Of a DNA stretch of 64,000 nucleotides, positions 1 through 64,000 are shown piece by piece. Numbering within the stretch: position 1 is the first letter of the stretch; each line of letters starts with the position of its first letter. The position numbers and the translations under genes were made by a program. Under the pieces are notes generated by a model. The model did not search any database and was not told the DNA's origin. It saw only the letters and a program-made list of their open reading frames with translations. Source of the DNA: an uncultured Verrucomicrobiae bacterium (GTDB lineage: Bacteria; Verrucomicrobiota; Verrucomicrobiia; Limisphaerales; JAFGQR01); the NCBI GenBank assembly GCA_963788655.1, contig CAWBHS010000087.1:177044-241043 (forward strand), in the 5' to 3' direction.

Positions 1-2988
1 CCCTGGCGTCCTTCGCCCTGCCATCCGGGGTGGATTCGATGCATGATTACGAAATTTCCGTGACCACCACGTCGGTAAATTTTCGGGTGGATGGCGTGTT
101 GGCGGGGACGTTAACTGATAACATCCCGACGGGGGTGCTGAACGCGCATGTTGCCACCTATGACGGCGGCGCGGGGAACGTGCCCGTTACCCTGGACCGC
201 CTCTCGCTGTTTCTCGCTGGCAGTCCGGTGGCAAAACCTCCGGCGATCAAAGGCTTTGCGCCAACGCACGGTGCGGTCGGGGCGAGCATCGCCATTACCG
301 GCACAAATTTCAATGGCATCACCGCAGTTCGTGTTGGTGACGTGGAGGCCGCATTTGCCCACGACTCGGCGTCGCTGATCACTGCGGTGGTGCCGGCCAC
401 GGCGACCACGGGTTTGATCACCGTCGTTTCAACGAATGGCACCGCTGTCAGTTCAAGTAACTTCGTGGTGGACGTCCTGGATTTTACATACACGACCGAC
501 AACGATACTGTTACCATCACCGGCTACACTGGTTCCGGCGGGGCTGTGACCATCCCGAGGGCGATCAATGATTTGCCAGTCACTAGCATCGTGGGGTATT
601 TCGGTCCGCAATGGCAAAACGTGACCGGCATCACGATTCCCGACACGGTCACCAACATTGGAGATTATGCTTTTTATGGATGCACGACCCTGACCAACGT
701 CGTCATCCCCGAGAGCGTGATCAGCCTGCGAGAGGCGGCGTTTGCCAACTGCAGCCGTCTGCCGGGCGTCACCATTCCCAACCATGTCACCAGTATCGGC
801 GATAGTGCATTCCTTCGCTGTGTGAGCCTGACCAACGTCACGATCCCCGACAGTGTCGTGAGCCTTGGCTTCCAATCGTTCCAGGAATGCAGTGGCCTGG
901 CTCAAATCACGTTCGGAACCAACCTGGCCAGTATCGGAAATGTGGCGTTCAATCAATGCCCCCGTCTAACCACCGTGCTGATCCCTGCCAGCGTCACCAA
1001 CCTCGGGAATTATGCGTTCATGTCGTGCTATAATCTGCGCGGATCCTTTTTCGAAGGCGACGCCCCCGCAGGGGCAGGGATGGCGTTCCTCAATGATAAC
1101 CAGGCCACGGTTTACTACCTGCCAACGACGACGGGATGGAGCGCGAACTATGGCAGTCGCCCGACCACATTATGGCCGGCCCCGGTGATCACGAGTTTCT
1201 TGCCAACTATCGGAGCGGTCGGCACGAGCATCACCATCAACGGTACATACTTTACCACCGTCACGGCCGTTCAGTTCAGCGGCGTGGTCGCAGCGTTTGC
1301 GGTTGTCTCGGACACACAGATTGTCGCCACGGTCCCGGGTAACGGGGTTTCCGGTTCGATCACCATTTCCAATCCCGGCGGGGCGGCTGTCGGTGCCACT
1401 CCGTTTATTGTTCCTACGCTCATCGCCACAAGCGATGAAGCGAGTCTGGATGCCGCCGTGTCGAACCATATCGGGGTCGGGCTTTTTACCTGCGATGGGA
1501 CGATTGAAGTTTCGACGACCAAGGTGATTTCGTCGGACCTCACGCTGGATGCGGCCGGCCACCGCATCACGATCAGCGGCGGCAACGCCATGCGGGTGTT
1601 CAGTGTCGATCCTGGGGTTCATTTAAACTTACAAAACTTGACCATTGCCAACGGCCAGGGCACCTCGCTGGGCGGCGGAATTTACAATAACGGCGGCATC
1701 GTGACGCTCGTGGACTGCACCCTCACCAACAACACCGTCGTCGGCACGGCTGATGGAGGTCACAGTCTGGGCGGAGCTATCGGTAACACCAACGGATGGT
1801 TGGTCCTGAGCAATTGCACCTTCGCCTACAACCGCGCGGTCGGTGGCATCGGCTCTCCCGGGCCGACTGGCGGCGGGACCGGACGCAGTGGTGGCTACGG
1901 CCAGGGTGGGGCGATTGGTAATGCCGATGGCACGGTCGAGATGGTCAACTGCACCTTCGCTGGTAACCAGGCGATTGGAGGAGCCGGTGGGACTGGCGGA
2001 CGCGGGGCCAATGGTTATCAATACTGGGTGTCAGTCCCGTGGCCGGGCACCGGATATTACGCCACGGTCCCCGGCGGTCCGGGCGGGCACGGTGGCAACG
2101 GTGGCAACGGGGTTGGCGGCTCGTTGCGAAACAATGGCGGTACAATGACGATGGTCAACGTGACTCTGGCCCGCGGTTCAGTGGTTGGGGGCACCGGCGG
2201 TTCACCGGGTGCTCCCGGCGATTTTGGCACTGGCAACTATGGGCCAGGAACTTCCGGCTACAACAGTTCGGGCGGCAACCTTAGTGTTGGTTCGGGAAGC
2301 GTAATATCGAAGAACACGATTATTGCTTATGGCAGCGGCAACTCCGGATACAATTGCTCGGGAACCATGGTTGATGACGGGAACAACCTCTGTTCGGATG
2401 CGACCGCCAATTTTTCCAAAGCCAGCAGCTTGAACAATGTGGACCCCCTCCTGGCGGCTGAGTTGGCGGCCAACGGCGGTTCGACCCTGACTCTCGCCCT
2501 TTTGAGTGCTAGCCCGGCCATCAATGCCGCTGACGATGCGGTGGCCCCAACTGCCGACCAGTGCCACCTGCCACGCGCCGGTCTGAGTGATATTGGCGCT
2601 TTCGAATTTCAAAGCCCGGCGTCGGCTATCTCGTATGCCTGGCTGCAATACTACGACCTCGCCACGGACGGGTCGGCAGACCAGAACGATTCTGATTTGG
2701 ACGGCATGAACAATCTGAGGGAATGGCTGGCCGGCACCTGTCCGACCAACGCGATGTCGTGTCTCATGATGTTATCTCCGACCGCGACCGAGTCGGGAGT
2801 CGTAGTGCGCTGGGCCAGTGAAACCGGCAAGCGGTACTGCAGTCCAACGCAGCACCACCCTCGGTGCCACAGCGTCGTTCTCTACGTTGACGAGCAACAT
2901 CGTTGGACAACCCGGCACCACAACTTACCTCGACACCAACGCCGTTGGTTCCGGGCCTTGCTTCTATCGCATAACCATCCAGCCATAA
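1..2988 (+). CDS. 5'-partial large surface protein: IPT/TIG repeats, BspA-type leucine-rich repeats, Gly-rich beta-helix/choice-of-anchor Q region, DxDxDG module, FYR tail; frameshift ~2840
   Basis: Frame open from window edge. IPT repeats (PAIKGFAPTHGAVGASIAITGTNF; PVITSFLPTIGAVGTSITINGTYF), LRR_5 repeats (TIPDTVTNIGDYAFYGCTTLT), NGGSTLTLALLSASPAINAA..DIGAFE. After RWASETGKRY an alternate frame gives VQRSTTLG..TTYLDTNAVGSGPCFYRITIQP-TAA(2986-2988). Confidence 0.85.
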
Positions 2989-3067
2989 CCTTGGTTCAGC
3001 GGCATCAATGATGCCGTCGTCCGTTACCCGCGGACGCTCCGCGAAACAATGTCGAACAGTGAACCTG

Positions 3068-3241
3068 TCATTTTAATAGCTCGGCATCTTCCAGAAAGGT
3101 TTTGAACTTGAGCGCATCCAACCGACGCTTTTCGGTGTCGTCCAGGACGGAGAGTTCCGGGAAGCCCAAGGCCTCGGACACGGCGGCGCCCCCCGTCAGA
3201 GATCGGGTCACCGAGGTGATTCTGAATATCTGGTTCGGCAT
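3068..3241 (-). CDS. small hypothetical ORF (57 aa) or gene remnant
   Basis: ATG..TGA reading MPNQIFRITSVTRSLTGGAAVSEALGFPELSVLDDTEKRRLDALKFKTFLEDAELLK; below ORF-track cutoff; no family recognised. Confidence 0.3.
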   Translation of the reverse strand: MPNQIFRITSVTRSLTGGAAVSEALGFPELSVLDDTEKRRLDALKFKTFLEDAELLK

Positions 3242-3333
3242 GGCGTCGTTGTAACGCTGCGGAAATTAGCAGCGTCGAGGGGTGGTGAGAATTGGGGCAA
3301 GAAGCGTTTCCGAAACGACGGGATGATTCGACG

Positions 3334-3370
3334 AAAGCAAAAGGAAACCGGACTTGCGTCCGGTTTCCTT
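3334..3370 (-). terminator. Rho-independent terminator of the 1961-aa gene
   Basis: Minus strand AAGGAAACCGGAC-GCAA-GTCCGGTTTCCTT followed by TTGCTTT; perfect 13-bp stem, GNRA loop, 40 nt after the stop codon. Confidence 0.85.
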
Positions 3371-3410
3371 GCCCTATCCGTTAAACCGCTGGGTGGTGGC
3401 CCAGATTCGA

Positions 3411-6400
3411 TTACGGGTTCTGCACCCGATAGAATTTCTTGGTGGCCAGCGGCCCGGGCACCGTGTAGGGCGTTCCGGGATCACCGAGCACCGGCGTGTA
3501 GGGGCCTTCCAAGTTGTCGGCTTCGTAGAGCCGGAAGCCCGTCGCGGGCGGCCACGCGAGGGAGACGTTACTGCCGTCCACGCGCGCGTCCACGCGCATT
3601 TCGAGCGCGGGCACGTGAATCCGAATCTTCGCCGCAAAGGCCAGATCGCTGCTGGTGAGGTTGACTTGGTGGACTTCGGCGGCCAAAACGTTGTCACCGC
3701 CATTCACCACGTTGGTGAGCGGCAACTCGTAGGGGCCTTCCCACCGATACTCACTGCCTTGCGACCGGTTGGCGAAGGTTTCCCAAGTGAGAGCGCCTTC
3801 CGCCATGCCCACGCGCCGGGCTTCCTCCCCGTTGAGGTAGAACACCGCCCCGTCGTCAAGAACCGGCACAATCTCCAATTGATAAGATTGCAGTTCCGCC
3901 AGTTCCGCCAAAGAGGGCGCGGTGAAGTGGGTGCGCACGTAATAAGTGATGTTGGTTGTCCACGTGAGTTCGTCCACGGTATTGGTCCACGCCATCATCG
4001 TGGCCGGCGGAACGTCGCACGCATCCGGATTGATGGGGTTATTGAAGCGCGCGGCCCATAACAGCGCCGGACCTTCGGTCCAAATGGCGTCGTCATATCC
4101 CGCGCCGGTCCACGCCGTCCCCAGGTCCCGGCCGGTGTCCTCATACCTCCAACTGGCGTCCGCGGCCAGCAACGTGACTTCGAACGGCAGGAACAGCGTG
4201 GTGGGATTAGGATCCAGCACGTTGCGCCGGTAGGCGGCGTCCGTCAGGCCTCGAACGGTCAGCGTGAAATATTGCCACGCCGCCCGCGGGCTGGTGGTTA
4301 ACCGGACGGTGTCGCCATTGTCGGCCAGGTCCGCGCCCACGATCTGAACGCTGTCGCCGCCAAACGAAGGAGTCACTTCATAGTTGGACAATTCAGCCAC
4401 CGACAACGGATCAAGCGGTTTGGAGAAGTTCATCACGATAGTGGTGTCCGAAACACTTAGCGCGTCAAGCAACACCGGCGCGGTCGTGTCCGGGGTCACG
4501 GTCAACCCGGCGTTATCGGATTGCGCCTCGCTGGGCAGGTCGTTGCCAACCACGCAATAGTAGGTGCCGTCATCCGTCTCGACTGCGCCCGTGATCGTGT
4601 AGCTGGGACCGGTTGCACCGGAAATCGCCTCGCCATCTTTATACCATTGGAAGGCGGGCTGGGTGCCGCTGACCGTTATGCTGAAGGTGACTTCTTCTCC
4701 TTCATTGATGGTGGTGCTGGCCGCGGGCTGGGTGATGATTTGCACCGGGTTGGTGGCGCCCGAGGGCGTGTAAGTGACCGTCAAAAGCGGACGGTTGGCA
4801 GCGGTCGCCGCTTCGGAGGAGGCAAAGCGCCAGCCGTCCGAAATCGTGTTGGTGAGGAACCAGCCATAATTGGCCTGCCCGCTGATCCAGGCCTGCACCG
4901 AGTCGGTCACATCAATGGTGATCGGCGTGTCAATGGTCGTGTCGAGCGTGGACGGCACATTGGCAATGACGGCGGAAGCGGCCATCACGTCGTTGGCCAC
5001 AATGCCGCCAGCCCACGGAGTGTTCCACGTGTCGGTGTCGTTCCACGGCTGGAGCATGAGGTGCAGATCAATCGGCTCGCCCAAGTTCACCGTGAAGAAC
5101 GTCAGGCGGGCGGATTGGATGGTCGCATCCAGCGGCACCTGGCCCAGCGCCCCGCCAAGGAGGTTGTCGAACCGCAGCAATCCGCTGGTCAGCGGACTGT
5201 CGCTGTCCACCAACACTTCTGCCAGTGTGGCGTAGGAAGTATCAGGCGTCGCTTGGTCCAAGTAAGTGTCCACCGTCCCCGCATAGTCGCCGACGCCTTG
5301 CTGGAAGGTGGCCACGCCGCCGACGATGACGGTATTCGGGGACAAGGGATTGTCAAACAGGTCGGTCACGTTGGCAACCGTCAGCCGATAAACCTCTCCG
5401 GTCAGCGGCGTGTCCGTTTCCACGATGGCCTGCGTGTTGTCGGCCGCCAACTCCACGCTGGCGATGGCCACGCAGTTGGCTGCGTTGTAAGCATCGCAGA
5501 TCTGGTAGTTGAGCGGATTCCCGGCTTCGGTCGCGTCCACAGCTTCCGAAAAGGTCACCGTGATGGTGGTCAAATTTTCCGCCGGCACCGCCGACACCAA
5601 CTGCGGATCGGTCGCGTCCGGCGTGACCGTCAGGGTAGCAGCGTCACTCTCGATCCGGACGTCCGCCGCGGCGACAACGCACCGGAACTGGAGACCGTTG
5701 TCCGCGGGATAGGCGGTCTGCGCCACCTGGTAGTTCTTGAAGACCGCGCCGGGAATGTTGGTGAAGTTAGCCCCGTCGTCGCTGCGCTGCCATTGATAGG
5801 CAATCGGCGCGCCGGTGCTGCTGGTGGCGTCCGCGCTGAAGCTGGCGCCATTGGGGTGTTCCGCCGTAGCCGAAACCGGGGACGTGACAATGTTCACGTC
5901 GCCCGCCAATCCGGGCGGGAGGCCGGGATAGCCAATGCTGTTGGCGTCCAACCATTGAAGATTGGCGGCGGGCACCGTCTGGCCTTCCAAGCGCGCGGCC
6001 ACGACGAGGTAATCGCCCCCATTGCCTTCTTTATACAGGGCTTCCACCGCGTAGCCCTGACCCGCGATCAGGTCGAAGGGTGCGGAGGTCTTGTCCGACG
6101 GCGGCTCCAGGAAGGCCTCGCAACAGTTGGTGGCGAACGCCACCAACGTCAGACCCGCGGCGTCGGGACCGGCTGGATTGAACCACACTTCGGCGTCGTC
6201 ATCACTGCTGAGAAACAGCCGCCATTTTCCGGTGAAGGGCGGAATGAACCAGCCGCGGACCCGGCCGCCGTAGTTGTTGCGGGCGGCATCGTCCGGCCCC
6301 ACGGTGAAGACATTGGTGGGATTGAATTCGGTCAGGCCATAGATGGCATCCGGTTGGTCGGGGAAGGTGGGTTGGTCCGTGAGGTTGGTGATCGCATTGC

Positions 6401-9296
6401 CACCGCCCACGTCATATTTCTCGAACAACATGCCGCCGGCCTGGTTGAGCACCCAGGAACGGACGGGAAGGTCCACCGGGACCAGGCCGTTGCCCGCCAA
6501 ATCGGCCGGGCCTGCCAAAAAGCTCACCGTATAGAGGGTGTCGGGCGTCAGCGGACCGCTGGTTTCCACGATGAGTGCCCAGCCGTCGTTGGTGGCGACG
6601 GCGGCGACGGCATGCAGGCCTCCACTGATTTCGTAGCTAAACTCATCGATGACCGTACTCGCGTCCATCTGCTCGTCAAACTCCACAATGAAGCGGTCGA
6701 AGTTGGCGCCGGGAATGATCCGCGCCACCGTCGGCGGCACCACGTCGGCGTTCACCACGACTTGCGCGACGCTGCTGGTTTCCTCGTGCAAGGTATTGCT
6801 CACCTCGACCACATAATCGCCCGCGTCGGCCATACTGGCACTGGCCACGGTGTAGGTGGCCGAAGTGGCGCCGTCGATGGGCGTCAACGTCTCGCCGGCC
6901 TTTCGATACCATTGATACAACGGGACGGTGCCGGTGGCCTGCACGCTCAGGCTGAACGGACGGAATTCAGTCACTTCCGTCACGGCGGCCGGCGGTTGAG
7001 TGATGACGATGGGATTCACAAACACCGAAACCTCGGTGGCGGAACTGGTGAACGCACTGATCTCGTTTTGAACTTGAACATAGTAACTGCCCGCGTCACT
7101 CAAGCTGGCGCTGGGCACCGAGTAGGTGGCCGCGGTGGCACCGTCGATGGGCGTGCCCGATCCCGGGGTGCCCTTGAACCATTGGAACTGCGGATCGGAA
7201 CCCGTGACGGCAATGCTGAGGCTGAAGAGACTTTGTTCCTCCACGTCCAGCAGCGCCGGCGGTTGCTCGACGATGACCAACGGAACTGCCGGCCCGAGTT
7301 CCGCCAGCATGAAGACACTGAAGCCGTAAGCATACGTGTCCTGAATTGTGGTGGAACCGCCGCCGGTCGTGGGCACCGGTGCGCCGACGCCCACCGCCGC
7401 GAGATAGTTGGAGCAAACAATGGAAAAGGACGTTCCATTCGGCACGATTTCATCCCAGCCGATCAGGTCGCCCGTGCGATTCTCGCCCGCGTTCCAGGCC
7501 GCCTGGGTGACCGGCGCCAGGTTATTCCCGTACGGCGCCCAGCCATTCGTGATGATGCCTGGCGAGGTGGGTCCGGTAACGTGCGCCGGCGTGGCCGCCA
7601 GAACTCCCGTCAAGGTGGCCAGCCCCCACCGGCCCGCGTAACCATTGCCGCGGATGGCGGTGCCCCGGAACGCATAGCGTCGGCCGGGAACAAGGTTGGT
7701 AAAGGTAAAGGTCACGTTGGCCGTGTATGGCGTCGAGCCAAAGTAGAGCGCACTGGCGTTCCAGTCGGTCTTGTCGCTGAAGAGCAAAGCGGCCGGCGAG
7801 CCGGCATCGGGAGCACCGGAATCGCCCGTGGTCCCATTGATTGAACCGCTGGGCACAATCTCCACGCCCGAACTGGTCGGAGTCCCGTCCACAAAACTGA
7901 CCAATGGCCCGCCGGCCCCTTCGGTGGTGGTGATGGAATAGGTGGTCACGGTGGCAGCGGTGCCGTCTCCGGCGTCATGGTCGTTAAACGCCCGCCACAT
8001 CGTGCTGAGAATCTCGACCTCCGCCGTGTAGGCGTTCAATGGCGGGGTGCCCCATTGGTCGGTGACATTCTCCGTGATGGTCAGGATCCATTGTTGGCCG
8101 AGATCTTCGGGCATGGCGGTGGCGATCAAGACCCGGGTGTGTTCCGTTCCCGGAACAAACACAAAACGATCCGGATTGGCCGGGTCGGTACCCGAGAGCG
8201 CGAGTTGATCATCGGACGACTCATCGGTCACCAAATAGTCAGCAACCTCGAGGGCAGTATCGCCCATCGGCTTGCTGAAGGTCACCACAATGTTGGTATA
8301 GTTGGCCTGCCGTACGGCGGAAAGCACCGTCGGCGGCACCACGTCCACGGTCAGGGTAGCGTTGCTGCTGGTGATGGTATTGATGGGGTTGCTAAGCTCG
8401 ACTTGATATTGGCCATTATCGGCCGTCGTGGCTCGGGCAATTGTGTAATTCTCCAAGGTCGCTCCCGAAATCGGCGCTCCATCCTTGAACCATTGATAAG
8501 CAAACGGCGGCGATCCCGCAGGCTCCGATGTGAGCGTCACCGAATGGAACTCGGCAACGGTGGTGCTGGCCGGCTCGACGACGAAACTGGCCGGTTCACT
8601 GGTGATATCCACTGCAAAATTATCGATCGAGTAGGCGCCTTCAGTGGTGGCGTCACCGGTGGAGGTACCGCCGGGGCCGTTATCATCCGCCCAGAGGAGG
8701 TACAGCGTGGCGCCGTCAGCCCACGAACCCAGCGACAATCCCGCGGTCAACCGCTGGGCCCCGCTCTCAATGGTGAACGTGGAGAACTCCGGGATCAATT
8801 GCCAGCTTCCGGGCTCTCCCGTCAGGCTGAAGAAAGCCCGTTGGCCAAAAATGTGTTCACCAATCGGCTGCGCGGTGCCCTGGTCCAATTGGTTCCAATC
8901 ATAGGACACCGTGAGCCAGGCCAAGCTGCCCCCGGTGTTGTTCACCAAGGTCGCCATCAGGAGCGCGTAGGCATTGCCGGTCGAGCGGGTTTGGAGAAAC
9001 AAACCGGACGTGTTCCAGCGTCCCAGAGCATTCGCCGACGGCGGCATCGTGCTGCTCGAGGGGAGGGTCGTTGTGATGGCGCTGGCGGAGGCGTTGGCAA
9101 CCACCGCCGCATCCAACGCGGCCGCCGTAGTAAAATCGCCGCCGCCCCCCGCGACTGACAAGGTGGACCAATCGGCCACGGCGGGTTGAGTGTCAAAGGT
9201 CAAGGGGATGCTGCCTGATTCCACTGAGACGGCTCCCGAGGCGTTCGCGGCCCACAGGGTTCCGATTGCCAACCAGGCAAAGAATTGCGTTTTCAT
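3411..9296 (-). CDS. 1961-aa secreted modular protein: Ig-like and SbsA/Big_5-like domains, PA14, DNRLRE (CBM96-like), galactose-binding-like domain, FYR tail
   Basis: Signal peptide MKTQFFAWLAIGTLWAANASG; Ig repeats (YQWFKDGAPISGAT); PA14 (NYGGRVRGWFIPP..SSDDDAEVW..YKEGNGGD); DNRLRE-like (FQQGVGDYAGTVDTYL..LLRFD..IDVT..NYGW..RPLLTVTY); ends KKFYRVQNP. Confidence 0.9.
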   Translation of the reverse strand: MKTQFFAWLAIGTLWAANASGAVSVESGSIPLTFDTQPAVADWSTLSVAGGGGDFTTAAALDAAVVANASASAITTTLPSSSTMPPSANALGRWNTSGLFLQTRSTGNAYALLMATLVNNTGGSLAWLTVSYDWNQLDQGTAQPIGEHIFGQRAFFSLTGEPGSWQLIPEFSTFTIESGAQRLTAGLSLGSWADGATLYLLWADDNGPGGTSTGDATTEGAYSIDNFAVDITSEPASFVVEPASTTVAEFHSVTLTSEPAGSPPFAYQWFKDGAPISGATLENYTIARATTADNGQYQVELSNPINTITSSNATLTVDVVPPTVLSAVRQANYTNIVVTFSKPMGDTALEVADYLVTDESSDDQLALSGTDPANPDRFVFVPGTEHTRVLIATAMPEDLGQQWILTITENVTDQWGTPPLNAYTAEVEILSTMWRAFNDHDAGDGTAATVTTYSITTTEGAGGPLVSFVDGTPTSSGVEIVPSGSINGTTGDSGAPDAGSPAALLFSDKTDWNASALYFGSTPYTANVTFTFTNLVPGRRYAFRGTAIRGNGYAGRWGLATLTGVLAATPAHVTGPTSPGIITNGWAPYGNNLAPVTQAAWNAGENRTGDLIGWDEIVPNGTSFSIVCSNYLAAVGVGAPVPTTGGGSTTIQDTYAYGFSVFMLAELGPAVPLVIVEQPPALLDVEEQSLFSLSIAVTGSDPQFQWFKGTPGSGTPIDGATAATYSVPSASLSDAGSYYVQVQNEISAFTSSATEVSVFVNPIVITQPPAAVTEVTEFRPFSLSVQATGTVPLYQWYRKAGETLTPIDGATSATYTVASASMADAGDYVVEVSNTLHEETSSVAQVVVNADVVPPTVARIIPGANFDRFIVEFDEQMDASTVIDEFSYEISGGLHAVAAVATNDGWALIVETSGPLTPDTLYTVSFLAGPADLAGNGLVPVDLPVRSWVLNQAGGMLFEKYDVGGGNAITNLTDQPTFPDQPDAIYGLTEFNPTNVFTVGPDDAARNNYGGRVRGWFIPPFTGKWRLFLSSDDDAEVWFNPAGPDAAGLTLVAFATNCCEAFLEPPSDKTSAPFDLIAGQGYAVEALYKEGNGGDYLVVAARLEGQTVPAANLQWLDANSIGYPGLPPGLAGDVNIVTSPVSATAEHPNGASFSADATSSTGAPIAYQWQRSDDGANFTNIPGAVFKNYQVAQTAYPADNGLQFRCVVAAADVRIESDAATLTVTPDATDPQLVSAVPAENLTTITVTFSEAVDATEAGNPLNYQICDAYNAANCVAIASVELAADNTQAIVETDTPLTGEVYRLTVANVTDLFDNPLSPNTVIVGGVATFQQGVGDYAGTVDTYLDQATPDTSYATLAEVLVDSDSPLTSGLLRFDNLLGGALGQVPLDATIQSARLTFFTVNLGEPIDLHLMLQPWNDTDTWNTPWAGGIVANDVMAASAVIANVPSTLDTTIDTPITIDVTDSVQAWISGQANYGWFLTNTISDGWRFASSEAATAANRPLLTVTYTPSGATNPVQIITQPAASTTINEGEEVTFSITVSGTQPAFQWYKDGEAISGATGPSYTITGAVETDDGTYYCVVGNDLPSEAQSDNAGLTVTPDTTAPVLLDALSVSDTTIVMNFSKPLDPLSVAELSNYEVTPSFGGDSVQIVGADLADNGDTVRLTTSPRAAWQYFTLTVRGLTDAAYRRNVLDPNPTTLFLPFEVTLLAADASWRYEDTGRDLGTAWTGAGYDDAIWTEGPALLWAARFNNPINPDACDVPPATMMAWTNTVDELTWTTNITYYVRTHFTAPSLAELAELQSYQLEIVPVLDDGAVFYLNGEEARRVGMAEGALTWETFANRSQGSEYRWEGPYELPLTNVVNGGDNVLAAEVHQVNLTSSDLAFAAKIRIHVPALEMRVDARVDGSNVSLAWPPATGFRLYEADNLEGPYTPVLGDPGTPYTVPGPLATKKFYRVQNP

Positions 9297-9777
9297 AGGG
9301 TAAACTGGATTCGAATTGCAGATGGATCGCTCGGCTTCGCGAACAGAAATGCCGTTATCCGTTAGACCCGAGCGGCGGCATTGGTCCTCGGCTGAGGATC
9401 GCCGGCGCAGAATAGGGTGCAGGGGAACTGACGGGGTTCGCCGATGCTGACGACGCGTTATATGGTGCTACTTGGTTGACTACCCCCTGGGCAGCGTGGG
9501 TGGTAATGACCACTTCGGGCATACCAATACGCAGTGACAACAGCGCCCCACAACGACAGATTGATAGTCAGGTTTGACTTTGAGTGCGAGGCAGTGAACC
9601 ACGTCACCTTGTCGAAAGCAATAGCTAATTGCAATAAACTTTAACCAGTATTGATGCTTCTTAACGGAATAACTCCCTTGGCGATGAAATCCTGGTTTCC
9701 GGCCGCCTGGAATTCAACAAACCGGTCAGGGATGGGCCTGCTAATACGCCACTGTGATCAGGGATTTGACGGGGAAT

Positions 9778-12700
9778 CTACCGCCGGAGACGATAGAATC
9801 TTTGAGTGCCGGTCGGATTCAAGGGCAGACCATTGAATCCGCCCAGGCACTTCGATGTAGGGGCCGGCGGGATCGGTGGCTTCTTCGGGCACGCCGGTGC
9901 CGGTCCACATCAGGCACAGTCCGGCGGCCGGGTTCGCGGGATTGAGTCGTAGAGAAAAGATACGGACGGGTGCCGCGGGCGGGATCGTACTCGGCGAGGA
10001 GTTGCAGGCCGAACAGACAGTCCGCGCTGGCCGTGCCGTAAGGGTGCAGCTCGCTGGCAATTACATTGGCGCCGGCTTGGATCATGGAGGGCGGCACGTT
10101 GGTGGACGCCAGCACCGCGTCACCGTCAGAACCCGCATTGGTCGCAAAAGAAACGCAGACCGTCGGCCATCTTGAAGCGGAACGCCTCGGTGCCATTGAA
10201 GTAGCACACCAAACCGTCGTCGATTACGTGATTGACCACCAACTCCGCGCCGGGCGGCAAACTGCCTCGGGTCCAATCAAAGCGGCTGCGCAAATAGACT
10301 GTGTTTTGCGGTCGCAGAGTGGTTTGAATCGGCGAGGGAAGGGCGTTCAAAATCAAAGGATTATCTTCAAAGCCCAAAAGCCCCGGGCCGGTTGGCCAAG
10401 TCGTGTCGTCAAAAGCGGCGTTGAACCAAGCGAGGCCATCGTAGTTGTCCGCGGTCGTGCGGGCATCGTCGTAACGCCACGGGGAATCCCAATCGAGCAA
10501 GACCAGTTGCTCGACGATGGGCAAGCCCTCCGGCATCAGGACCGGGTGGGGAGAGGCTGCGGTGTCGGTGACGCCGGTAGTGACATACACGAAGTAAGGA
10601 GTTCCGAACGTCAGGGAAGTAGCCAGAGTCAGCTTCACGGTAGCTGGCGCCACCAATACGGCGGCCTCGATGGCGACCAACTGAAACTCCGGCGTCAACG
10701 TGTAAAGGACGTAGTTTTTGGCAGGTTCGGCACCGGCGGCCGCCAGGGGGTGGTCGAATTCCAACTCGAGGGAGTTGAGGCTGCCGGTCGAGCGCGACAC
10801 CGCCGACAGCAGGTGAGTCGGCTTGCCTCCGCTGATGACCCGCAACACTGAATCTGAACTGGTGATGGTGCTGGGCACGTCATTGCTGACGACGCACCGA
10901 TAAACGCCGGCATCCGCAGGCCGGGCGGTTGTGATCGTGTAGGCGCTTTGGTTGGCTCCTGGAATATCCTCACCGTCCTTCTGCCATCGGTACTGGGGAT
11001 CGGTGCCCGACACCGCGACCGAAATCGAAACCGGGTCGCCTTCAGCCACGATTTGCGATGGCACCGGCTGTTGCTGCATGGATAATGGGACCGGCGTTAG
11101 GGTGCCCAACCAATCAACCGCCAACCGTGGACGAGTGTCGATGAGCGCTCCTTCGGAGGAACCAAACATATACCCATCCGTGCGGTGATTGATCAGGCCC
11201 CAGCCGTAGTTGGGTGCCCCATTGGCCCAGGCTTGGACAGAGGCGGTCACGTCGATATCGATGAATTCACCGACAGTAAACGGACTGATCGTGGCAACGG
11301 CCGGTTCGACGATATCGTTGGTGATACCGTCACCGCCAAGGGTATTCCAAGTGTCGTCCAGGGTCCAAGCAGTCGCCATCTGATACAAGGAAACGTCATC
11401 GCCGTTGTTCGTGGTGTACAGGCGCAAGGTGGCCGAGTAAATGGTGGCTCCCGCCTCGACCTGGCCAGGGTTGCTGCCAAAGAGGCCGTCAAAGCGCAGC
11501 AACCCATGGCTGACCGGAGACTCGCCATCGGTCAAGACCACAGGACGGTCACCAAAGGTGGCATCTGGTTCTGCGGCACTAACGTACGTATCTTCCGTTC
11601 CCGTATATCCATTGACTCCCTGCTGAAAGCCCGTTGCTGTTGCTATAGAAATATGGTTCGGATACAGCGCATTGCCGGCTGGATCCGTTACGTTGTTGAT
11701 CGTAAGGGTGGACCCACTGGGCAAAGGATCGGCCGTCTTGATGGTGGCCACCGTGTTACTAACCGAGAGGGTCACCGCCACAACGCCATTGACGGGCGCA
11801 ATAACATAATTTGTAGGGTTGGCAGCTTCCTGAGCGTCCACGCCTTCCGAGAAGATGACGTCGACGGTGGTTTCGTCGAATTGACGTACGGCGGAAATGA
11901 TCATGGGCGCGGTGGTATCTGCGATTACTTCCACAGTGATGACCGGGCTGTTGGTCGAATTGCCGATGGCATCCGTAGCTCGCAGATAATAGTCTCCCGC
12001 GTTCGCCAGTGTCGCCCTGGTCACCTGGTACGAACTGGTGGTGGCCTCCGGGTCAGCCACGCCGTCATGGAACCACTGAAACTGTGGATCAAGCCCAATG
12101 ACCCCAAATGTTAGATTGAAGGCATCTCCCTGCGCGACCACTAGATGATTCGTTGCCGGAACGGATACAATGGCGACCGTCGCCACGGGCGGCAGGATCG
12201 CTAGAATTTGCGCGCCAAACACATTGTCCGAACTGGTCGTGGCGACGGCATGGAGGTCTGCGGCGACGATGTTATTGCCCTGGTGAAGCAGGCTGAGCGG
12301 TAATAGATTCGTTGCCACCACGGTCTCATCGCTGAAACCAAAATCATCCGCCAGAGTCGTGTGAGTCATTGTGACCGGCGCCGGCGGCATCTTGTAACGG
12401 AAGGCCTCGGTGCCATTGACATGGAACACTACGCCGTCATCAACCGTATGGCGAAACTCAAGCTGCACCGCGGGATCCACGGCGCCGGGCGCGAACGGCC
12501 AGTGCACGTCGGTTTTGCGGTAATAGGACGTGAATTGATTCGCGATGACCTCGGTGTTGATGGCGCCGGCATTGGTCGTCAGATAGGTGATGGTATCGGT
12601 TGTGGTTTCCAAGCCCAGGAGGCCCGGGCCTGAAGCCCAAAGAGAATCGTCATAAGCCGGATCATAAAAGGGCGGAACCACGGTCAGCAGGTCGGTGTCC

Positions 12701-15346
12701 GAGGCTTCGTATTTCCATGCGGCGTCCCAATCGGCAATTATGAGGACACTGGTCACCTCCAAAGTGATCGGTTGGGGAATGAAATTACCGAAGACATCGG
12801 CGACTCCCGTCACGGTCACGCCGTACCGTTGGCCAAATGGAGCGTTGACGGTGAACTGCACGGTGCTGGCATTGACCATCGTCGGGTTCGACAACGAAAC
12901 TGCTGGTGACAGCATGTAATTGGCCGGGTTCAGTGAGGTAGGAGGATCCATCGGTTTACTGAACTGTGCCGTCAGCGTGGTCAGCGCAGTGCCGCCTGCC
13001 CCGGAAGCCGAGGCCGAGATCACTGCCGGAGGTTCGCCTGGTAAGACGGTCACGGCAATTACCGGGCTGTTGGTCGAGCTGGGAAAGTCATTCGTGACCT
13101 GAAGAAAGTAATCCCCGGAATCGCTTACTCTGGCCATCGTGCGGGCGAGGGTTGCCGAAGTTTCTTCCGGCAGTGCCACGTCGTCCTTGAACCACAACAA
13201 GTGCGGGTTCGAACCATACACTTGAAACGTGATCGCGAACGAATTGCCCTCGTTCACAACAATGTGGTTGGTGGACGGGACCGCCGTGATTTCCACTGGC
13301 AGGTTCGTGACGGCGGAATCCCAATCGATGATCAACGCCGGACGCCACTCACGGGTGGCATTTTCTGAAGTTGGCCAATCGAACCCTCCGTCGGAGCCCG
13401 TGCCGGAATTGATCAGGACCCAGCCGTAGTTGGGTTGACCGTCAGCCCAGTTCCGGACCGAACTGGAAACGTCCACATCGACGTAACTGTACGGCGGGTG
13501 CGGATCGAAGGCGACCACGCTGGCGGCCTCGGCTTCGATGTCGTTGGTGGCCACGCCGCCATCCAGCGAATTCCAGGTGGAGGAGCTGTCCCAGGACACC
13601 CGCATGTTGTGCAGCGCGATGTCGAACCCTGGGTCCTCAACGTAAAACCGCAAGATCGCTACGTTGATGCGGGCGCCAAAGGGGACTTGGTTGGCAGCTT
13701 TGCCAAAGAGGTTGTCAAACCGGATCAGACCCTGGGAATAGGGCATGCTATTGTCGGTCGTCAGGATGTCATCCGTACCGTGGCTGATGTCAGGATAATC
13801 GGCTTCGATCTCGGTATCCACCGTCCCGGCGTAGCCGTCCAGGCCCTGCTGAAATAAGTAAATCGTGGGAATTTGGACCGGCACCACCGCCAGGCCCGCC
13901 AGCGGATTGCCGGCCAGATCTTGCACGTCAATGACGCCCAGCACATAAGGCTGGTCCACGTCCGGAGGCATGGTGGTGGTCAGCACCACCTGGCTAAATC
14001 CGCCGTTGGTAAACACCAGCGGTTCGGTTGGCAGCACCGTCAGACAATCCGTCCAACCGCTATCCGTGCAGACAGCATACTTCATCCGGTCCAGGGCGTT
14101 GGTATCCATCTCTTCGGAAAACGTCACGATGATGTTGGTGCGATTCACCTGGCGCACCGCGGACAACACGGTAGGAGCATTGGTATCCGGCAAAACACTC
14201 ACCGTGACCGGAATACTGGTGATGCTATTCGTGGGATTGGACACCACCACGTAATAAGGCCCCGCATCCAAAAACAGAGCGCGCTCGACAAAATAGGTCG
14301 AAGTAATGGCTCCAGAAATGGGGCTGCCCGAATCCGGAGTGCCACGGTACCATTGGAACTGCGGGGCGGTGCCGGCCACCGCAACGCTCAAGCTAAACGG
14401 ATGATTCTCGCACGACGTTCGTGGACATCGGTGGCTGCGTCATCACAATCTCCTCGGTCGGGCTGTACCTCACTTCGGACAGTTCGATGGCTTCCAGGGC
14501 ATAGCAATACGTGTTTTCAACTGTGGCCGTCCCACCACCCGCCTTCGGCACGGGCGCGCCGCTGGCGACCAGCGTGTGGTAGTTCGAACAAATCACCGAA
14601 AACGACGTGCCCTCCGGTATGATGCGATCCCAACCGATTACGTCACCCATCCGGTTTTCGCCGGCGTTAAACGCCGCCTGCAAGTCGGGGATCATCGCGT
14701 CGCCGTAAGGGGCCCAGCCGTTGGTGATAATCCCGGGAGATCCCGTGCCCGTCAAATGGACCGGTACGGCGCTGCTGGCGCCTTGCAAGGTGACCAGCGT
14801 CCAACGGCCCGCATACTGATTTCCCCGCACCATGGTGCCCCGGAACGAATACGTAGCTCCCGGTGTAAGATTGGTAAACATGAACGTGACCGCCGCATCG
14901 TAAGGATTGGCGGCAAAATAGAACGCGCTGGTGTCCCAGTCGATCTTCCCCCCAAAGATCAAAGCGGCCGGCGAGCCGGTGTTCGGCCCCCACGTGCTGC
15001 CATAGGCGCCACTCACCGAACCGACGACGGTGATATCGACTCCCACTTGATTCGGCAGGGCCGCGCCGGTGAGAAAATCGGTTAATGGGCCGCCCGCCGT
15101 GCCGGGCCCGCTGGGAGAATAGCTGGTCACGTTGGCCGCCGTGCCGGCGCCACGATTGTAGTCGTTGTAGGCCACCCAATTGGTGGCGGTTTGGGCTCCA
15201 TGGCCGAAGGGCAACCAGGCCAACCCGGCAGCCAGCGCGAGCAGTTTTCCTTTCCAGAGGGGGGTGAAGGTTGCGTGCCGGTTTGACCGAATCTCAACGG
15301 TGCCGGCGGTGGCTGATCTCAAAGAAACTGCTTGAATACGTTGCAT
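9778..15346 (-). CDS. paralogous ~1850-aa secreted modular protein (Ig, 2x DNRLRE-like, 2x galactose-binding-like, FYR tail); about 4 frameshifts
   Basis: Strong SD (GAGGAGGGAGGAACCAAC-ATG). ORFs 14393-15346, 10126-14391, 9819-10196 and 9758-10060 join into one architecture, with shifts near 14400, 10165, 9980 and 9840. Final frame reads FNGLPLNPTGTQRFYRLRR-TAG(9778-9780). Confidence 0.8.
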
Positions 15347-15567
15347 GTTGGTTCCTCCCTCCTCACGTTACACGGCTAGACTCCACAAATTTGAGCGGGT
15401 GCGTTGATCATTGGGATTACAGGTTTTTTCGCTCACTGCTGGTAAAGCACCTTACCCAATTCTTCCGGATAAGCAGCAACTATTTTCAACAAAATCTAAA
15501 CGGCGCGTTGACTCAAATTAAAAGACACCGGGGGAGAAAATCTGGGGGGAGGCCAAAGGCGGGAGGG

Positions 15568-15780
15568 GGGTGGGCGCCAAATCCTCGCGCATTAAGCCGC
15601 CAAGAGTAGGCAATCATTGGCGGCAACCTTCAGGTTGAGCCGGTATTTCCAGAAGTCGTCCGATCGACGGCTACTGTGAATACAACGCAAGGCCAAGATG
15701 TTTTCGGCACCCGATTCGGACCAGAACATCCCCGGCTGCTTGCAGCGACGGCCAATCACGGCCTGCCGCTTCTCCTCAAT
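15568..15780 (-). mobile_element. 3' remnant of an ISKra4/UPF0236-like transposase with probable terminal repeat
   Basis: AVIGRRCKQPGMFWSESGAENILALRC matches the C-terminal RxKxxGMxWSxxGAxxILxLR motif; stop is followed by an end-like TTTGGCGCCCACCC; rest of transposase absent. Confidence 0.7.
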
Positions 15781-15920
15781 GTCATCAATCTCCACCTTGC
15801 AGCGATGGACTTGAGGGTGATGGGCGGCAGGCGCTCATATCACTCCTGGTTGCGGCCACCGGCTCGGGACTTGGCGCGTCGGTTCTTGATCCGCATGGCG
15901 CGTCTCGCCATTCTGCCGGC

Positions 15921-18900
15921 GTGAAACGTATCGCCATTTTCTCGCGCTGGTCCGGACTGATTGTCACCGTTTTGGCAATGTTCGCGTCGGCTGCATTCCG
16001 AGCCGCCGCGCAAACATTGCGTGAGGACTTTTCTTCTTTCACCGCGGGCAGTGACGCCACACCGGCGTGGGAACCCCAGAGTGTCGGCTGGGAAGTCGTG
16101 AATGGCGCGTACGTGGGCGACAGTGGTGTGGCGTTGTGGCGGGCGGTGCCCTTCGCGTCCGCCGTCACATTTGCCTGCGATGTCACCGTGCTCGAATTGC
16201 GCCCGGGCGACTGGTTGACCGTCGGTTTGGGGATTGACGCGGACGACAAAAACTATTGGGCGCTCAACCTCGTCGTCGCCCCGGAGAACCGGGGACGCCA
16301 ACACACGACCGAATTGCAGGAAGCGGTGGACGGCGTCTGGCTCGCGCAAAGTCAGGGCCAAACCCGGCTGAAACGGTTGCCCAGCCAAGGGGACGCCTTC
16401 AACTGGCGCCTGCGTCAGGCCTATCGAATGGAGATCAGCCTGACGCCGGGCACAATTACGGGCCACATCCTCGACGGAACCAAGGTGGTGGCCCGCTTCG
16501 GCTACGAACTGACGGAGGAAGTTACGGCGGTGCGCACCGGGCGTCCGGTCTTGCGGGTCTCGGGCCTGCGCGCGCGGTTCGACAATGCGGTGGCGACCGT
16601 CACCCAAACGGCGCCGGAGCCAGTCGTCGCCCCGCCAATTTTTCCGGCCTGGATTTCGCGTCCTGGCCAGGCGATTGCGAAGGGCACCAGCTTCTTCGCT
16701 ACCGCCGAGGTGGACGGGCGCTGGTGGTTAGTGGATCCGGAAGGCAAACCGTTCTTCGGCGTAGGCACCGACCACGTGAGCTACCGCGGACACTGGTGTG
16801 AGAAGCTCGGTTACTCCCCTTATCTGCGGAACGTCCAGGCGAAGTTCGGCAGCGAGGAGGCCTGGGGCACGAACACCATCGCGCGGCTCAAGGCTTGGGG
16901 CTTCAATGAGCTGCCGGTCGGCCACAGTCCCTCCTTACGGCATCGCGGGCTGCCGCACATTTTGTTCGCTTCGCTCGGCTCCAGCTTTGCCCGCCGCGAA
17001 TGGATTTGTGAACCGATCCATTGGACAGGCTTCCCGGACGTCTTCAGCCCGCATTGGGAGAGCCACTGCCGGATTGCGGCGCGCAAGCTGGCCCGCGAGA
17101 GCCGCGGCGATCCGTGGTGCATCGGCACGTTCATCGACAACGAACTGGAGTGGTACGGGAAACGAGGCCAACTCGTGGACGAGGTTTTCCAGCGCGGCCC
17201 ACAACAGGCGTCGAAGCAGGCCCTCTGGCGTTGGATGACCAAAGAGTTCGGCCGCGTAACCGAACTAAACAACCGCCTGGGCACACATTACGCGGATGAA
17301 GAGGCGTTCCTTTCCGCCGCGAATGTGCCCCCACCCTCCGCGGCACTCACGCAAGTGCGCGACGGTTTCCTGGCGCTCATCGCGGAGCGCTACTTCAGCG
17401 TTGCGGCCCAGGCGCTGCGGGAAGCGGACCCCGACCATCTCGTGCTGGGCTGCCGGTTTGCCGGACGAGCGCCGGAGCCCGCGCTGGCGGCGGCGGGCAA
17501 ATACAACGATGTCTTCACGTTCAACACCTACCCGCGCGTGGATTTCGAGAACGTCTGGGCACCGGACGGCACCGGCGGCGTAGTGCAACATGTGCCGCGT
17601 GAACTGAGCGAGTATTACGCCGTAGTGCGCAAGCCGATGATCATCACCGAGTGGAGCTTCCCCGCGCTCGACAGCGGTCTGCCCTGCCAGCACGGCGCGG
17701 GCATGCGAGTCGATACGCAGGCGCAGAAAGCTGCCTGCTACCGCATCTTTGCCAACGCGATGGCCGACTTGCCGTTCATGGTCGGCTACCACTACTTCAT
17801 GTGGGCGGACGAACCGGCACTGGGCATCAGCTCGACCTTCCCGGAGGACAGCAACTATGGGCTGGTCAACGAGAAAAACGAGCCTTACCCGACGCTCGTG
17901 AACACCGCCGCCGAAGTAAACCGGCAAGCCGCCGTCCGCCACGCCCACAGCACGTTCTCGGGTGACTTGGAGTTGCGCAAGAAAGGAACCGCGGTCGAAG
18001 TGGCGAACCCCAACGCCATCGCGTCGCACGGTTGGTTGCGCGTCAGTGCCGGCGGCCGCAACCGTATCGAACCGATCTCCCTATCGCCCCGGCAAGTAAA
18101 ACCGATCGAGCTACCCGCGGGTCAACCCGGCTGCGTGGAATTGCAGAACTGGGACGGCACTACCCAGCGCTCGATCAGTGGGCGAACGCTGGGGTCGCTT
18201 GAAGTGGCAAACGTCTCCGCCGCGATCCTAAACGACGTGCCGGTGCTGCTCGATACCACGCAACCCGTCGCGGCGTTGTTAAGTAATTTCGCGCCCGGCC
18301 AGACGATCAAATTGGATTCGCCCAACGGCACCTGGACGGAACCTGCTCAGTTCGAGCTGCGAACGGAAGGCGTCACCTGGTACTGCAATCGCCAAAGCGG
18401 AAGTGTGTTTGATCATGTCCAGGCGGGCGATCTGTCCCTGGGCCGGCTGGTATTCGCTGTCCATTTGCAGGCCGATGGACGCAACGAATGGGCGGAGAGC
18501 GACCGTATTCTGTCAGTCCGGACGCAGGAGCAGCGCGACGCGTGGTTGGTCGAGGCGGTGTTGGCTCGGGGCGATGCCGCATCCGCCGCCAGTTTCCGCG
18601 CCGCGGTTCGGCTCGCGGTCTTCAAGCGGGGTGGCTTGGTGCTGGCACGTCCGTTGTGGGTGGAGAACAGTGGAACGCGCGACTGGCGACTGGCGGAAGT
18701 CTTTTGGTTCTGCCGGCCGGCCATCGGTGGGTCGCCGGAGGAAGACGTGTTGGGTGGCGCCCAAGTGCCGAATTACTATCGCGCCGCGCAATTCTGGACC
18801 GACACAAAGCTGGGCGGCTGCTTCGGCGCGCTCGGCCAAAGTCAGGGCTGGCAGGTGACCTTCTGGAAAAGCTCCGCCACGCAGTTTCATCCCGACGCGC

Positions 18901-19064
18901 GCTTCAGCGTCGAGCAGAACTTGCGACCCGGCGCACGCTGGACGGCGGAGGCGGTGCCCTACCTTTGGATCTTCGCCGGCCGAGACGCCCAACGATGGCG
19001 CGCGGTCGCGCGGTTGGCCGAACTGGCGGCGTCGGCGGTGTTGCCTGGAGACCAGGAAAAATAG
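15921..19064 (+). CDS. secreted GH50 (beta-agarase-like, clan GH-A) glycoside hydrolase, 1047 aa
   Basis: Signal peptide; FF..EVDGRWWLVDPEGKPFF, DPWCIGTFIDNELEW (acid/base NE), PMIITEWSF (nucleophile), EDSNYGLVN; extra N- and C-terminal domains. Confidence 0.8.
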   Translation: MKRIAIFSRWSGLIVTVLAMFASAAFRAAAQTLREDFSSFTAGSDATPAWEPQSVGWEVVNGAYVGDSGVALWRAVPFASAVTFACDVTVLELRPGDWLTVGLGIDADDKNYWALNLVVAPENRGRQHTTELQEAVDGVWLAQSQGQTRLKRLPSQGDAFNWRLRQAYRMEISLTPGTITGHILDGTKVVARFGYELTEEVTAVRTGRPVLRVSGLRARFDNAVATVTQTAPEPVVAPPIFPAWISRPGQAIAKGTSFFATAEVDGRWWLVDPEGKPFFGVGTDHVSYRGHWCEKLGYSPYLRNVQAKFGSEEAWGTNTIARLKAWGFNELPVGHSPSLRHRGLPHILFASLGSSFARREWICEPIHWTGFPDVFSPHWESHCRIAARKLARESRGDPWCIGTFIDNELEWYGKRGQLVDEVFQRGPQQASKQALWRWMTKEFGRVTELNNRLGTHYADEEAFLSAANVPPPSAALTQVRDGFLALIAERYFSVAAQALREADPDHLVLGCRFAGRAPEPALAAAGKYNDVFTFNTYPRVDFENVWAPDGTGGVVQHVPRELSEYYAVVRKPMIITEWSFPALDSGLPCQHGAGMRVDTQAQKAACYRIFANAMADLPFMVGYHYFMWADEPALGISSTFPEDSNYGLVNEKNEPYPTLVNTAAEVNRQAAVRHAHSTFSGDLELRKKGTAVEVANPNAIASHGWLRVSAGGRNRIEPISLSPRQVKPIELPAGQPGCVELQNWDGTTQRSISGRTLGSLEVANVSAAILNDVPVLLDTTQPVAALLSNFAPGQTIKLDSPNGTWTEPAQFELRTEGVTWYCNRQSGSVFDHVQAGDLSLGRLVFAVHLQADGRNEWAESDRILSVRTQEQRDAWLVEAVLARGDAASAASFRAAVRLAVFKRGGLVLARPLWVENSGTRDWRLAEVFWFCRPAIGGSPEEDVLGGAQVPNYYRAAQFWTDTKLGGCFGALGQSQGWQVTFWKSSATQFHPDARFSVEQNLRPGARWTAEAVPYLWIFAGRDAQRWRAVARLAELAASAVLPGDQEK

Positions 19065-19190
19065 AACCGCCACTAAAAGTCTGGGTGACCGAAAGATTCG
19101 TTTCTTTACATCCGGATAGCGAGCGGGGCAGCCAAGGGGCGTTTGAGTGGTTCAAAGTACCACGATCGCTGAACCGGTCTTCGGCAGGTT

Positions 19191-19292
19191 TTAAATACCC
19201 ACTGCATTAGTCGAATAGGCTGGCGCATTGGCTGGGGGATGCAGTCCCGCCAACAAAACGGCGGAAACACCCATCAGAAGAATTCGTTTCAT
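19191..19292 (-). pseudogene. 33-aa signal-peptide mini-ORF, probable remnant of a secreted protein
   Basis: AGGA SD then MKRILLMGVSAVLLAGLHPPANAPAYSTNAVGI-TAA. Confidence 0.35.
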
Positions 19293-19378
19293 GTTCCTGG
19301 CTTTGGTATTCAGTGATGGTCTCTGTTGCACTGGGAACCTGTCCCCGCCGGATGCGGCGCGGTTCCGTTTTCACCTGC

Positions 19379-20707
19379 TCAATCTTTCTGGCGCACCGGC
19401 TCCGCCGAGAGACAGTAAAGAAGGCTGTCGGTCCGGACGTAGATGGCGGAATCCACAAACGCTGGCGAGGCGAAAACCGGACCGTCAAGTTGGTTCTCGG
19501 CCAGGATGTTTAATTCCTTGTTCGCTTGCAGCACGACGGTCTTTCCCTGCCGGCTGAAACAGTAGATGCGTCCCTTGGCCAGGACGGGCGAAGCCGCGTA
19601 GCTTCCGCCCACGCGACACTTGCCCAGCGTGTCACCGGTCAACGCATCCACGCAGGAGACGAAGCCGTCGTCGCCGAGGAGATACAGTTCGTGCCCCGCC
19701 AGCAAGGGTGACGGCATGAACCCGATCGGCGTCGGGAGCTTCCAGGCCACGTGCGTCCGGGTCACATCACCCTGTCCATCCACGCGCACGGCCCAGAGTC
19801 GCGCCCGACCGTCCAGAACGCCGGTGCTGAGATACACCATCCCGTTCCCATACACCGGCCGGGGGGCCACGGTTTCGCCCTTCCCATCGTCCACGCGCCA
19901 GATTTCCTTGCCCGTTTCCGGCGCGTAGGACACGAGCCATTGGGCACCCGGCACCACCATCTGCACCCGTCCGTCCGCCTCGAAGATTAATGGTGTGGAA
20001 AACGATTTACGAAATTCGCGAATCGGTGTGCGCATCGGAGGCCGGTCGGTCTTCCAAATCGTCTCGCCGGTTTGTTTGTTCAGCGCGATGACATATTGTT
20101 GATCCCGCCCGTCCCGTACCAGGATGAGCAGGTTTTGGTATAAAATGGCCGAACTGCCCGGGCCGTGGTGATGATCCAGCGGAAGCTGGCGTTTCCAAAG
20201 AACCTGCCCGGTGGCCGAATCAAGACAGGCCGTGCCGAACGTGCCGAAGTCGCAATAGAGCCGCCCCGGCTCCACGACGGGAGTGGGCGTGGCGTAGCTG
20301 TTGAGGAAATTCACCGGGGCTGGATGGTCCACGGGGAACAGGTCCAGATGATAAAGCTGTTTCCCGGTCGTCCGCTCCAGGCAGACCACTCCAATGACCA
20401 CCCGCTCGGCTTGCCGCATTCGATCCGGGCCGTCGGCGAAGGTTCTGACGTCCGTTTCGAGGGCAGTCGTCAGCCAGATCCGTTCGCCAAGGATCACGGG
20501 CGAGGATCGTCCCCGGCCGGGCACGGGCGCCTTCCAGGCGACGTTCTGCGTCGGGCTCCAGGTGAGTGGCAGGTTGGCGGTTGCTGCTGCAATGCCATCG
20601 CCGGTGGGGCCGCGGAATTGTGGCCAGTCACCCGCCCACACGGTCGCGGTCGTGGGCAGCAACGCGCACCAAAGCGTCACCAATGTTTTTATGGATTGCA
20701 TGGACAT
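19379..20707 (-). CDS. PQQ-binding-like beta-propeller repeat protein (BamB-like, PVC-expanded family)
   Basis: Signal peptide then DWPQFRGPTGDG; GRSSPVI, SYATPTP, SFSTPLI, YAASPV, VFASPAF repeats. Confidence 0.9.
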   Translation of the reverse strand: MSMQSIKTLVTLWCALLPTTATVWAGDWPQFRGPTGDGIAAATANLPLTWSPTQNVAWKAPVPGRGRSSPVILGERIWLTTALETDVRTFADGPDRMRQAERVVIGVVCLERTTGKQLYHLDLFPVDHPAPVNFLNSYATPTPVVEPGRLYCDFGTFGTACLDSATGQVLWKRQLPLDHHHGPGSSAILYQNLLILVRDGRDQQYVIALNKQTGETIWKTDRPPMRTPIREFRKSFSTPLIFEADGRVQMVVPGAQWLVSYAPETGKEIWRVDDGKGETVAPRPVYGNGMVYLSTGVLDGRARLWAVRVDGQGDVTRTHVAWKLPTPIGFMPSPLLAGHELYLLGDDGFVSCVDALTGDTLGKCRVGGSYAASPVLAKGRIYCFSRQGKTVVLQANKELNILAENQLDGPVFASPAFVDSAIYVRTDSLLYCLSAEPVRQKD

Positions 20708-20790
20708 TCTGACGTTTCTACTCCCAAGCTATTCGCTCACCCGCACCGATCATGCCACGCGACTCTGGTTTATTATTCTCCTGGCCCCGG

Positions 20791-21813
20791 CTAGAACGGC
20801 CCTTTCGGCAGCCGCCAGTCGCGGTTAAAGGGCGGCTTCGCGCGCGGCGGAATCGGATCATCGGGCCAATCCTTTGCGTGTTCGGCGCGTTCCGCGTCCG
20901 TGGCGTGGAAGCGGAGCCAGACTTGCGTGTCTTCCTCGCTGCCACTGCCGACGAAATCGTGGAACCAGCCGCCCATCCGAGAGCGTTTGCCGGGCAGCAA
21001 GGCATCATCACGCAGGCCGCTGTCCCACAGCGCCGTGTAAAGCTCGCGGTCGCTGAGATGGTCGGTATGGAGGACGTAGAATCCGCGGCAAGCGAGATGA
21101 TGCAGCAGTTCCCAGAGCTTGGCAGTAAGCGTTTCGTCGGTCAATTCCGCGGGCGGAATGGGCGCGGCCCCAGCGCGCTGGAGTTGTTCCATGGGGCGCT
21201 GCCAACCTTGGCCGCCTTCCCCACCGGTGATGGCAGCTTGCTCCGCCCGCCGGCGTTCGGCGCGGATTTCGCTATCGACCGTCTTCAGTCCGAGCGGGTC
21301 GTCCTCCACGTCCTCCTCTGTCGGAAACGGATCGTCTTCGTCATCCACGGGTGGCAGGCCGGGCGGAACGGGCAGCCAGCGGTCGCGGTCATAGGCCGGG
21401 TCTTCGTGCAGGGGCAGGGAATCGAGATGGTGTTCGCGGGCGAACTCCAGTCGTTCCTCTTCGCTCGCAAAGTAGCGCAGCCAAATGATCGGATCGAGCC
21501 CATTGTTGAAATCCGTCATGTCAATGTAATCAACCTCCTCCCCTTCTGGCGGGATGCCGGAGCTTTCGTCCTCCAGCCACTGGTCGTGCAGCCAGGTGTA
21601 AAGGTCGCAGTCACTGAGCAGATCCGTATGATCCAGGTAAAGCCGCTGCCCGGCCATCGCATAAATGAATTCCCAAAGCCGTCCCGGCAGTTGAAAACCG
21701 TCGAGCGCGGCGGGAGGCAACGGTTCATAGCCGAGGTGCCGGAATATCTCACGTGCCGGCCGCCAATCACCTTCGTCGAACGGGTCCGTGTAGTCAGGCG
21801 TCGAGTCGGACAT
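20791..21813 (-). CDS. acidic hypothetical protein made of two tandem copies of one domain
   Basis: Repeat halves LWEFIYAMA..LYLDHTDLLSDCDLYTWL..WLRYFA..YDRDRWLP and LWELLHHLA..FYVLHTDHLSDRELYTAL..WLRFHA..FNRDWRLP. Confidence 0.85.
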   Translation of the reverse strand: MSDSTPDYTDPFDEGDWRPAREIFRHLGYEPLPPAALDGFQLPGRLWEFIYAMAGQRLYLDHTDLLSDCDLYTWLHDQWLEDESSGIPPEGEEVDYIDMTDFNNGLDPIIWLRYFASEEERLEFAREHHLDSLPLHEDPAYDRDRWLPVPPGLPPVDDEDDPFPTEEDVEDDPLGLKTVDSEIRAERRRAEQAAITGGEGGQGWQRPMEQLQRAGAAPIPPAELTDETLTAKLWELLHHLACRGFYVLHTDHLSDRELYTALWDSGLRDDALLPGKRSRMGGWFHDFVGSGSEEDTQVWLRFHATDAERAEHAKDWPDDPIPPRAKPPFNRDWRLPKGPF

Positions 21814-21849
21814 GAACGGTATTGTGGCGTACTGAATAAATTCCGTGAA
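21814..21849 (-). promoter_or_regulatory. candidate sigma70 leaderless promoter
   Basis: TTCACG-N17-CACAAT-N7-ATG, no SD. Confidence 0.35.
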
Positions 21850-21942
21850 GCCTTACTTTCCAGGGCGACCGCGCCCAAATTAACACGGTGAAGCGCTCAT
21901 ACGGGATGAGAAACCTATGTCGCCTCAGAGCGAGCATCGCCA

Positions 21943-23247
21943 TTACGGCGTGGACGCCAGCGGATCAACGGCAGCTTTCACTTGGACGTTTGCATGCGTG
22001 GCTTCCGTAGAAACGGTTTCTGGCTGATGCTTGGTTTTCTCGAAGGTCGGGAAGACTTCCTGGCCTTCGGCATTCAACATGCGCAGTTTGAAGTGGGTGC
22101 GATCCGCTTCCAGGATCATGACGGTGGCGCTTTTCAGTTCCGGGCCGCCGCCGTTGGCAATGGGATACGCGTTGTTCGCCGCCTCGGCCGGGAGAAATGC
22201 CGCCGCGTGTGTGTGGGCATTGATCGCGAGATTAATGTGCGCCTGCGACAGCAAACCGCCCCACAACGACCGACAAACTTTGTGGTAACCGCCTTTGGGT
22301 TTGGTGGGGTAAATGGGAATGTGATGCACCAGCACCCGCCAGGGAGCCGTGCGAAACGCGCGCGAATTCAGTTCGTGCTTCAGCCACTCGGTTTCCTCGC
22401 GCCGATACGAATCGAAATCCACCAACCCGGAATACGCGGGGTCATCGTCCGATTTGTCTTCGCCGCAATCGAGCACCAACCACCGCACCGGCCCGGCTGT
22501 GAAAGCATAATACGGTTTCCCTCCCGGCCAGGCAAAGAAACGCGGCAGATCACGCGCGAACGCGCCGCGGTTTTCATGATTGCCCCGCACGAAGAACGCC
22601 GGCCGACTGCCCGCCTGCACCCCCTCGGTAAACGCCACCAAATTGGACACGACCTGTTCCTTGCTGGCGGGATCGGCGAGGCAATCGCCATTGAACAGGG
22701 AAAAATCAAACCGCGTATTGCCGACCGCCTGACGGAGTGGCTGGAAGGTCGCTTGTTTATTGTGCAGATCGTTGAAGATGATGGCGGTGACCTTCTGGTC
22801 CCGCGCCGGCAACGTGCGGAAGGCGATTGTTTCCGACTGTTCCTCCGGTCCGAAGACCACTTTATACGCGCCAAAGGAGCGAATGGGCTTCCAGACCACG
22901 CGATAATAATAGCGAGTTTGGGGAAGCAATCCGTCGAGCACCACGCGGTGTTCCGTCACGTTGGCCGTGCGCAGGCCATTGACGGCGGCAGCTTGCTTTT
23001 TACCCAAGGCTTCGGTCGCACCGTATTCGACCCAACTGTAGGACGGTTGGTCGGTCTGCCACAGGAGCGCCACCGATTCCGGCGACAACACCTGCAGATA
23101 GGGTGGCACAGTCAGAACGCTGTTGGTGACCGCCGGGGTGGAATTGGCCGTCGCTGTGGTATTGGTCCCGGTTGCTTCCGCTTGCGCGCGCAAACTTGGA
23201 CCACCACAAACCAGCGAGATAACGAGAATAAAGAGCGTGCGTTTCAT
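21943..23247 (-). CDS. secreted purple acid phosphatase-like metallophosphoesterase with N-terminal FN3-like domain
   Basis: Signal peptide; NDLH, NGD, RGNHE, HHIP, AHTH metal motifs; PYLQ..VEYG..HRVVLDGL N-domain. Confidence 0.9.
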   Translation of the reverse strand: MKRTLFILVISLVCGGPSLRAQAEATGTNTTATANSTPAVTNSVLTVPPYLQVLSPESVALLWQTDQPSYSWVEYGATEALGKKQAAAVNGLRTANVTEHRVVLDGLLPQTRYYYRVVWKPIRSFGAYKVVFGPEEQSETIAFRTLPARDQKVTAIIFNDLHNKQATFQPLRQAVGNTRFDFSLFNGDCLADPASKEQVVSNLVAFTEGVQAGSRPAFFVRGNHENRGAFARDLPRFFAWPGGKPYYAFTAGPVRWLVLDCGEDKSDDDPAYSGLVDFDSYRREETEWLKHELNSRAFRTAPWRVLVHHIPIYPTKPKGGYHKVCRSLWGGLLSQAHINLAINAHTHAAAFLPAEAANNAYPIANGGGPELKSATVMILEADRTHFKLRMLNAEGQEVFPTFEKTKHQPETVSTEATHANVQVKAAVDPLASTP

Positions 23248-23364
23248 AATGGATCAATTCTGGTCAGACGAGGGCCATTCGGCGAGTCTTCATTTCTGGT
23301 TCATTTGGAGGCGCTCAGCCGTAACGATTCAGTCGCTGGAGCAGTCACCAAACGATTCGGCGAC

Positions 23365-23387
23365 GTAGGACAGGCATCTCGCCGGTC
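23365..23387 (+). repeat. single GTAG-type REP
   Basis: GTAGGACAGGCATCTCGCCGGTC, close to GTAGGACAGGCGTCCCGCCTGTC at 41175. Confidence 0.6.
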
Positions 23388-23610
23388 TCGAATCACCCAG
23401 GGCATTCCTCATTTCTGGGTGACGTTGCGAAAGTCTCGGCGCTGTAGTCCAAATCCCTGGCCCGGTATCCGGTATCTGGCTTCCTGCTGCCGTGTCAGCA
23501 AAAAGGCTGCTGGGCAATTTTTGTTAACTAAATCCTCCTGTGTCGTTACCGACTGGCATTTTATCCGCTTCGCAAAGTGCCACCTCTGAATACTCGGTAC
23601 GGCGTGGCCC

Positions 23611-25993
23611 ATGAACAACAATATTGCAGCACCAGTTAAAGAAGCGGTTACTCTGATTCCCGGCCTGCAATCATCGACAGATTCCCTAGGCGCACAAGTC
23701 ATAGCATGCATTGCTGATGGAATTGCGCTCTTCGATGACGACTGCAAGTGCGTGCTTTGGAACCCGGCCATGGAACGTCTAACCGGTGTTCCTCCGATCA
23801 CGGCGCTTGGTCGGCCCATCTCGGAATTGTTTGCCGATGGGCAAAAGGATACCGTGACGGCAAGTTTGTCCCAGGTGTTTTCCGGAGAATCTGTTACCCT
23901 GCCCAATTTGCCGGCGCCGGCCACCACGTCGGAACCCGCTGGTTTCTGGGAGGTTCGTTTCAGTCCCTGGCGCCAAACTGATCGTGGCATTTGCGGAGCC
24001 ATGGTTCAGGCGCGATCTGTTTCCAATCGTGCCCCGTCAACCAGTGGGCCTGGGGATGCCGACGGGCGTTCCGCCACGGAATCCGAACTGCGCGTGCAAG
24101 CCGCCGCCCTGGAATCGGCCGCCAACAGCATTGTGATCACTGACCGGCAGGGGCGCATCGCCTGGGTCAATCCCGCGTTCAGCCGCTTGACTGGTTATTC
24201 CCCCGCCGAAGCCATCGGGCAAAATCCCCGGGTGCTCAAATCCGGCCGGCATGAGCCCGAGTTTTACCGGGACATGTTGAGAACCATTTCTTCCGGCAAA
24301 GTCTGGCAGGGCGAAATCATCAATCGCCGCAAGAACGGCACGTTGTACACTGAGGAAATGACCATCACCCCCGTGCCGAACCACGCGGGCGAAATCACTC
24401 ATTTTATCGCCATCAAAACCGACGTGACCGAGCGCAAGGAAATGGAAACCGAACTGGAGCACTCCCGGCAACGGTTTGCGCGCATTTTCCAATCCAGTCC
24501 GGCGGCCATCGGCATCTGCACCGTGGCGGAAGAACGGCTGCTCGACGTAAACGATAACTTTTTGCGTTTACTCGGCTACGAGCGGGAAGAAATCATCGGC
24601 CTCAGCGCCGCCACCTTGGGCTTGTGGGGGGACGAAGCCCAGCACGCCCGGCTGATGGCGCAGGTGCGGGACGAAGGGGCCATCGCCAATTGCGAAATCC
24701 TGCTCCGCTCGAAACTGGGTCCGTTGCTTGACGCGCTGGTTTCCGTCGAACGCATCCAACTCGGCGCCGATCCCTGTCTGGTGTTCCTCATCCTGGACAT
24801 CACGGAACGCAAACGCCTCGAGCAACAACTGCGTCAGGCGCAGAAAATGGAAAGCTTGGGAACGCTTGCCGGGGGCGTGGCGCACGACTTCAATAACCTG
24901 CTCACCGTGATGCAGGGCCATGCCAATCTGGCGCTGCACGCCGAAAAACTTCCCGAACGCACCACCGAATCGTTGCGGCAAATCACCCAAGCGTCCGAAC
25001 AAGCCGCCAATCTGACCCGGCAGTTGCTGACGTTTAGCCGCAAGCAACCGGCCCAGCTTCGTCTGCTCAATTTGAACGAAGTCGTGGGTAATCTGACGAA
25101 GATGTTGCGCCGGATCATTGGCGAGGATATCACGCTCGAATGTAAGTATTCGCCCCAGATTGCGTCGATCATGGCCGACGTGGGCATGATGGAACAAATC
25201 GTCCTGAACCTGGCAGTGAATGCCCGCGATGCCATGCCGGAGGGCGGATCGCTGTTGATTAGTACCCGAACCGGCGCGCGTGGACGCAGCCCAAGCCCGG
25301 CAGCAACCCGGAGCCCGGGAAGGTCAGTTCGTCCGCCTGGTCGTGCGCGATTCCGGCACGGGGATGGAGCCGGAATTGTTGCCGCGCATCTTTGAACCTT
25401 TTTTCACCACGAAAGACGTTGGCAAAGGCACCGGTTTGGGCTTGGCGACGGTCCACGGCATTATACAACAGCACCAGGGCTGGATCGAAGTCACGAGCCA
25501 ACCGCAACGCGGAACGGAGTTTCGGATTTACCTTCCGGCGAGCGAACGCAAGAAACCCGCGGAGTTTGATACGGCGCTGGCTTCGAAAGTTCGTGGCGGC
25601 AAAGAAACCATTTTGCTGGTCGAAGACGATCCGGGCGTGCAAGGCCTGGCCCGCCAGGTGTTGGCCCGCTACGGCTATGGCGTGCTGGTGGCAGCTTCCG
25701 GCCACGAAGCGCTCGAGGTCTGGCAAAACCTTGACCGGCCGATTGACCTGTTGTTGACCGACGTGATCATGCCGGGCGGCTTGAGTGGCCGGCAATTGGC
25801 GGATCGCCTGCGCACTCTGAAACCCGATCTGCGGGTCGTTTTCACCAGTGGCTACAGTCCGGATGTTGCCGGCCTTTGTGACGACAATGACGCCGGCACG
25901 CGCTTTCTCTCCAAACCCTACCCGCCCCGCGAACTGGCCAAAACCGTGCGGGAATGCTTGGACGGCGATCCTGGCGTGTCGGAGACGGCGTAA
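23611..25993 (+). CDS. hybrid sensor histidine kinase (3 PAS, HisKA, HATPase, REC; CckA-like); frameshift ~25270
   Basis: LAGGVAHDFNNLL H-box, LNLAVNARDAM N-box; second frame DSGTGM..IFEPFFTTK..GTGLGL and receiver ILLVEDD..LLLTDVIMP..FLSKP. Confidence 0.9.
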
Positions 25994-26099
25994 GAAGTTT
26001 GTAACTTCTTTTGGCTTCGCCTGTCTTCGAATTTCAGAGTCTCGTTACCTCGCCTCCTACGAGAACTGGCTGGTAGGAGTCGAGGGGACGAGACTCTGA
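25978..26099. repeat. REP cluster left of RAYT: degenerate REP pair (25978-26060) plus third REP (26073-26099)
   Basis: TCAGAGTCTCGTTACCTCGCCTCCTAC inverted against GTAGGAGTCGAGGGGACGAGACTCTGA; 25978-26060 is an imperfect direct repeat of 26784-26865. Confidence 0.85.
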
Positions 26100-26113
26100 C
26101 TAAATTTATTATC

Positions 26114-26719
26114 TCACCCAATGGGAGGGCGTTTGATGTTCCCGGCATCCGGCTGACGCCACTTGGCGTAGATTCGCCAGAACTTGGGCCAGAAATCATC
26201 GCCCACCGGATTCAGCTCCGGATAACCGGGCAGGATGCAGCCGGTAAACGGCCCCGTGTCCGACGTCGCCATGAGGCTTGCTCGCACTGGATTCGCGGCA
26301 ATGTAAAAACAGACCTTCGCAAAGGCGTTCCGCTTTCGTTGCTCCGCTCGCAGGACTTCGTCTTGGGCTTGTGGCTGGAACCGGGCGGGAGCAAGCTTCG
26401 GCTCCAGAAACCTGCGCAAGAACGCCATGCCGTTGAGTTGGTCGGAGTCCCGCCTCAACCCCATCCACACCAAATGCAAGTGATCCGGCATCAAACAATA
26501 GATCGGACACAGCAATGCTTCGCGAGCGGCGGTGTGGAACATCAGTTCCCGGAAACGCTGGTGGAATGCGGCGCTCAACCAACCTTGCGCCCGGTCGAAT
26601 ATTGTGAGCGTCCAAAACACCACGGCATCGCCTTGATAGTGCTCGCGCGGCAGCCGGGGCAGATAGCCCACGCGGTTCAGCGGATCAGGAGATGATTTTG
26701 GTGGTTGATGGAAATTCAT
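26114..26719 (-). mobile_element. rayT: REP-associated tyrosine transposase (RAYT; Y1 HUH family), 201 aa
   Basis: LPRL..Y..VFWT, YCLMPDHLHLV (HUH), FQPQAQDEVLR, FYIAANPVRASL (catalytic Tyr plus RAYT NPV motif); GTAG REPs on both sides. Confidence 0.85.
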
Positions 26720-26783
26720 TACTAAAAGATCAACAACTGGTCATTGGTTGGAGTCGTTTGGTCGTTCAACCTGGCCGTATTCT

Positions 26784-26865
26784 GTAGGAGACGACGTGAG
26801 GAGTCTCTAACTTCTTTTGCCATCCTACGGTCTCAATATCAGAGTCTCGTTACCTCGACTCCTAC
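26784..26865. repeat. REP doublet (REPIN) right of RAYT
   Basis: GTAGGAGACGACGTGAGGAGTCTC..spacer..GAGTCTCGTTACCTCGACTCCTAC. Confidence 0.9.
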
Positions 26866-26888
26866 GAGGATTAGATCCCAGCAGGCGG

Positions 26889-29800
26889 TCACTTCAATAA
26901 CTCCAGCCCCGGCCGGAACGGAACGGTCCCCAACGTCACGGGCCGAAAAATTCCACCGGCGCCATACCAATCATAAACGCGGACGGCGATGACCGCTGGC
27001 TGCCCCGGGACAACCCAGCGGGTAATGTCATGGCTCTTCCGTTCATTGAAGGCATCCTGCCGGGTGGCGAGGTCGCCGCCTTTGCCGGCCAGTTCGCCGT
27101 TGACGTAAAGCTCGTAAATGTCATCCACGCCCTCGAAGGAGAGATAAATCGGGCGACCTTGCCATCGGCTCGGAATGTCAACCGCCAAACGATACCAGGC
27201 CCAATGGTCGAGCGTGGGATACCCCTGCCCTTCCCACGCCGCGCCGATCTTGATGGCAGCCCAATCCTTCGCCGAATCAAGTTGCGGCCGTTGCCAGCCC
27301 AGGGCCAGGCCCTGATTATTCGGATCCGGACGAAACTGCCATTGGCGCTTAACCAGCGGAATGGTTTCCGCGTGTAATTGCATTTTCAAAAACTGCCAAC
27401 GCTCGTCGGATAACCTGTGCTTCGGTTCCGGGCCGGCCTGCAAGCGGTCCAGCAATACGCCAAGCAGCCAGCGGCCGGCCGCATTGGACTGACCGCGGTG
27501 ATTAAGGGCGCTCACTAACAACCGTCCGCGACCGGCCTGCGTTTCAAACACCAGGCCGTGCAGTTTGATGGTCTGCAAATCGTGCGTATCCCAAAGCATC
27601 AGCAGCGGATCGATGACGTCCAGATAGTCCACGTTGGGAATGACTTCGCTGGCCAGATCGAAATGCTGCAACTCGACCAGCAGGTTCCGCGGCACGGTTT
27701 CCAGCAAGGACGATCCCGGCACGAATGGCGCGCCTCGCAGAAACCAATGCGCCGCCAACGGAAAGCTGTTGGTTTGACCATCCGGCAGCAACAAGACGCG
27801 CCCGCCCGCTTCGAGGAGGCGCACCAGTTGATCGTCGAATCGGCTGGCGACGACGACGTGATCCGTGGATGTCGAACGGTCGCCAAGAGGTTCAGCTTCG
27901 GGAAAGAGTTCCCGGGACGTTTCCGAAGAAACCGAAGTGTGCAGGCGAACGTTGGAAAAAATGTTGGAGGCCGATATTGGCATCACCCACAGCGGCCAAT
28001 GATTGCGGAGTTCCTTTTGCGACGTTCGCAGCGACGCCCGAAGTTCAACGGGCAGCGGACGCTTTACGTCGGGCAGTGGAAAATCGATGCCGCGCCACTT
28101 TGGCGAGATTGCCGGCTGCTTGCTGGACATGCGCTCTATTCAATCGTTGAAAGCGATTTATCCGTATGTTCCGATTCCACCAACTCCACCGTGAGTTCCG
28201 CATCCCTCAGATCATCATTTCCAAAATGGCTTAGCCAGAGTTCGGCCTGCAATCGTCCACCGCCCAAAAAACTGCGGCAATCATTCGGCGTTTTTAGCAG
28301 ACAAATCGTTTCCCGCTGCCAGGACCAATCGGTGGCCGGCCATTTCGGTTGGTCATTGTAGTCAATCAAACCCATGGAAGCGTTGGGAATGTCGCGAATG
28401 ACACTCACCACGTAGCCGCCATGGGGCACCTCGCGCCGGTAGGTTTCAATCTGATATTTCCGCATGAGCAACGCGTAGCGCAACGAATCCGGGCCGAGGC
28501 GATCCAGTCCTTCGGGGCCGGTGACGGATCGCATTCGTTCCAGCCACCGGGCCTGTTCGTCCAACGGACCCGGCGCCCAAAACGGCCGATCGTCACCGAG
28601 CCGCTGAAGCAATGGCGCGCGGTCCACCCACGTGTCCGCCGCGATGGCTTCGCCGAGGACCAACGGCTTCACGCCGTGGGAGCGCACATAGTCGTTCAGC
28701 CGGTGCAAGGTCGGCACCCAGGTGTGATTGTTGCCATACGGATGATCGTCGTAGAAATCATTCACACGATTCCAGCCAATCCAACTTGAGTCGTCCTCGA
28801 CTACGGCGCCGGGAATCATGGCGTGCGCCAGATCGTAAAGCCGTTGAATGACTGGCAATTCTGCGCCGGGACCAGTCTCGCAGGTCAAACTCCGCAGGAT
28901 TACCGACGGATGATTGCGGTCGTAGTAGAAGAACTCTTGGAACTCGCGCTGCAATGGGCCCCGAAACTTTTCGGTAAGCTGCGGATGCCAGGTCGGATAT
29001 TCCATCCACGTCAGCACGCCGAGTTCATCAGCCAACTCCAAATAGCGTTGCGGCGGAATCCACAGGCAAAACTTCATCAAGTTGAATCCGTAGGAGCGCG
29101 CGAACTCCAGCTCCTGGCGCCAGGTTTCCTCGCCGGGATTGGGCGCCGTCAACGGCGGGCTGTAACCCCAGTTCAACACACCCCGGATGCCCAGGGCGTT
29201 GCCATTGAGTCGGAATTGATCGCCCTGCACGTCGATGGTCCGAAACGCGGCGCGCGTAGACACCGCGTCACCATTGGTTCCTGGCAAGGCAAGTTGGAGT
29301 TCGTATAATAGCGGATTGGCGGGCGACCAGCGTTGCGGATCGCGCACGGGAATTTCCGCGCGCAGCAGGTGAGCATCATCCTGGTCACGCTGAAGGGGCG
29401 CCGTCAGTTCCTGATAATCGGCTTGACCACGAAGCCGGTAACGAACGCGTAATTCACGAATTTCGACCGATGTATTTCCCGCCAGCGCCAGCGCCAGCTT
29501 GAGCCGTTTGTTGGCCCAATCCCCGTACGCTTGCAGGCGCAAGTCATCCACGTAAGTGTCCGGCACCAGCACCAACTGGACACCCTGCCAAAGACCGCCG
29601 AAGTGCGGGGCGATGATCGGCAAAAAGCCCTGGGTGTTGTGCCCCACTTTTTCGTCCAGGCGCACTCGCAATTCATGTGGTCGGTTCGGAGCGGCTGCGC
29701 GTACCAGGTCCGTTACGTCGAAACGGAACGGAGTCCAAGCGCCCAGGTGGCTGCCCAAGCGGTGGCCGTTCCACCACACCGTTGCCTCAGTGGCCGCCGC

Positions 29801-30103
29801 TTCGAAGTGCAACAATACGCGCTGCCCTTTTGCCAACGCGAACGGCGGAATGGTCTTGCGATACCAGCCGACACCATTGAACTCGATGCCTTCGTGGCTT
29901 TCAAAACTCGAAGGAACTGCCACCTCTTTCCAAGATTCTGGTGCGGCACCGTTGCGCTGAAATTGCCACGAGCCGTTCAAGGAAATCTCCTGACGCGATG
30001 CCGCAGGGCTGGAGACAACCACGCTCAAAAAACCCAGCGCACCACATATCAAAACAGACCGGACAAACCACGGCGCGGTCCAGAAAGAAAAAGGCGTTCG
30101 CAC
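26889..30103 (-). CDS. secreted GH2-family glycoside hydrolase with second C-terminal sugar-binding domain; frameshift ~28135
   Basis: ISLNGSWQF..GVGWYRK..LHFEAA..GGLWQGV; RNHPSVILRSLTCETG; downstream ORF ends with WYRL..FEGVDD..VYDWYGAGGIFRPV. Confidence 0.85.
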
Positions 30104-30173
30104 CTGGGTTGCTTACCGAGTCGAACGCGATGCGTCAACCGCTTTGGAATGCACTGAGGTCATTGGCCATTGG

Positions 30174-30863
30174 TCATTCCAATTCCGTCCATGGCCGGTT
30201 CACCGGCGTGATGACGACTTGCTTGTTGGTAATCCCGACCTCATCAATGCGATTAACGAAATCGATGAGGTGCGGATTACGTTCCGCGTCATCGAGCAGA
30301 TTCTTCTTTTTAACTTTGGCTTCGAACCAGCCGGGGGGCTCCTTGCCATTGGCTTTGACCGAAATGACGTACAACGCTGGAAAACCGTCTTCTTCCAGTT
30401 CGAATTTCAGCCAAGCCACCCCGTTGAGATACCGTCCCTTGAGTTCCGCCTTCTTGGTTTGATCCAAAGGCACCGAGAAGTCGGCGCGGATTTTGCCATC
30501 TTCGATGTTGAGCCGCACCCGGTCCTTGATCTGCGGGATGTTGGCGACCAACGCATTCAGATCCTCCTCCGTCAATTTGAACGGGGCGGTCGGTTTTCCG
30601 GAAACCACGTTTTGGTAGAATTGCCCCCATTTCTGTTTAAGACCTTCGAAGTCGGCGGGGGTCGCCGCCACCGGGGCCAGGGCCACGGGTTGGGTCGTGG
30701 TGTAATTTCTGATCAGCGACTTGTAATAACTCACCAAAACCACCAAAGCTGTGCCCGCCAACAGCGCCAAACAGCCCACGCCAATCAGCAAATAGACCCA
30801 CCACCGCCGTTTCTTCCGCGGCGGCACCCCGGTTTCGATGGTTTGTGCATCGTTGGTTTCCAT
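30174..30863 (-). CDS. hypothetical membrane-anchored protein
   Basis: PPRKKRR followed by one TM helix (WWVYLLIGVGCLALLAGTALVVLV) and a soluble domain. Confidence 0.75.
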   Translation of the reverse strand: METNDAQTIETGVPPRKKRRWWVYLLIGVGCLALLAGTALVVLVSYYKSLIRNYTTTQPVALAPVAATPADFEGLKQKWGQFYQNVVSGKPTAPFKLTEEDLNALVANIPQIKDRVRLNIEDGKIRADFSVPLDQTKKAELKGRYLNGVAWLKFELEEDGFPALYVISVKANGKEPPGWFEAKVKKKNLLDDAERNPHLIDFVNRIDEVGITNKQVVITPVNRPWTELE

Positions 30864-31003
30864 TGCAGAAATAACCCGCAACCGGCCCTCCAAGTTGCGC
30901 CTAATTCATTAAAACGTAGCCGCGGCGGTGAGGCCGCGGCCAACGCTTTCCTCTGACCATCCGACTTTCCTAAAGGAAATCCAACTGGATCGCGCCCCCC
31001 CGC

Positions 31004-31744
31004 TCACATCTTACCGTTCGCGGCCCACGCGGTACCCTGCTGAATCAGCTTTTGGACCGCGGGATTATCCACCGCCTTGCCGTCATGGCCGAAGGTGTGA
31101 TGAAATACCCGGCCCTGCCCATAGTTCACCGTGAACGCCAGCGGTTCTGTCTTATGGCTCCAATCGGAATCGGCCGTCACCAACACATGAATGGGCGCGT
31201 CCCCTTGTAGCTTGGCATACAGCTCGTCATCCGCTTCGAAGGTGCCCACCCCCTGGGTTATGGGATGGTCGGCATCCACAATCTTGCAAGCGAAGGTGCT
31301 GCGCGGGCCGTGTCCCGATTTGCCCATGACCCAATATCGGCCGCACAATTTCTTGAACTCGTCCCATTCCTTGAACGAAGCACTGGACAGGTGCGTGACC
31401 ACAAATCCTTTGCCGCCTTTCACGAAGTCCACCAGGTTTTCCTTGGCCCGGTCGGTCAGCGTCGGGGTCGAGGCATTGTACATCGACAGGTAAATCACGT
31501 CATACCGTTGCAGGCTGGCCGCGGACTCCAACACCCCGGGGTCTTCGCACACCTTGACATTGAAATTCCCACCGGCCAATAAAACCACCCGCGTGGCCTC
31601 GGAAACTTCCCGCCATTTGTGGGCCCCCACGTCGTCGCCGGTGAGCAGGAGCACGTTAATTTTCTTGGGAGCATTCGCGGCGGGGGCATTGGGAGCCATC
31701 GCCAACACTCCCCAACTCAGCAGAGCAGTCAGTAACAAGCGCAT
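31004..31744 (-). CDS. secreted ThuA-like (class I GATase-fold) protein
   Basis: VLLLTG..H.W, FVKGGKGFVVTH, HPITQG..DELY, GQGRVFHHTFGH; signal peptide from ATG 31744. Confidence 0.9.
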   Translation of the reverse strand: MRLLLTALLSWGVLAMAPNAPAANAPKKINVLLLTGDDVGAHKWREVSEATRVVLLAGGNFNVKVCEDPGVLESAASLQRYDVIYLSMYNASTPTLTDRAKENLVDFVKGGKGFVVTHLSSASFKEWDEFKKLCGRYWVMGKSGHGPRSTFACKIVDADHPITQGVGTFEADDELYAKLQGDAPIHVLVTADSDWSHKTEPLAFTVNYGQGRVFHHTFGHDGKAVDNPAVQKLIQQGTAWAANGKM

Positions 31745-32113
31745 AGATTTTCGATTGGTTAAGTTAAACAATGTTTCAGCCAAGGTGGATACGATTAATC
31801 AGCGAAGACTCGCCGGTCAAGCAAACAACCCAAGCCAATGACTCAAGCCGTAGAGCTGTCCCCGGCATCCGCGCTCCCCCAAGCCCTCACCGTGGCCGCG
31901 CCTTTGGTGTGCGCAAGCCAGCCTCGGCGTGACGAATACTTCACAGGCTTGTCGGGGTGTGCGCCATTAGCTTTGCGGAATCCGGAGGAATCGTCTAACG
32001 TTCGGCGGGTTCAACCCACCGGCCATCGGTCTGTTGATCGTGGGAGAGGAAGCCGGACGACCAGGAAGCGTCTGGCAACCGCCCCAGCCTGATGGCTAAC
32101 GTCAATGCTCTAT

Positions 32114-33103
32114 ATGAAACGCGTAACACAATTGTCCTGGTTCGTGAGTCTGAGTGGTTTGGTTTTGGCAACAATTCTGCCGGCACCGTGTGCCCCGCTG
32201 ACGGCGGGGAAGCCGATCGTGCTGGAAAATACCCAAGGCGGCTTCGATTTTATCGAGGTGGATGCCGCCAAACACCGGTTGTTGTTGGCGCACACTGGCA
32301 ACAAGACCTTGGATGTATTCGATCTGAATTCGCACAAGCTGCTGAAGAGTGTCCCCACCGGGGCCGCCCAGGATTGTGCCGCCGACACCACGCGTGGCTG
32401 CTATTATGTCTCCGTCAGCAGCCCTCCCCAAATGGCCATCGTGGATGCTGTCACTTTGAAAATGACCGGCGCGGTGCCGTTGCCCGCGGACGCGGATTTG
32501 ATGAATTTCAATCCGGCGAATGGCCTGGCCTACGTCTGCAACGACACGGCCCCGGAATTGTGGGTCATTGATCCGGTGGCAAAGAAGATCACCACCACGC
32601 TCACCCTGAAAGGCAAGGGCATGGAAGGTCTTGTGTTCGACCCGAAATACCAACGCCTTTTCCAAGCCATAAAGACCGGTGATCTGCTGGCCGTCATCGA
32701 TCTTTCCAATCACCAGGTGCTCGCGACCTGGAGCACGGCCCCGGCGAGCAATCCGCACGGGATCGCGTTGGTGCCGGAGGCGGACACCATCTTGGTCGCG
32801 GGCGCCAATGGCAAGCTCGTCATGTTGAATCGCTCGACCGGTAAGCTGGTGGCGAGCGCGGACATTGCCGCGCGGGTGGACGAAATGGCCTATGATTCCC
32901 AATCCCACCAAGCGTATTGTGCCAGCAGCCAGGGCAAGATCTCCGTGGTGGAGGTTGGGACTAAAAAGTTGACGACGCTCGGAGATGTGCCCACTGCCGT
33001 ACCGGTCAAGAGTATTGTCGTGGATCCCGCGACCCACACGGTTTGGGTTGCGTATCGCCAAGGTGAGCAAAGTTTCGTGCAGCCATTTACGGTGCCCCAA
33101 TGA
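32114..33103 (+). CDS. YncE/YVTN-like beta-propeller secreted protein
   Basis: Signal peptide; GFDFIEVD, ~40-aa blades (LWVIDP, LAVIDL, PHGIAL). Confidence 0.85.
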   Translation: MKRVTQLSWFVSLSGLVLATILPAPCAPLTAGKPIVLENTQGGFDFIEVDAAKHRLLLAHTGNKTLDVFDLNSHKLLKSVPTGAAQDCAADTTRGCYYVSVSSPPQMAIVDAVTLKMTGAVPLPADADLMNFNPANGLAYVCNDTAPELWVIDPVAKKITTTLTLKGKGMEGLVFDPKYQRLFQAIKTGDLLAVIDLSNHQVLATWSTAPASNPHGIALVPEADTILVAGANGKLVMLNRSTGKLVASADIAARVDEMAYDSQSHQAYCASSQGKISVVEVGTKKLTTLGDVPTAVPVKSIVVDPATHTVWVAYRQGEQSFVQPFTVPQ

Positions 33104-33181
33104 TCCCCGGTCGCCGGTCGGTTGCGACGTCCACCATTTCATCTGGCAACGTCGTGGTCAAAGCTGCTAAGTCTTTTGGCC

Positions 33182-35350
33182 ATGACGCAGATTTACCGTT
33201 ACCTCGTTCTTGCCATGGCTCTGGTCGCAACGAGGGTATTGGCGGCTTCCGAGTCGCCGGCGGCCAATAATTCGAAGCCGAATATTCTCATCATCCTGGC
33301 CGATGACCTCGGCTGGAGCGACCTGGGTTGCTACGGCAGCGAAATCAAGACTCCGAACCTCGACCAACTCGCCGCCGACGGGCTGCGCTTCACGCAATTC
33401 TACAATTCCGCCCGCTGTTGCCCGTCGCGCGCGTCACTGTTGACCGGGCTTTATCCGCACCAGGCCGGCGTCGGCTCCATGACGGCAGACGAAGGACCGC
33501 AGAACCCGGGCTATCGCGGACGCCTGAACCATCGTTGCGTCACGATTGGCGAAGTGCTCCGCGGGGCTGGTTACGGCACTTACGCCTGCGGCAAATGGCA
33601 CGTCGGCGACTTCGATCCCACCACGCGCGGCTTCGATGAATTCTACGGCTTCTTCCAAGGCTACGCGGTGGACTCGTGGAATCCGCGCATGCTGATTCGC
33701 CTGCCGGCTGGACGGCCCCAGCCGCATTACGAACCGGGCAAGTTCTACGCCACCGACGCCATCACTGAGCAGGCACTCGGTTTCCTGGCGGACGCCCGCA
33801 AGACGCCCGACCGGCCCTGGTTTGTTTATCTGGCCTATCAGGCGCCGCATTTCCCCGTACAAGCTCCGGCCGAGGAAGTGGTGAAATACGCAAAAGTGTA
33901 TCAACAGGGCTGGGATAAAATCCGCGAGCAACGTCTCACGCGAATGAAACAACTTGGGCTCGTTCCCGCTGACACCCCGTTGACGCCACGCAGTCCCATT
34001 CCGCTGCCAAGTGCGGCGCGTCGGCACGGCTTGCAAACCGACACGGATACCAATCCTCCCTGGAACTCACTCGATCCCGACCGACAACGCGATCTCGCGC
34101 AACGCATGGCCATCTTCGCGGCAATGGTGGAACATACGGATCGGGACATCGGCCGGATCCTGGCTGATTTACGCGCGCACGGTGAGACGGACAACACGCT
34201 GATTATGTTCCTCAGTGACAACGGCGCGTGCGCGGAGTGGGACCCATTCGGTTTCGATCTGACGCTGCCCGCCCCCGACACGTTCGCGCCCGGCACGGGC
34301 ATCAACATGGGCACGCCCCGCGCGCCGAACGTGCTTCATCGCGGTGCGGACCTCGCCCGCATGGGCGGTCCGGGCAGTTACCTCAGCTACGGTTCCGCGT
34401 GGGCCAACGCTTGCAACACACCCTGGCGACTTTACAAACATTACGATCACGAAGGTGGCATCAGCGCACCCATGATCGTTCACTGGCCAGCGCATATACA
34501 GTCCAAAGGCGAACTGCGCCAACAGCCCGGCCATGTAATCGACATAATGGCGACTTGCGTGGATGTGGCGGGAGCGAAGTATCCCGCCGAGCGGAACGGC
34601 AGCGCCATCCAGCCGATGGAAGGTCGCAGCCTGGTGCCGGCGTTTGCAAACCAGCCGCTCCCGCGCGATTACCTGGCCTTTGAACACGAAGGCAACCGCG
34701 CCATCCGCATGGGCAAGTGGAAGTTGGTCGCCCTCCACGGCCAGCCGTGGGAACTGTACAACGTCGAACAGGACCGAACGGAGTTGCACGATTTGGCCCA
34801 ACAACAGCCGGAGCGCGTGGCCCGCATGGCCAAGGCCTGGGATGAATGGGCCGATCGCTGTTATGTGCGGCATTCAGACCAACGAGCCAGCGGACCACAA
34901 CCAGTCCCATCGGTGCGCGCCAGCGACGGAACCGTCATACCTACGCCGCAGATCGCTGGCAAGGCGCTAACTATTTCCTGCGAAGTCGAACCGGAATCGC
35001 CCGACGGCGTCCTTTTGGCGCAGGGCGGCAATCAACAAGGTTATTCGCTCTGGCTGCGCAATGGGCGCCTCGTGTTTAGCGTGCGCGTTAATAGAGAGGT
35101 TGCCTCCATTACGGCTTCGGAGACGCCAGCGGGCCGCTTCGCGATAACCGCTAAATTAAACCGCGATGCCTCAATGCAATTGGCCATCAATGGCCAAACC
35201 GTGGCCGAGGGACGCGCCCCCGGTTTGATCCCGGCTCAACCTATCGATGAACTGAGCATCGGGGAAGACTCCCGAACGGCGGTGGGCGATTACGATTCGC
35301 CGCACCCGTTGCGGGGCAAAATCATCAAAGTGCAGGTGAAGACGGAATGA
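33182..35350 (+). CDS. arylsulfatase (S1, Cys-type) with C-terminal LamG-like domain
   Basis: PNILIILADDLG, CCPSRASLLTG, GKWH, SDNG, HEGGI. Confidence 0.92.
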   Translation: MTQIYRYLVLAMALVATRVLAASESPAANNSKPNILIILADDLGWSDLGCYGSEIKTPNLDQLAADGLRFTQFYNSARCCPSRASLLTGLYPHQAGVGSMTADEGPQNPGYRGRLNHRCVTIGEVLRGAGYGTYACGKWHVGDFDPTTRGFDEFYGFFQGYAVDSWNPRMLIRLPAGRPQPHYEPGKFYATDAITEQALGFLADARKTPDRPWFVYLAYQAPHFPVQAPAEEVVKYAKVYQQGWDKIREQRLTRMKQLGLVPADTPLTPRSPIPLPSAARRHGLQTDTDTNPPWNSLDPDRQRDLAQRMAIFAAMVEHTDRDIGRILADLRAHGETDNTLIMFLSDNGACAEWDPFGFDLTLPAPDTFAPGTGINMGTPRAPNVLHRGADLARMGGPGSYLSYGSAWANACNTPWRLYKHYDHEGGISAPMIVHWPAHIQSKGELRQQPGHVIDIMATCVDVAGAKYPAERNGSAIQPMEGRSLVPAFANQPLPRDYLAFEHEGNRAIRMGKWKLVALHGQPWELYNVEQDRTELHDLAQQQPERVARMAKAWDEWADRCYVRHSDQRASGPQPVPSVRASDGTVIPTPQIAGKALTISCEVEPESPDGVLLAQGGNQQGYSLWLRNGRLVFSVRVNREVASITASETPAGRFAITAKLNRDASMQLAINGQTVAEGRAPGLIPAQPIDELSIGEDSRTAVGDYDSPHPLRGKIIKVQVKTE

Positions 35351-35365
35351 CTGAGCAATTCCTTT

Positions 35366-35560
35366 CCCTCTCACTCCGGCCCTCTCCTTTGGGGAGAGGG
35401 GGAATTGCCGGCCGCGTCGTAGGCAATCGGAACCTGCTTGGAGGTTGTGCGCATTTTGTTCCGGATGGCCAAACGGAGTCATCTGCCAATTTCACACTCA
35501 AACCTTCAAGTGCCGCCGCCGGCTGTTCCCTCTCCCGCGGGAGAGGGTCAGGGTGAGGGG
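35366..35560. repeat. inverted pair of CCCTCTCC..GGAGAGGG palindromic repeats
   Basis: CTCACTCCGGCCCTCTCCTTTGGGGAGAGGG versus CCCTCTCCCGCGGGAGAGGGTCAGGGTGAG. Confidence 0.75.
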
Positions 35561-35581
35561 CAATTGCAACGCAAACCTCCC

Positions 35582-37000
35582 ATGAACAAACTACTCGCTA
35601 TTCTCTTCTCTTGGCTCTCGGTCGCCATCCTGGCCGCCGCCGCCCAACGCCCCAATGTGCTATTCATCGCGGTGGACGATCTGAATCATTGGGTCGGCTA
35701 CACCGGACGGAATCCGCAGACCAAGACGCCGAACATCGACCGGTTGTCGAGGGTGGGCGTCTCGTTCACGCATGCCTACTGCGCGGCGCCGTTGTGCAAT
35801 CCTTCCCGCGCTGCGCTAATGAGCGGACTGCGTCCCGGCACGTCCGGGTGCTACCTGAACCCGGACAATTGGAAACGTTACATCCCGGAGGGGCTCGGTT
35901 TGGCGGCCACGTTCAAGCGCGCCGGATACTACGTGGCGGGCGCGGGTAAGATTTATCATGGCAGCACGTATTACCCCGGTGAGTGGGACGCTTATTTCGA
36001 CGAAAAAGGTTTCGGCTCCGAAGACGACGAGGACGTCAGTGCTCGCCGCCGTCGAGGCCGGGGCATCGAAAAACTCGAGGGCTTCCAACAACCCGTAACC
36101 CACGATCTCCAGGATGCCGACTTGTCCGATTGGCACATTGTCGATTATTGCATCCGGCAGCTTCAGGCGCCGCACGACAAACCGTTCTTCCTCGCGTGCG
36201 GTGTTCACAAGCCACACCTGCCGTGGGTGGTCCCACGCAAGTATTACGAAATGTTCCCGCTGGACCGCATTCAGCTTCCGCCCTACCAGCAAAATGATTT
36301 GAATGATCTTCCGGCGGCGGCGGTGCGTATGGCCCGCCCCAATGGCGATCACAAACAAATCCTGGAATCCGGTCGCTGGAAGACCGCCGTCCAATCCTAC
36401 CTGGCCGCCATCGCTTATACGGACATGAACGTTGGCCGGCTGTTGGATGCGCTGGACAAGAGTCCCTACGCGAAAAATACCATTATCTGTTTTTGGGGCG
36501 ATCACGGCTGGCACTTGGGCGAGAAACATCACTGGCGCAAGTTCACGCTCTGGGAAGAGGCGACGCGCGCGCCGCTGATCTGGGTGGTGCCGGGCGTGAC
36601 CCAACCGGGCACCGTGTGCGCGCGCACCGTCGATTTCATGAGCATCTATCCGACGTTGTGCGAACTGGCCGACATTCCGGTGCCCGCGCACGTTGAGGGC
36701 ACGAGCATCCGTCCGCTGCTGGCCAACCCAGCGAAGTCATGGAACCTGCCGGGCGTGACCACTTACGGTTACCTGAACCACACCGTCCGCACCGAAGCCT
36801 GGCGGTATATCCGCTACCGCGATGGCAGCGAGGAATTCTACGACGAACTACACGATCCCTACGAATGGACCAATCGCGCCGAGAGCGCCGAGTTCGATCC
36901 GCAAAAGAGTGAGCTCGGGCGGTTTATCCCCGCCAAGAACAAACCGCCTACTGCCAATAACCAGAAGGCGGCCAGGAAGAAGAAGAAGGCAGCGAAATAA
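35582..37000 (+). CDS. sulfatase (S1, iduronate-2-sulfatase-like)
   Basis: PNVLFIAVDDL, CNPSRAALMSG, GKIYH, KPHLPW, GDHGWHLGEK..WRK.TLWE. Confidence 0.92.
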   Translation: MNKLLAILFSWLSVAILAAAAQRPNVLFIAVDDLNHWVGYTGRNPQTKTPNIDRLSRVGVSFTHAYCAAPLCNPSRAALMSGLRPGTSGCYLNPDNWKRYIPEGLGLAATFKRAGYYVAGAGKIYHGSTYYPGEWDAYFDEKGFGSEDDEDVSARRRRGRGIEKLEGFQQPVTHDLQDADLSDWHIVDYCIRQLQAPHDKPFFLACGVHKPHLPWVVPRKYYEMFPLDRIQLPPYQQNDLNDLPAAAVRMARPNGDHKQILESGRWKTAVQSYLAAIAYTDMNVGRLLDALDKSPYAKNTIICFWGDHGWHLGEKHHWRKFTLWEEATRAPLIWVVPGVTQPGTVCARTVDFMSIYPTLCELADIPVPAHVEGTSIRPLLANPAKSWNLPGVTTYGYLNHTVRTEAWRYIRYRDGSEEFYDELHDPYEWTNRAESAEFDPQKSELGRFIPAKNKPPTANNQKAARKKKKAAK

Positions 37001-37020
37001 CGCACCGAACGGTCAGGGAC

Positions 37021-37050
37021 CACGAATGCACACGAATGGACACGAATGGA
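37021..37050 (+). repeat. three tandem 10-nt repeats
   Basis: CACGAATGCA CACGAATGGA CACGAATGGA. Confidence 0.8.
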
Positions 37051-37161
37051 TTGGGGGATCGAATGATCGAACTGATTTCGACCTGAAACTTCCTCAAAAG
37101 CCCTCCGGCAATTGTCGCGCCATTCGTCCAGCCAACCCGCAAAGACCTTGGACAGTTCCAC

Positions 37162-37234
37162 TTCACCGCAAAGACACGAAGAGCGCAAAGGTTGTGGGTG
37201 ACCATCTTTGCGCTCTTCGTGTCTTTGCGGTGAA
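37162..37234. repeat. perfect 29-bp inverted repeat, 15-nt loop
   Basis: TTCACCGCAAAGACACGAAGAGCGCAAAG / CTTTGCGCTCTTCGTGTCTTTGCGGTGAA. Confidence 0.9.
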
Positions 37235-37448
37235 TCAGAGCACCCTCCCGCGTCACAACGTTCGAAGTCAACTCGCGCGTCACTTGGGCCACAACCCGCT
37301 GACCTTGGTCCCTTCCTGGCTGCACGACTGGCCTGCACGAATTTCGCACGTCGCACAAATCTTCTTCCGCTTTAGCCCTTCAACCACATTGCTTGCCGCT
37401 TTGCCCGTTGCTGCTCGTCGTCGTTGAATTGAACAGTCACCCGTTTTT

Positions 37449-39561
37449 ATGCACCCCAAAACTCCATCCTCCATCCTCGCACTATTCCTGGCCCTGGCGT
37501 TGCCTGCGGTCATCACGGCGGCTCCACAAGCATCGACTACGGCGCCGCGTCCCAACATTCTGTTCATCCTCACCGATGACCTGGGCTGGGGTGATCTGGG
37601 CGTGCTCTGGCAGAATAGCCGCCAAGCGGCGAACCAGCGCAACGAGCCATGGCACTTGACACCGCACCTCGATGCCTTCGCGGCGCAAGGCGTGCAACTG
37701 CCGCATCATTACTGTCCGGCGCCGGTGTGCGCGCCGTCCCGCGCTTCGCTCATGCTGGGCGTCCACCAGGGACACGCCAATGTGCGCGACAACCAATTCG
37801 ACAAGGCCCTGGAAAATAATCACACCCTCGCCTCGGTGCTGCGCCAGGCCGGTTACGCCACGGCGGCCATCGGCAAATGGGGGCTGCAAGGCAAGCCGGC
37901 GCCTGCCCCGCCGGACTGGCCGGCGCACCCGTTGAACCGCGGATTCGATTACTATTTCGGTTACATCCGCCACGTCGATGGCCATGAACACTATCCCAAG
38001 GAAGGACTCTATCGCGGGGCCAAGGAAGTCTGGGACAATCGAAAGAATGTTTCGCCGGAACTGGATAAGTGTTACACGGCCGATTTGTGGACGGCGCGCG
38101 CCAAGCAGTGGATCATCGACCACGAACGTGCGAATGCCGCGCAACCGTTTTTCATGTACTCTGGCTTACGACACGCCGCACGCCACCATCGAATTGCCCA
38201 CGCAAGCCTATCCCGCCGGCGGCGGGCTCCAGGGCGGTCTTCAATGGCTGGGCACACCCGGTCAGATGATCAACACCGCCAACGGCAAGATCGATTCCTG
38301 GCTGCACCCGAACTACCGCAACGCTACCTACGACGATGACAATAATCCGTCCACACCGGAAGTGTCGTGGCCGAACGTGTACAAACGGTTTGCGACGTGT
38401 GTGCAGCGCCTGGACGATTGCGTGGGTGACATAATGCAATTGCTGAATGACCTGCATCTGGACTCGAATACGCTGGTGGTGTTCACCTCCGACAATGGGG
38501 TCTCCCAGGAATCCTATTTGCCCGAGCGTTTCGAAGCGGATTTCTTCAATAGCTTTGGTCCGTTTGACGGCATCAAGCGCGATTGCTGGGAAGGCGGCGT
38601 CCGCGTGCCCACGCTGGTGCGCTGGCCCGGACATGTGCCCGCGGGTCGGGTGGTGACGCGGGCGAGTGGTTTCTGGGATTGGCTGCCCACGTTCGCGGAC
38701 CTGGCCGGTGTGCCGGCACCGGCGCGGACGGATGGCGTGTCGCTCGTGCCGAAGTTGACCGGCGTGGGGACGCAGCGCGAACGAGGATTTCTTTACGTTG
38801 AATATTTTGTGCAAGGCCGAACGCCACGATACTCCGACTTCGCGCCCAGTCACCGCGGCCGCATTCGCAAGCAAATGCAGTTGATTCGCGAGCGTGACCT
38901 GGTGGGAGTGCGTTACGACATCAAATCGCACCTCGACGATTTCGAGATTTACAACGTCGTGAACGATCCGGAGGAAACGAACAACCTCGCCAAGCAGCCC
39001 GCTTTTGCCGCGCTCCAACAGCAGATGAAAAACAAGGTGCTGCAAGTGCGCCGTCCCAATGCCAGTGCGCCCCGGCCTTACGACAAGGAATTGGTGCCGG
39101 CGGTCAAGGTGGCGTCTGTCCAAAATGGCGTCGCTTGGAATGCGTACGAAGGGGTGTATCCGTGGGTGCCGGACTTGGAAGCGTTACAGCCCACAGCCAG
39201 TGGCGCCGCGGACCAAATCGACCCGCGTGTGCGCCCCCGCGACAACAACATCGGACTTTTGTTTAACGGTTATCTGGAGGTTCCTGCTGACGGCGATTAC
39301 ACGGTCTATTTGCAGACCGATACCGGCGCGTTGCTGCGCATTCACGATGCCACCGTCATTGACGCGGATTTCGGGTACGTCGGCGGCACAGAGGTAAAAG
39401 CCAGCGTCAAGCTCCAAGCCGGCTTGCACCCGTTCCGGCTGTTCTATGCCCGGCAGACTCAGGGCACACCTTCATTGACCCTCTCCTGGAGTGGACCGGG
39501 GTTGTCCAAACAGGAAATACCGGCGGGCGCGTTCCAACGCAATGGTGCGAAGGTCAACTAA
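37449..39561 (+). CDS. sulfatase (S1) with C-terminal PA14-like domain; frameshift ~38160
   Basis: PNILFILTDDLG, CAPSRASLMLG, GKWG; FFMY|LAYDTPH junction; SDNG, KRDCWEGGVRVP; C-terminal GYLEVPADGDY..GLHPFRL. Confidence 0.88.
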
Positions 39562-39600
39562 ACTATTTCGTTCGATGGGTATTCTGATAATCCGACTATC

Positions 39601-41178
39601 ATGATGAAAACACACGTAAAGCCTGTTTCAAAACTTCGGCCACCACGTAGCAGCCGACGTGAGGAGGCTCACATATTATCGGAACACCGGACTCTTTACG
39701 GCAAGCATGAGCCTCCTCACGTCGGCTGCTACGATTTCTCAAACAGGCTCTTAATCCTGCTGACCGCGATCTTGATGGGGATATTGGCTGCTTCGACCAG
39801 CGCGGCAACTGTGCCGGGCACCGACCGTCCCAACGTGCTGTTCATCATGACCGACCAACAGTTTAGCGACGCCATGAGTTGCCGGATGGGCCCGCAATAT
39901 CTCCGCACGCCGGCCATGGACAGCCTGGCAGCCCAGGGCATGGTCTTCACGCGCGCTTACAGTCCGAATCCGCTGTGCATGCCGGCGCGCGCTTCCATCT
40001 TCACCGGACGCTACCCCCACGAAACGGGCGTGACGATAAACGCCAACGTAAAGGTGAACCCGACCGAGTTCGTGTGCATGGGAACCTGGTTTCACCAGGC
40101 CGGCTACGCCACGGCGTATTTCGGCAAATGGCATCTTTGTTATGCGGCCAAAGACGTGAGCGCCCATGGTTTTGAAATCATGAAAAGCAAGGCGGACAAA
40201 TCGTTGGACCGCGACGCGCGAACGGCCAACGACGCCGCCCGGTTCATCGCCGAGAAGCATGCGCAACCGTTTCTGCTGGTGGCCAGTTTTCTGAATCCAC
40301 ACAACATCTGTGAGTATTCGCGGGGACAAAAGCTCCCCTGTGGTCCAATTGGTGAAGCCCCGCCACTGGAGCAATGTCCGCCAGCGCCCGCCAACCTTGC
40401 GCCGCCACTCGGCGAATCTGATTGCCTGACCCTCTTGCGGCGCGCCTGTCATGCGCACCGGCTCTTTCCCGTGGGCGACTTCACCGCCGACCAGTGGCGC
40501 CGCCAGCGCTGGGGCTATTATCGGATGATCGAGGAAGTCGATGCCGAGATCGGCAAGATCCTCGCCGCCCTGCGCGCGGCGCACTTGGAAGACAATACGT
40601 TGATCATCTTCACCAGCGATCATGGTGAATGCGCCGGGGCGCACGGCTTCAATCAGAAAACCGTCTTCTACGAGGAATCAGTTCGGGTGCCGCTCATCGT
40701 CAGTTGGTCTGGCCATACCAGACAAGCCACTTCCGATCACCTGGTGAACACCGGCCTCGACATTCTTCCCACCATGCTCGACTTCACCGGCCTCGCCATC
40801 CCCAAGAAATTAACCGGCCGCAGTCTGCGTCCGCTGGCGTTGGGGCAACCGGTGACTGCCTGGCGGGAATACGTCGTCAGTGAAAATCATCTGGTTCAGA
40901 CTGGCGTGGTGGATGGCTTCCAGCCTACCGCGCAAGGCCGCATGCTGCGGACGGAGCGTTACAAATACTGTATTTACGATAGCGGGATTCAACGCGAATC
41001 GTTGGTGGACCTGCAACAAGACCCCGGTGAAACCCGCAACCTGGCCACCAACCCGGCCTACCGAGACGTGCTGCTTAAACATCGCGCGTTGCTGACGCGC
41101 TTCGCCACCGATCATCACGACCCCCTCGCCGCCGAAATGCTGGCCGACGACGTAGCGCCTCGACCGTTTGCCCGGTAG
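39601..41178 (+). CDS. sulfatase (S1, choline-sulfatase-like) with 44-codon element in its signal peptide
   Basis: PNVLFIMTDQQ, CMPARASIFTG, GKWH, SDHGE, K.VFYEES.RVP. Confidence 0.9.
   Translation: MMKTHVKPVSKLRPPRSSRREEAHILSEHRTLYGKHEPPHVGCYDFSNRLLILLTAILMGILAASTSAATVPGTDRPNVLFIMTDQQFSDAMSCRMGPQYLRTPAMDSLAAQGMVFTRAYSPNPLCMPARASIFTGRYPHETGVTINANVKVNPTEFVCMGTWFHQAGYATAYFGKWHLCYAAKDVSAHGFEIMKSKADKSLDRDARTANDAARFIAEKHAQPFLLVASFLNPHNICEYSRGQKLPCGPIGEAPPLEQCPPAPANLAPPLGESDCLTLLRRACHAHRLFPVGDFTADQWRRQRWGYYRMIEEVDAEIGKILAALRAAHLEDNTLIIFTSDHGECAGAHGFNQKTVFYEESVRVPLIVSWSGHTRQATSDHLVNTGLDILPTMLDFTGLAIPKKLTGRSLRPLALGQPVTAWREYVVSENHLVQTGVVDGFQPTAQGRMLRTERYKYCIYDSGIQRESLVDLQQDPGETRNLATNPAYRDVLLKHRALLTRFATDHHDPLAAEMLADDVAPRPFAR
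39619..39750. mobile_element. 132-nt MITE-like element carrying a REP doublet (copy A)
   Basis: Ends AAGCCTGTTT / AAACAGGCTC; internal perfect 25-bp IR GTAGCAGCCGACGTGAGGAGGCTCA; flanks GTA/TTA. Confidence 0.8.
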
Positions 41179-41197
41179 GACAGGCGTCCCGCCTGTC
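41175..41197 (+). repeat. GTAG-type REP overlapping the sulfatase stop codon
   Basis: GTAG-GACAGGCG-TCC-CGCCTGTC. Confidence 0.75.
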
Positions 41198-41263
41198 TCG
41201 GAACGCCCAAAGCCGTTCGAGTTTTTCAGGCGTCCACCGGCCATTGCCGATCGAACCTCGCGC

Positions 41264-41397
41264 AGCGTTTGGAGTGCGCGGAGCTTGCTCCCGCTTTCGT
41301 TTGGGATTGTGTGTACGTAGAAAACCAGGCGTGGCCAGAAAATGATACGCTGTGTGGCCATCGAAAGCGCCGGCAAGCCGGACGCACTCCAAACGCT
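41264..41397. repeat. GGAG-type REP doublet
   Basis: AGCGTTTGGAGTGCGCGGAGCTTGCTCCCGCTTTCG ... CGAAAGCGCCGGCAAGCCGGACGCACTCCAAACGCT. Confidence 0.8.
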
Positions 41398-41559
41398 GGC
41401 GCGACAGACCAGGCACCAATTGCAAATAACACTACCGCGACACTTTGCGGGATTGAACCACGGATATGCAGGGAGAATGCTGCTTCCATCTGTCTTATCT
41501 GCGTGATTGGCCTTCTTCCGGAAGTGTCGCGGTCGTGTTACACCGTTCCGACGTTCGCT

Positions 41560-41584
41560 CTGCCGGCAGGATGCCGGCAGCACG
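41560..41584 (-). repeat. GTGC-variant REP
   Basis: Minus strand CGTGCTGCCGGCATCCTGCCGGCAG; degenerate relative at ~53003-53024. Confidence 0.55.
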
Positions 41585-41658
41585 GTGGCTCCATTGCCGC
41601 TTTCGATTGCTTGCGCGCTTTCCGGATTATCAGCAGCGCGAGGACCATTGTTGGACGG

Positions 41659-42846
41659 TCACTTGGACGACTGGCTCAAGCGTTGCACCGGTGCCTCGAA
41701 AAGCATGGTATGCGCTTCGTGGAGGATGTCAGGGATCTCTTTTCGGAACGGACTCTGGGCCAGGCAAGCGTTCAAATCCAGCGCCTCCACTTTAGCGGCG
41801 TTCTCGCCGGGGAACCAATGGTCGGCTTGCCCGAGCAGATTGTAACGCATCTTGGCCCAGTCCACCAAGTCCAGCGACTTGGCGTAGGTCCAAAGCCGCA
41901 GGATTTCGGAGACGTTGATTTGCCCGGGGACATCGACGTACTGCGGCAGTCCTTCTGGCCAGCGGGCGCACCAATCGGCGCCTAGCACCCGTTCCATTTC
42001 CGTACGCAACCGTTGCTCAATCGGCGTCATGGTCTCCGTTGCCCGATCGTAAAATTCCAGGGCGCGAATGTGTTCGTCGAAATCACCGGGACGAGCTGCG
42101 CCATGGCTCAACGTATGCACCTCGGTTTGCGCCAGGCAGTAGAGATCATTGAACTGCATCGGGGTGAGTGGCGCGCAAAGGTCCACCAACTTGGGCGGCG
42201 GGGTGTAGAGTTTGCCCCCCTTGTCGTTTGGGCTGATGAGGAAGACGCCCATGTCCAGTTGGCGCGCGGCGACAATGGCTGGCCAGTTCAAGCCGTTGAC
42301 GAAATACCAATGGAGGTTTACGAAATCAAACTCACCGCAGTTGACCGCCTCGAGTATGATGTCCGTGGTGGCATGGGTGGAAAAGCCAACGAAGCGCACG
42401 CGCTTTTCGGCCTGAAGTTTTTGCGCCGCCGCCAGACAGCCGTTCTGCTTGAGCGCATGGTGCAGTAATTCCGCGTTATTGATGCCGTGCAGGGCGAGCA
42501 AATCGACGTGCTCGAGTTGGAGGTTCTTGAGCGATTGATCGAAGATCTGAAGAAATTCATCCACACTTGCTTGGGGGGCCACTTTGGTTTGCACGATGAT
42601 CCGGTCGCGCGGCAGCGCCTGGAGCGCGCGGCCGAGTTGAATCTCGGAAGTGCCGTAGCCGCGTGCGGTTTCGAAGTGCGTCATGCCCAACTCGTAGGCA
42701 CGGCTGACCGTGGCCTGCACGTTGTCTTGATTCTCGCCAGGGATGTCTGCGAACGGGACATCCTCCCACTTGAACTGGTAGCGCATTCCGCCACAGGTAT
42801 AGACCGGCATGGCCAGTTCGGTGCGTCCAAAACGACGGTATTTCAT
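41659..42846 (-). CDS. aldo/keto reductase
   Basis: [40 protein letters not shown]; lacks the C-terminal Fe-S cysteines found in many relatives. Confidence 0.9.
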
Positions 42847-43101
42847 GCGGAGGACGTATGCCATGTTTTGCTGGATAAGGCCAGTCCTTTGCGTTTTTTC
42901 CAGGTTTTACCGAGGGCGAATGAAGACCGCCAGGCCCGCCCGAAAACGAATCGGTGCTGGCCATTGCTTCCACAAACTCAGTCCGGCCCGGGCGACGTTC
43001 AAAGACGGCAGGCATCCTGCACACCACCGAGGCCGTGGTCTGAAACCTGCCAGATCGGAATGGGCCGCTGGCATTTGGTGACCGCGTGTGAACGAAAAGC
43101 T

Positions 43102-43914
43102 ATGAATTACACAAACCATTGGGTGGTTGGACTGGTAATCGGGATTTTGAGTGCGACCGCACCGGTGGTTGAGGCGCAGGGAGGAAGCCCCAAAGGCAAT
43201 GGATATGAAACCGGTTATGCCGAGGTGGTCCGGATCTGCGCCGAATTGCACCGCGCTTTGGACGCGAAGATGCGCCCGCAGATGTTGCCGCAGCCGGTGT
43301 ATTGGAAGGACGTCCCCATGCCCTACGTGCAACCCGGTCTCAGCAATGACGGCACACGCGATTGGCGGGCGGTGCATCTTTCCGCAGGCTTCATTGATTT
43401 GGTGAACCGCCTGGCCCATGCCCGCGCGATTGATTTGGTTGACCGTGGTTTCTTGAAACAATACCTGGCCATTTTGGCGACCGCGACGGACGAGCAACCC
43501 TTGCCGGGATTACCGATTGACGGCGTGCCGCAAGCGTGGTCCTTCGACGTGATGAATCATCAGGCGAGCCATTTCAACCAGATGGCGGGAACCTTGATTG
43601 CCATCGTCATGGCCGAGCATACCCTGGGTTATTACGACAAGTACGCCACCCAACTGGCCGACGCGCAAAACCGTTCGGTGCCGATCAACCGTTTCCTCAC
43701 CGAAGGCGAATGGCACAAAGCTGTCGTTCTAGGAGCCCGCGAGGCGTTGAGCTGCGGCTTTGGGGTCGAGGGATTCCGGGTGTTGCTGGAAGCCATTGAT
43801 GAAATGCCAACCCGGCCCGCGTGGACGCTTTATTTCGCCCCGGATAAATTCAAGTCCGCCAAGCTTCGCCGGGAACTTCAGAAGATGGAAAAGAATTTCT
43901 TCCTGGCCGAGTAG
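43102..43914 (+). CDS. hypothetical secreted protein (270 aa)
   Basis: Signal peptide MNYTNHWVVGLVIGILSATAPVVEA; helical globular composition; the longer track ORF is antisense to the AKR gene. Confidence 0.75.
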   Translation: MNYTNHWVVGLVIGILSATAPVVEAQGGSPKGNGYETGYAEVVRICAELHRALDAKMRPQMLPQPVYWKDVPMPYVQPGLSNDGTRDWRAVHLSAGFIDLVNRLAHARAIDLVDRGFLKQYLAILATATDEQPLPGLPIDGVPQAWSFDVMNHQASHFNQMAGTLIAIVMAEHTLGYYDKYATQLADAQNRSVPINRFLTEGEWHKAVVLGAREALSCGFGVEGFRVLLEAIDEMPTRPAWTLYFAPDKFKSAKLRRELQKMEKNFFLAE

Positions 43915-43919
43915 GGAGC

Positions 43920-44769
43920 TTACACGAATCTCCAATTCGGGCGGCTGGGGGATCAGCCCCTGTTCGTGGGCGCGGCGCAGAAACCGGCGGATGGTTTCGC
44001 GCCCTTTCGCGCCGTAGTCCAGGGTCCAATGATTGACGTACATGCCGACGAATTGGTCGGCCAGTTCCTGGCCCATGTCGCGCGCGTATTGCAAGGCATG
44101 CAGCACCGCCTCGGCCCGGTGATCGAGGCTGTATCGAATGCTGGTGGTGAGCAGGTCGGAAAGCCCCCGGCGGGTGGCCGGGTCAATCCGCTTGTGAATG
44201 ACGTTGCAGCCGAGGGGCAGGGGCAGACCGTCGTTTTCCCGTCCCCACCAGACGCCAAGATCTTCGCAAACCGTCAGTCCTTCCTGGGCATAAGTGAGTT
44301 GCCCTTCGTGGATGATCAGGCCCACGTCGGCCCGGCCATCTCGGACCGCTTGGAAAATCTGATCGAAAGGAACAACAACATACTCGAACTGGGAGGCGTT
44401 CTGGTTCAGCCAGAGTTGCAACGCTAAGAATGCACTGGTCATCGTGCCGGGCACGGCAATCTTGCGGCGGGCGATTTCGTCGCGGGTAAACGGTTCCTTC
44501 GCCACCAGCATCGGGCCGTAGCCGTCCCCCATGCTCGCGCCGCTGGGCAACAGCGCGTACTTGTCGCTCACATAAGCGTAGGCATGCACGCTAATGGCGG
44601 TGATGTCCAATTCCCCGCGGGTGGCGCGTTCGTTGAGGGTCTGGATGTCCTGGAGAATGTGTTCAAAGCGGAACCCCGGCGTGGGAATCAATTCCTTCGC
44701 CAGCGCATAAAACATGAAGGCATCATCCGGATCGGGCGAATGGCCGAGCGTGATCGTGCGTTGCACCAT
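43920..44769 (-). CDS. mqnD: MqnD-family 1,4-dihydroxy-6-naphthoate synthase (futalosine menaquinone pathway); 1-nt insertion near 3' end
   Basis: ITLGHSPDPDDAFMFYAL, GDGYGP, IIHEGQLTY, LPLPLG, MYVN; removing one A in GAG-A-TTC-GTG-TAA gives ..PELEFV* and removes the overlap with the convergent gene. Confidence 0.85.
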
Positions 44770-44804
44770 GGCGCGACAATAAAGGGACGTCCGCAAGTTG
44801 TCAC
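44770..44804 (-). promoter_or_regulatory. candidate sigma70 leaderless promoter of mqnD
   Basis: GTGACA-N17-TATTGT-N6-ATG, no SD. Confidence 0.5.
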
Positions 44805-44996
44805 GGAAAGTCCGAAGACCGAAGGGCGAAATCTGAAATATGCCCGAAGACAGAATACCAAATGCAGCTTCAGAATCGATCAAAATTCAGAATTGATTAT
44901 TGGCCAAGGTTTCTGTATAAACCTGCCAATCAAGCGCGCTGCCCGATTTCACTTGAGTTGGGTGGCCCGTATAAACGCCGAATTGCCGAGTTAGCC

Positions 44997-47776
44997 ATGA
45001 CATTATTTCAATCGATTTGTTCTTGCCGAATGGCGGCCATTGTCCTGACCGCTCTGACCACCACCGCCGCTTCCGCAGCCACGCTTCATGTCTCGCTGGA
45101 CAGCGTTAGTCCGACGCTGCCTTACTTGGATTGGGCGACTGCCGCTCACACGATCCAGGAAGCCGTGGATGCGGCTATGGCTGGCGATACCGTGCTGGTT
45201 AGCAATGGCGTTTACACCGTCGGCAGGCAAACCATCACTGGGACGGGGACCAACCGTTTGGTCATTGACCGGGCAATTGCCGTGCGCAGCGTCAATGGGC
45301 CAGAAACGACCATCATCACCGGCGATGCGGGCACCGATGGCGGTCTTGGCGATGGGGCCACCCGCTGCGTCTATGTTGGGTTGGAATGCTGTTCTGGACG
45401 GGTTCTCCCTCACCAACGGCCACGCGGGCAGCGGTGGCGGCGCCTATCTGCAACGCCAGCGCAGTGGTTACCCATTGATATCATCAGCGGTAACTTTGCT
45501 GAAAGCGGTGGCTGGCATTTCTTTCGGCGCCGTTTATGGTTCATTGATTGTCAGCAACTCAGCCAGCAATGCAGGTGGTGGTATTTCAGGAACTGTGGCA
45601 TCCAATTGCACTGTGCAGGGGAATTCTGCCGTTCGTGGCAGGGGGAGGTTCTCTCGGTGACACTCTATACAACTGTATCCTGATTGGAAACCAGGCGTTC
45701 CATCATGGAGGTGGGGCCACGGACAGCACACTGTACAACTGCGTTGTTACCGGCAATTCAGCCAGTTTCACCGGTGGGGGAATATATGGCTCTACGCTTT
45801 ATAATTGCACCGTAACTGGCAATTCGGCCAGTTCCGGCGGTGGCGTGGATACGAGCTCGCTTTCCAATTGTTTGGTCTATTACAACGTGGCGCAAGAAAC
45901 AGCACCAGAGCCCGCTAATTATCGAAACTCGTCTATCTCCTTTTCCTGCACCAAACCGCTGCCGCCGGGCCAGGGCAACTTTGCTGACGAACCTCAACTG
46001 GCCTCTGCGGAGCATTTGTCGGCTACCTCGCCCTGCATTGGCGCCGGCAGCAGCTTGGTCAGCCACGGTGTGGACATCGACAGCGAGCCATGGTTGGACC
46101 CGCCCTGCGTGGGAGCGGACCAGTTCGTTGCCGGCTCGGCTACCGGTGCAGTGTCGATGACGATCGAGTTGACCTGGTCGCGGTTTGCCACCGATTTTGC
46201 CGCGCCACTTGTTGCTCATGGCACAGGACCGCTCACGGCCAGCGTCTGGGATTTTGGCGATGGAACCTTGGTCACCAACCGGGCCTATATCAATCATGCG
46301 TGGCGGGCGCCCGGAATTTATCCCGTGCGCTTGACCGGCTACAACGACAGCTTCCCTTCAGGGATTACCACCACCAGTAAGGTCGAGGTGATTGAAGCCG
46401 TTCATTACGTGAACACTGCCAATCCAACTCCAGCTTACCCGTACACTACCTGGCCGACCGCCGCGACGAACATCCAGGACGCCATCAGCGCCGGACTGAC
46501 TGGCGCGCGGATTTGGGTGACCAACGGAATCTATGACTGCGGCGGTGTCGCCGTGTACGATAACGTCACCAATCGCGTCGCCTTGACCAATGGCGTTCGC
46601 GTGGAAAGCGTCAACGGGCCGGCCGCAACCATTATTGCTGGCGCTCCGGCGGAGAACGGAGGCAACGGCGACGAGGCGATCCGGTGCGCCTATGTGGCAA
46701 ATGCTTCAGTGCTCAGCGGCTTCACCCTGACCAATGGCTATACCCATACCAACCGGGATTCCTATCGATACTACAATGCTGGTGGAGCATGGTGCGAGCC
46801 CTTGGGAGTGGTGACCAATTGCCTGTTCACAGGGAATTCAGCTTACGGCGCCGGCGGGGGAGCCTCGGGTGGAAGCTTGTTTAATTCGGTGATAACGGGC
46901 AACACTGCCGATCTTGTGGGCGGGGGAGTTGCTTCCAGTACGCTATACGATTGTCTGATTTTCGGAAATGCCGCGAAGGATGCTGGCGCGGCCACTGGTT
47001 GTCTGCTCTTCAATTGCACCGTGGTCAGCAATTCATCTCCCGGCGGTGTGGGCGGTGTATTTGTATCCTCGCTCGTCAATTCCATCCTCTATTTCAACCA
47101 TAACAACACTGTGGGCGACCTTTCGAACCAGCGCCGTTCAACCCTTGACCATTCCTGCACCATTCCCCTTCCTGATGACGCTGGCAGCGGCAATCTGACC
47201 AATGCACCGGTCTTTGTGGACGCTGCCGCCGGTGATTTTCGGCTGCGCTTCGGTTCGCCCGGTATCGATGCCGGCACCAACTTGACCGGTCTTCTCGCGG
47301 ATGATTTCGCCGGCACCCTGCGTCCTTTGGACGGCGATGGTGATGGGATCGCCGCTTTTGACATGGGCGCTTACGAATTGGATTTGCGCAGCGTCATCGA
47401 TGCGGACTGGTATTGGCACTATGGGTTGGATCCAACCAATCCGGAAGTCGTATCCGGCAATCCCGACCACGATCCGCAAACCACGTTTCAGGAGTGGATG
47501 GCGGACACTGATCCAACCAACGCGCTTTCCTTTTTTCGCCTCGAGGGCATCTCGAACGTTCCTCCGGCAACTGTTTATTTCCCGAGTTCCACGAATCGGC
47601 TGTACACCCTGTTTTCCAGCACCAATCTCCTGGACGGCAACGGGGGCGACACGGCGCCTGTCTGGATGAGTGTACCCGGCCAGACCGACGTTCCCGGCAT
47701 CGGCACCACCAAGGCACTGAGCGACGCGAGCGCCACCACCAACACTCTCTATCGCGTTGGCGTCCGCGTGCCTTAG
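44997..47776 (+). CDS. secreted protein: two parallel beta-helix/choice-of-anchor Q modules, PKD domain, YR tail; frameshifts in ~45385-45635
   Basis: Signal peptide; duplicated PY..W.TAA..IQ.A module; TLYNC..TGNSA repeats; WDFGDG PKD motif; DMGAYE; ends TLYRVGVRVP. Confidence 0.82.
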
Positions 47777-47907
47777 AGCCTGTTTTAAAACTCCATCCGA
47801 TCTGTAGCAGCCGACGTGAGGAGGCTCATTCTATTTCGGAAAACCGTGCTGCGTTCGCCAAGAATGAGCCTCCTTACGTCGGCTGCTACCATTTTTCAAA
47901 CAGGCTC
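47776..47907. mobile_element. 132-nt MITE-like element carrying a REP doublet (copy B), TTA direct repeats
   Basis: TTA|GAGCCTGTTT ... AAACAGGCTC|TTA; same 28/25/36/25/18 layout as copy A. Confidence 0.85.
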
Positions 47908-47925
47908 TTAAGTTAGCGATCCAAC

Positions 47926-50260
47926 TCAGCCCATCAGAATACCACCCGAGCTCGCGTTGCTGACCTGTTTTTGGTAGCGGGCCAGCCAGCCGGTCAGCTC
48001 GCGTTTGACCGGCTGGAACGTCTTCCGGCGTTCCTCCATTTCGGCGTCGGTAACCAGCGTGTCGATCCGGCGGTTGGGGAAATCGATTCGGATGCGATCG
48101 CCGGCGCGCAACAAGCCAATCGGTCCGGCTTCTTCGGCTTCGGGAGAAACATGCCCAATGCACGCGCCCGCGGTGCCGCCGCTGAACCGCCCGTCGGTGA
48201 GCAGCGCGACCTTGTCGCCCAATCCCATGCCGACGATGTAACTGGTCGGGCGAGAGCATCTCCTGCATGCCGGGCCCGCCGCGCGGACCTTCGTTGCGGA
48301 TGATGACCACGTCGCCTTCCTTGACCTTGCCGCCAAGAATGCCTTCGCAGGCGTCCTCCTGGCTTTCGAAAATCACACACGGCCCTTCAAATACAAAGTT
48401 GTCGCCGCAATACTGCTTGAAACCTTCGCTGATGCCGGCCGTTTTCACGACGCTGCCCTCCGGCGCCAATTGGCCGTAGAGCACGGACAACCCGCCTTCC
48501 GGTGAGTAGGCAGTGGCAGCGTGCGGATGCAATCCTGGGCCTCGAACATGAACGCCGGATCGTAAGGCATCAAACCGGAGGCTTGCGCGTCGTTCAATTG
48601 GGCCGGACGCGTTTCCAGGTAGGCCTTGGAAATATGTCCGCCGGCGATAACTGGCCACCCGCAGCAAGTGCAGCCGGCTTTTTGTCGCCGCCCGCGGCAT
48701 ATTGCCAGAACAGCAACACCGGCGTCTGTTTCAATGACGCAAGTTCGGCGCGAATCAAGCCCTTGGCTGTCCGCCAGTTTCTGTTTCATCCAGGCGCAGA
48801 TTGCTGCCGGTCCCTTGAGCACGTTCTCGCCATCGACCTTCAATTCGGCTTCCGTGTCATAGACGGCCATCTGACTCTCCGCGTCACCGCAGTTCCAAGC
48901 GGTGGCCACCCGCCAGAGGGCGACCGAACGGTCGTCGCCGGAAAAGAACATCATCGGTTTGGGCGCGAGGTTGCCGCTGGCGGTGCGGGCGGCGGGGCCA
49001 AGTTTGTCCTCCGGATCGAGCGCCAGTGCCGAGGCGCCGGAGACGCGCACCGCTTTCGCCAAAGGTGAGCATTGGGCGGAACGCACGTCCCATTCCTCGA
49101 TGTTCTGGCCGAGGTTTTGGCCGGTGACGGTCATGCACGACAGGTTGAGTATCTTCTTTGCCTTGGGCGTGACATCGGCGTCCATCGCGGCAGCGGTCCA
49201 ACCATTGGCTTCGTCCAAACGCTTGAGTTCGCCCAGAATGGTGTGGATGCCGCCGGCGCGGTGAACGTCCTGCACGTGATAGTTCGACGACGGCGACACC
49301 TTGCAAAGACACGGCACCCGGCGGGAAATGGCGTCAATGCGGGCGATGTCGTAGTTGATGCCCGCTTCGCGCGCGATGGCCAGCGTGTGCAGAATGGTAT
49401 TGGTGGAACCGCCCATCGCCACGTCCGAGCGCCAGGGCATTGTCAAAGGCTTCGATCGTGGCAATGTCGCGTGGTTTTACATCCTTATCGAGCAGCTTCA
49501 GGATCTGCTCGGCGGCCCGGCGATAGAGGGCTTCGCGTTCCTTGGACACGGCCAGAATGGTGCCGTTGCCCGGCAGCGCCATGCCGAGCGCTTCGCACAG
49601 GCAGTTCATCGAATTGGCGGTGAACATGCCCGAGCACGAACCGCAGGTCGGGCAGGCGGTTTGTTCCAGCTTCGGTCAAATCCGCTTCGGTGATCTTGCC
49701 GCTCTGCAATTCGGCGACGCCTTTGAACACCGAGATCAAATCCGACTTCTGCGTGGCCGGTTGCAAGTGTCGGACATCACGTCTTCATGATTGGCCTGTT
49801 GCTCGGCAATGCCAGCCGCCATCGGTCCGCCGCTCACGAAAATCGTCGGAATGTTCAACCGCATGGCGGCCATCAGCATGCCGGGCACGATTTTGTCGCA
49901 GTTGGGGATGCAGACCATCGCCGTCAAAACAGTGCGCCCGCACCATGGTTTCGACGCAGTCGGCGATGAGTTCGCGTGAGGGCAGGGAATACTTCATGCC
50001 GCCGTGGCCCATGGCGATGCCGTCGTCCACGCCGATGGTGTTGAAAATGAAGGGCACCCCGCCCGCCTCGCGCACCAGGCGCTTCACCAGCAGGCCAACC
50101 TCGTTCAAGTGCGCGTGGCCGGGAATGAGTCGGTGTAACTGTTGCAAATGCCGATGAACGGCTTGCTGAAATCGTCGTCGGACTCGATCGAGCCGGTCGC
50201 CCGCAACAAACTGCGATGGGGCGCGCGCTCGAAACCTTTTTTAATAATATCGCTTCGCAT
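47926..50260 (-). CDS. ilvD: dihydroxy-acid dehydratase, multiply frameshifted, with large internal insertion
   Basis: [87 protein letters not shown] spread over several frames. Confidence 0.9.
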
Positions 50261-50273
50261 AACTTGAGTTCCG

Positions 50274-50304
50274 ACATTAACCGCCCCGGCCAAAGCGATG
50301 TCAA
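50274..50304 (-). promoter_or_regulatory. candidate ilvD promoter
   Basis: Perfect TTGACA, 17 nt, then GTTAATGT ending 13 nt before ATG. Confidence 0.45.
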
Positions 50305-51010
50305 CAGTGAGATGTCGGAGATTCTCCCGCAGCCAGAGGAGCCCTTCCGGCGGACACGCGAGGAACAATTGCGACCGCGGCTTGGCTGACAGCGCGGCAA
50401 GGTCGAAACCGGCGAGTGGGAATGGGCCAGTTATTGATATTGGCATAGCAGGCGCCAGTTGAAACTCGAGGCGTTTTCGCATGGCCCCACAGGTAGCGGA
50501 TCAGTTGGCCGATTCGCCCGCGAACCTCTGAGTTTAACCCCCGGTTTTTCGCGAATTCTGCAACCCCCGGCGAATTCTGCGGCCGACATTCGGATCGGCC
50601 CAACTGCGTGAGGAAGCCATTGATCATTGATATTTGCGTAGGCGAGTTTCGTCGCTGGCAGGAGCCTCTGCTCGGTGAGTGAGCTGACGCTCAACTGCCG
50701 GCTCAGCGCGGAATTCCTTTCGGCATTGGATCCCGAGTCTCCACTGCCGGTGTGCGGCTGGCTCGTTTTGCGCGGGGAGTGAACATTTTGCCATCGGAAC
50801 TGGGCAATTACTGGACCGCAGCAGCCGTTTCGCCCCTTCCAGAGGCCATAATCGCGACTAGAATCCAGCATTTCATTGCTTAACGCCGCTTGGCATCTGG
50901 TCTGCTGAAAGTTGAAGCATGTTAACAATACAACATTTCGATAACCGAAATAATGTGTTGCACGCCGTCAGCCTTATCACGGGGCTGGCAAAAAGTCCTA
51001 TCTTTGCCCC

Positions 51011-51103
51011 ACCCTCCTGCGCTGAGCCCCTGGCTTAGCGTCCTACTGGAACTGAGTTGTATGCTGGCGGTTTGCGAAAGCAGATCGCCAGCTTCCTCTT
51101 TTT
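51011..51103 (+). ncRNA. candidate small RNA (hairpin, linker, terminator)
   Basis: TATCTT -10-like at 50999; hairpin 51019-51041; terminator 51063-51103; no credible plus-strand CDS upstream. Confidence 0.35.
51063..51103 (+). terminator. intrinsic terminator
   Basis: GCTGGCGGTTTGC-GAAA-GCAGATCGCCAGC then TTCCTCTTTTT. Confidence 0.7.
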
Positions 51104-51228
51104 GGGCGTGATGTCCCAAAGTGGGACAGATCGGCAACCGCGCCCTCGCAGCGCTGCCAAACCTCTTCCATTCGTGGCGGAATTGAACAAACACGACCAA
51201 GCAATTCAGTGCTTGCCGCCGTTTTGGC

Positions 51229-52090
51229 TCAATTATCGAACAAATTCGCCGGATCCTCGGTTACGCCCAGGAAGCGGCCCTGCTTCGTCACCTCGGCAAA
51301 TTGGCCGTTCTGCCACCGGCGCAACCGATACAGCGTGGCAAAGGTGAAGTCCGGTGTCGCGCCGCCCTGGCCGCCCACCAATTCGCCGCCGCGGCGCACA
51401 TTGTCAATCATCCAGGCTGGCAGCCGCAGGTGATAGGGATTGCGTTGCAGTTCGCCCATGTGAAACGTCAGCGCGGTGATGAGGTCCGCGAGATCCGGTT
51501 CGCTGGTTTCGACCATCAAGTTGGGATTGTCCATGGCGCCCCAAAATTCCGTCTCCACCGTGTGGCATGTAAAGCTGCTTCTCCAATTTCTTCAGCGCGT
51601 CCACTACGAGATGATGGGTGCCAATGTGCGTGCCGTTCCAATCAGTGTCGTGCGGGAAAAGGATGGCGCGGGGTTTTTGCTCATCGAGAATTTCCGCGAT
51701 GCGTTCGACCGCGCGGTTCCAGGCATCCGGGTTTTGACTCCGGGCTTTCAAGTTGATTCCTTCCAGCCCGTTTTCGCGGGTCTGAATCAAGCCGAAGCCG
51801 ATATGGTCGCAACACGCCTGGAGCTCTTTCCAACGTTCGGCCTGACGGCTTTTGTTGCTGCCCTGGGTGACCGCTACATTCAGAACGTTCCATTGGGACT
51901 CACGCAACAGCCGCAGCGCCAAACCGCCAATGATGACTTCGTCATCCGGGTGTGGGGAAAAGATCAACACTTTGGGCGCCGTTGCCGGAATGGCGGGTTT
52001 GGCGGGGATGGGAAAACCACCCAAGGGTTGGTTGCGGGCCTCACGCAGCACGCGGGCCGTTTCCGAAACGAACGATTGGTAGGGGTTCAT
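51229..52090 (-). CDS. PIG-L/LmbE-family deacetylase; frameshift ~51570
   Basis: VLIFSPHPDDEVIIGG, R..E...CC; continues ETEFWGAM..PNLMVE in another frame. Confidence 0.85.
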
Positions 52091-52220
52091 GATGCGGAAG
52101 ATCGTAGGGCAGGTAGTGGCTTTCTGAAAACAACAAACCTTGGCGGCTATCGAACGGAGTGGTTCATCGTGCGACCCAGGCCACAAACCGTCCACCAATC
52201 TGGCCACGCTGGCCTGCCTG

Positions 52221-52330
52221 CGAAAGCGCCGGCAAGCCGGACGCACTCCAGGCGCTGACGCGACGTTCCGGCTGGTCTTCGCAAACTTCGCGCCAGCGCC
52301 TGGAGTGCGTGGAGCTTGCTCCCGCTTTTG
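52221..52330. repeat. GGAG-type REP doublet, arm order reversed relative to 41264
   Basis: CGAAAGCGCCGGCAAGCCGGACGCACTCCAGGCGCT ... AGCGCCTGGAGTGCGTGGAGCTTGCTCCCGCTTTTG. Confidence 0.8.
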
Positions 52331-52505
52331 TTGGAGGCGCTGCGGGCAAGACTTCCGCGGCTCCCAGGTTGGCGGAAGGCAATGTACGAACCGTTGGCTT
52401 TGGGATGCCAACTGAATCGGACGCGTGGCAAGCCGAAGCAATTTCTGGGTGATTTCCGGGTGTTGATGCGGTGCCGCCGTTTGATCTAATTTACTGCCAT
52501 GCATT

Positions 52506-52593
52506 TGCGGCAGTCCGACGAGGGCAAGCAAGCAATGCGGCAGGACGGCCTGAAGGTCGAGACGATGTGGATGTTGGTCGAGTTCACTCCCTA
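52506..52593 (+). pseudogene. 3' remnant of a small gene
   Basis: Protein-like LRQSDEGKQAMRQDGLKVETMWMLVEFTP-TAA with no intact 5' part. Confidence 0.35.
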
Positions 52594-52636
52594 ACGGCTG
52601 AGTTCGTTGGCCAATATGAAAGAAAGACGAGAGACG

Positions 52637-52930
52637 ATGAATCAGCACATGGTTATCCGGGACGAGACGGATGCCGATGTCTCCGCGATCACTGAGGTGA
52701 CCATCGCGGCCTTCAAGACCTTGGAACTCAGCAAACAGACCGAGCAATCCATCATTGAGGCGCTCCGCGCGGCCAAGGCCCTGACGGTGTCACTGGTCGC
52801 CGAGGTGGCTGGTTGGGTGGTCGGGCACATTGCCTTCTCCCCCGTGACCATTTCCGACGGTTCCCGGAACTGGTATGGGCTGGGGCCGGTTTCCGTGTTG
52901 CCTGGGGTTGAATTGAATCGATACGGCTGA
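52637..52930 (+). pseudogene. truncated GNAT N-acetyltransferase (YhbS-like)
   Basis: IRDET..AF..EQSIIEALR..SLVAE..VVGHIAFSPV..GLGPVSVLP then abrupt end before the QxxGxG acetyl-CoA motif. Confidence 0.8.
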
Positions 52931-53059
52931 GCACGATCCGGTAGATCGACGGAGGGATTCACTGAGTGGCCATCCGGCGCCGTCCTTTCGAGATTTGGTC
53001 TCGCCGGCAGGACGCCGGTTGCACGTTGGGATCAATTGCCGCCGACGCGGACCTGAGTC

Positions 53060-53527
53060 TCAATAGATGTAAGTCTGCAGGCCGTTGCGAGCAACGTAAG
53101 TGGTGAATTCGCGGGAGCGGTCCAGCTTGCCGGTTTTCCAGTTCAACTGGACGGTGAACTGTTTCATCTCGTTGGAATAGGAGGAGGAAATGGGCGCGGC
53201 GCTGATCGTCATGGTGCCGGTATAGGTAAGCCCCCCATTGGTTGAATTGGGATCGTAAGGAGCCGTGAACGTGGTGGGGATGAAGCCAGCCGTGTTGATC
53301 TGGTCCCAACTATAAAGACGGATGGTTTCCACTTTCTCGAGCATGATCTGGGTGGCCCGGAGGTTTTCGCGGGCCAACTGCATGGTGAAGAAGCCGGAGG
53401 TAAAGCTGGAGAACAAGGCGCCCATCACCGTGGCCAGCAGCCCCATGCCGATCGTGACTTCGACCAAGGTGAAGGCCATTTGCCCGCGGCGCCGCGAACT
53501 GGTTGAATGAGAAAGTTTCATTTTCAT
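53060..53527 (-). CDS. type IV pilin/pseudopilin-like protein (prepilin N-methylation motif)
   Basis: Basic leader RRRGQMA|FTLVEVTIGMGLLATVMGALF with E5; A.Q...EK.E.IR helix. Confidence 0.85.
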   Translation of the reverse strand: MKMKLSHSTSSRRRGQMAFTLVEVTIGMGLLATVMGALFSSFTSGFFTMQLARENLRATQIMLEKVETIRLYSWDQINTAGFIPTTFTAPYDPNSTNGGLTYTGTMTISAAPISSSYSNEMKQFTVQLNWKTGKLDRSREFTTYVARNGLQTYIY

Positions 53528-53761
53528 AACGGTCCTGCTTTTGTGTTCGGACCCAGTTTAAGCAAACGTAACGCCAACATTCATGTTGACTAAGGTTCGA
53601 AGACCGGGGAACGCAGTTTGGCCCAAAAAACCAGATAGGTTGGCTTGAAATAGATTCTTTTGCATGGCACGGCGTGCAGGCAAGGGGCACGCGAGTTCGT
53701 GTCCGTGTCTCGGAATGTCCTTGGATTTGACTTGGATTGAGACACAGGGAAAGCAGGGGAT

Positions 53762-53838
53762 TGGATGCTGGATGCTGGATGCTGGATGCTGGATGCTGGA
53801 TGCTGGATGCTGGATGCCGGATGCTGGATGCTGGATGC
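53762..53838 (+). repeat. heptamer tandem repeat (TGGATGC)11
   Basis: 11 units counted, one CGGATGC variant. Confidence 0.92.
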
Positions 53839-53908
53839 CAAATGTTGACGGGGTGGGGCCGAGATGGTTCGGCCACCACGCTCCTCGCTCATTTACCTAG
53901 GACCGCGC

Positions 53909-56900
53909 TTACGGCATCCGTGGCTGCAACCGCAGGCGGTAAAGCTCCTCGCCGGTGCCGGGAAGAATTGAGTTCGTATAGTGCATTTCCACCGCGGAAT
54001 TCTGCACCGTGCCCAATTCGGCCCACGTCTGGAGATTGGCCGTGGATTCGACGGTGTAACGGCTGCCGGGCGTTCCATAAATCGTCAGGTGCATTGCTCC
54101 CTGGGACAGCAGTTCTCCATCCGCAATGGCCGGCCGCACGATGAGTTCGGCATTCTGGCTGGGCACAATCCCTGCACCGTTGGCCACCACCACCGAGTAG
54201 TTGCCACCGTCATTGTATTGGGCGTCGGGCAGGACGTAAGCGCTGCCGCTGGCGCCCACAATGTTCGTGCCATTGCGCCGCCATTGGTAGGACAGCGGCG
54301 TACTGCCATTGACCAGCACGGAGAACGTCACATTGCTGCCGGCATTTACGATTTGCATCTGCGGCGGCGTGACAATACTGGGGGCAACGCGGATGGTGAG
54401 GCTGGTGGGCGCGCTGGTGACTGACCCCGAATTGTTGCTAACGATGACCTGATAAATGCCTTCGTTGCCGGACTGAACGTTTGATAAGGCCAAGGTCGTG
54501 CTGGTGGCGCCGGCAAGGTCCGTTCCGTTAAACTGCCAGCGATAGCTCAGTGGCGCCGGCCCGATGGCGGTCACGCTGAACGTGACATCGGCACCTTCGT
54601 TCACAATCTGGCCGACCGGTTGCAGGGTGATAATGGGATTCGAACTTTGCAGGCTCATGTGGAACGTGATCTTGCCGTAGTCATCGGTGCTGTAACCGTC
54701 CACGGCGATCTGGTACGCGGTGCCACTGATGGCCGTAAAGCTGACCTGGCTCCACGGAAAGCCACCGCTGTCGTCGTCGGCCGCCACCAACCGCAGGTTG
54801 GATAGCGCCGGGGAGGTGGGCGAGGTGTTGGTGTACACGGCCATGATCGTATCGAAGCCGCTGCCGATGGTGTCCATGATGCATTGACCGGACGCCGGGG
54901 CGGTCCAGGTCAGCCAGCCGGAATGCTTGTTGTTGCGGTCGAAGTGCAGGGGCTCGCCGCTTTGGCTGGTATAGCCGGTGTTGTTGCCGGTCACCAGGTT
55001 GGTGTAACCATAAACCGTTCCGCGGGCGGCGAAGTCATCCGCGAAGGTACCGCCTGGCAGAGTTATGATGACGGTCACCGGCGCGGAAATCGTCGCCAAC
55101 CCCCGGTCGTCGGTGGCCCGGGCGGTCAAGGCGTATTGTCCCACCGGCATACCGCTCCAGGACGCACTGTACGGGGCCTGGAGGTCCGTTCCCAGAGAGC
55201 TCTCGTTGGCGAAGAATTCGACCTGCACCACGGTGCCATCCAGATCGTTGGCCGACGCGGTAATGGTGATGGTGGAATTGGTGGTGAACGAGCTGCCATT
55301 GGCCGGACTGCTAATGCTCACAATCGGTGGCGATAGTACGGACAAGGCTGCCGCGCTGCTCACCGCGTTGCCCACCCGATTCAACACCCGCACGGTGTAT
55401 TGTCCCACGTTGCTGAGCTGGACGTTATTCAACGTCAACGTGGCGCTGGTGGCGTTCGGGATGGCGGTGCCGTTGAAGAACCATTGATAGACCAACGGCG
55501 CGGTGCCGCCGGCGGCTACATTGAAGGTGACATTGGCGCCGCGGAACGCTTCCACGCTAACCGGATGATCGACAATAAAGGGTGCGGTTTCGATAGCCAG
55601 GATCGCGACCGTGCTGGTGACGGCGCCGTAGTTGTTGGTGATCACCACGGCGTAATTGCCTTCATTGAATTTCTGCGCGTTGGGCAGGCTTAGCGCCACG
55701 TTGGTGGCTCCCGCCAGGAGATTGCCATTTTTCAGCCATTGATACCGCAACGGCGGGGTGCCGCCGGCCAGCACCGAGATAACCGCCGTGCTGCCCTCAG
55801 CGACCACCACGTCTCGCGGGGGTCGAACAATCTCCGGCGGCAGCGCGAGGTCCACCCGCGTGGACTTTGAGCCCGCCCCGGCGACGTTCCAGGCCAGCAC
55901 CGAGTAGGTGCCGGCATTCGCCGCTTGCACGTTGGTCAGCACGAGGCTCGTGTTGGTGGCTCCCGGCAGAATGGCGCCGTTGAAACGCCATTCAAGAAAC
56001 CGCGGCGTGGCTCCAATAACGACCACGGACAAAGTCACGTTGGCCCCTGGGTTCACAAACTGACTCGGCGTGATGGTTAAAATGCCCGCTGGCGAGGTGA
56101 CGGGCGAGCCAGTGGGGCGCCCAGCCGTCGCTGTGCCGGCGATCCAATTCACCGGGTCGTTGCCATAGTCTGAGTCTTTGCGGCGTTGTAACGAGCTGCC
56201 GGGCGCGGGCGCGGTGCCATCAGCGGCCGCCGGCCAGGGCGCCGTGTCGGCGTAGCGAACGTGGTCCACGAACACGTACGGCACATAGCCGGCATCCGCG
56301 TTGCCCGGCGGCAGCGGACCATCCGGCTTCTTGAGTTCGATGTCATCGGTATCGTTGGCCAGCTTGCCTTGATATGGTCCCAGGATGGGCACGTTGGCCG
56401 CGATGCTGTAGAGCGCGCGGAACGCGGCCAGTTCGGTGGCATTGGTGGTGGGATCAAAACTGACCACCAACAGATTCCCTCCCGCGTCCAACGTGGTGTT
56501 GGCGGGGAAATCAAAATCCACCGCGTCGCGCAGCCGCCAGGTGTTGGTCGGGTACGCCGGATCATACAACGGCACGGATTGCGAGGTGAAGTTGTACAGT
56601 TCAATGAACTCGTCATGCACGTTGTCGTTGGTGGTGGTGCCGGACACGATGTCCGGCGGGTGATACATAATCTCGTTGATCACCACCGGGCCGACCTGGG
56701 GATAGGCATTGGCCGCGCCGAGGCCAGTGCGGAAGGTCGAGATCAGGTTGGTATGGCTGCTGGCCGTGACCGCGGTGCCGAAGGTCAACTGGCTCAGCGT
56801 CGGGAAGTCCACCTGCACACTGGTTTGGTAACGACCGAGGGACACACCGTTCTCCGCGGCACTGAAACTTACGCCTCCGCGATAGCCCAACAAGTTGCCT

Positions 56901-59900
56901 TCGGCATCCGCCGGGAACAGATACACATCGTCTCCCTTGGCGCCACTCAATGCGAAATACGGCGAGTAGCCCGTGAAGTCCGGATTGAATTGGTATTCGT
57001 AAAAGACCACGTAACCGAAAGCCTCGATCACCGTTCCGTCGGGGATGCGAAACTTCTTGGGATCGTTCTTGCTGTCGGTCAAATACCAACCGCTCAGGTC
57101 AATGGCGGCGGGGGTGACGTTGTAGAGTTCGATGGTGTCTTCGAGTGGCAAATCCGTGTGCGTGAGGTACTTCGTTGACCACCACGTCTTCCAATGGCAG
57201 CAGGTTGCTCTCCGCCGGGGTGGCAAAAGCCGGGAACGTCCGGATCGTTTCCGAACCGTCCGGGAACCGGCCTTCCGAAACGTTTTCGGCCTGCGGCCCA
57301 AACATCACACTGTCGATTTGCGTCCCATCCGCGGTAAACAACCCGATGGCCTCGCCGCCGGCGGACAGTTTGAAATCGACGTGGTTCGCGCCACTGGCGG
57401 TTTTGCTGTCCGCATGGAACATGACGAAGCCGTCGGCGCCCGCGCCCAGGAATGAGAGATTGGGGATACGCGATTTGGTGCGGGCGGTCATATCGTCCGT
57501 GAGATACAAGCCGCCCAGCTCGACCGGTTGGGGATTGGGATTATACAGTTCGAACCAGTCGTCGCCGCTTTTCGGATTGGCCATCCACTCGTTGATTTTG
57601 AGTTCCGTGACCGGACCCAGGTTGGCTCGGATATTTCGCCCGCCGGGCGTCGGCAGGGTCAAGGCCCAGCCTCCGGCGCCATCGGGCAGGCGGCTGATGG
57701 AAAAGTCGCCGGCCTGGATGCCAAAGGTGACCGCATCGAGCAGCACCCCGCCGGCAGCCGGAGCATCGAAGAGGTACACTTCGTCGCCCGAGTCGGCGTT
57801 CAAGCCGAAGCCCGTGTTTAAATATGGGCCGCTGTTGGTGGCCGGGTTGTTGCCATCGAACCGCACCAACAGGTACGCGCCGGCTGCCAAGGTCTGCCCG
57901 TTCGCAAAGCTCCACCGGCGCGGGTTGTCGATGCTGTCGCTCAAGCTCATGCCCGAGAGGTCCGCTTCGCTGGTCGTGGGATTGAATAGTTCCACCCAGT
58001 CGGTCAGGGTGCCGTCGCTGTTGGTGAACGAGGCGTTGCGGGCGAGCACTTCATTCAGCACCACGCCCGTGACCACCGTGTTGGTAATGGACTTCACTGC
58101 GGCGAGAGCCATACCGAACACGTCGTCGGAACTGCCAGCGCTTCCTTGATGGACTTCCACGGCGAGCACATTGTCACCCGGCAACAGATTGGTGGTCGGT
58201 AACTGGCGCACTTCCATCTGGCCTTCGCTGTTTTGATCTCGATTCTCTGCCAGCGTGTCAAACAACACCGGATTGTCGGGAACGCGAATGCGATCCACTT
58301 CAATGTCATTGAGGTAATACACGGCGCCGTCATCCAAATAATTGGTGGCAAACAACTGAAAATCCTCTTCGCCGGTCCACGTAAAATGCGTCCGATAATA
58401 CACCGTAATCGGGCCGCCTTCTCCGGGCGCGGGCACGAACGTAATAAAGGGATAGGGATAAGTACTTCCCGATTCCGAGCCGAACAGCGCGGTGCCCTGG
58501 AACCACGTGGAATCGCTGTAACCCGTCTCCCGCCAGGCCGTACCCAAGTCGGCGCCGGAATCCTCATAACGCCATGACTGAGTCGTGAGGGGAACCAGGT
58601 CGTTCACGATGTTGGTGATGACAACCAGCGGCGGCGGTCCCGGATTGGGCGCGCCGGGCGTGGGACTGGGCAGGAACCCGATGTTGGACGATCCATCGGG
58701 CCGACGGCCTTCGGAGATGTCCGTCGATTGGGGGCCGTAAAAAATGAAGTCAATCACTGAAAGATCGGGCGCCAGTAGCGCAATGTTTCCCTGATCGGCG
58801 GAAAGCTTGAAACTTAAATGCGTGGGACCGGCTTCGGGAAGGGCATCCGCCCAGAACGCGGTCAGTCCGTTCGCCCCAATGAAGCTCAACGGTGCGATTT
58901 GATGCCGAGTAGGCCAGTCGATCAGGTGATCGGTCATATACAAACCGCCCATGTTTACTGGCAGCGTGTCGCGGTTATAAAGTTCGACGAAATCAAGTTG
59001 GAAGGGCGCGCGTCCGCTGGCCAGCCATTCGTTGATGAGCAGGTGATCGTAATCACCTTGCGGGCTGGCGACATTGGCCGCTCCGTAGGTCGGTTGCGTG
59101 AGCGTCCACGTGCCGTCGTCCATTCGGCCAATGGACAAGTCGGGCATTTGTGGGCCAAAGACAATCGAATCCACCAGGTTGGTATTGCTGTCGAACAAAT
59201 ACACGGCGTCGCCTTCGGCATTGAGGGCAAAGCCCAAGTGATCGCCGACGGTGCCATCCGGATTATTGGCGAGGAACACGCGGAAGGAGCCGGGTATCAG
59301 CAAGCCTCCCGGAATGGTGTATTTGAAGGGATCGGCCGGATCATCGGTAAGGCCCATGCCGGTCAGGACCACCGCAATTCGGCCGGGATTGTAGAGTTCG
59401 ATCCAGTCGGGGAACTTGCCATCCACCGGGACTGCGGCATCATTGATGGCCATGACTTCATTGATTACCACCTTCCGCAACGTGAGGTTTACGGTCCAGG
59501 TTTTGGAAGCAGTGGGTTGGTCGGTGCTTTGCCAAACGCCGGCGTCGTTCTTGCCAATCACATAGACGGTGTAGTCGCCATTGGCCAGACTGGACAACAC
59601 GAGCGGTTGAGCAATATCGGTCTCAGCGCTGTAAGCGCCGTTATTGGTCTTCCAGCGGTAGCTCGTAATGGCCGGACCGCCAATGGTGAGCGTGGCGGTG
59701 TTGGCGGAAGTCAGTGCCGGTGGTTCGCCAGAGATTGACGCGCCGCCCGGCACCAAACCGCCCATGTCCAAGCCGTTCGGGCCGGTGCCAACCGCCGGCG
59801 ACCCCGACCGCAGCGCAAAGTCATTGGTGATCGTGCTCCAGGTGATCGTATTACTGTCCAGGTTCGACAGGCGCGGATCGGCGACCACGTTGCCGATACC

Positions 59901-62900
59901 CGGCCAATTGGTTGGCAGACAGGGAACGATTCACGGTGACCTGCATCACAGCGGCCGTGTAGTTCAGGAACAATTGGGGCGTATCCCAGATGATGTTGCC
60001 GTCCAAGTAGGCACCCGCGCCGCCCGCCACCTGGCGTTCGGGCTCACCGAAGTTGACGCCACCGATGGTCAGATGCACAGCAGTGTTGTTCACGATGGTG
60101 TAGAAATTGCCTTCCTTGCACAGCGCCAGATGGTCGCAGTCATAAAAGAGGTTCCGCACGATGGTCAATTGCGACGTGGTGCCGCGATCGGAACCGCCGG
60201 AAACGGCGCTGGCGGTGTCGCCCACGTTGGGATTGTTCTTGTGGACGTGCATGAAAATGTTGCCTTCGATCAGCGCGTCCGTGCCGTCCAGATCCAGCAC
60301 GTCGTCGCTGGCACCGGTGAACACGTTGTCGAGCACCTGGAGAATGGCATTGGGCCGATGGCCACCGCTAAAGTCGATGACATCGTTCAAGCCGGTCAGC
60401 GGGCTGCCGAATAGATTGCTTTGAATGATGCCGTAGCCCGTGGTCGGGAGGTCCACGCCATGGATGAATTCGACGCCATTATTGTCCGGAAAGGTGCAGC
60501 CGCGGATGAGGAACGAAGTGTTCTCCAGCGTGATGTATTGGGCGGTGGTTTGCGCGAAGGTGCAATCGTCCACGTAAATGACCGCGTTGTTGGCGTCGAT
60601 ATTATGGCTGCCCGAACCGGCATACTCGAAATCCACGTGGGCCACCCGGCTTTCCTGCGACGCGTTGTTGAAGGCGAGGCCGGTCCATCCGCCCGCCTTG
60701 CTTGGCGCCAACGTCATCCGGATGCGTTGCGTCGGGGTTCCTTCGGCCAGCAAGCGGCCCGTGCCACTGACACTCAGGCCCGTGTCCGGCTCGAAATAGA
60801 CCGTTGTGCCCGGCTGGATGGTGAGCGTGGCGCCGTTGCCAATGGCGATGTCGGCGGTGACGTGGTACGGGCCGTTGGCGGCCAGCCAGGTTTGGGCGCC
60901 AGTGATCGGGGTGGAAACAAACTGCTCGTTGCCGTCGTTATAGACGAGGTCAATGTTCGTCCGGGCGATTTCGAAATGGTTCGTATCGAACGCCTGGACC
61001 AGGATGCGATTGACGCCGGGTTGGAGCGTGGCGGCTTGTCGCCAAGCGCCGCTCCACGCGGTCCATTCCGCAGCCATACCGTTGACCTCGACGGCATGGG
61101 TGTTGAGGACGTTGGCTTGGCCATAGAGCTTTACTGTTTGGCGATTCACTGGACCCGTTTCGAGGCCAGCCAACTCAAAATCGAAGCTGATGTCGGAACT
61201 GTCGGGTTGATCTTGATGAATCTCAACAGCCACCACATTGGCGCCGTCCAACAAGCCCACCGCTGGCAGGGTCGCTGTGTCAACGTAGTTGTCACTGGCG
61301 GTTTGACTTGGGGTGGTCAAATAGTTGATTGGGCCAGTTCCCATGTTGGGAGAACGAAAAATCTCCGTTCCATTGAGATAGACCACTCCACCGTCGTCCC
61401 GCAGTAGCTTGAGGTGCAACTCAGTAATCGAAGCGGCGTCAGCCACCACAAAAGCGCGCCGGAAATAGGTGGTGATGTACTTGTTGCCACTGTTGGGGCC
61501 GTAGCTGACCACCGTCGCTTCGTCGCCGTCGCCATAACCCAATTGAGCGGGGCCTTCCTTCCACGATTGGTCGTTGAACGTGCGTCCGGTCCACGCCGTT
61601 CCCTGGTCTGATCCATTGTCGAGGTATTTCCAATCGGACCCCATGTTGATGAACGGGAATGGTTCACGCGCCACCGTCAACTCCATGGGAATCTGCGATA
61701 GAATGCTGGCGACGCGACCGGCGGCAAAATCCTTCATGTCTTGGATGCGGTGTTCCGGCACCCAACTGCCCATCGCTCGGTCCAGGGCGGGATCGAACTG
61801 CGCCGCGGAATAACTCGTTTCGACCAGATGCTTGAGTTCGCGGTAGTAGATGCGGGCAAACTCCGGGTTGTGCATGAACCGAATCAGGAATTCGGCGCGC
61901 TGTGTTGGGTCGGTAGTTCGTGGATTATCCACCATTTCCCAGATGGATCGGTTCTCGTTTCCCGAGGAATCGCCCTCTCCAAGAACCGTGTCAAAGTCAT
62001 GCGCCACCAAGAGAAATCGTGGATCGAGGATACCGCGATACATCGCGTAATCATCACCCACTCCGATACAAAGCGAAGTCTCCTGGTAGTCGATGGCGTT
62101 GCACACGGCAAAGTAGCGCATCCACATTTGCACGTTGGCGTTCGAGCGCACCAGCGACATGTAGTCGGCATCCGGCGCGGTCGAGGACAGCGCGTAGGTC
62201 AGGTTGAATAGATCGGTCCAATCGTTGGCGCTGCGATTGGAATTCTTGGCGTAGCCCTCGTTCTCGTACGTTTGGTAATCTGTGCCCCGATAGCGCAAGT
62301 TGGCCGTCCAGGGATAGTGGGAGCCTCGATACACATTGCCGCCGCCGTCTTCCGGAAAATGGCGCGCCGCCCATTCCCCCCCGATGGGTTCGAGCATCAG
62401 ATAGGAACCAAAGCCGGAGCCCGTACCCGAACCGTTTACCGGTTCACCACTGCGGGCCGGGTTGGTGCCATTGATCCGATACTGCACCACCCGCGCATCC
62501 GCCGCGGGCAAGCCGGCCATTTGGGATAGAATGCTGCCGGCCATTTGCGCATGGATGAACTGACTGTTCAGATTCAAAGCCGTCAGCCCCTTCCAAGATC
62601 GATCGTTGGGAATGTTCACGCGATTGTTGGGTGGCTTCCGACTGCGGCTGCCGGCCCCCCGAATGCGCATACCGACATTGTAACGGATTTCCTCGCCAGT
62701 TCCGTCATGCGTAATGAATGCGGAGTTGAATTCGGCATTGCTGGTGTAGTTGGTATCCCGAATGCCGGCGTATGCCTCTGCCTCGGTCGCAGTCATCACA
62801 AGACGGTAAATCGGTTGATCGCCGGCATACAGTTCGTCGTCCACCTGGAATAGCGCATTGCCCGATTGAGTTGGCGGGCCGGTTTGATCGGCAGCCACCG

Positions 62901-63834
62901 AAACCGGAGGCGGCCAAGTGCGTGTGTTCTGTGCGGCGTCGGCGGCTTGCACGTAAAACTCAATTATCGTCCCGTTGGCCATCGGGGAGAGGACTGCACC
63001 ATAGATGCCGTCACCCACAGCTCCGTCATTGTGTTCACCGTCGTCAAACATCGGTTCCGCTGTAAACGCCGGCGGAGACGTGCTGCTGGCATTGCGATAC
63101 ATCAATTGCACCGACAAACCGGTGGCCAATTCATCGACGATTCGCGTTGTGATGATGACCGGCGAGGTGGATCGCGGAATGGCCGGTGAGTGCTGCACGT
63201 CCAGAACCAGAGGAGCAATATCCGAAGCCAACAAAGAATTGGCCGTGCCGGGAGTCCCGTTGGCGGCCAGACTGGCGCCCCAGTTCTGGCCGTAATTGTT
63301 GGACAGGCTCGGATTTCGTAACTCCAACGACCGGCCCAGACCGTCGTGCTCGGCGAACCATTCCCAGCCGCGCATTGTCTGGTCCACAAGTCCGCGCCGA
63401 TGGATCGCCCAATCGCCTTCGGTGGCGTACGTGACCTGATCGACCTGCTGGCCGAGTGCATCGACGAGTTGCAGGGTCTGCCCGTTGTTGCCCAACTTGC
63501 CCACCCAATCGCCCACGACGATGACGGCCGCGTTGGTCCCTAGATAGACGAGGTTGGTGAGAAATCTAACCTGGTTGGCGGCCACGACCAGGTAGCCGCC
63601 CGCAGGGAGGGTAATATTCGGAAAGGTGAATTCGACGCCGCGGGTAATCTGCCAGCCGTTCAAGTTCACCGCGTTGGTGTCGCGGTTGTAAAGTTCCACC
63701 CATTCGAGCGCGGGATCTTCGGGCACCGCCGGCGCGGGATGGTACATGATTTCGTTGAAGACGACGTCGGCCCCGAATGCTGAACCGCCGGCCAGACACA
63801 CCACGACTAGAAAACGGATGAATTGCTGCTTCAT
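53909..63834 (-). CDS. ~3300-aa secreted protein: lamin-tail domains, CotH-like kinase, beta-helix, galactose-binding-like, Ig/Big domains, YR tail; frameshifts ~59915 and ~57172
   Basis: Signal peptide MKQQFIRFLVVVCLAGGSAFG; about 7 LTD repeats (V.INE..D[WF][IV]EL[YF]N..L.G..L[TS]D..TPG..N); CotH-like RIRGAGSR..HDFD; Ig YQW repeats; ends ELYRLRLQPRMP. Three track ORFs join at NRSL|..WPGIGNV and VVVNEV|LTHTD. Confidence 0.85.
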
Positions 63835-63930
63835 AAATGCGATGCCGAAGAATACGCCCTTCCCGCGGTTAAAAGCAATTAGGGATTCAAGTTGCGTTGA
63901 AGGCCATTCAGAACGCATCCCGCCTTTGTC

Positions 63931-64000
63931 GGAGCGCGGACATTCTTGTCCGCCTTCGGTTGACATCAATCGCGCGGGCGGACAGGAATGTCCGCGCTCC
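63931..64000. repeat. GGAG-type REP doublet (third family)
   Basis: GGAGCGCGGACATTCTTGTCCGC ... GCGGACAGGAATGTCCGCGCTCC. Confidence 0.85.

Follow-up and report, generated by a model that had tools for sequence, protein, structure and literature searches.

Five proteins with a shared ending

The window (the whole stretch of DNA analysed, 64,000 nucleotides) contains five giant genes whose products had been described in the initial annotation as sharing one [FL]YR ending. All five tails, T1 to T5, are found on translation, with their stop codons at the positions listed in Table 1, and the tail is missing from the window's sulfatases, GH2 and PQQ propeller. For scoring, an HMM was made from 89 further tails of this genome, with Z set to 101,079 ORFs. 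T5 (E 1.8e-11) and T2 (E 1.2e-5) match it, as does the part of T1 that follows the shift (2806–2985; E 1.8e-5); the part of T1 before the shift gives a weak match to HMM positions 3–36 (E 10). For T3 the match comes from the last piece only (9781–9909) and is weak (E 0.67); by eye this tail looks like that of T2. T4 scores E 0.37 against an HMM built without it, and, judged by eye, it belongs to a clear sub-type that has other members.

Table 1. Tail domains and the proteins that carry them.
Feature	Coordinates	Strand	Description
T1 tail domain	2766..2988	+	Three-frame translation over a +1 frameshift near 2843; ends CFYRITIQP, stop 2986–2988
T1 carrier	3..3011	+	LRR_5 and TIG domains (Pfam); start and Sec-like signal upstream of the window
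T2 tail domain, short sub-type	3411..3620	-	Ends KKFYRVQNP, stop 3411–3413
T2 carrier, 1961 aa	3411..9296	-	Ig_3, I-set, Big_5, CBM96; N-terminal Sec-like signal
T3 tail domain	9778..10060	-	Three-frame translation, pieces over at least two frames; ends QRFYRLRR, stop 9778–9780
T3 carrier, frameshift-broken paralogue of T2	9778..15346	-	Ig_3, Big_5, CBM96; Sec-like signal in upstream ORF 14393..15346
T4 tail domain	47531..47776	+	Ends TLYRVGVRVP, stop 47774–47776; preceded by a TSP3-like ...DPTNALS motif
T4 carrier	44862..47776	+	PKD domain; N-terminal part and Sec-like signal in frameshift-separated ORF 44862..45683
T5 tail domain	53909..54115	-	Ends ELYRLRLQPRMP, stop 53909–53911
T5 carrier	53909..63999	-	Three overlapping ORFs: LTD, CotH, Ig_3, Big_7, PKD (Pfam)

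Two of the tails are hidden by frameshifts, as had been noted: besides the shift in T1, reaching the T3 tail from ORF 10126..14391 takes three or more changes of frame downstream. These frameshifts are probably assembly indels, since three further genes of the window, for a sulfatase, IlvD and a GH2, show splits of this kind. Similarly, the three overlapping ORFs of the T5 carrier are probably one giant gene with frameshifts; it is cut off by the end of the contig, with its N-terminus beyond. The N-terminus of the T1 carrier was taken from the same contig, 5' of the window, and a Sec-like signal is present in all four of the assessable carriers. The proposal that the five carry unrelated cargo holds only in part: T2 and T3 have the same Pfam set (Ig_3, Big_5, CBM96), and the five architectures are therefore not all unrelated.

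Fold and sequence of the tail domain

The tail had been proposed to close a small, beta-rich domain, and the models agree with this, giving a beta-sandwich of about 55–80 aa in which [FL]YR lies in the last strand. The AF2 model of the T5 tail has six strands by DSSP (pLDDT 86.6), and that of the T2 tail is also beta-rich (pLDDT 73.1). The motif R-[FY]-Y-R-hydrophobic forms the sixth strand, after which the protein stops within 4–6 residues, usually at a proline: the end lies 4–6 residues past the YR in 127 of 171 tails, and the final residue is proline in 93 of 178, against a background of 8.5%. As the initial annotation stated, the tail has neither a TM segment nor a KxxK end.

FN3 domains dominate the top 50 VIA-align matches to the T5 model, with Z up to 8.3 and an rmsd of 2–3 Å over 70–80 residues, a Z of 7–8 being within the range called common and a Z below 8 possibly reflecting a common arrangement. 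The matches include 6q9m_B (Z 7.8, rmsd 2.2 over 70 residues), 7jgu_A (Z 7.6 over 72 residues) and 3mpc_B (Z 7.5 over 74 residues). The FN3 alignments end 12–16 residues short of the ends of the PDB chains which, together with the six predicted strands, is consistent with the absence of the FN3 G strand from the modelled tail. A Foldseek search of the model against the PDB returned no match at E<=1e-3. Going by the model, the tail domain is predicted to be an FN3-like beta-sandwich that ends after its sixth strand. Its likeness to FN3 (PF00041 and its clan) thus lies in the predicted topology and in the best PDB neighbours; it differs in having six predicted strands rather than seven, in being almost always terminal and in lacking a match to the Pfam fn3 HMM. 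None of the five window tails matches PF00041 at E<=10, and among 43 aligned tails a single one does, with an E-value of 0.078.

The most conserved residues are W (94%), R (96%), Y (86%) and F (83%), the conservation of FYR being partly built in because the HMM seeds were picked by this motif. The pattern of W, Y and L, with the aromatic-Tyr pair of the last strand, is reminiscent of FN3 core positions. The conserved residues need not form a binding surface, and could instead all be fold-stabilising.

Family size and distribution

The initial annotation treated the tail as a feature of five proteins; instead, there are about 200 copies per genome, and the domain is found over much of the phylum. 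When the 18,942 ORFs that reach 150 aa are considered, [FLYW]YR followed by 1–10 residues closes 174 of them, where about 54 are expected, and the HMM finds at least 204 copies in 201 of the 101,079 six-frame ORFs of this genome. Of 30 relatives from the same order, 29 have the domain, as do 62 genomes in a sample of 151 drawn from the phylum; even genomes of only 1.7–2.3 Mb retain 2–8 copies. In a library of 1.84 billion proteins, 66,191 cluster representatives match at E<=1e-3, a number that falls to 7,782 at E<=1e-10. The ESM Atlas neighbours of the tail are unnamed clusters, for which Verrucomicrobiota is the commonest label; the family is very large and mainly in this phylum.

The suggestion that the domain was not already catalogued stands in so far as a search of Pfam and NCBIfam found no model covering the tail, and a full-text search of the literature collection found no paper on it; as to the fold, the sandwich is an ordinary, FN3-like one. 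We conclude that the tail is a real, uncatalogued FN3-like end module. It merits a family entry even if it is merely a structural end module, since it is unannotated in very many proteins today.

Position, export signals and cargo

Scanning with the tail HMM places most copies at the C-terminus, in line with the initial proposal. Of the 204 copies in this genome, 178 finish close to the stop (156 at no more than 5 aa from it, a further 22 at 6–15 aa), and the 15-aa limit also holds for 54 of the 60 copies in five clean and distant genomes. The placement is mostly, but not exclusively, terminal: some 8–11% of copies are internal or N-terminal (23 of 204 and 5 of 60, respectively), a number of these lying N-terminal to FGE-sulfatase-like domains. 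There are also tandem arrays of 2–33 stretches, in which the protein still closes with a copy of the tail. A TSP3-like, calcium-binding motif (TSP3_bac) lies upstream of many tails, and in protein P0012 the TSP3-plus-tail pair is itself repeated as a unit.

The expected pairing with a Sec signal was confirmed in the clean genomes, where a strict heuristic finds a signal-like N-terminus in 50 of the 60 tail proteins, compared with a chance rate of about 6% (1.1% per pseudo-start times the 5.5 starts scanned). A simpler signal-peptide heuristic applied to the ORFs of this genome was non-discriminating (49 of 126 family members, 1,624 of 5,720 others), because many N-termini are broken by frameshifts and the number of starts scanned was too high, and the stricter test was therefore made on the clean genomes.

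Pfam domains were examined in 46 of the 60 proteins. The enzymes comprise GH16, porphyranase, GH98, SASA esterases, polysaccharide deacetylase and peptidases C25 and C1; the other domains are BNR/sortilin, cadherin-like, LRR_5, F5/8C and malectin. The cargo classes (CAZymes, proteases, adhesins) are all extracytoplasmic, and no cytoplasmic-type cargo was seen among these 46 proteins, in which dozens of unrelated cargo types are each followed by one tail per protein. A stand-alone form, consisting only of a lipoprotein signal and the tail domain, occurs as two proteins in two of the five clean genomes (L081 and L095); a phmmer search for an ORF of this kind in this genome was negative. With this distribution, the idea that it is a universal anchor was dropped.

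Comparison with known C-terminal modules

According to one review (PMC10202324), the T9SS CTD is a small beta-sandwich that forms the very end of highly diverse cargo exported by Sec, and CTD proteins are limited to Bacteroidota. The tail resembles it as a terminal beta-sandwich on diverse, Sec-exported cargo with many copies per genome. However, it has no sequence match to T9SS CTDs (type A, PF18962/TIGR04183; type B, PF13585/TIGR04131), none of 43 tails being recognised by the type A HMMs of Pfam and NCBIfam; its hosts are Verrucomicrobiota by ESM Atlas taxa rather than Bacteroidota; and, unlike T9SS CTDs, it also occurs in tandem, internally and alone. Type A CTDs are cleaved by PorU, with attachment to A-LPS.

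PEP-CTERM/exosortase sequences (PF07589/TIGR02595) are likewise C-terminal tags on exported proteins in the same phylum, but are defined by a PEP motif, a TM helix and a basic cluster, all of which the tail lacks. By regular expression this genome has only two PEP-CTERM-like ORFs, neither of them with a tail domain. A further analogy is the dockerin, a small C-terminal module common to many different secreted enzymes of cellulosomes. Both are single terminal modules on varied secreted enzymes, beside calcium-binding-type repeats (TSP3_bac in the case of the tail); the dockerin, however, is an EF-hand pair, whereas the tail is a predicted beta-sandwich for which no cohesin-like scaffold was identified.

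Candidate partners of the tail

Clustering of the genes within 3 kb of 178 tail genes revealed no recurrent partner; the clusters contain nothing but pieces of the giants themselves, antisense ORFs and common kinases. Peptidase_C25 is present in 25 of the 151 genomes, 20 of 62 tail-positive and 5 of 89 tail-negative; a PorU-like C25 sortase was rejected as a required partner, being missing from 42 of the 62 tail-bearing genomes. The T2SS/T4P secretin is found in 147 of 151 genomes, among them every one of the 62 with a tail, and its co-occurrence is uninformative because it is near-universal. The T9SS component SprA_N (PF14349) was found in none of five tail-rich genomes, but the control was also silent, in 14 of 14 genomes; the same holds for Por_Secre_tail (PF18962; none of five, control silent too). 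Exosortase homologues are present in all five tail-rich genomes searched. As regards a shared partner for the tail, neighbours, Peptidase_C25 and secretin gave no partner or machinery, an observation that counts against the tail acting as a handle for one.

Possible roles of the tail domain

That the shared ending arose by chance, as a compositional artefact of translated G+C-rich DNA, could be argued from the weak scores of T3 and T4 against the independent HMM (E 0.67 and 0.37). This reading, to which we give next to no credence, is refuted by the 174 endings where about 54 are expected, the 204 HMM hits, the confident fold and the tens of thousands of relatives. It is considerably more probable, if still somewhat doubtful, that the tail is an ordinary, FN3-like structural, spacer or binding (e.g. 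glycan-binding) module with no sorting role, placed at C-termini by the spread, through recombination, of a 3' cassette of TSP3 plus tail. The FN3-like fold, the tandem, internal and N-terminal copies (including those before FGE-sulfatase-like domains) and the TSP3-like motif that often precedes the tail, the pair being repeated as a unit in P0012, would all suit such a module, and extracellular enzymes of bacteria often contain FN3-like modules. Yet 87–90% of copies are terminal and end 4–6 residues past the motif, unlike the distribution of FN3, Ig and PKD domains; the Ig, PKD and Big domains of these same carriers are internal; each protein has a single tail, over dozens of unrelated cargo types; and genomes of 1.7–2.3 Mb keep 2–8 copies.

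At the other extreme, the tail may be a signal dedicated to export across the outer membrane. It would then function as the T9SS CTD does, the folded C-terminal domain being recognised in the periplasm by a novel translocon and perhaps cut off in exchange for a surface anchor. The logic would be that of the T9SS CTD as set out in PMC10202324; the cargo consists of typical T9SS substrate classes (CAZymes, C25 peptidases, adhesins and giant proteins), most copies are terminal, and there are dozens to hundreds per genome. We nevertheless regard this as unlikely: internal or N-terminal, tandem and stand-alone lipoprotein copies lack cargo or a free C-terminus, nothing matches PF18962 or TIGR04183, SprA_N was not found in the five genomes (though with the control silent everywhere), and no candidate translocon or sortase emerged. 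The broader proposal of the initial annotation, that the tail is the recognition domain of an uncharacterised export or attachment pathway, agrees with the position of the tail and its pairing with Sec signals, but no machinery was identified and the pathway is therefore still hypothetical. In the form of a Verrucomicrobiota outer-membrane export or surface-attachment pathway, with the tail as functional counterpart of the T9SS CTD, we consider it rather improbable.

The reading we prefer, tentatively and at a little under an even chance, is that the tail is a post-Sec handle. The carrier would leave the cytoplasm by Sec and the tail domain would then fold; the folded tail, probably uncleaved, would serve as a common handle by which diverse exported proteins are held at, or passed to, one shared partner in the cell envelope, resulting in surface retention or sorting. 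As such it would not be a cargo-specific binding module. A handle is preferred to a pure signal because arrays still end in a copy and stand-alone lipoprotein forms exist. Internal and N-terminal copies and arrays fit an ordinary structural or binding module too, and to that extent weigh against a handle.

Verrucomicrobiota are an abundant phylum of soil and sea. To our knowledge, it has not been established how they bring their many polysaccharide-degrading enzymes, proteases and giant adhesin-like proteins to the cell exterior, and we know of no universal secretion tag outside the T9SS of Bacteroidota. As a handle for sorting or anchoring, if it is one, the tail would indicate that there is new envelope machinery, and it would provide a predictor of the surface and secreted proteome for the phylum as well as a portable tag for surface display; an export or attachment pathway would send about 2% of the proteome of large genomes, in CAZymes, proteases and giant adhesins, to the cell surface. 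The tail closes about 180 proteins of one genome, and marks exported proteins almost without exception.

The tail family in the genome

The five giant proteins of the window (T1 to T5, labels used for both carrier and tail) end in a domain of about 55–80 residues that closes a few residues after an [FL]YR motif, and translation placed all five endings where the initial annotation had put them. The ORFs that hold tails T2, T4 and T5 are intact, and the two tails said to be hidden by frameshifts are indeed so hidden: T1 follows a +1 shift near 2843, and T3 lies below ORF 10126..14391, past at least three frame changes. Because other window genes are split likewise, the shifts over T1 and T3 are, on the evidence of the sequence, most simply explained as assembly indels and not as pseudogenes. 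The assembly (8.96 Mb, 115 contigs, 86% complete; the window, of about 59–63% G+C, is the terminal 64 kb of contig C87) seems to be rich in single-base indels.

Features of the window and of two other genomes, G119 and G179
Feature	Position	Strand	Description
T1, tail stop	2986–2988	+	carrier: LRR_5, TIG
T2, tail stop	3411	-	carrier: Ig_3, Big_5, CBM96
T3, tail stop	9778	-	carrier: Ig_3, Big_5, CBM96; paralogue of T2
T4, tail stop	47776	+	carrier: PKD
T5, tail stop	53909	-	carrier: LTD, CotH, Ig_3
Giant CotH/LTD protein (T5 carrier)	53909–63999	-	overlapping ORFs, different frames
GH2	26889–30103		overlapping ORFs, different frames
Sulfatase	37449–39561		overlapping ORFs, different frames
IlvD-type dehydratase	47831–49464		overlapping ORFs, different frames
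Four sulfatase genes	33122–41178	+	consecutive
TSP3-like motif before tail	2700–2770; 47504–47560		also at loci L001, L004, L007–L012
L081 (G119)	415–750	-	lipoprotein-type signal (lipobox Cys), one domain
L095 (G179)	412–759	-	lipoprotein-type signal (lipobox Cys), one domain
L093 (G179)	83–3379	+	Peptidase_C25 (gingipain/PorU family) with propeptide, TSP3 repeat, tail

Among the genome's 18,942 stop-to-stop ORFs with a length of 150 aa or more, 174 close with [FLYW]YR followed by 1–10 residues, against an expected number of about 54, and some 125 of the 174 visibly have one domain in common. A family HMM, built from 89 other tails of the same genome and searched against its 101,079 six-frame ORFs, reports 204 domains, which are spread over 201 ORFs; this is a lower bound, as T2 and T4 are absent from the list and surface only with filters off. 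Part of the near-invariance of F-Y-R comes from the choice of seeds, which were picked for having the motif; the conserved positions unaffected by this choice are W (94%), L (76%), Y (71%), D (64%) and E/Q (79%). Against this independent HMM, T5 (E = 1.8e-11), T2 (1.2e-5) and T1 (1.8e-5) are members. The values for T4 (0.37) and the final fragment of T3 (0.67) are weak, and these two are assigned by eye, T4 through relatives of its sub-type and T3 through its paralogy with T2.

Position, export signals and cargo

In this genome the domain is found at most 5 aa from the stop codon in 156 copies, 6–15 aa in 22, 16–50 aa in 3 and more than 50 aa in 23, and in 127 of 171 tails the motif is followed by 4–6 residues before the protein ends. 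Proline is the final residue of 93 of the 178 tail proteins, compared with 8.5% of the genome's remaining ORFs with a length of 300 aa or more. In tandem arrays of the domain the matching proline opens the linker to the following unit, and the terminal proline therefore probably marks a domain boundary.

Since the present assembly is full of frameshifts, 60 matches were examined in five well-assembled genomes of other families (four genomes contributed all of their matches, 51 in total, and the fifth its 9 best of 76). Both expectations of the initial annotation, a C-terminal position and pairing with a Sec signal, were borne out there. The domain lies within 15 aa of the stop in 54 of the 60; of the other six, one is 24 aa from the stop, and five either lie inside the protein or come immediately after the signal peptide. 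A strict heuristic finds a signal in 50 of the 60 (chance rate about 6%), and five further proteins are signal-like by eye. In the window, all four assessable tail proteins have a Sec-like N-terminus; the N-terminal part of T5 is cut off by the contig end.

The claim that the five window tails sit on unrelated cargo holds in part: the Pfam sets differ between proteins, except that the paralogues T2 and T3 carry an identical set. Besides the tail, the T5 giant has a CotH kinase-like domain and Ig, PKD and Big_7 domains, as well as six or more Lamin Tail Domain stretches. As had been noted, the sulfatases, GH2 and PQQ propeller of the window lack the tail; among the four consecutive sulfatases, none tailed, one has a Laminin_G_3-like and one a PA14 C-terminal domain. 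In the five clean genomes, a Pfam scan of the 46 proteins of up to 1,300 aa found domains of extracytoplasmic type only. They comprise GH16, porphyranase, GH98, GH115-like, SASA esterases, polysaccharide deacetylase, peptidases C25 and C1 and purple acid phosphatase, together with BNR/sortilin, cadherin-like, LRR_5, F5/8C, malectin and FG-GAP; another 20 proteins were without family.

Fold

The five window tails match no family in Pfam (E ≤ 10) or NCBIfam (E ≤ 1), and 43 aligned tails gave only noise against both, the top matches being Tissue_fac (2/43; 0.0082), Amuc_1099_fam (3/43; 0.025) and fn3 (1/43; 0.078). Full-text literature searches found nothing on the domain. Given the 43-row alignment, AlphaFold2 modelled the T5 tail as six strands (pLDDT 86.6, pTM 0.73); the T2 model is also beta-rich, at lower confidence (pLDDT 73.1). 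Foldseek returned no match in the PDB at E ≤ 1e-3. With VIA-align, most of the top 50 among 48,161 chains are fibronectin type III (FN3) domains, at rmsd 2–3 Å over 70–80 residues and Z 6.9–8.3, a range in which arrangements with Z under 8 can be common; the alignments end 12–16 residues before the FN3 chain ends. We read the model as an FN3-like sandwich of six predicted strands that would lack strand G, with [FL]YR within the final (F) strand. The motif tyrosine may correspond to the FN3 tyrosine corner.

Distribution and search for a partner

In a profile search against 1.84 billion entries, E ≤ 1e-3 was reached by 66,191 cluster representatives, E ≤ 1e-10 by 7,782 and E ≤ 1e-30 by 105; neighbours in the ESM Atlas fall in clusters without a name, in which Verrucomicrobiota is the commonest taxon. 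The domain occurs in 29 of 30 same-order relatives, with 19–146 matches each, and is absent from the remaining one, a 2.6-Mb genome. Of 151 genomes sampled over the phylum 62 have it, with a patchy spread among families: 13/15, 5/5 and 5/5 in some, 1/15, 0/24 and 0/14 in others.

Nothing recurs among the genes adjoining 178 tail genes. Secretin is present in 147 of the 151 genomes and exosortase in all five searched, and a regular expression finds two PEP-CTERM-like ORFs in this genome, as against 178 tails. A search of five genomes for SprA_N and Por_Secre_tail, run without a positive control, gave no match. Peptidase_C25 is the family of PorU, the sortase of T9SS, and a C25 protein that itself bears the tail (L093) occurs in one genome, G179. 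The family is enriched with the tail (20 of 62 tail-bearing versus 5 of 89 tail-free genomes); as a required partner it was rejected, being absent from 42 of the 62. The features of T9SS C-terminal domains used in the comparison are taken from PMC10202324.

Non-terminal forms and possible function

The initial annotation had proposed a C-terminal export or sorting signal. The terminal bias is strong; tandem, internal and stand-alone copies speak against a strictly terminal signal. The best-scoring database proteins contain 2–33 tail stretches, several being pure tandem arrays in which the final unit still closes the protein. Some copies in this genome lie N-terminal to FGE-sulfatase-like (SUMF1-type) sequence, so named by eye from its motif, on contigs C21, C78 and C49 outside the window. 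The L081 and L095 proteins consist of a lipoprotein signal and a lone domain and are alike (about 112–116 aa) despite the distant families of their genomes; a search of the present genome for ORFs of this kind gave none.

Because such forms occur, we argue that the domain does something itself, beyond flagging a free C-terminus. With its structural identity, family size, terminal position, Sec pairing and cargo diversity established, we tentatively favour a folded handle, common to many proteins, that would serve surface retention or sorting. An ordinary module dispersed as a 3' cassette comes second in our order of preference and is rather unlikely, the terminal bias being too strong for it. 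A true export signal would suit that bias, but the tandem, internal and stand-alone forms speak against it; it is the least probable of the three.

A TSP3-like calcium-binding motif (...N..EY.AGTDP.D..S) stands ahead of many tails, and in the database protein P0012 the unit of TSP3 and tail is present three times in repeat.
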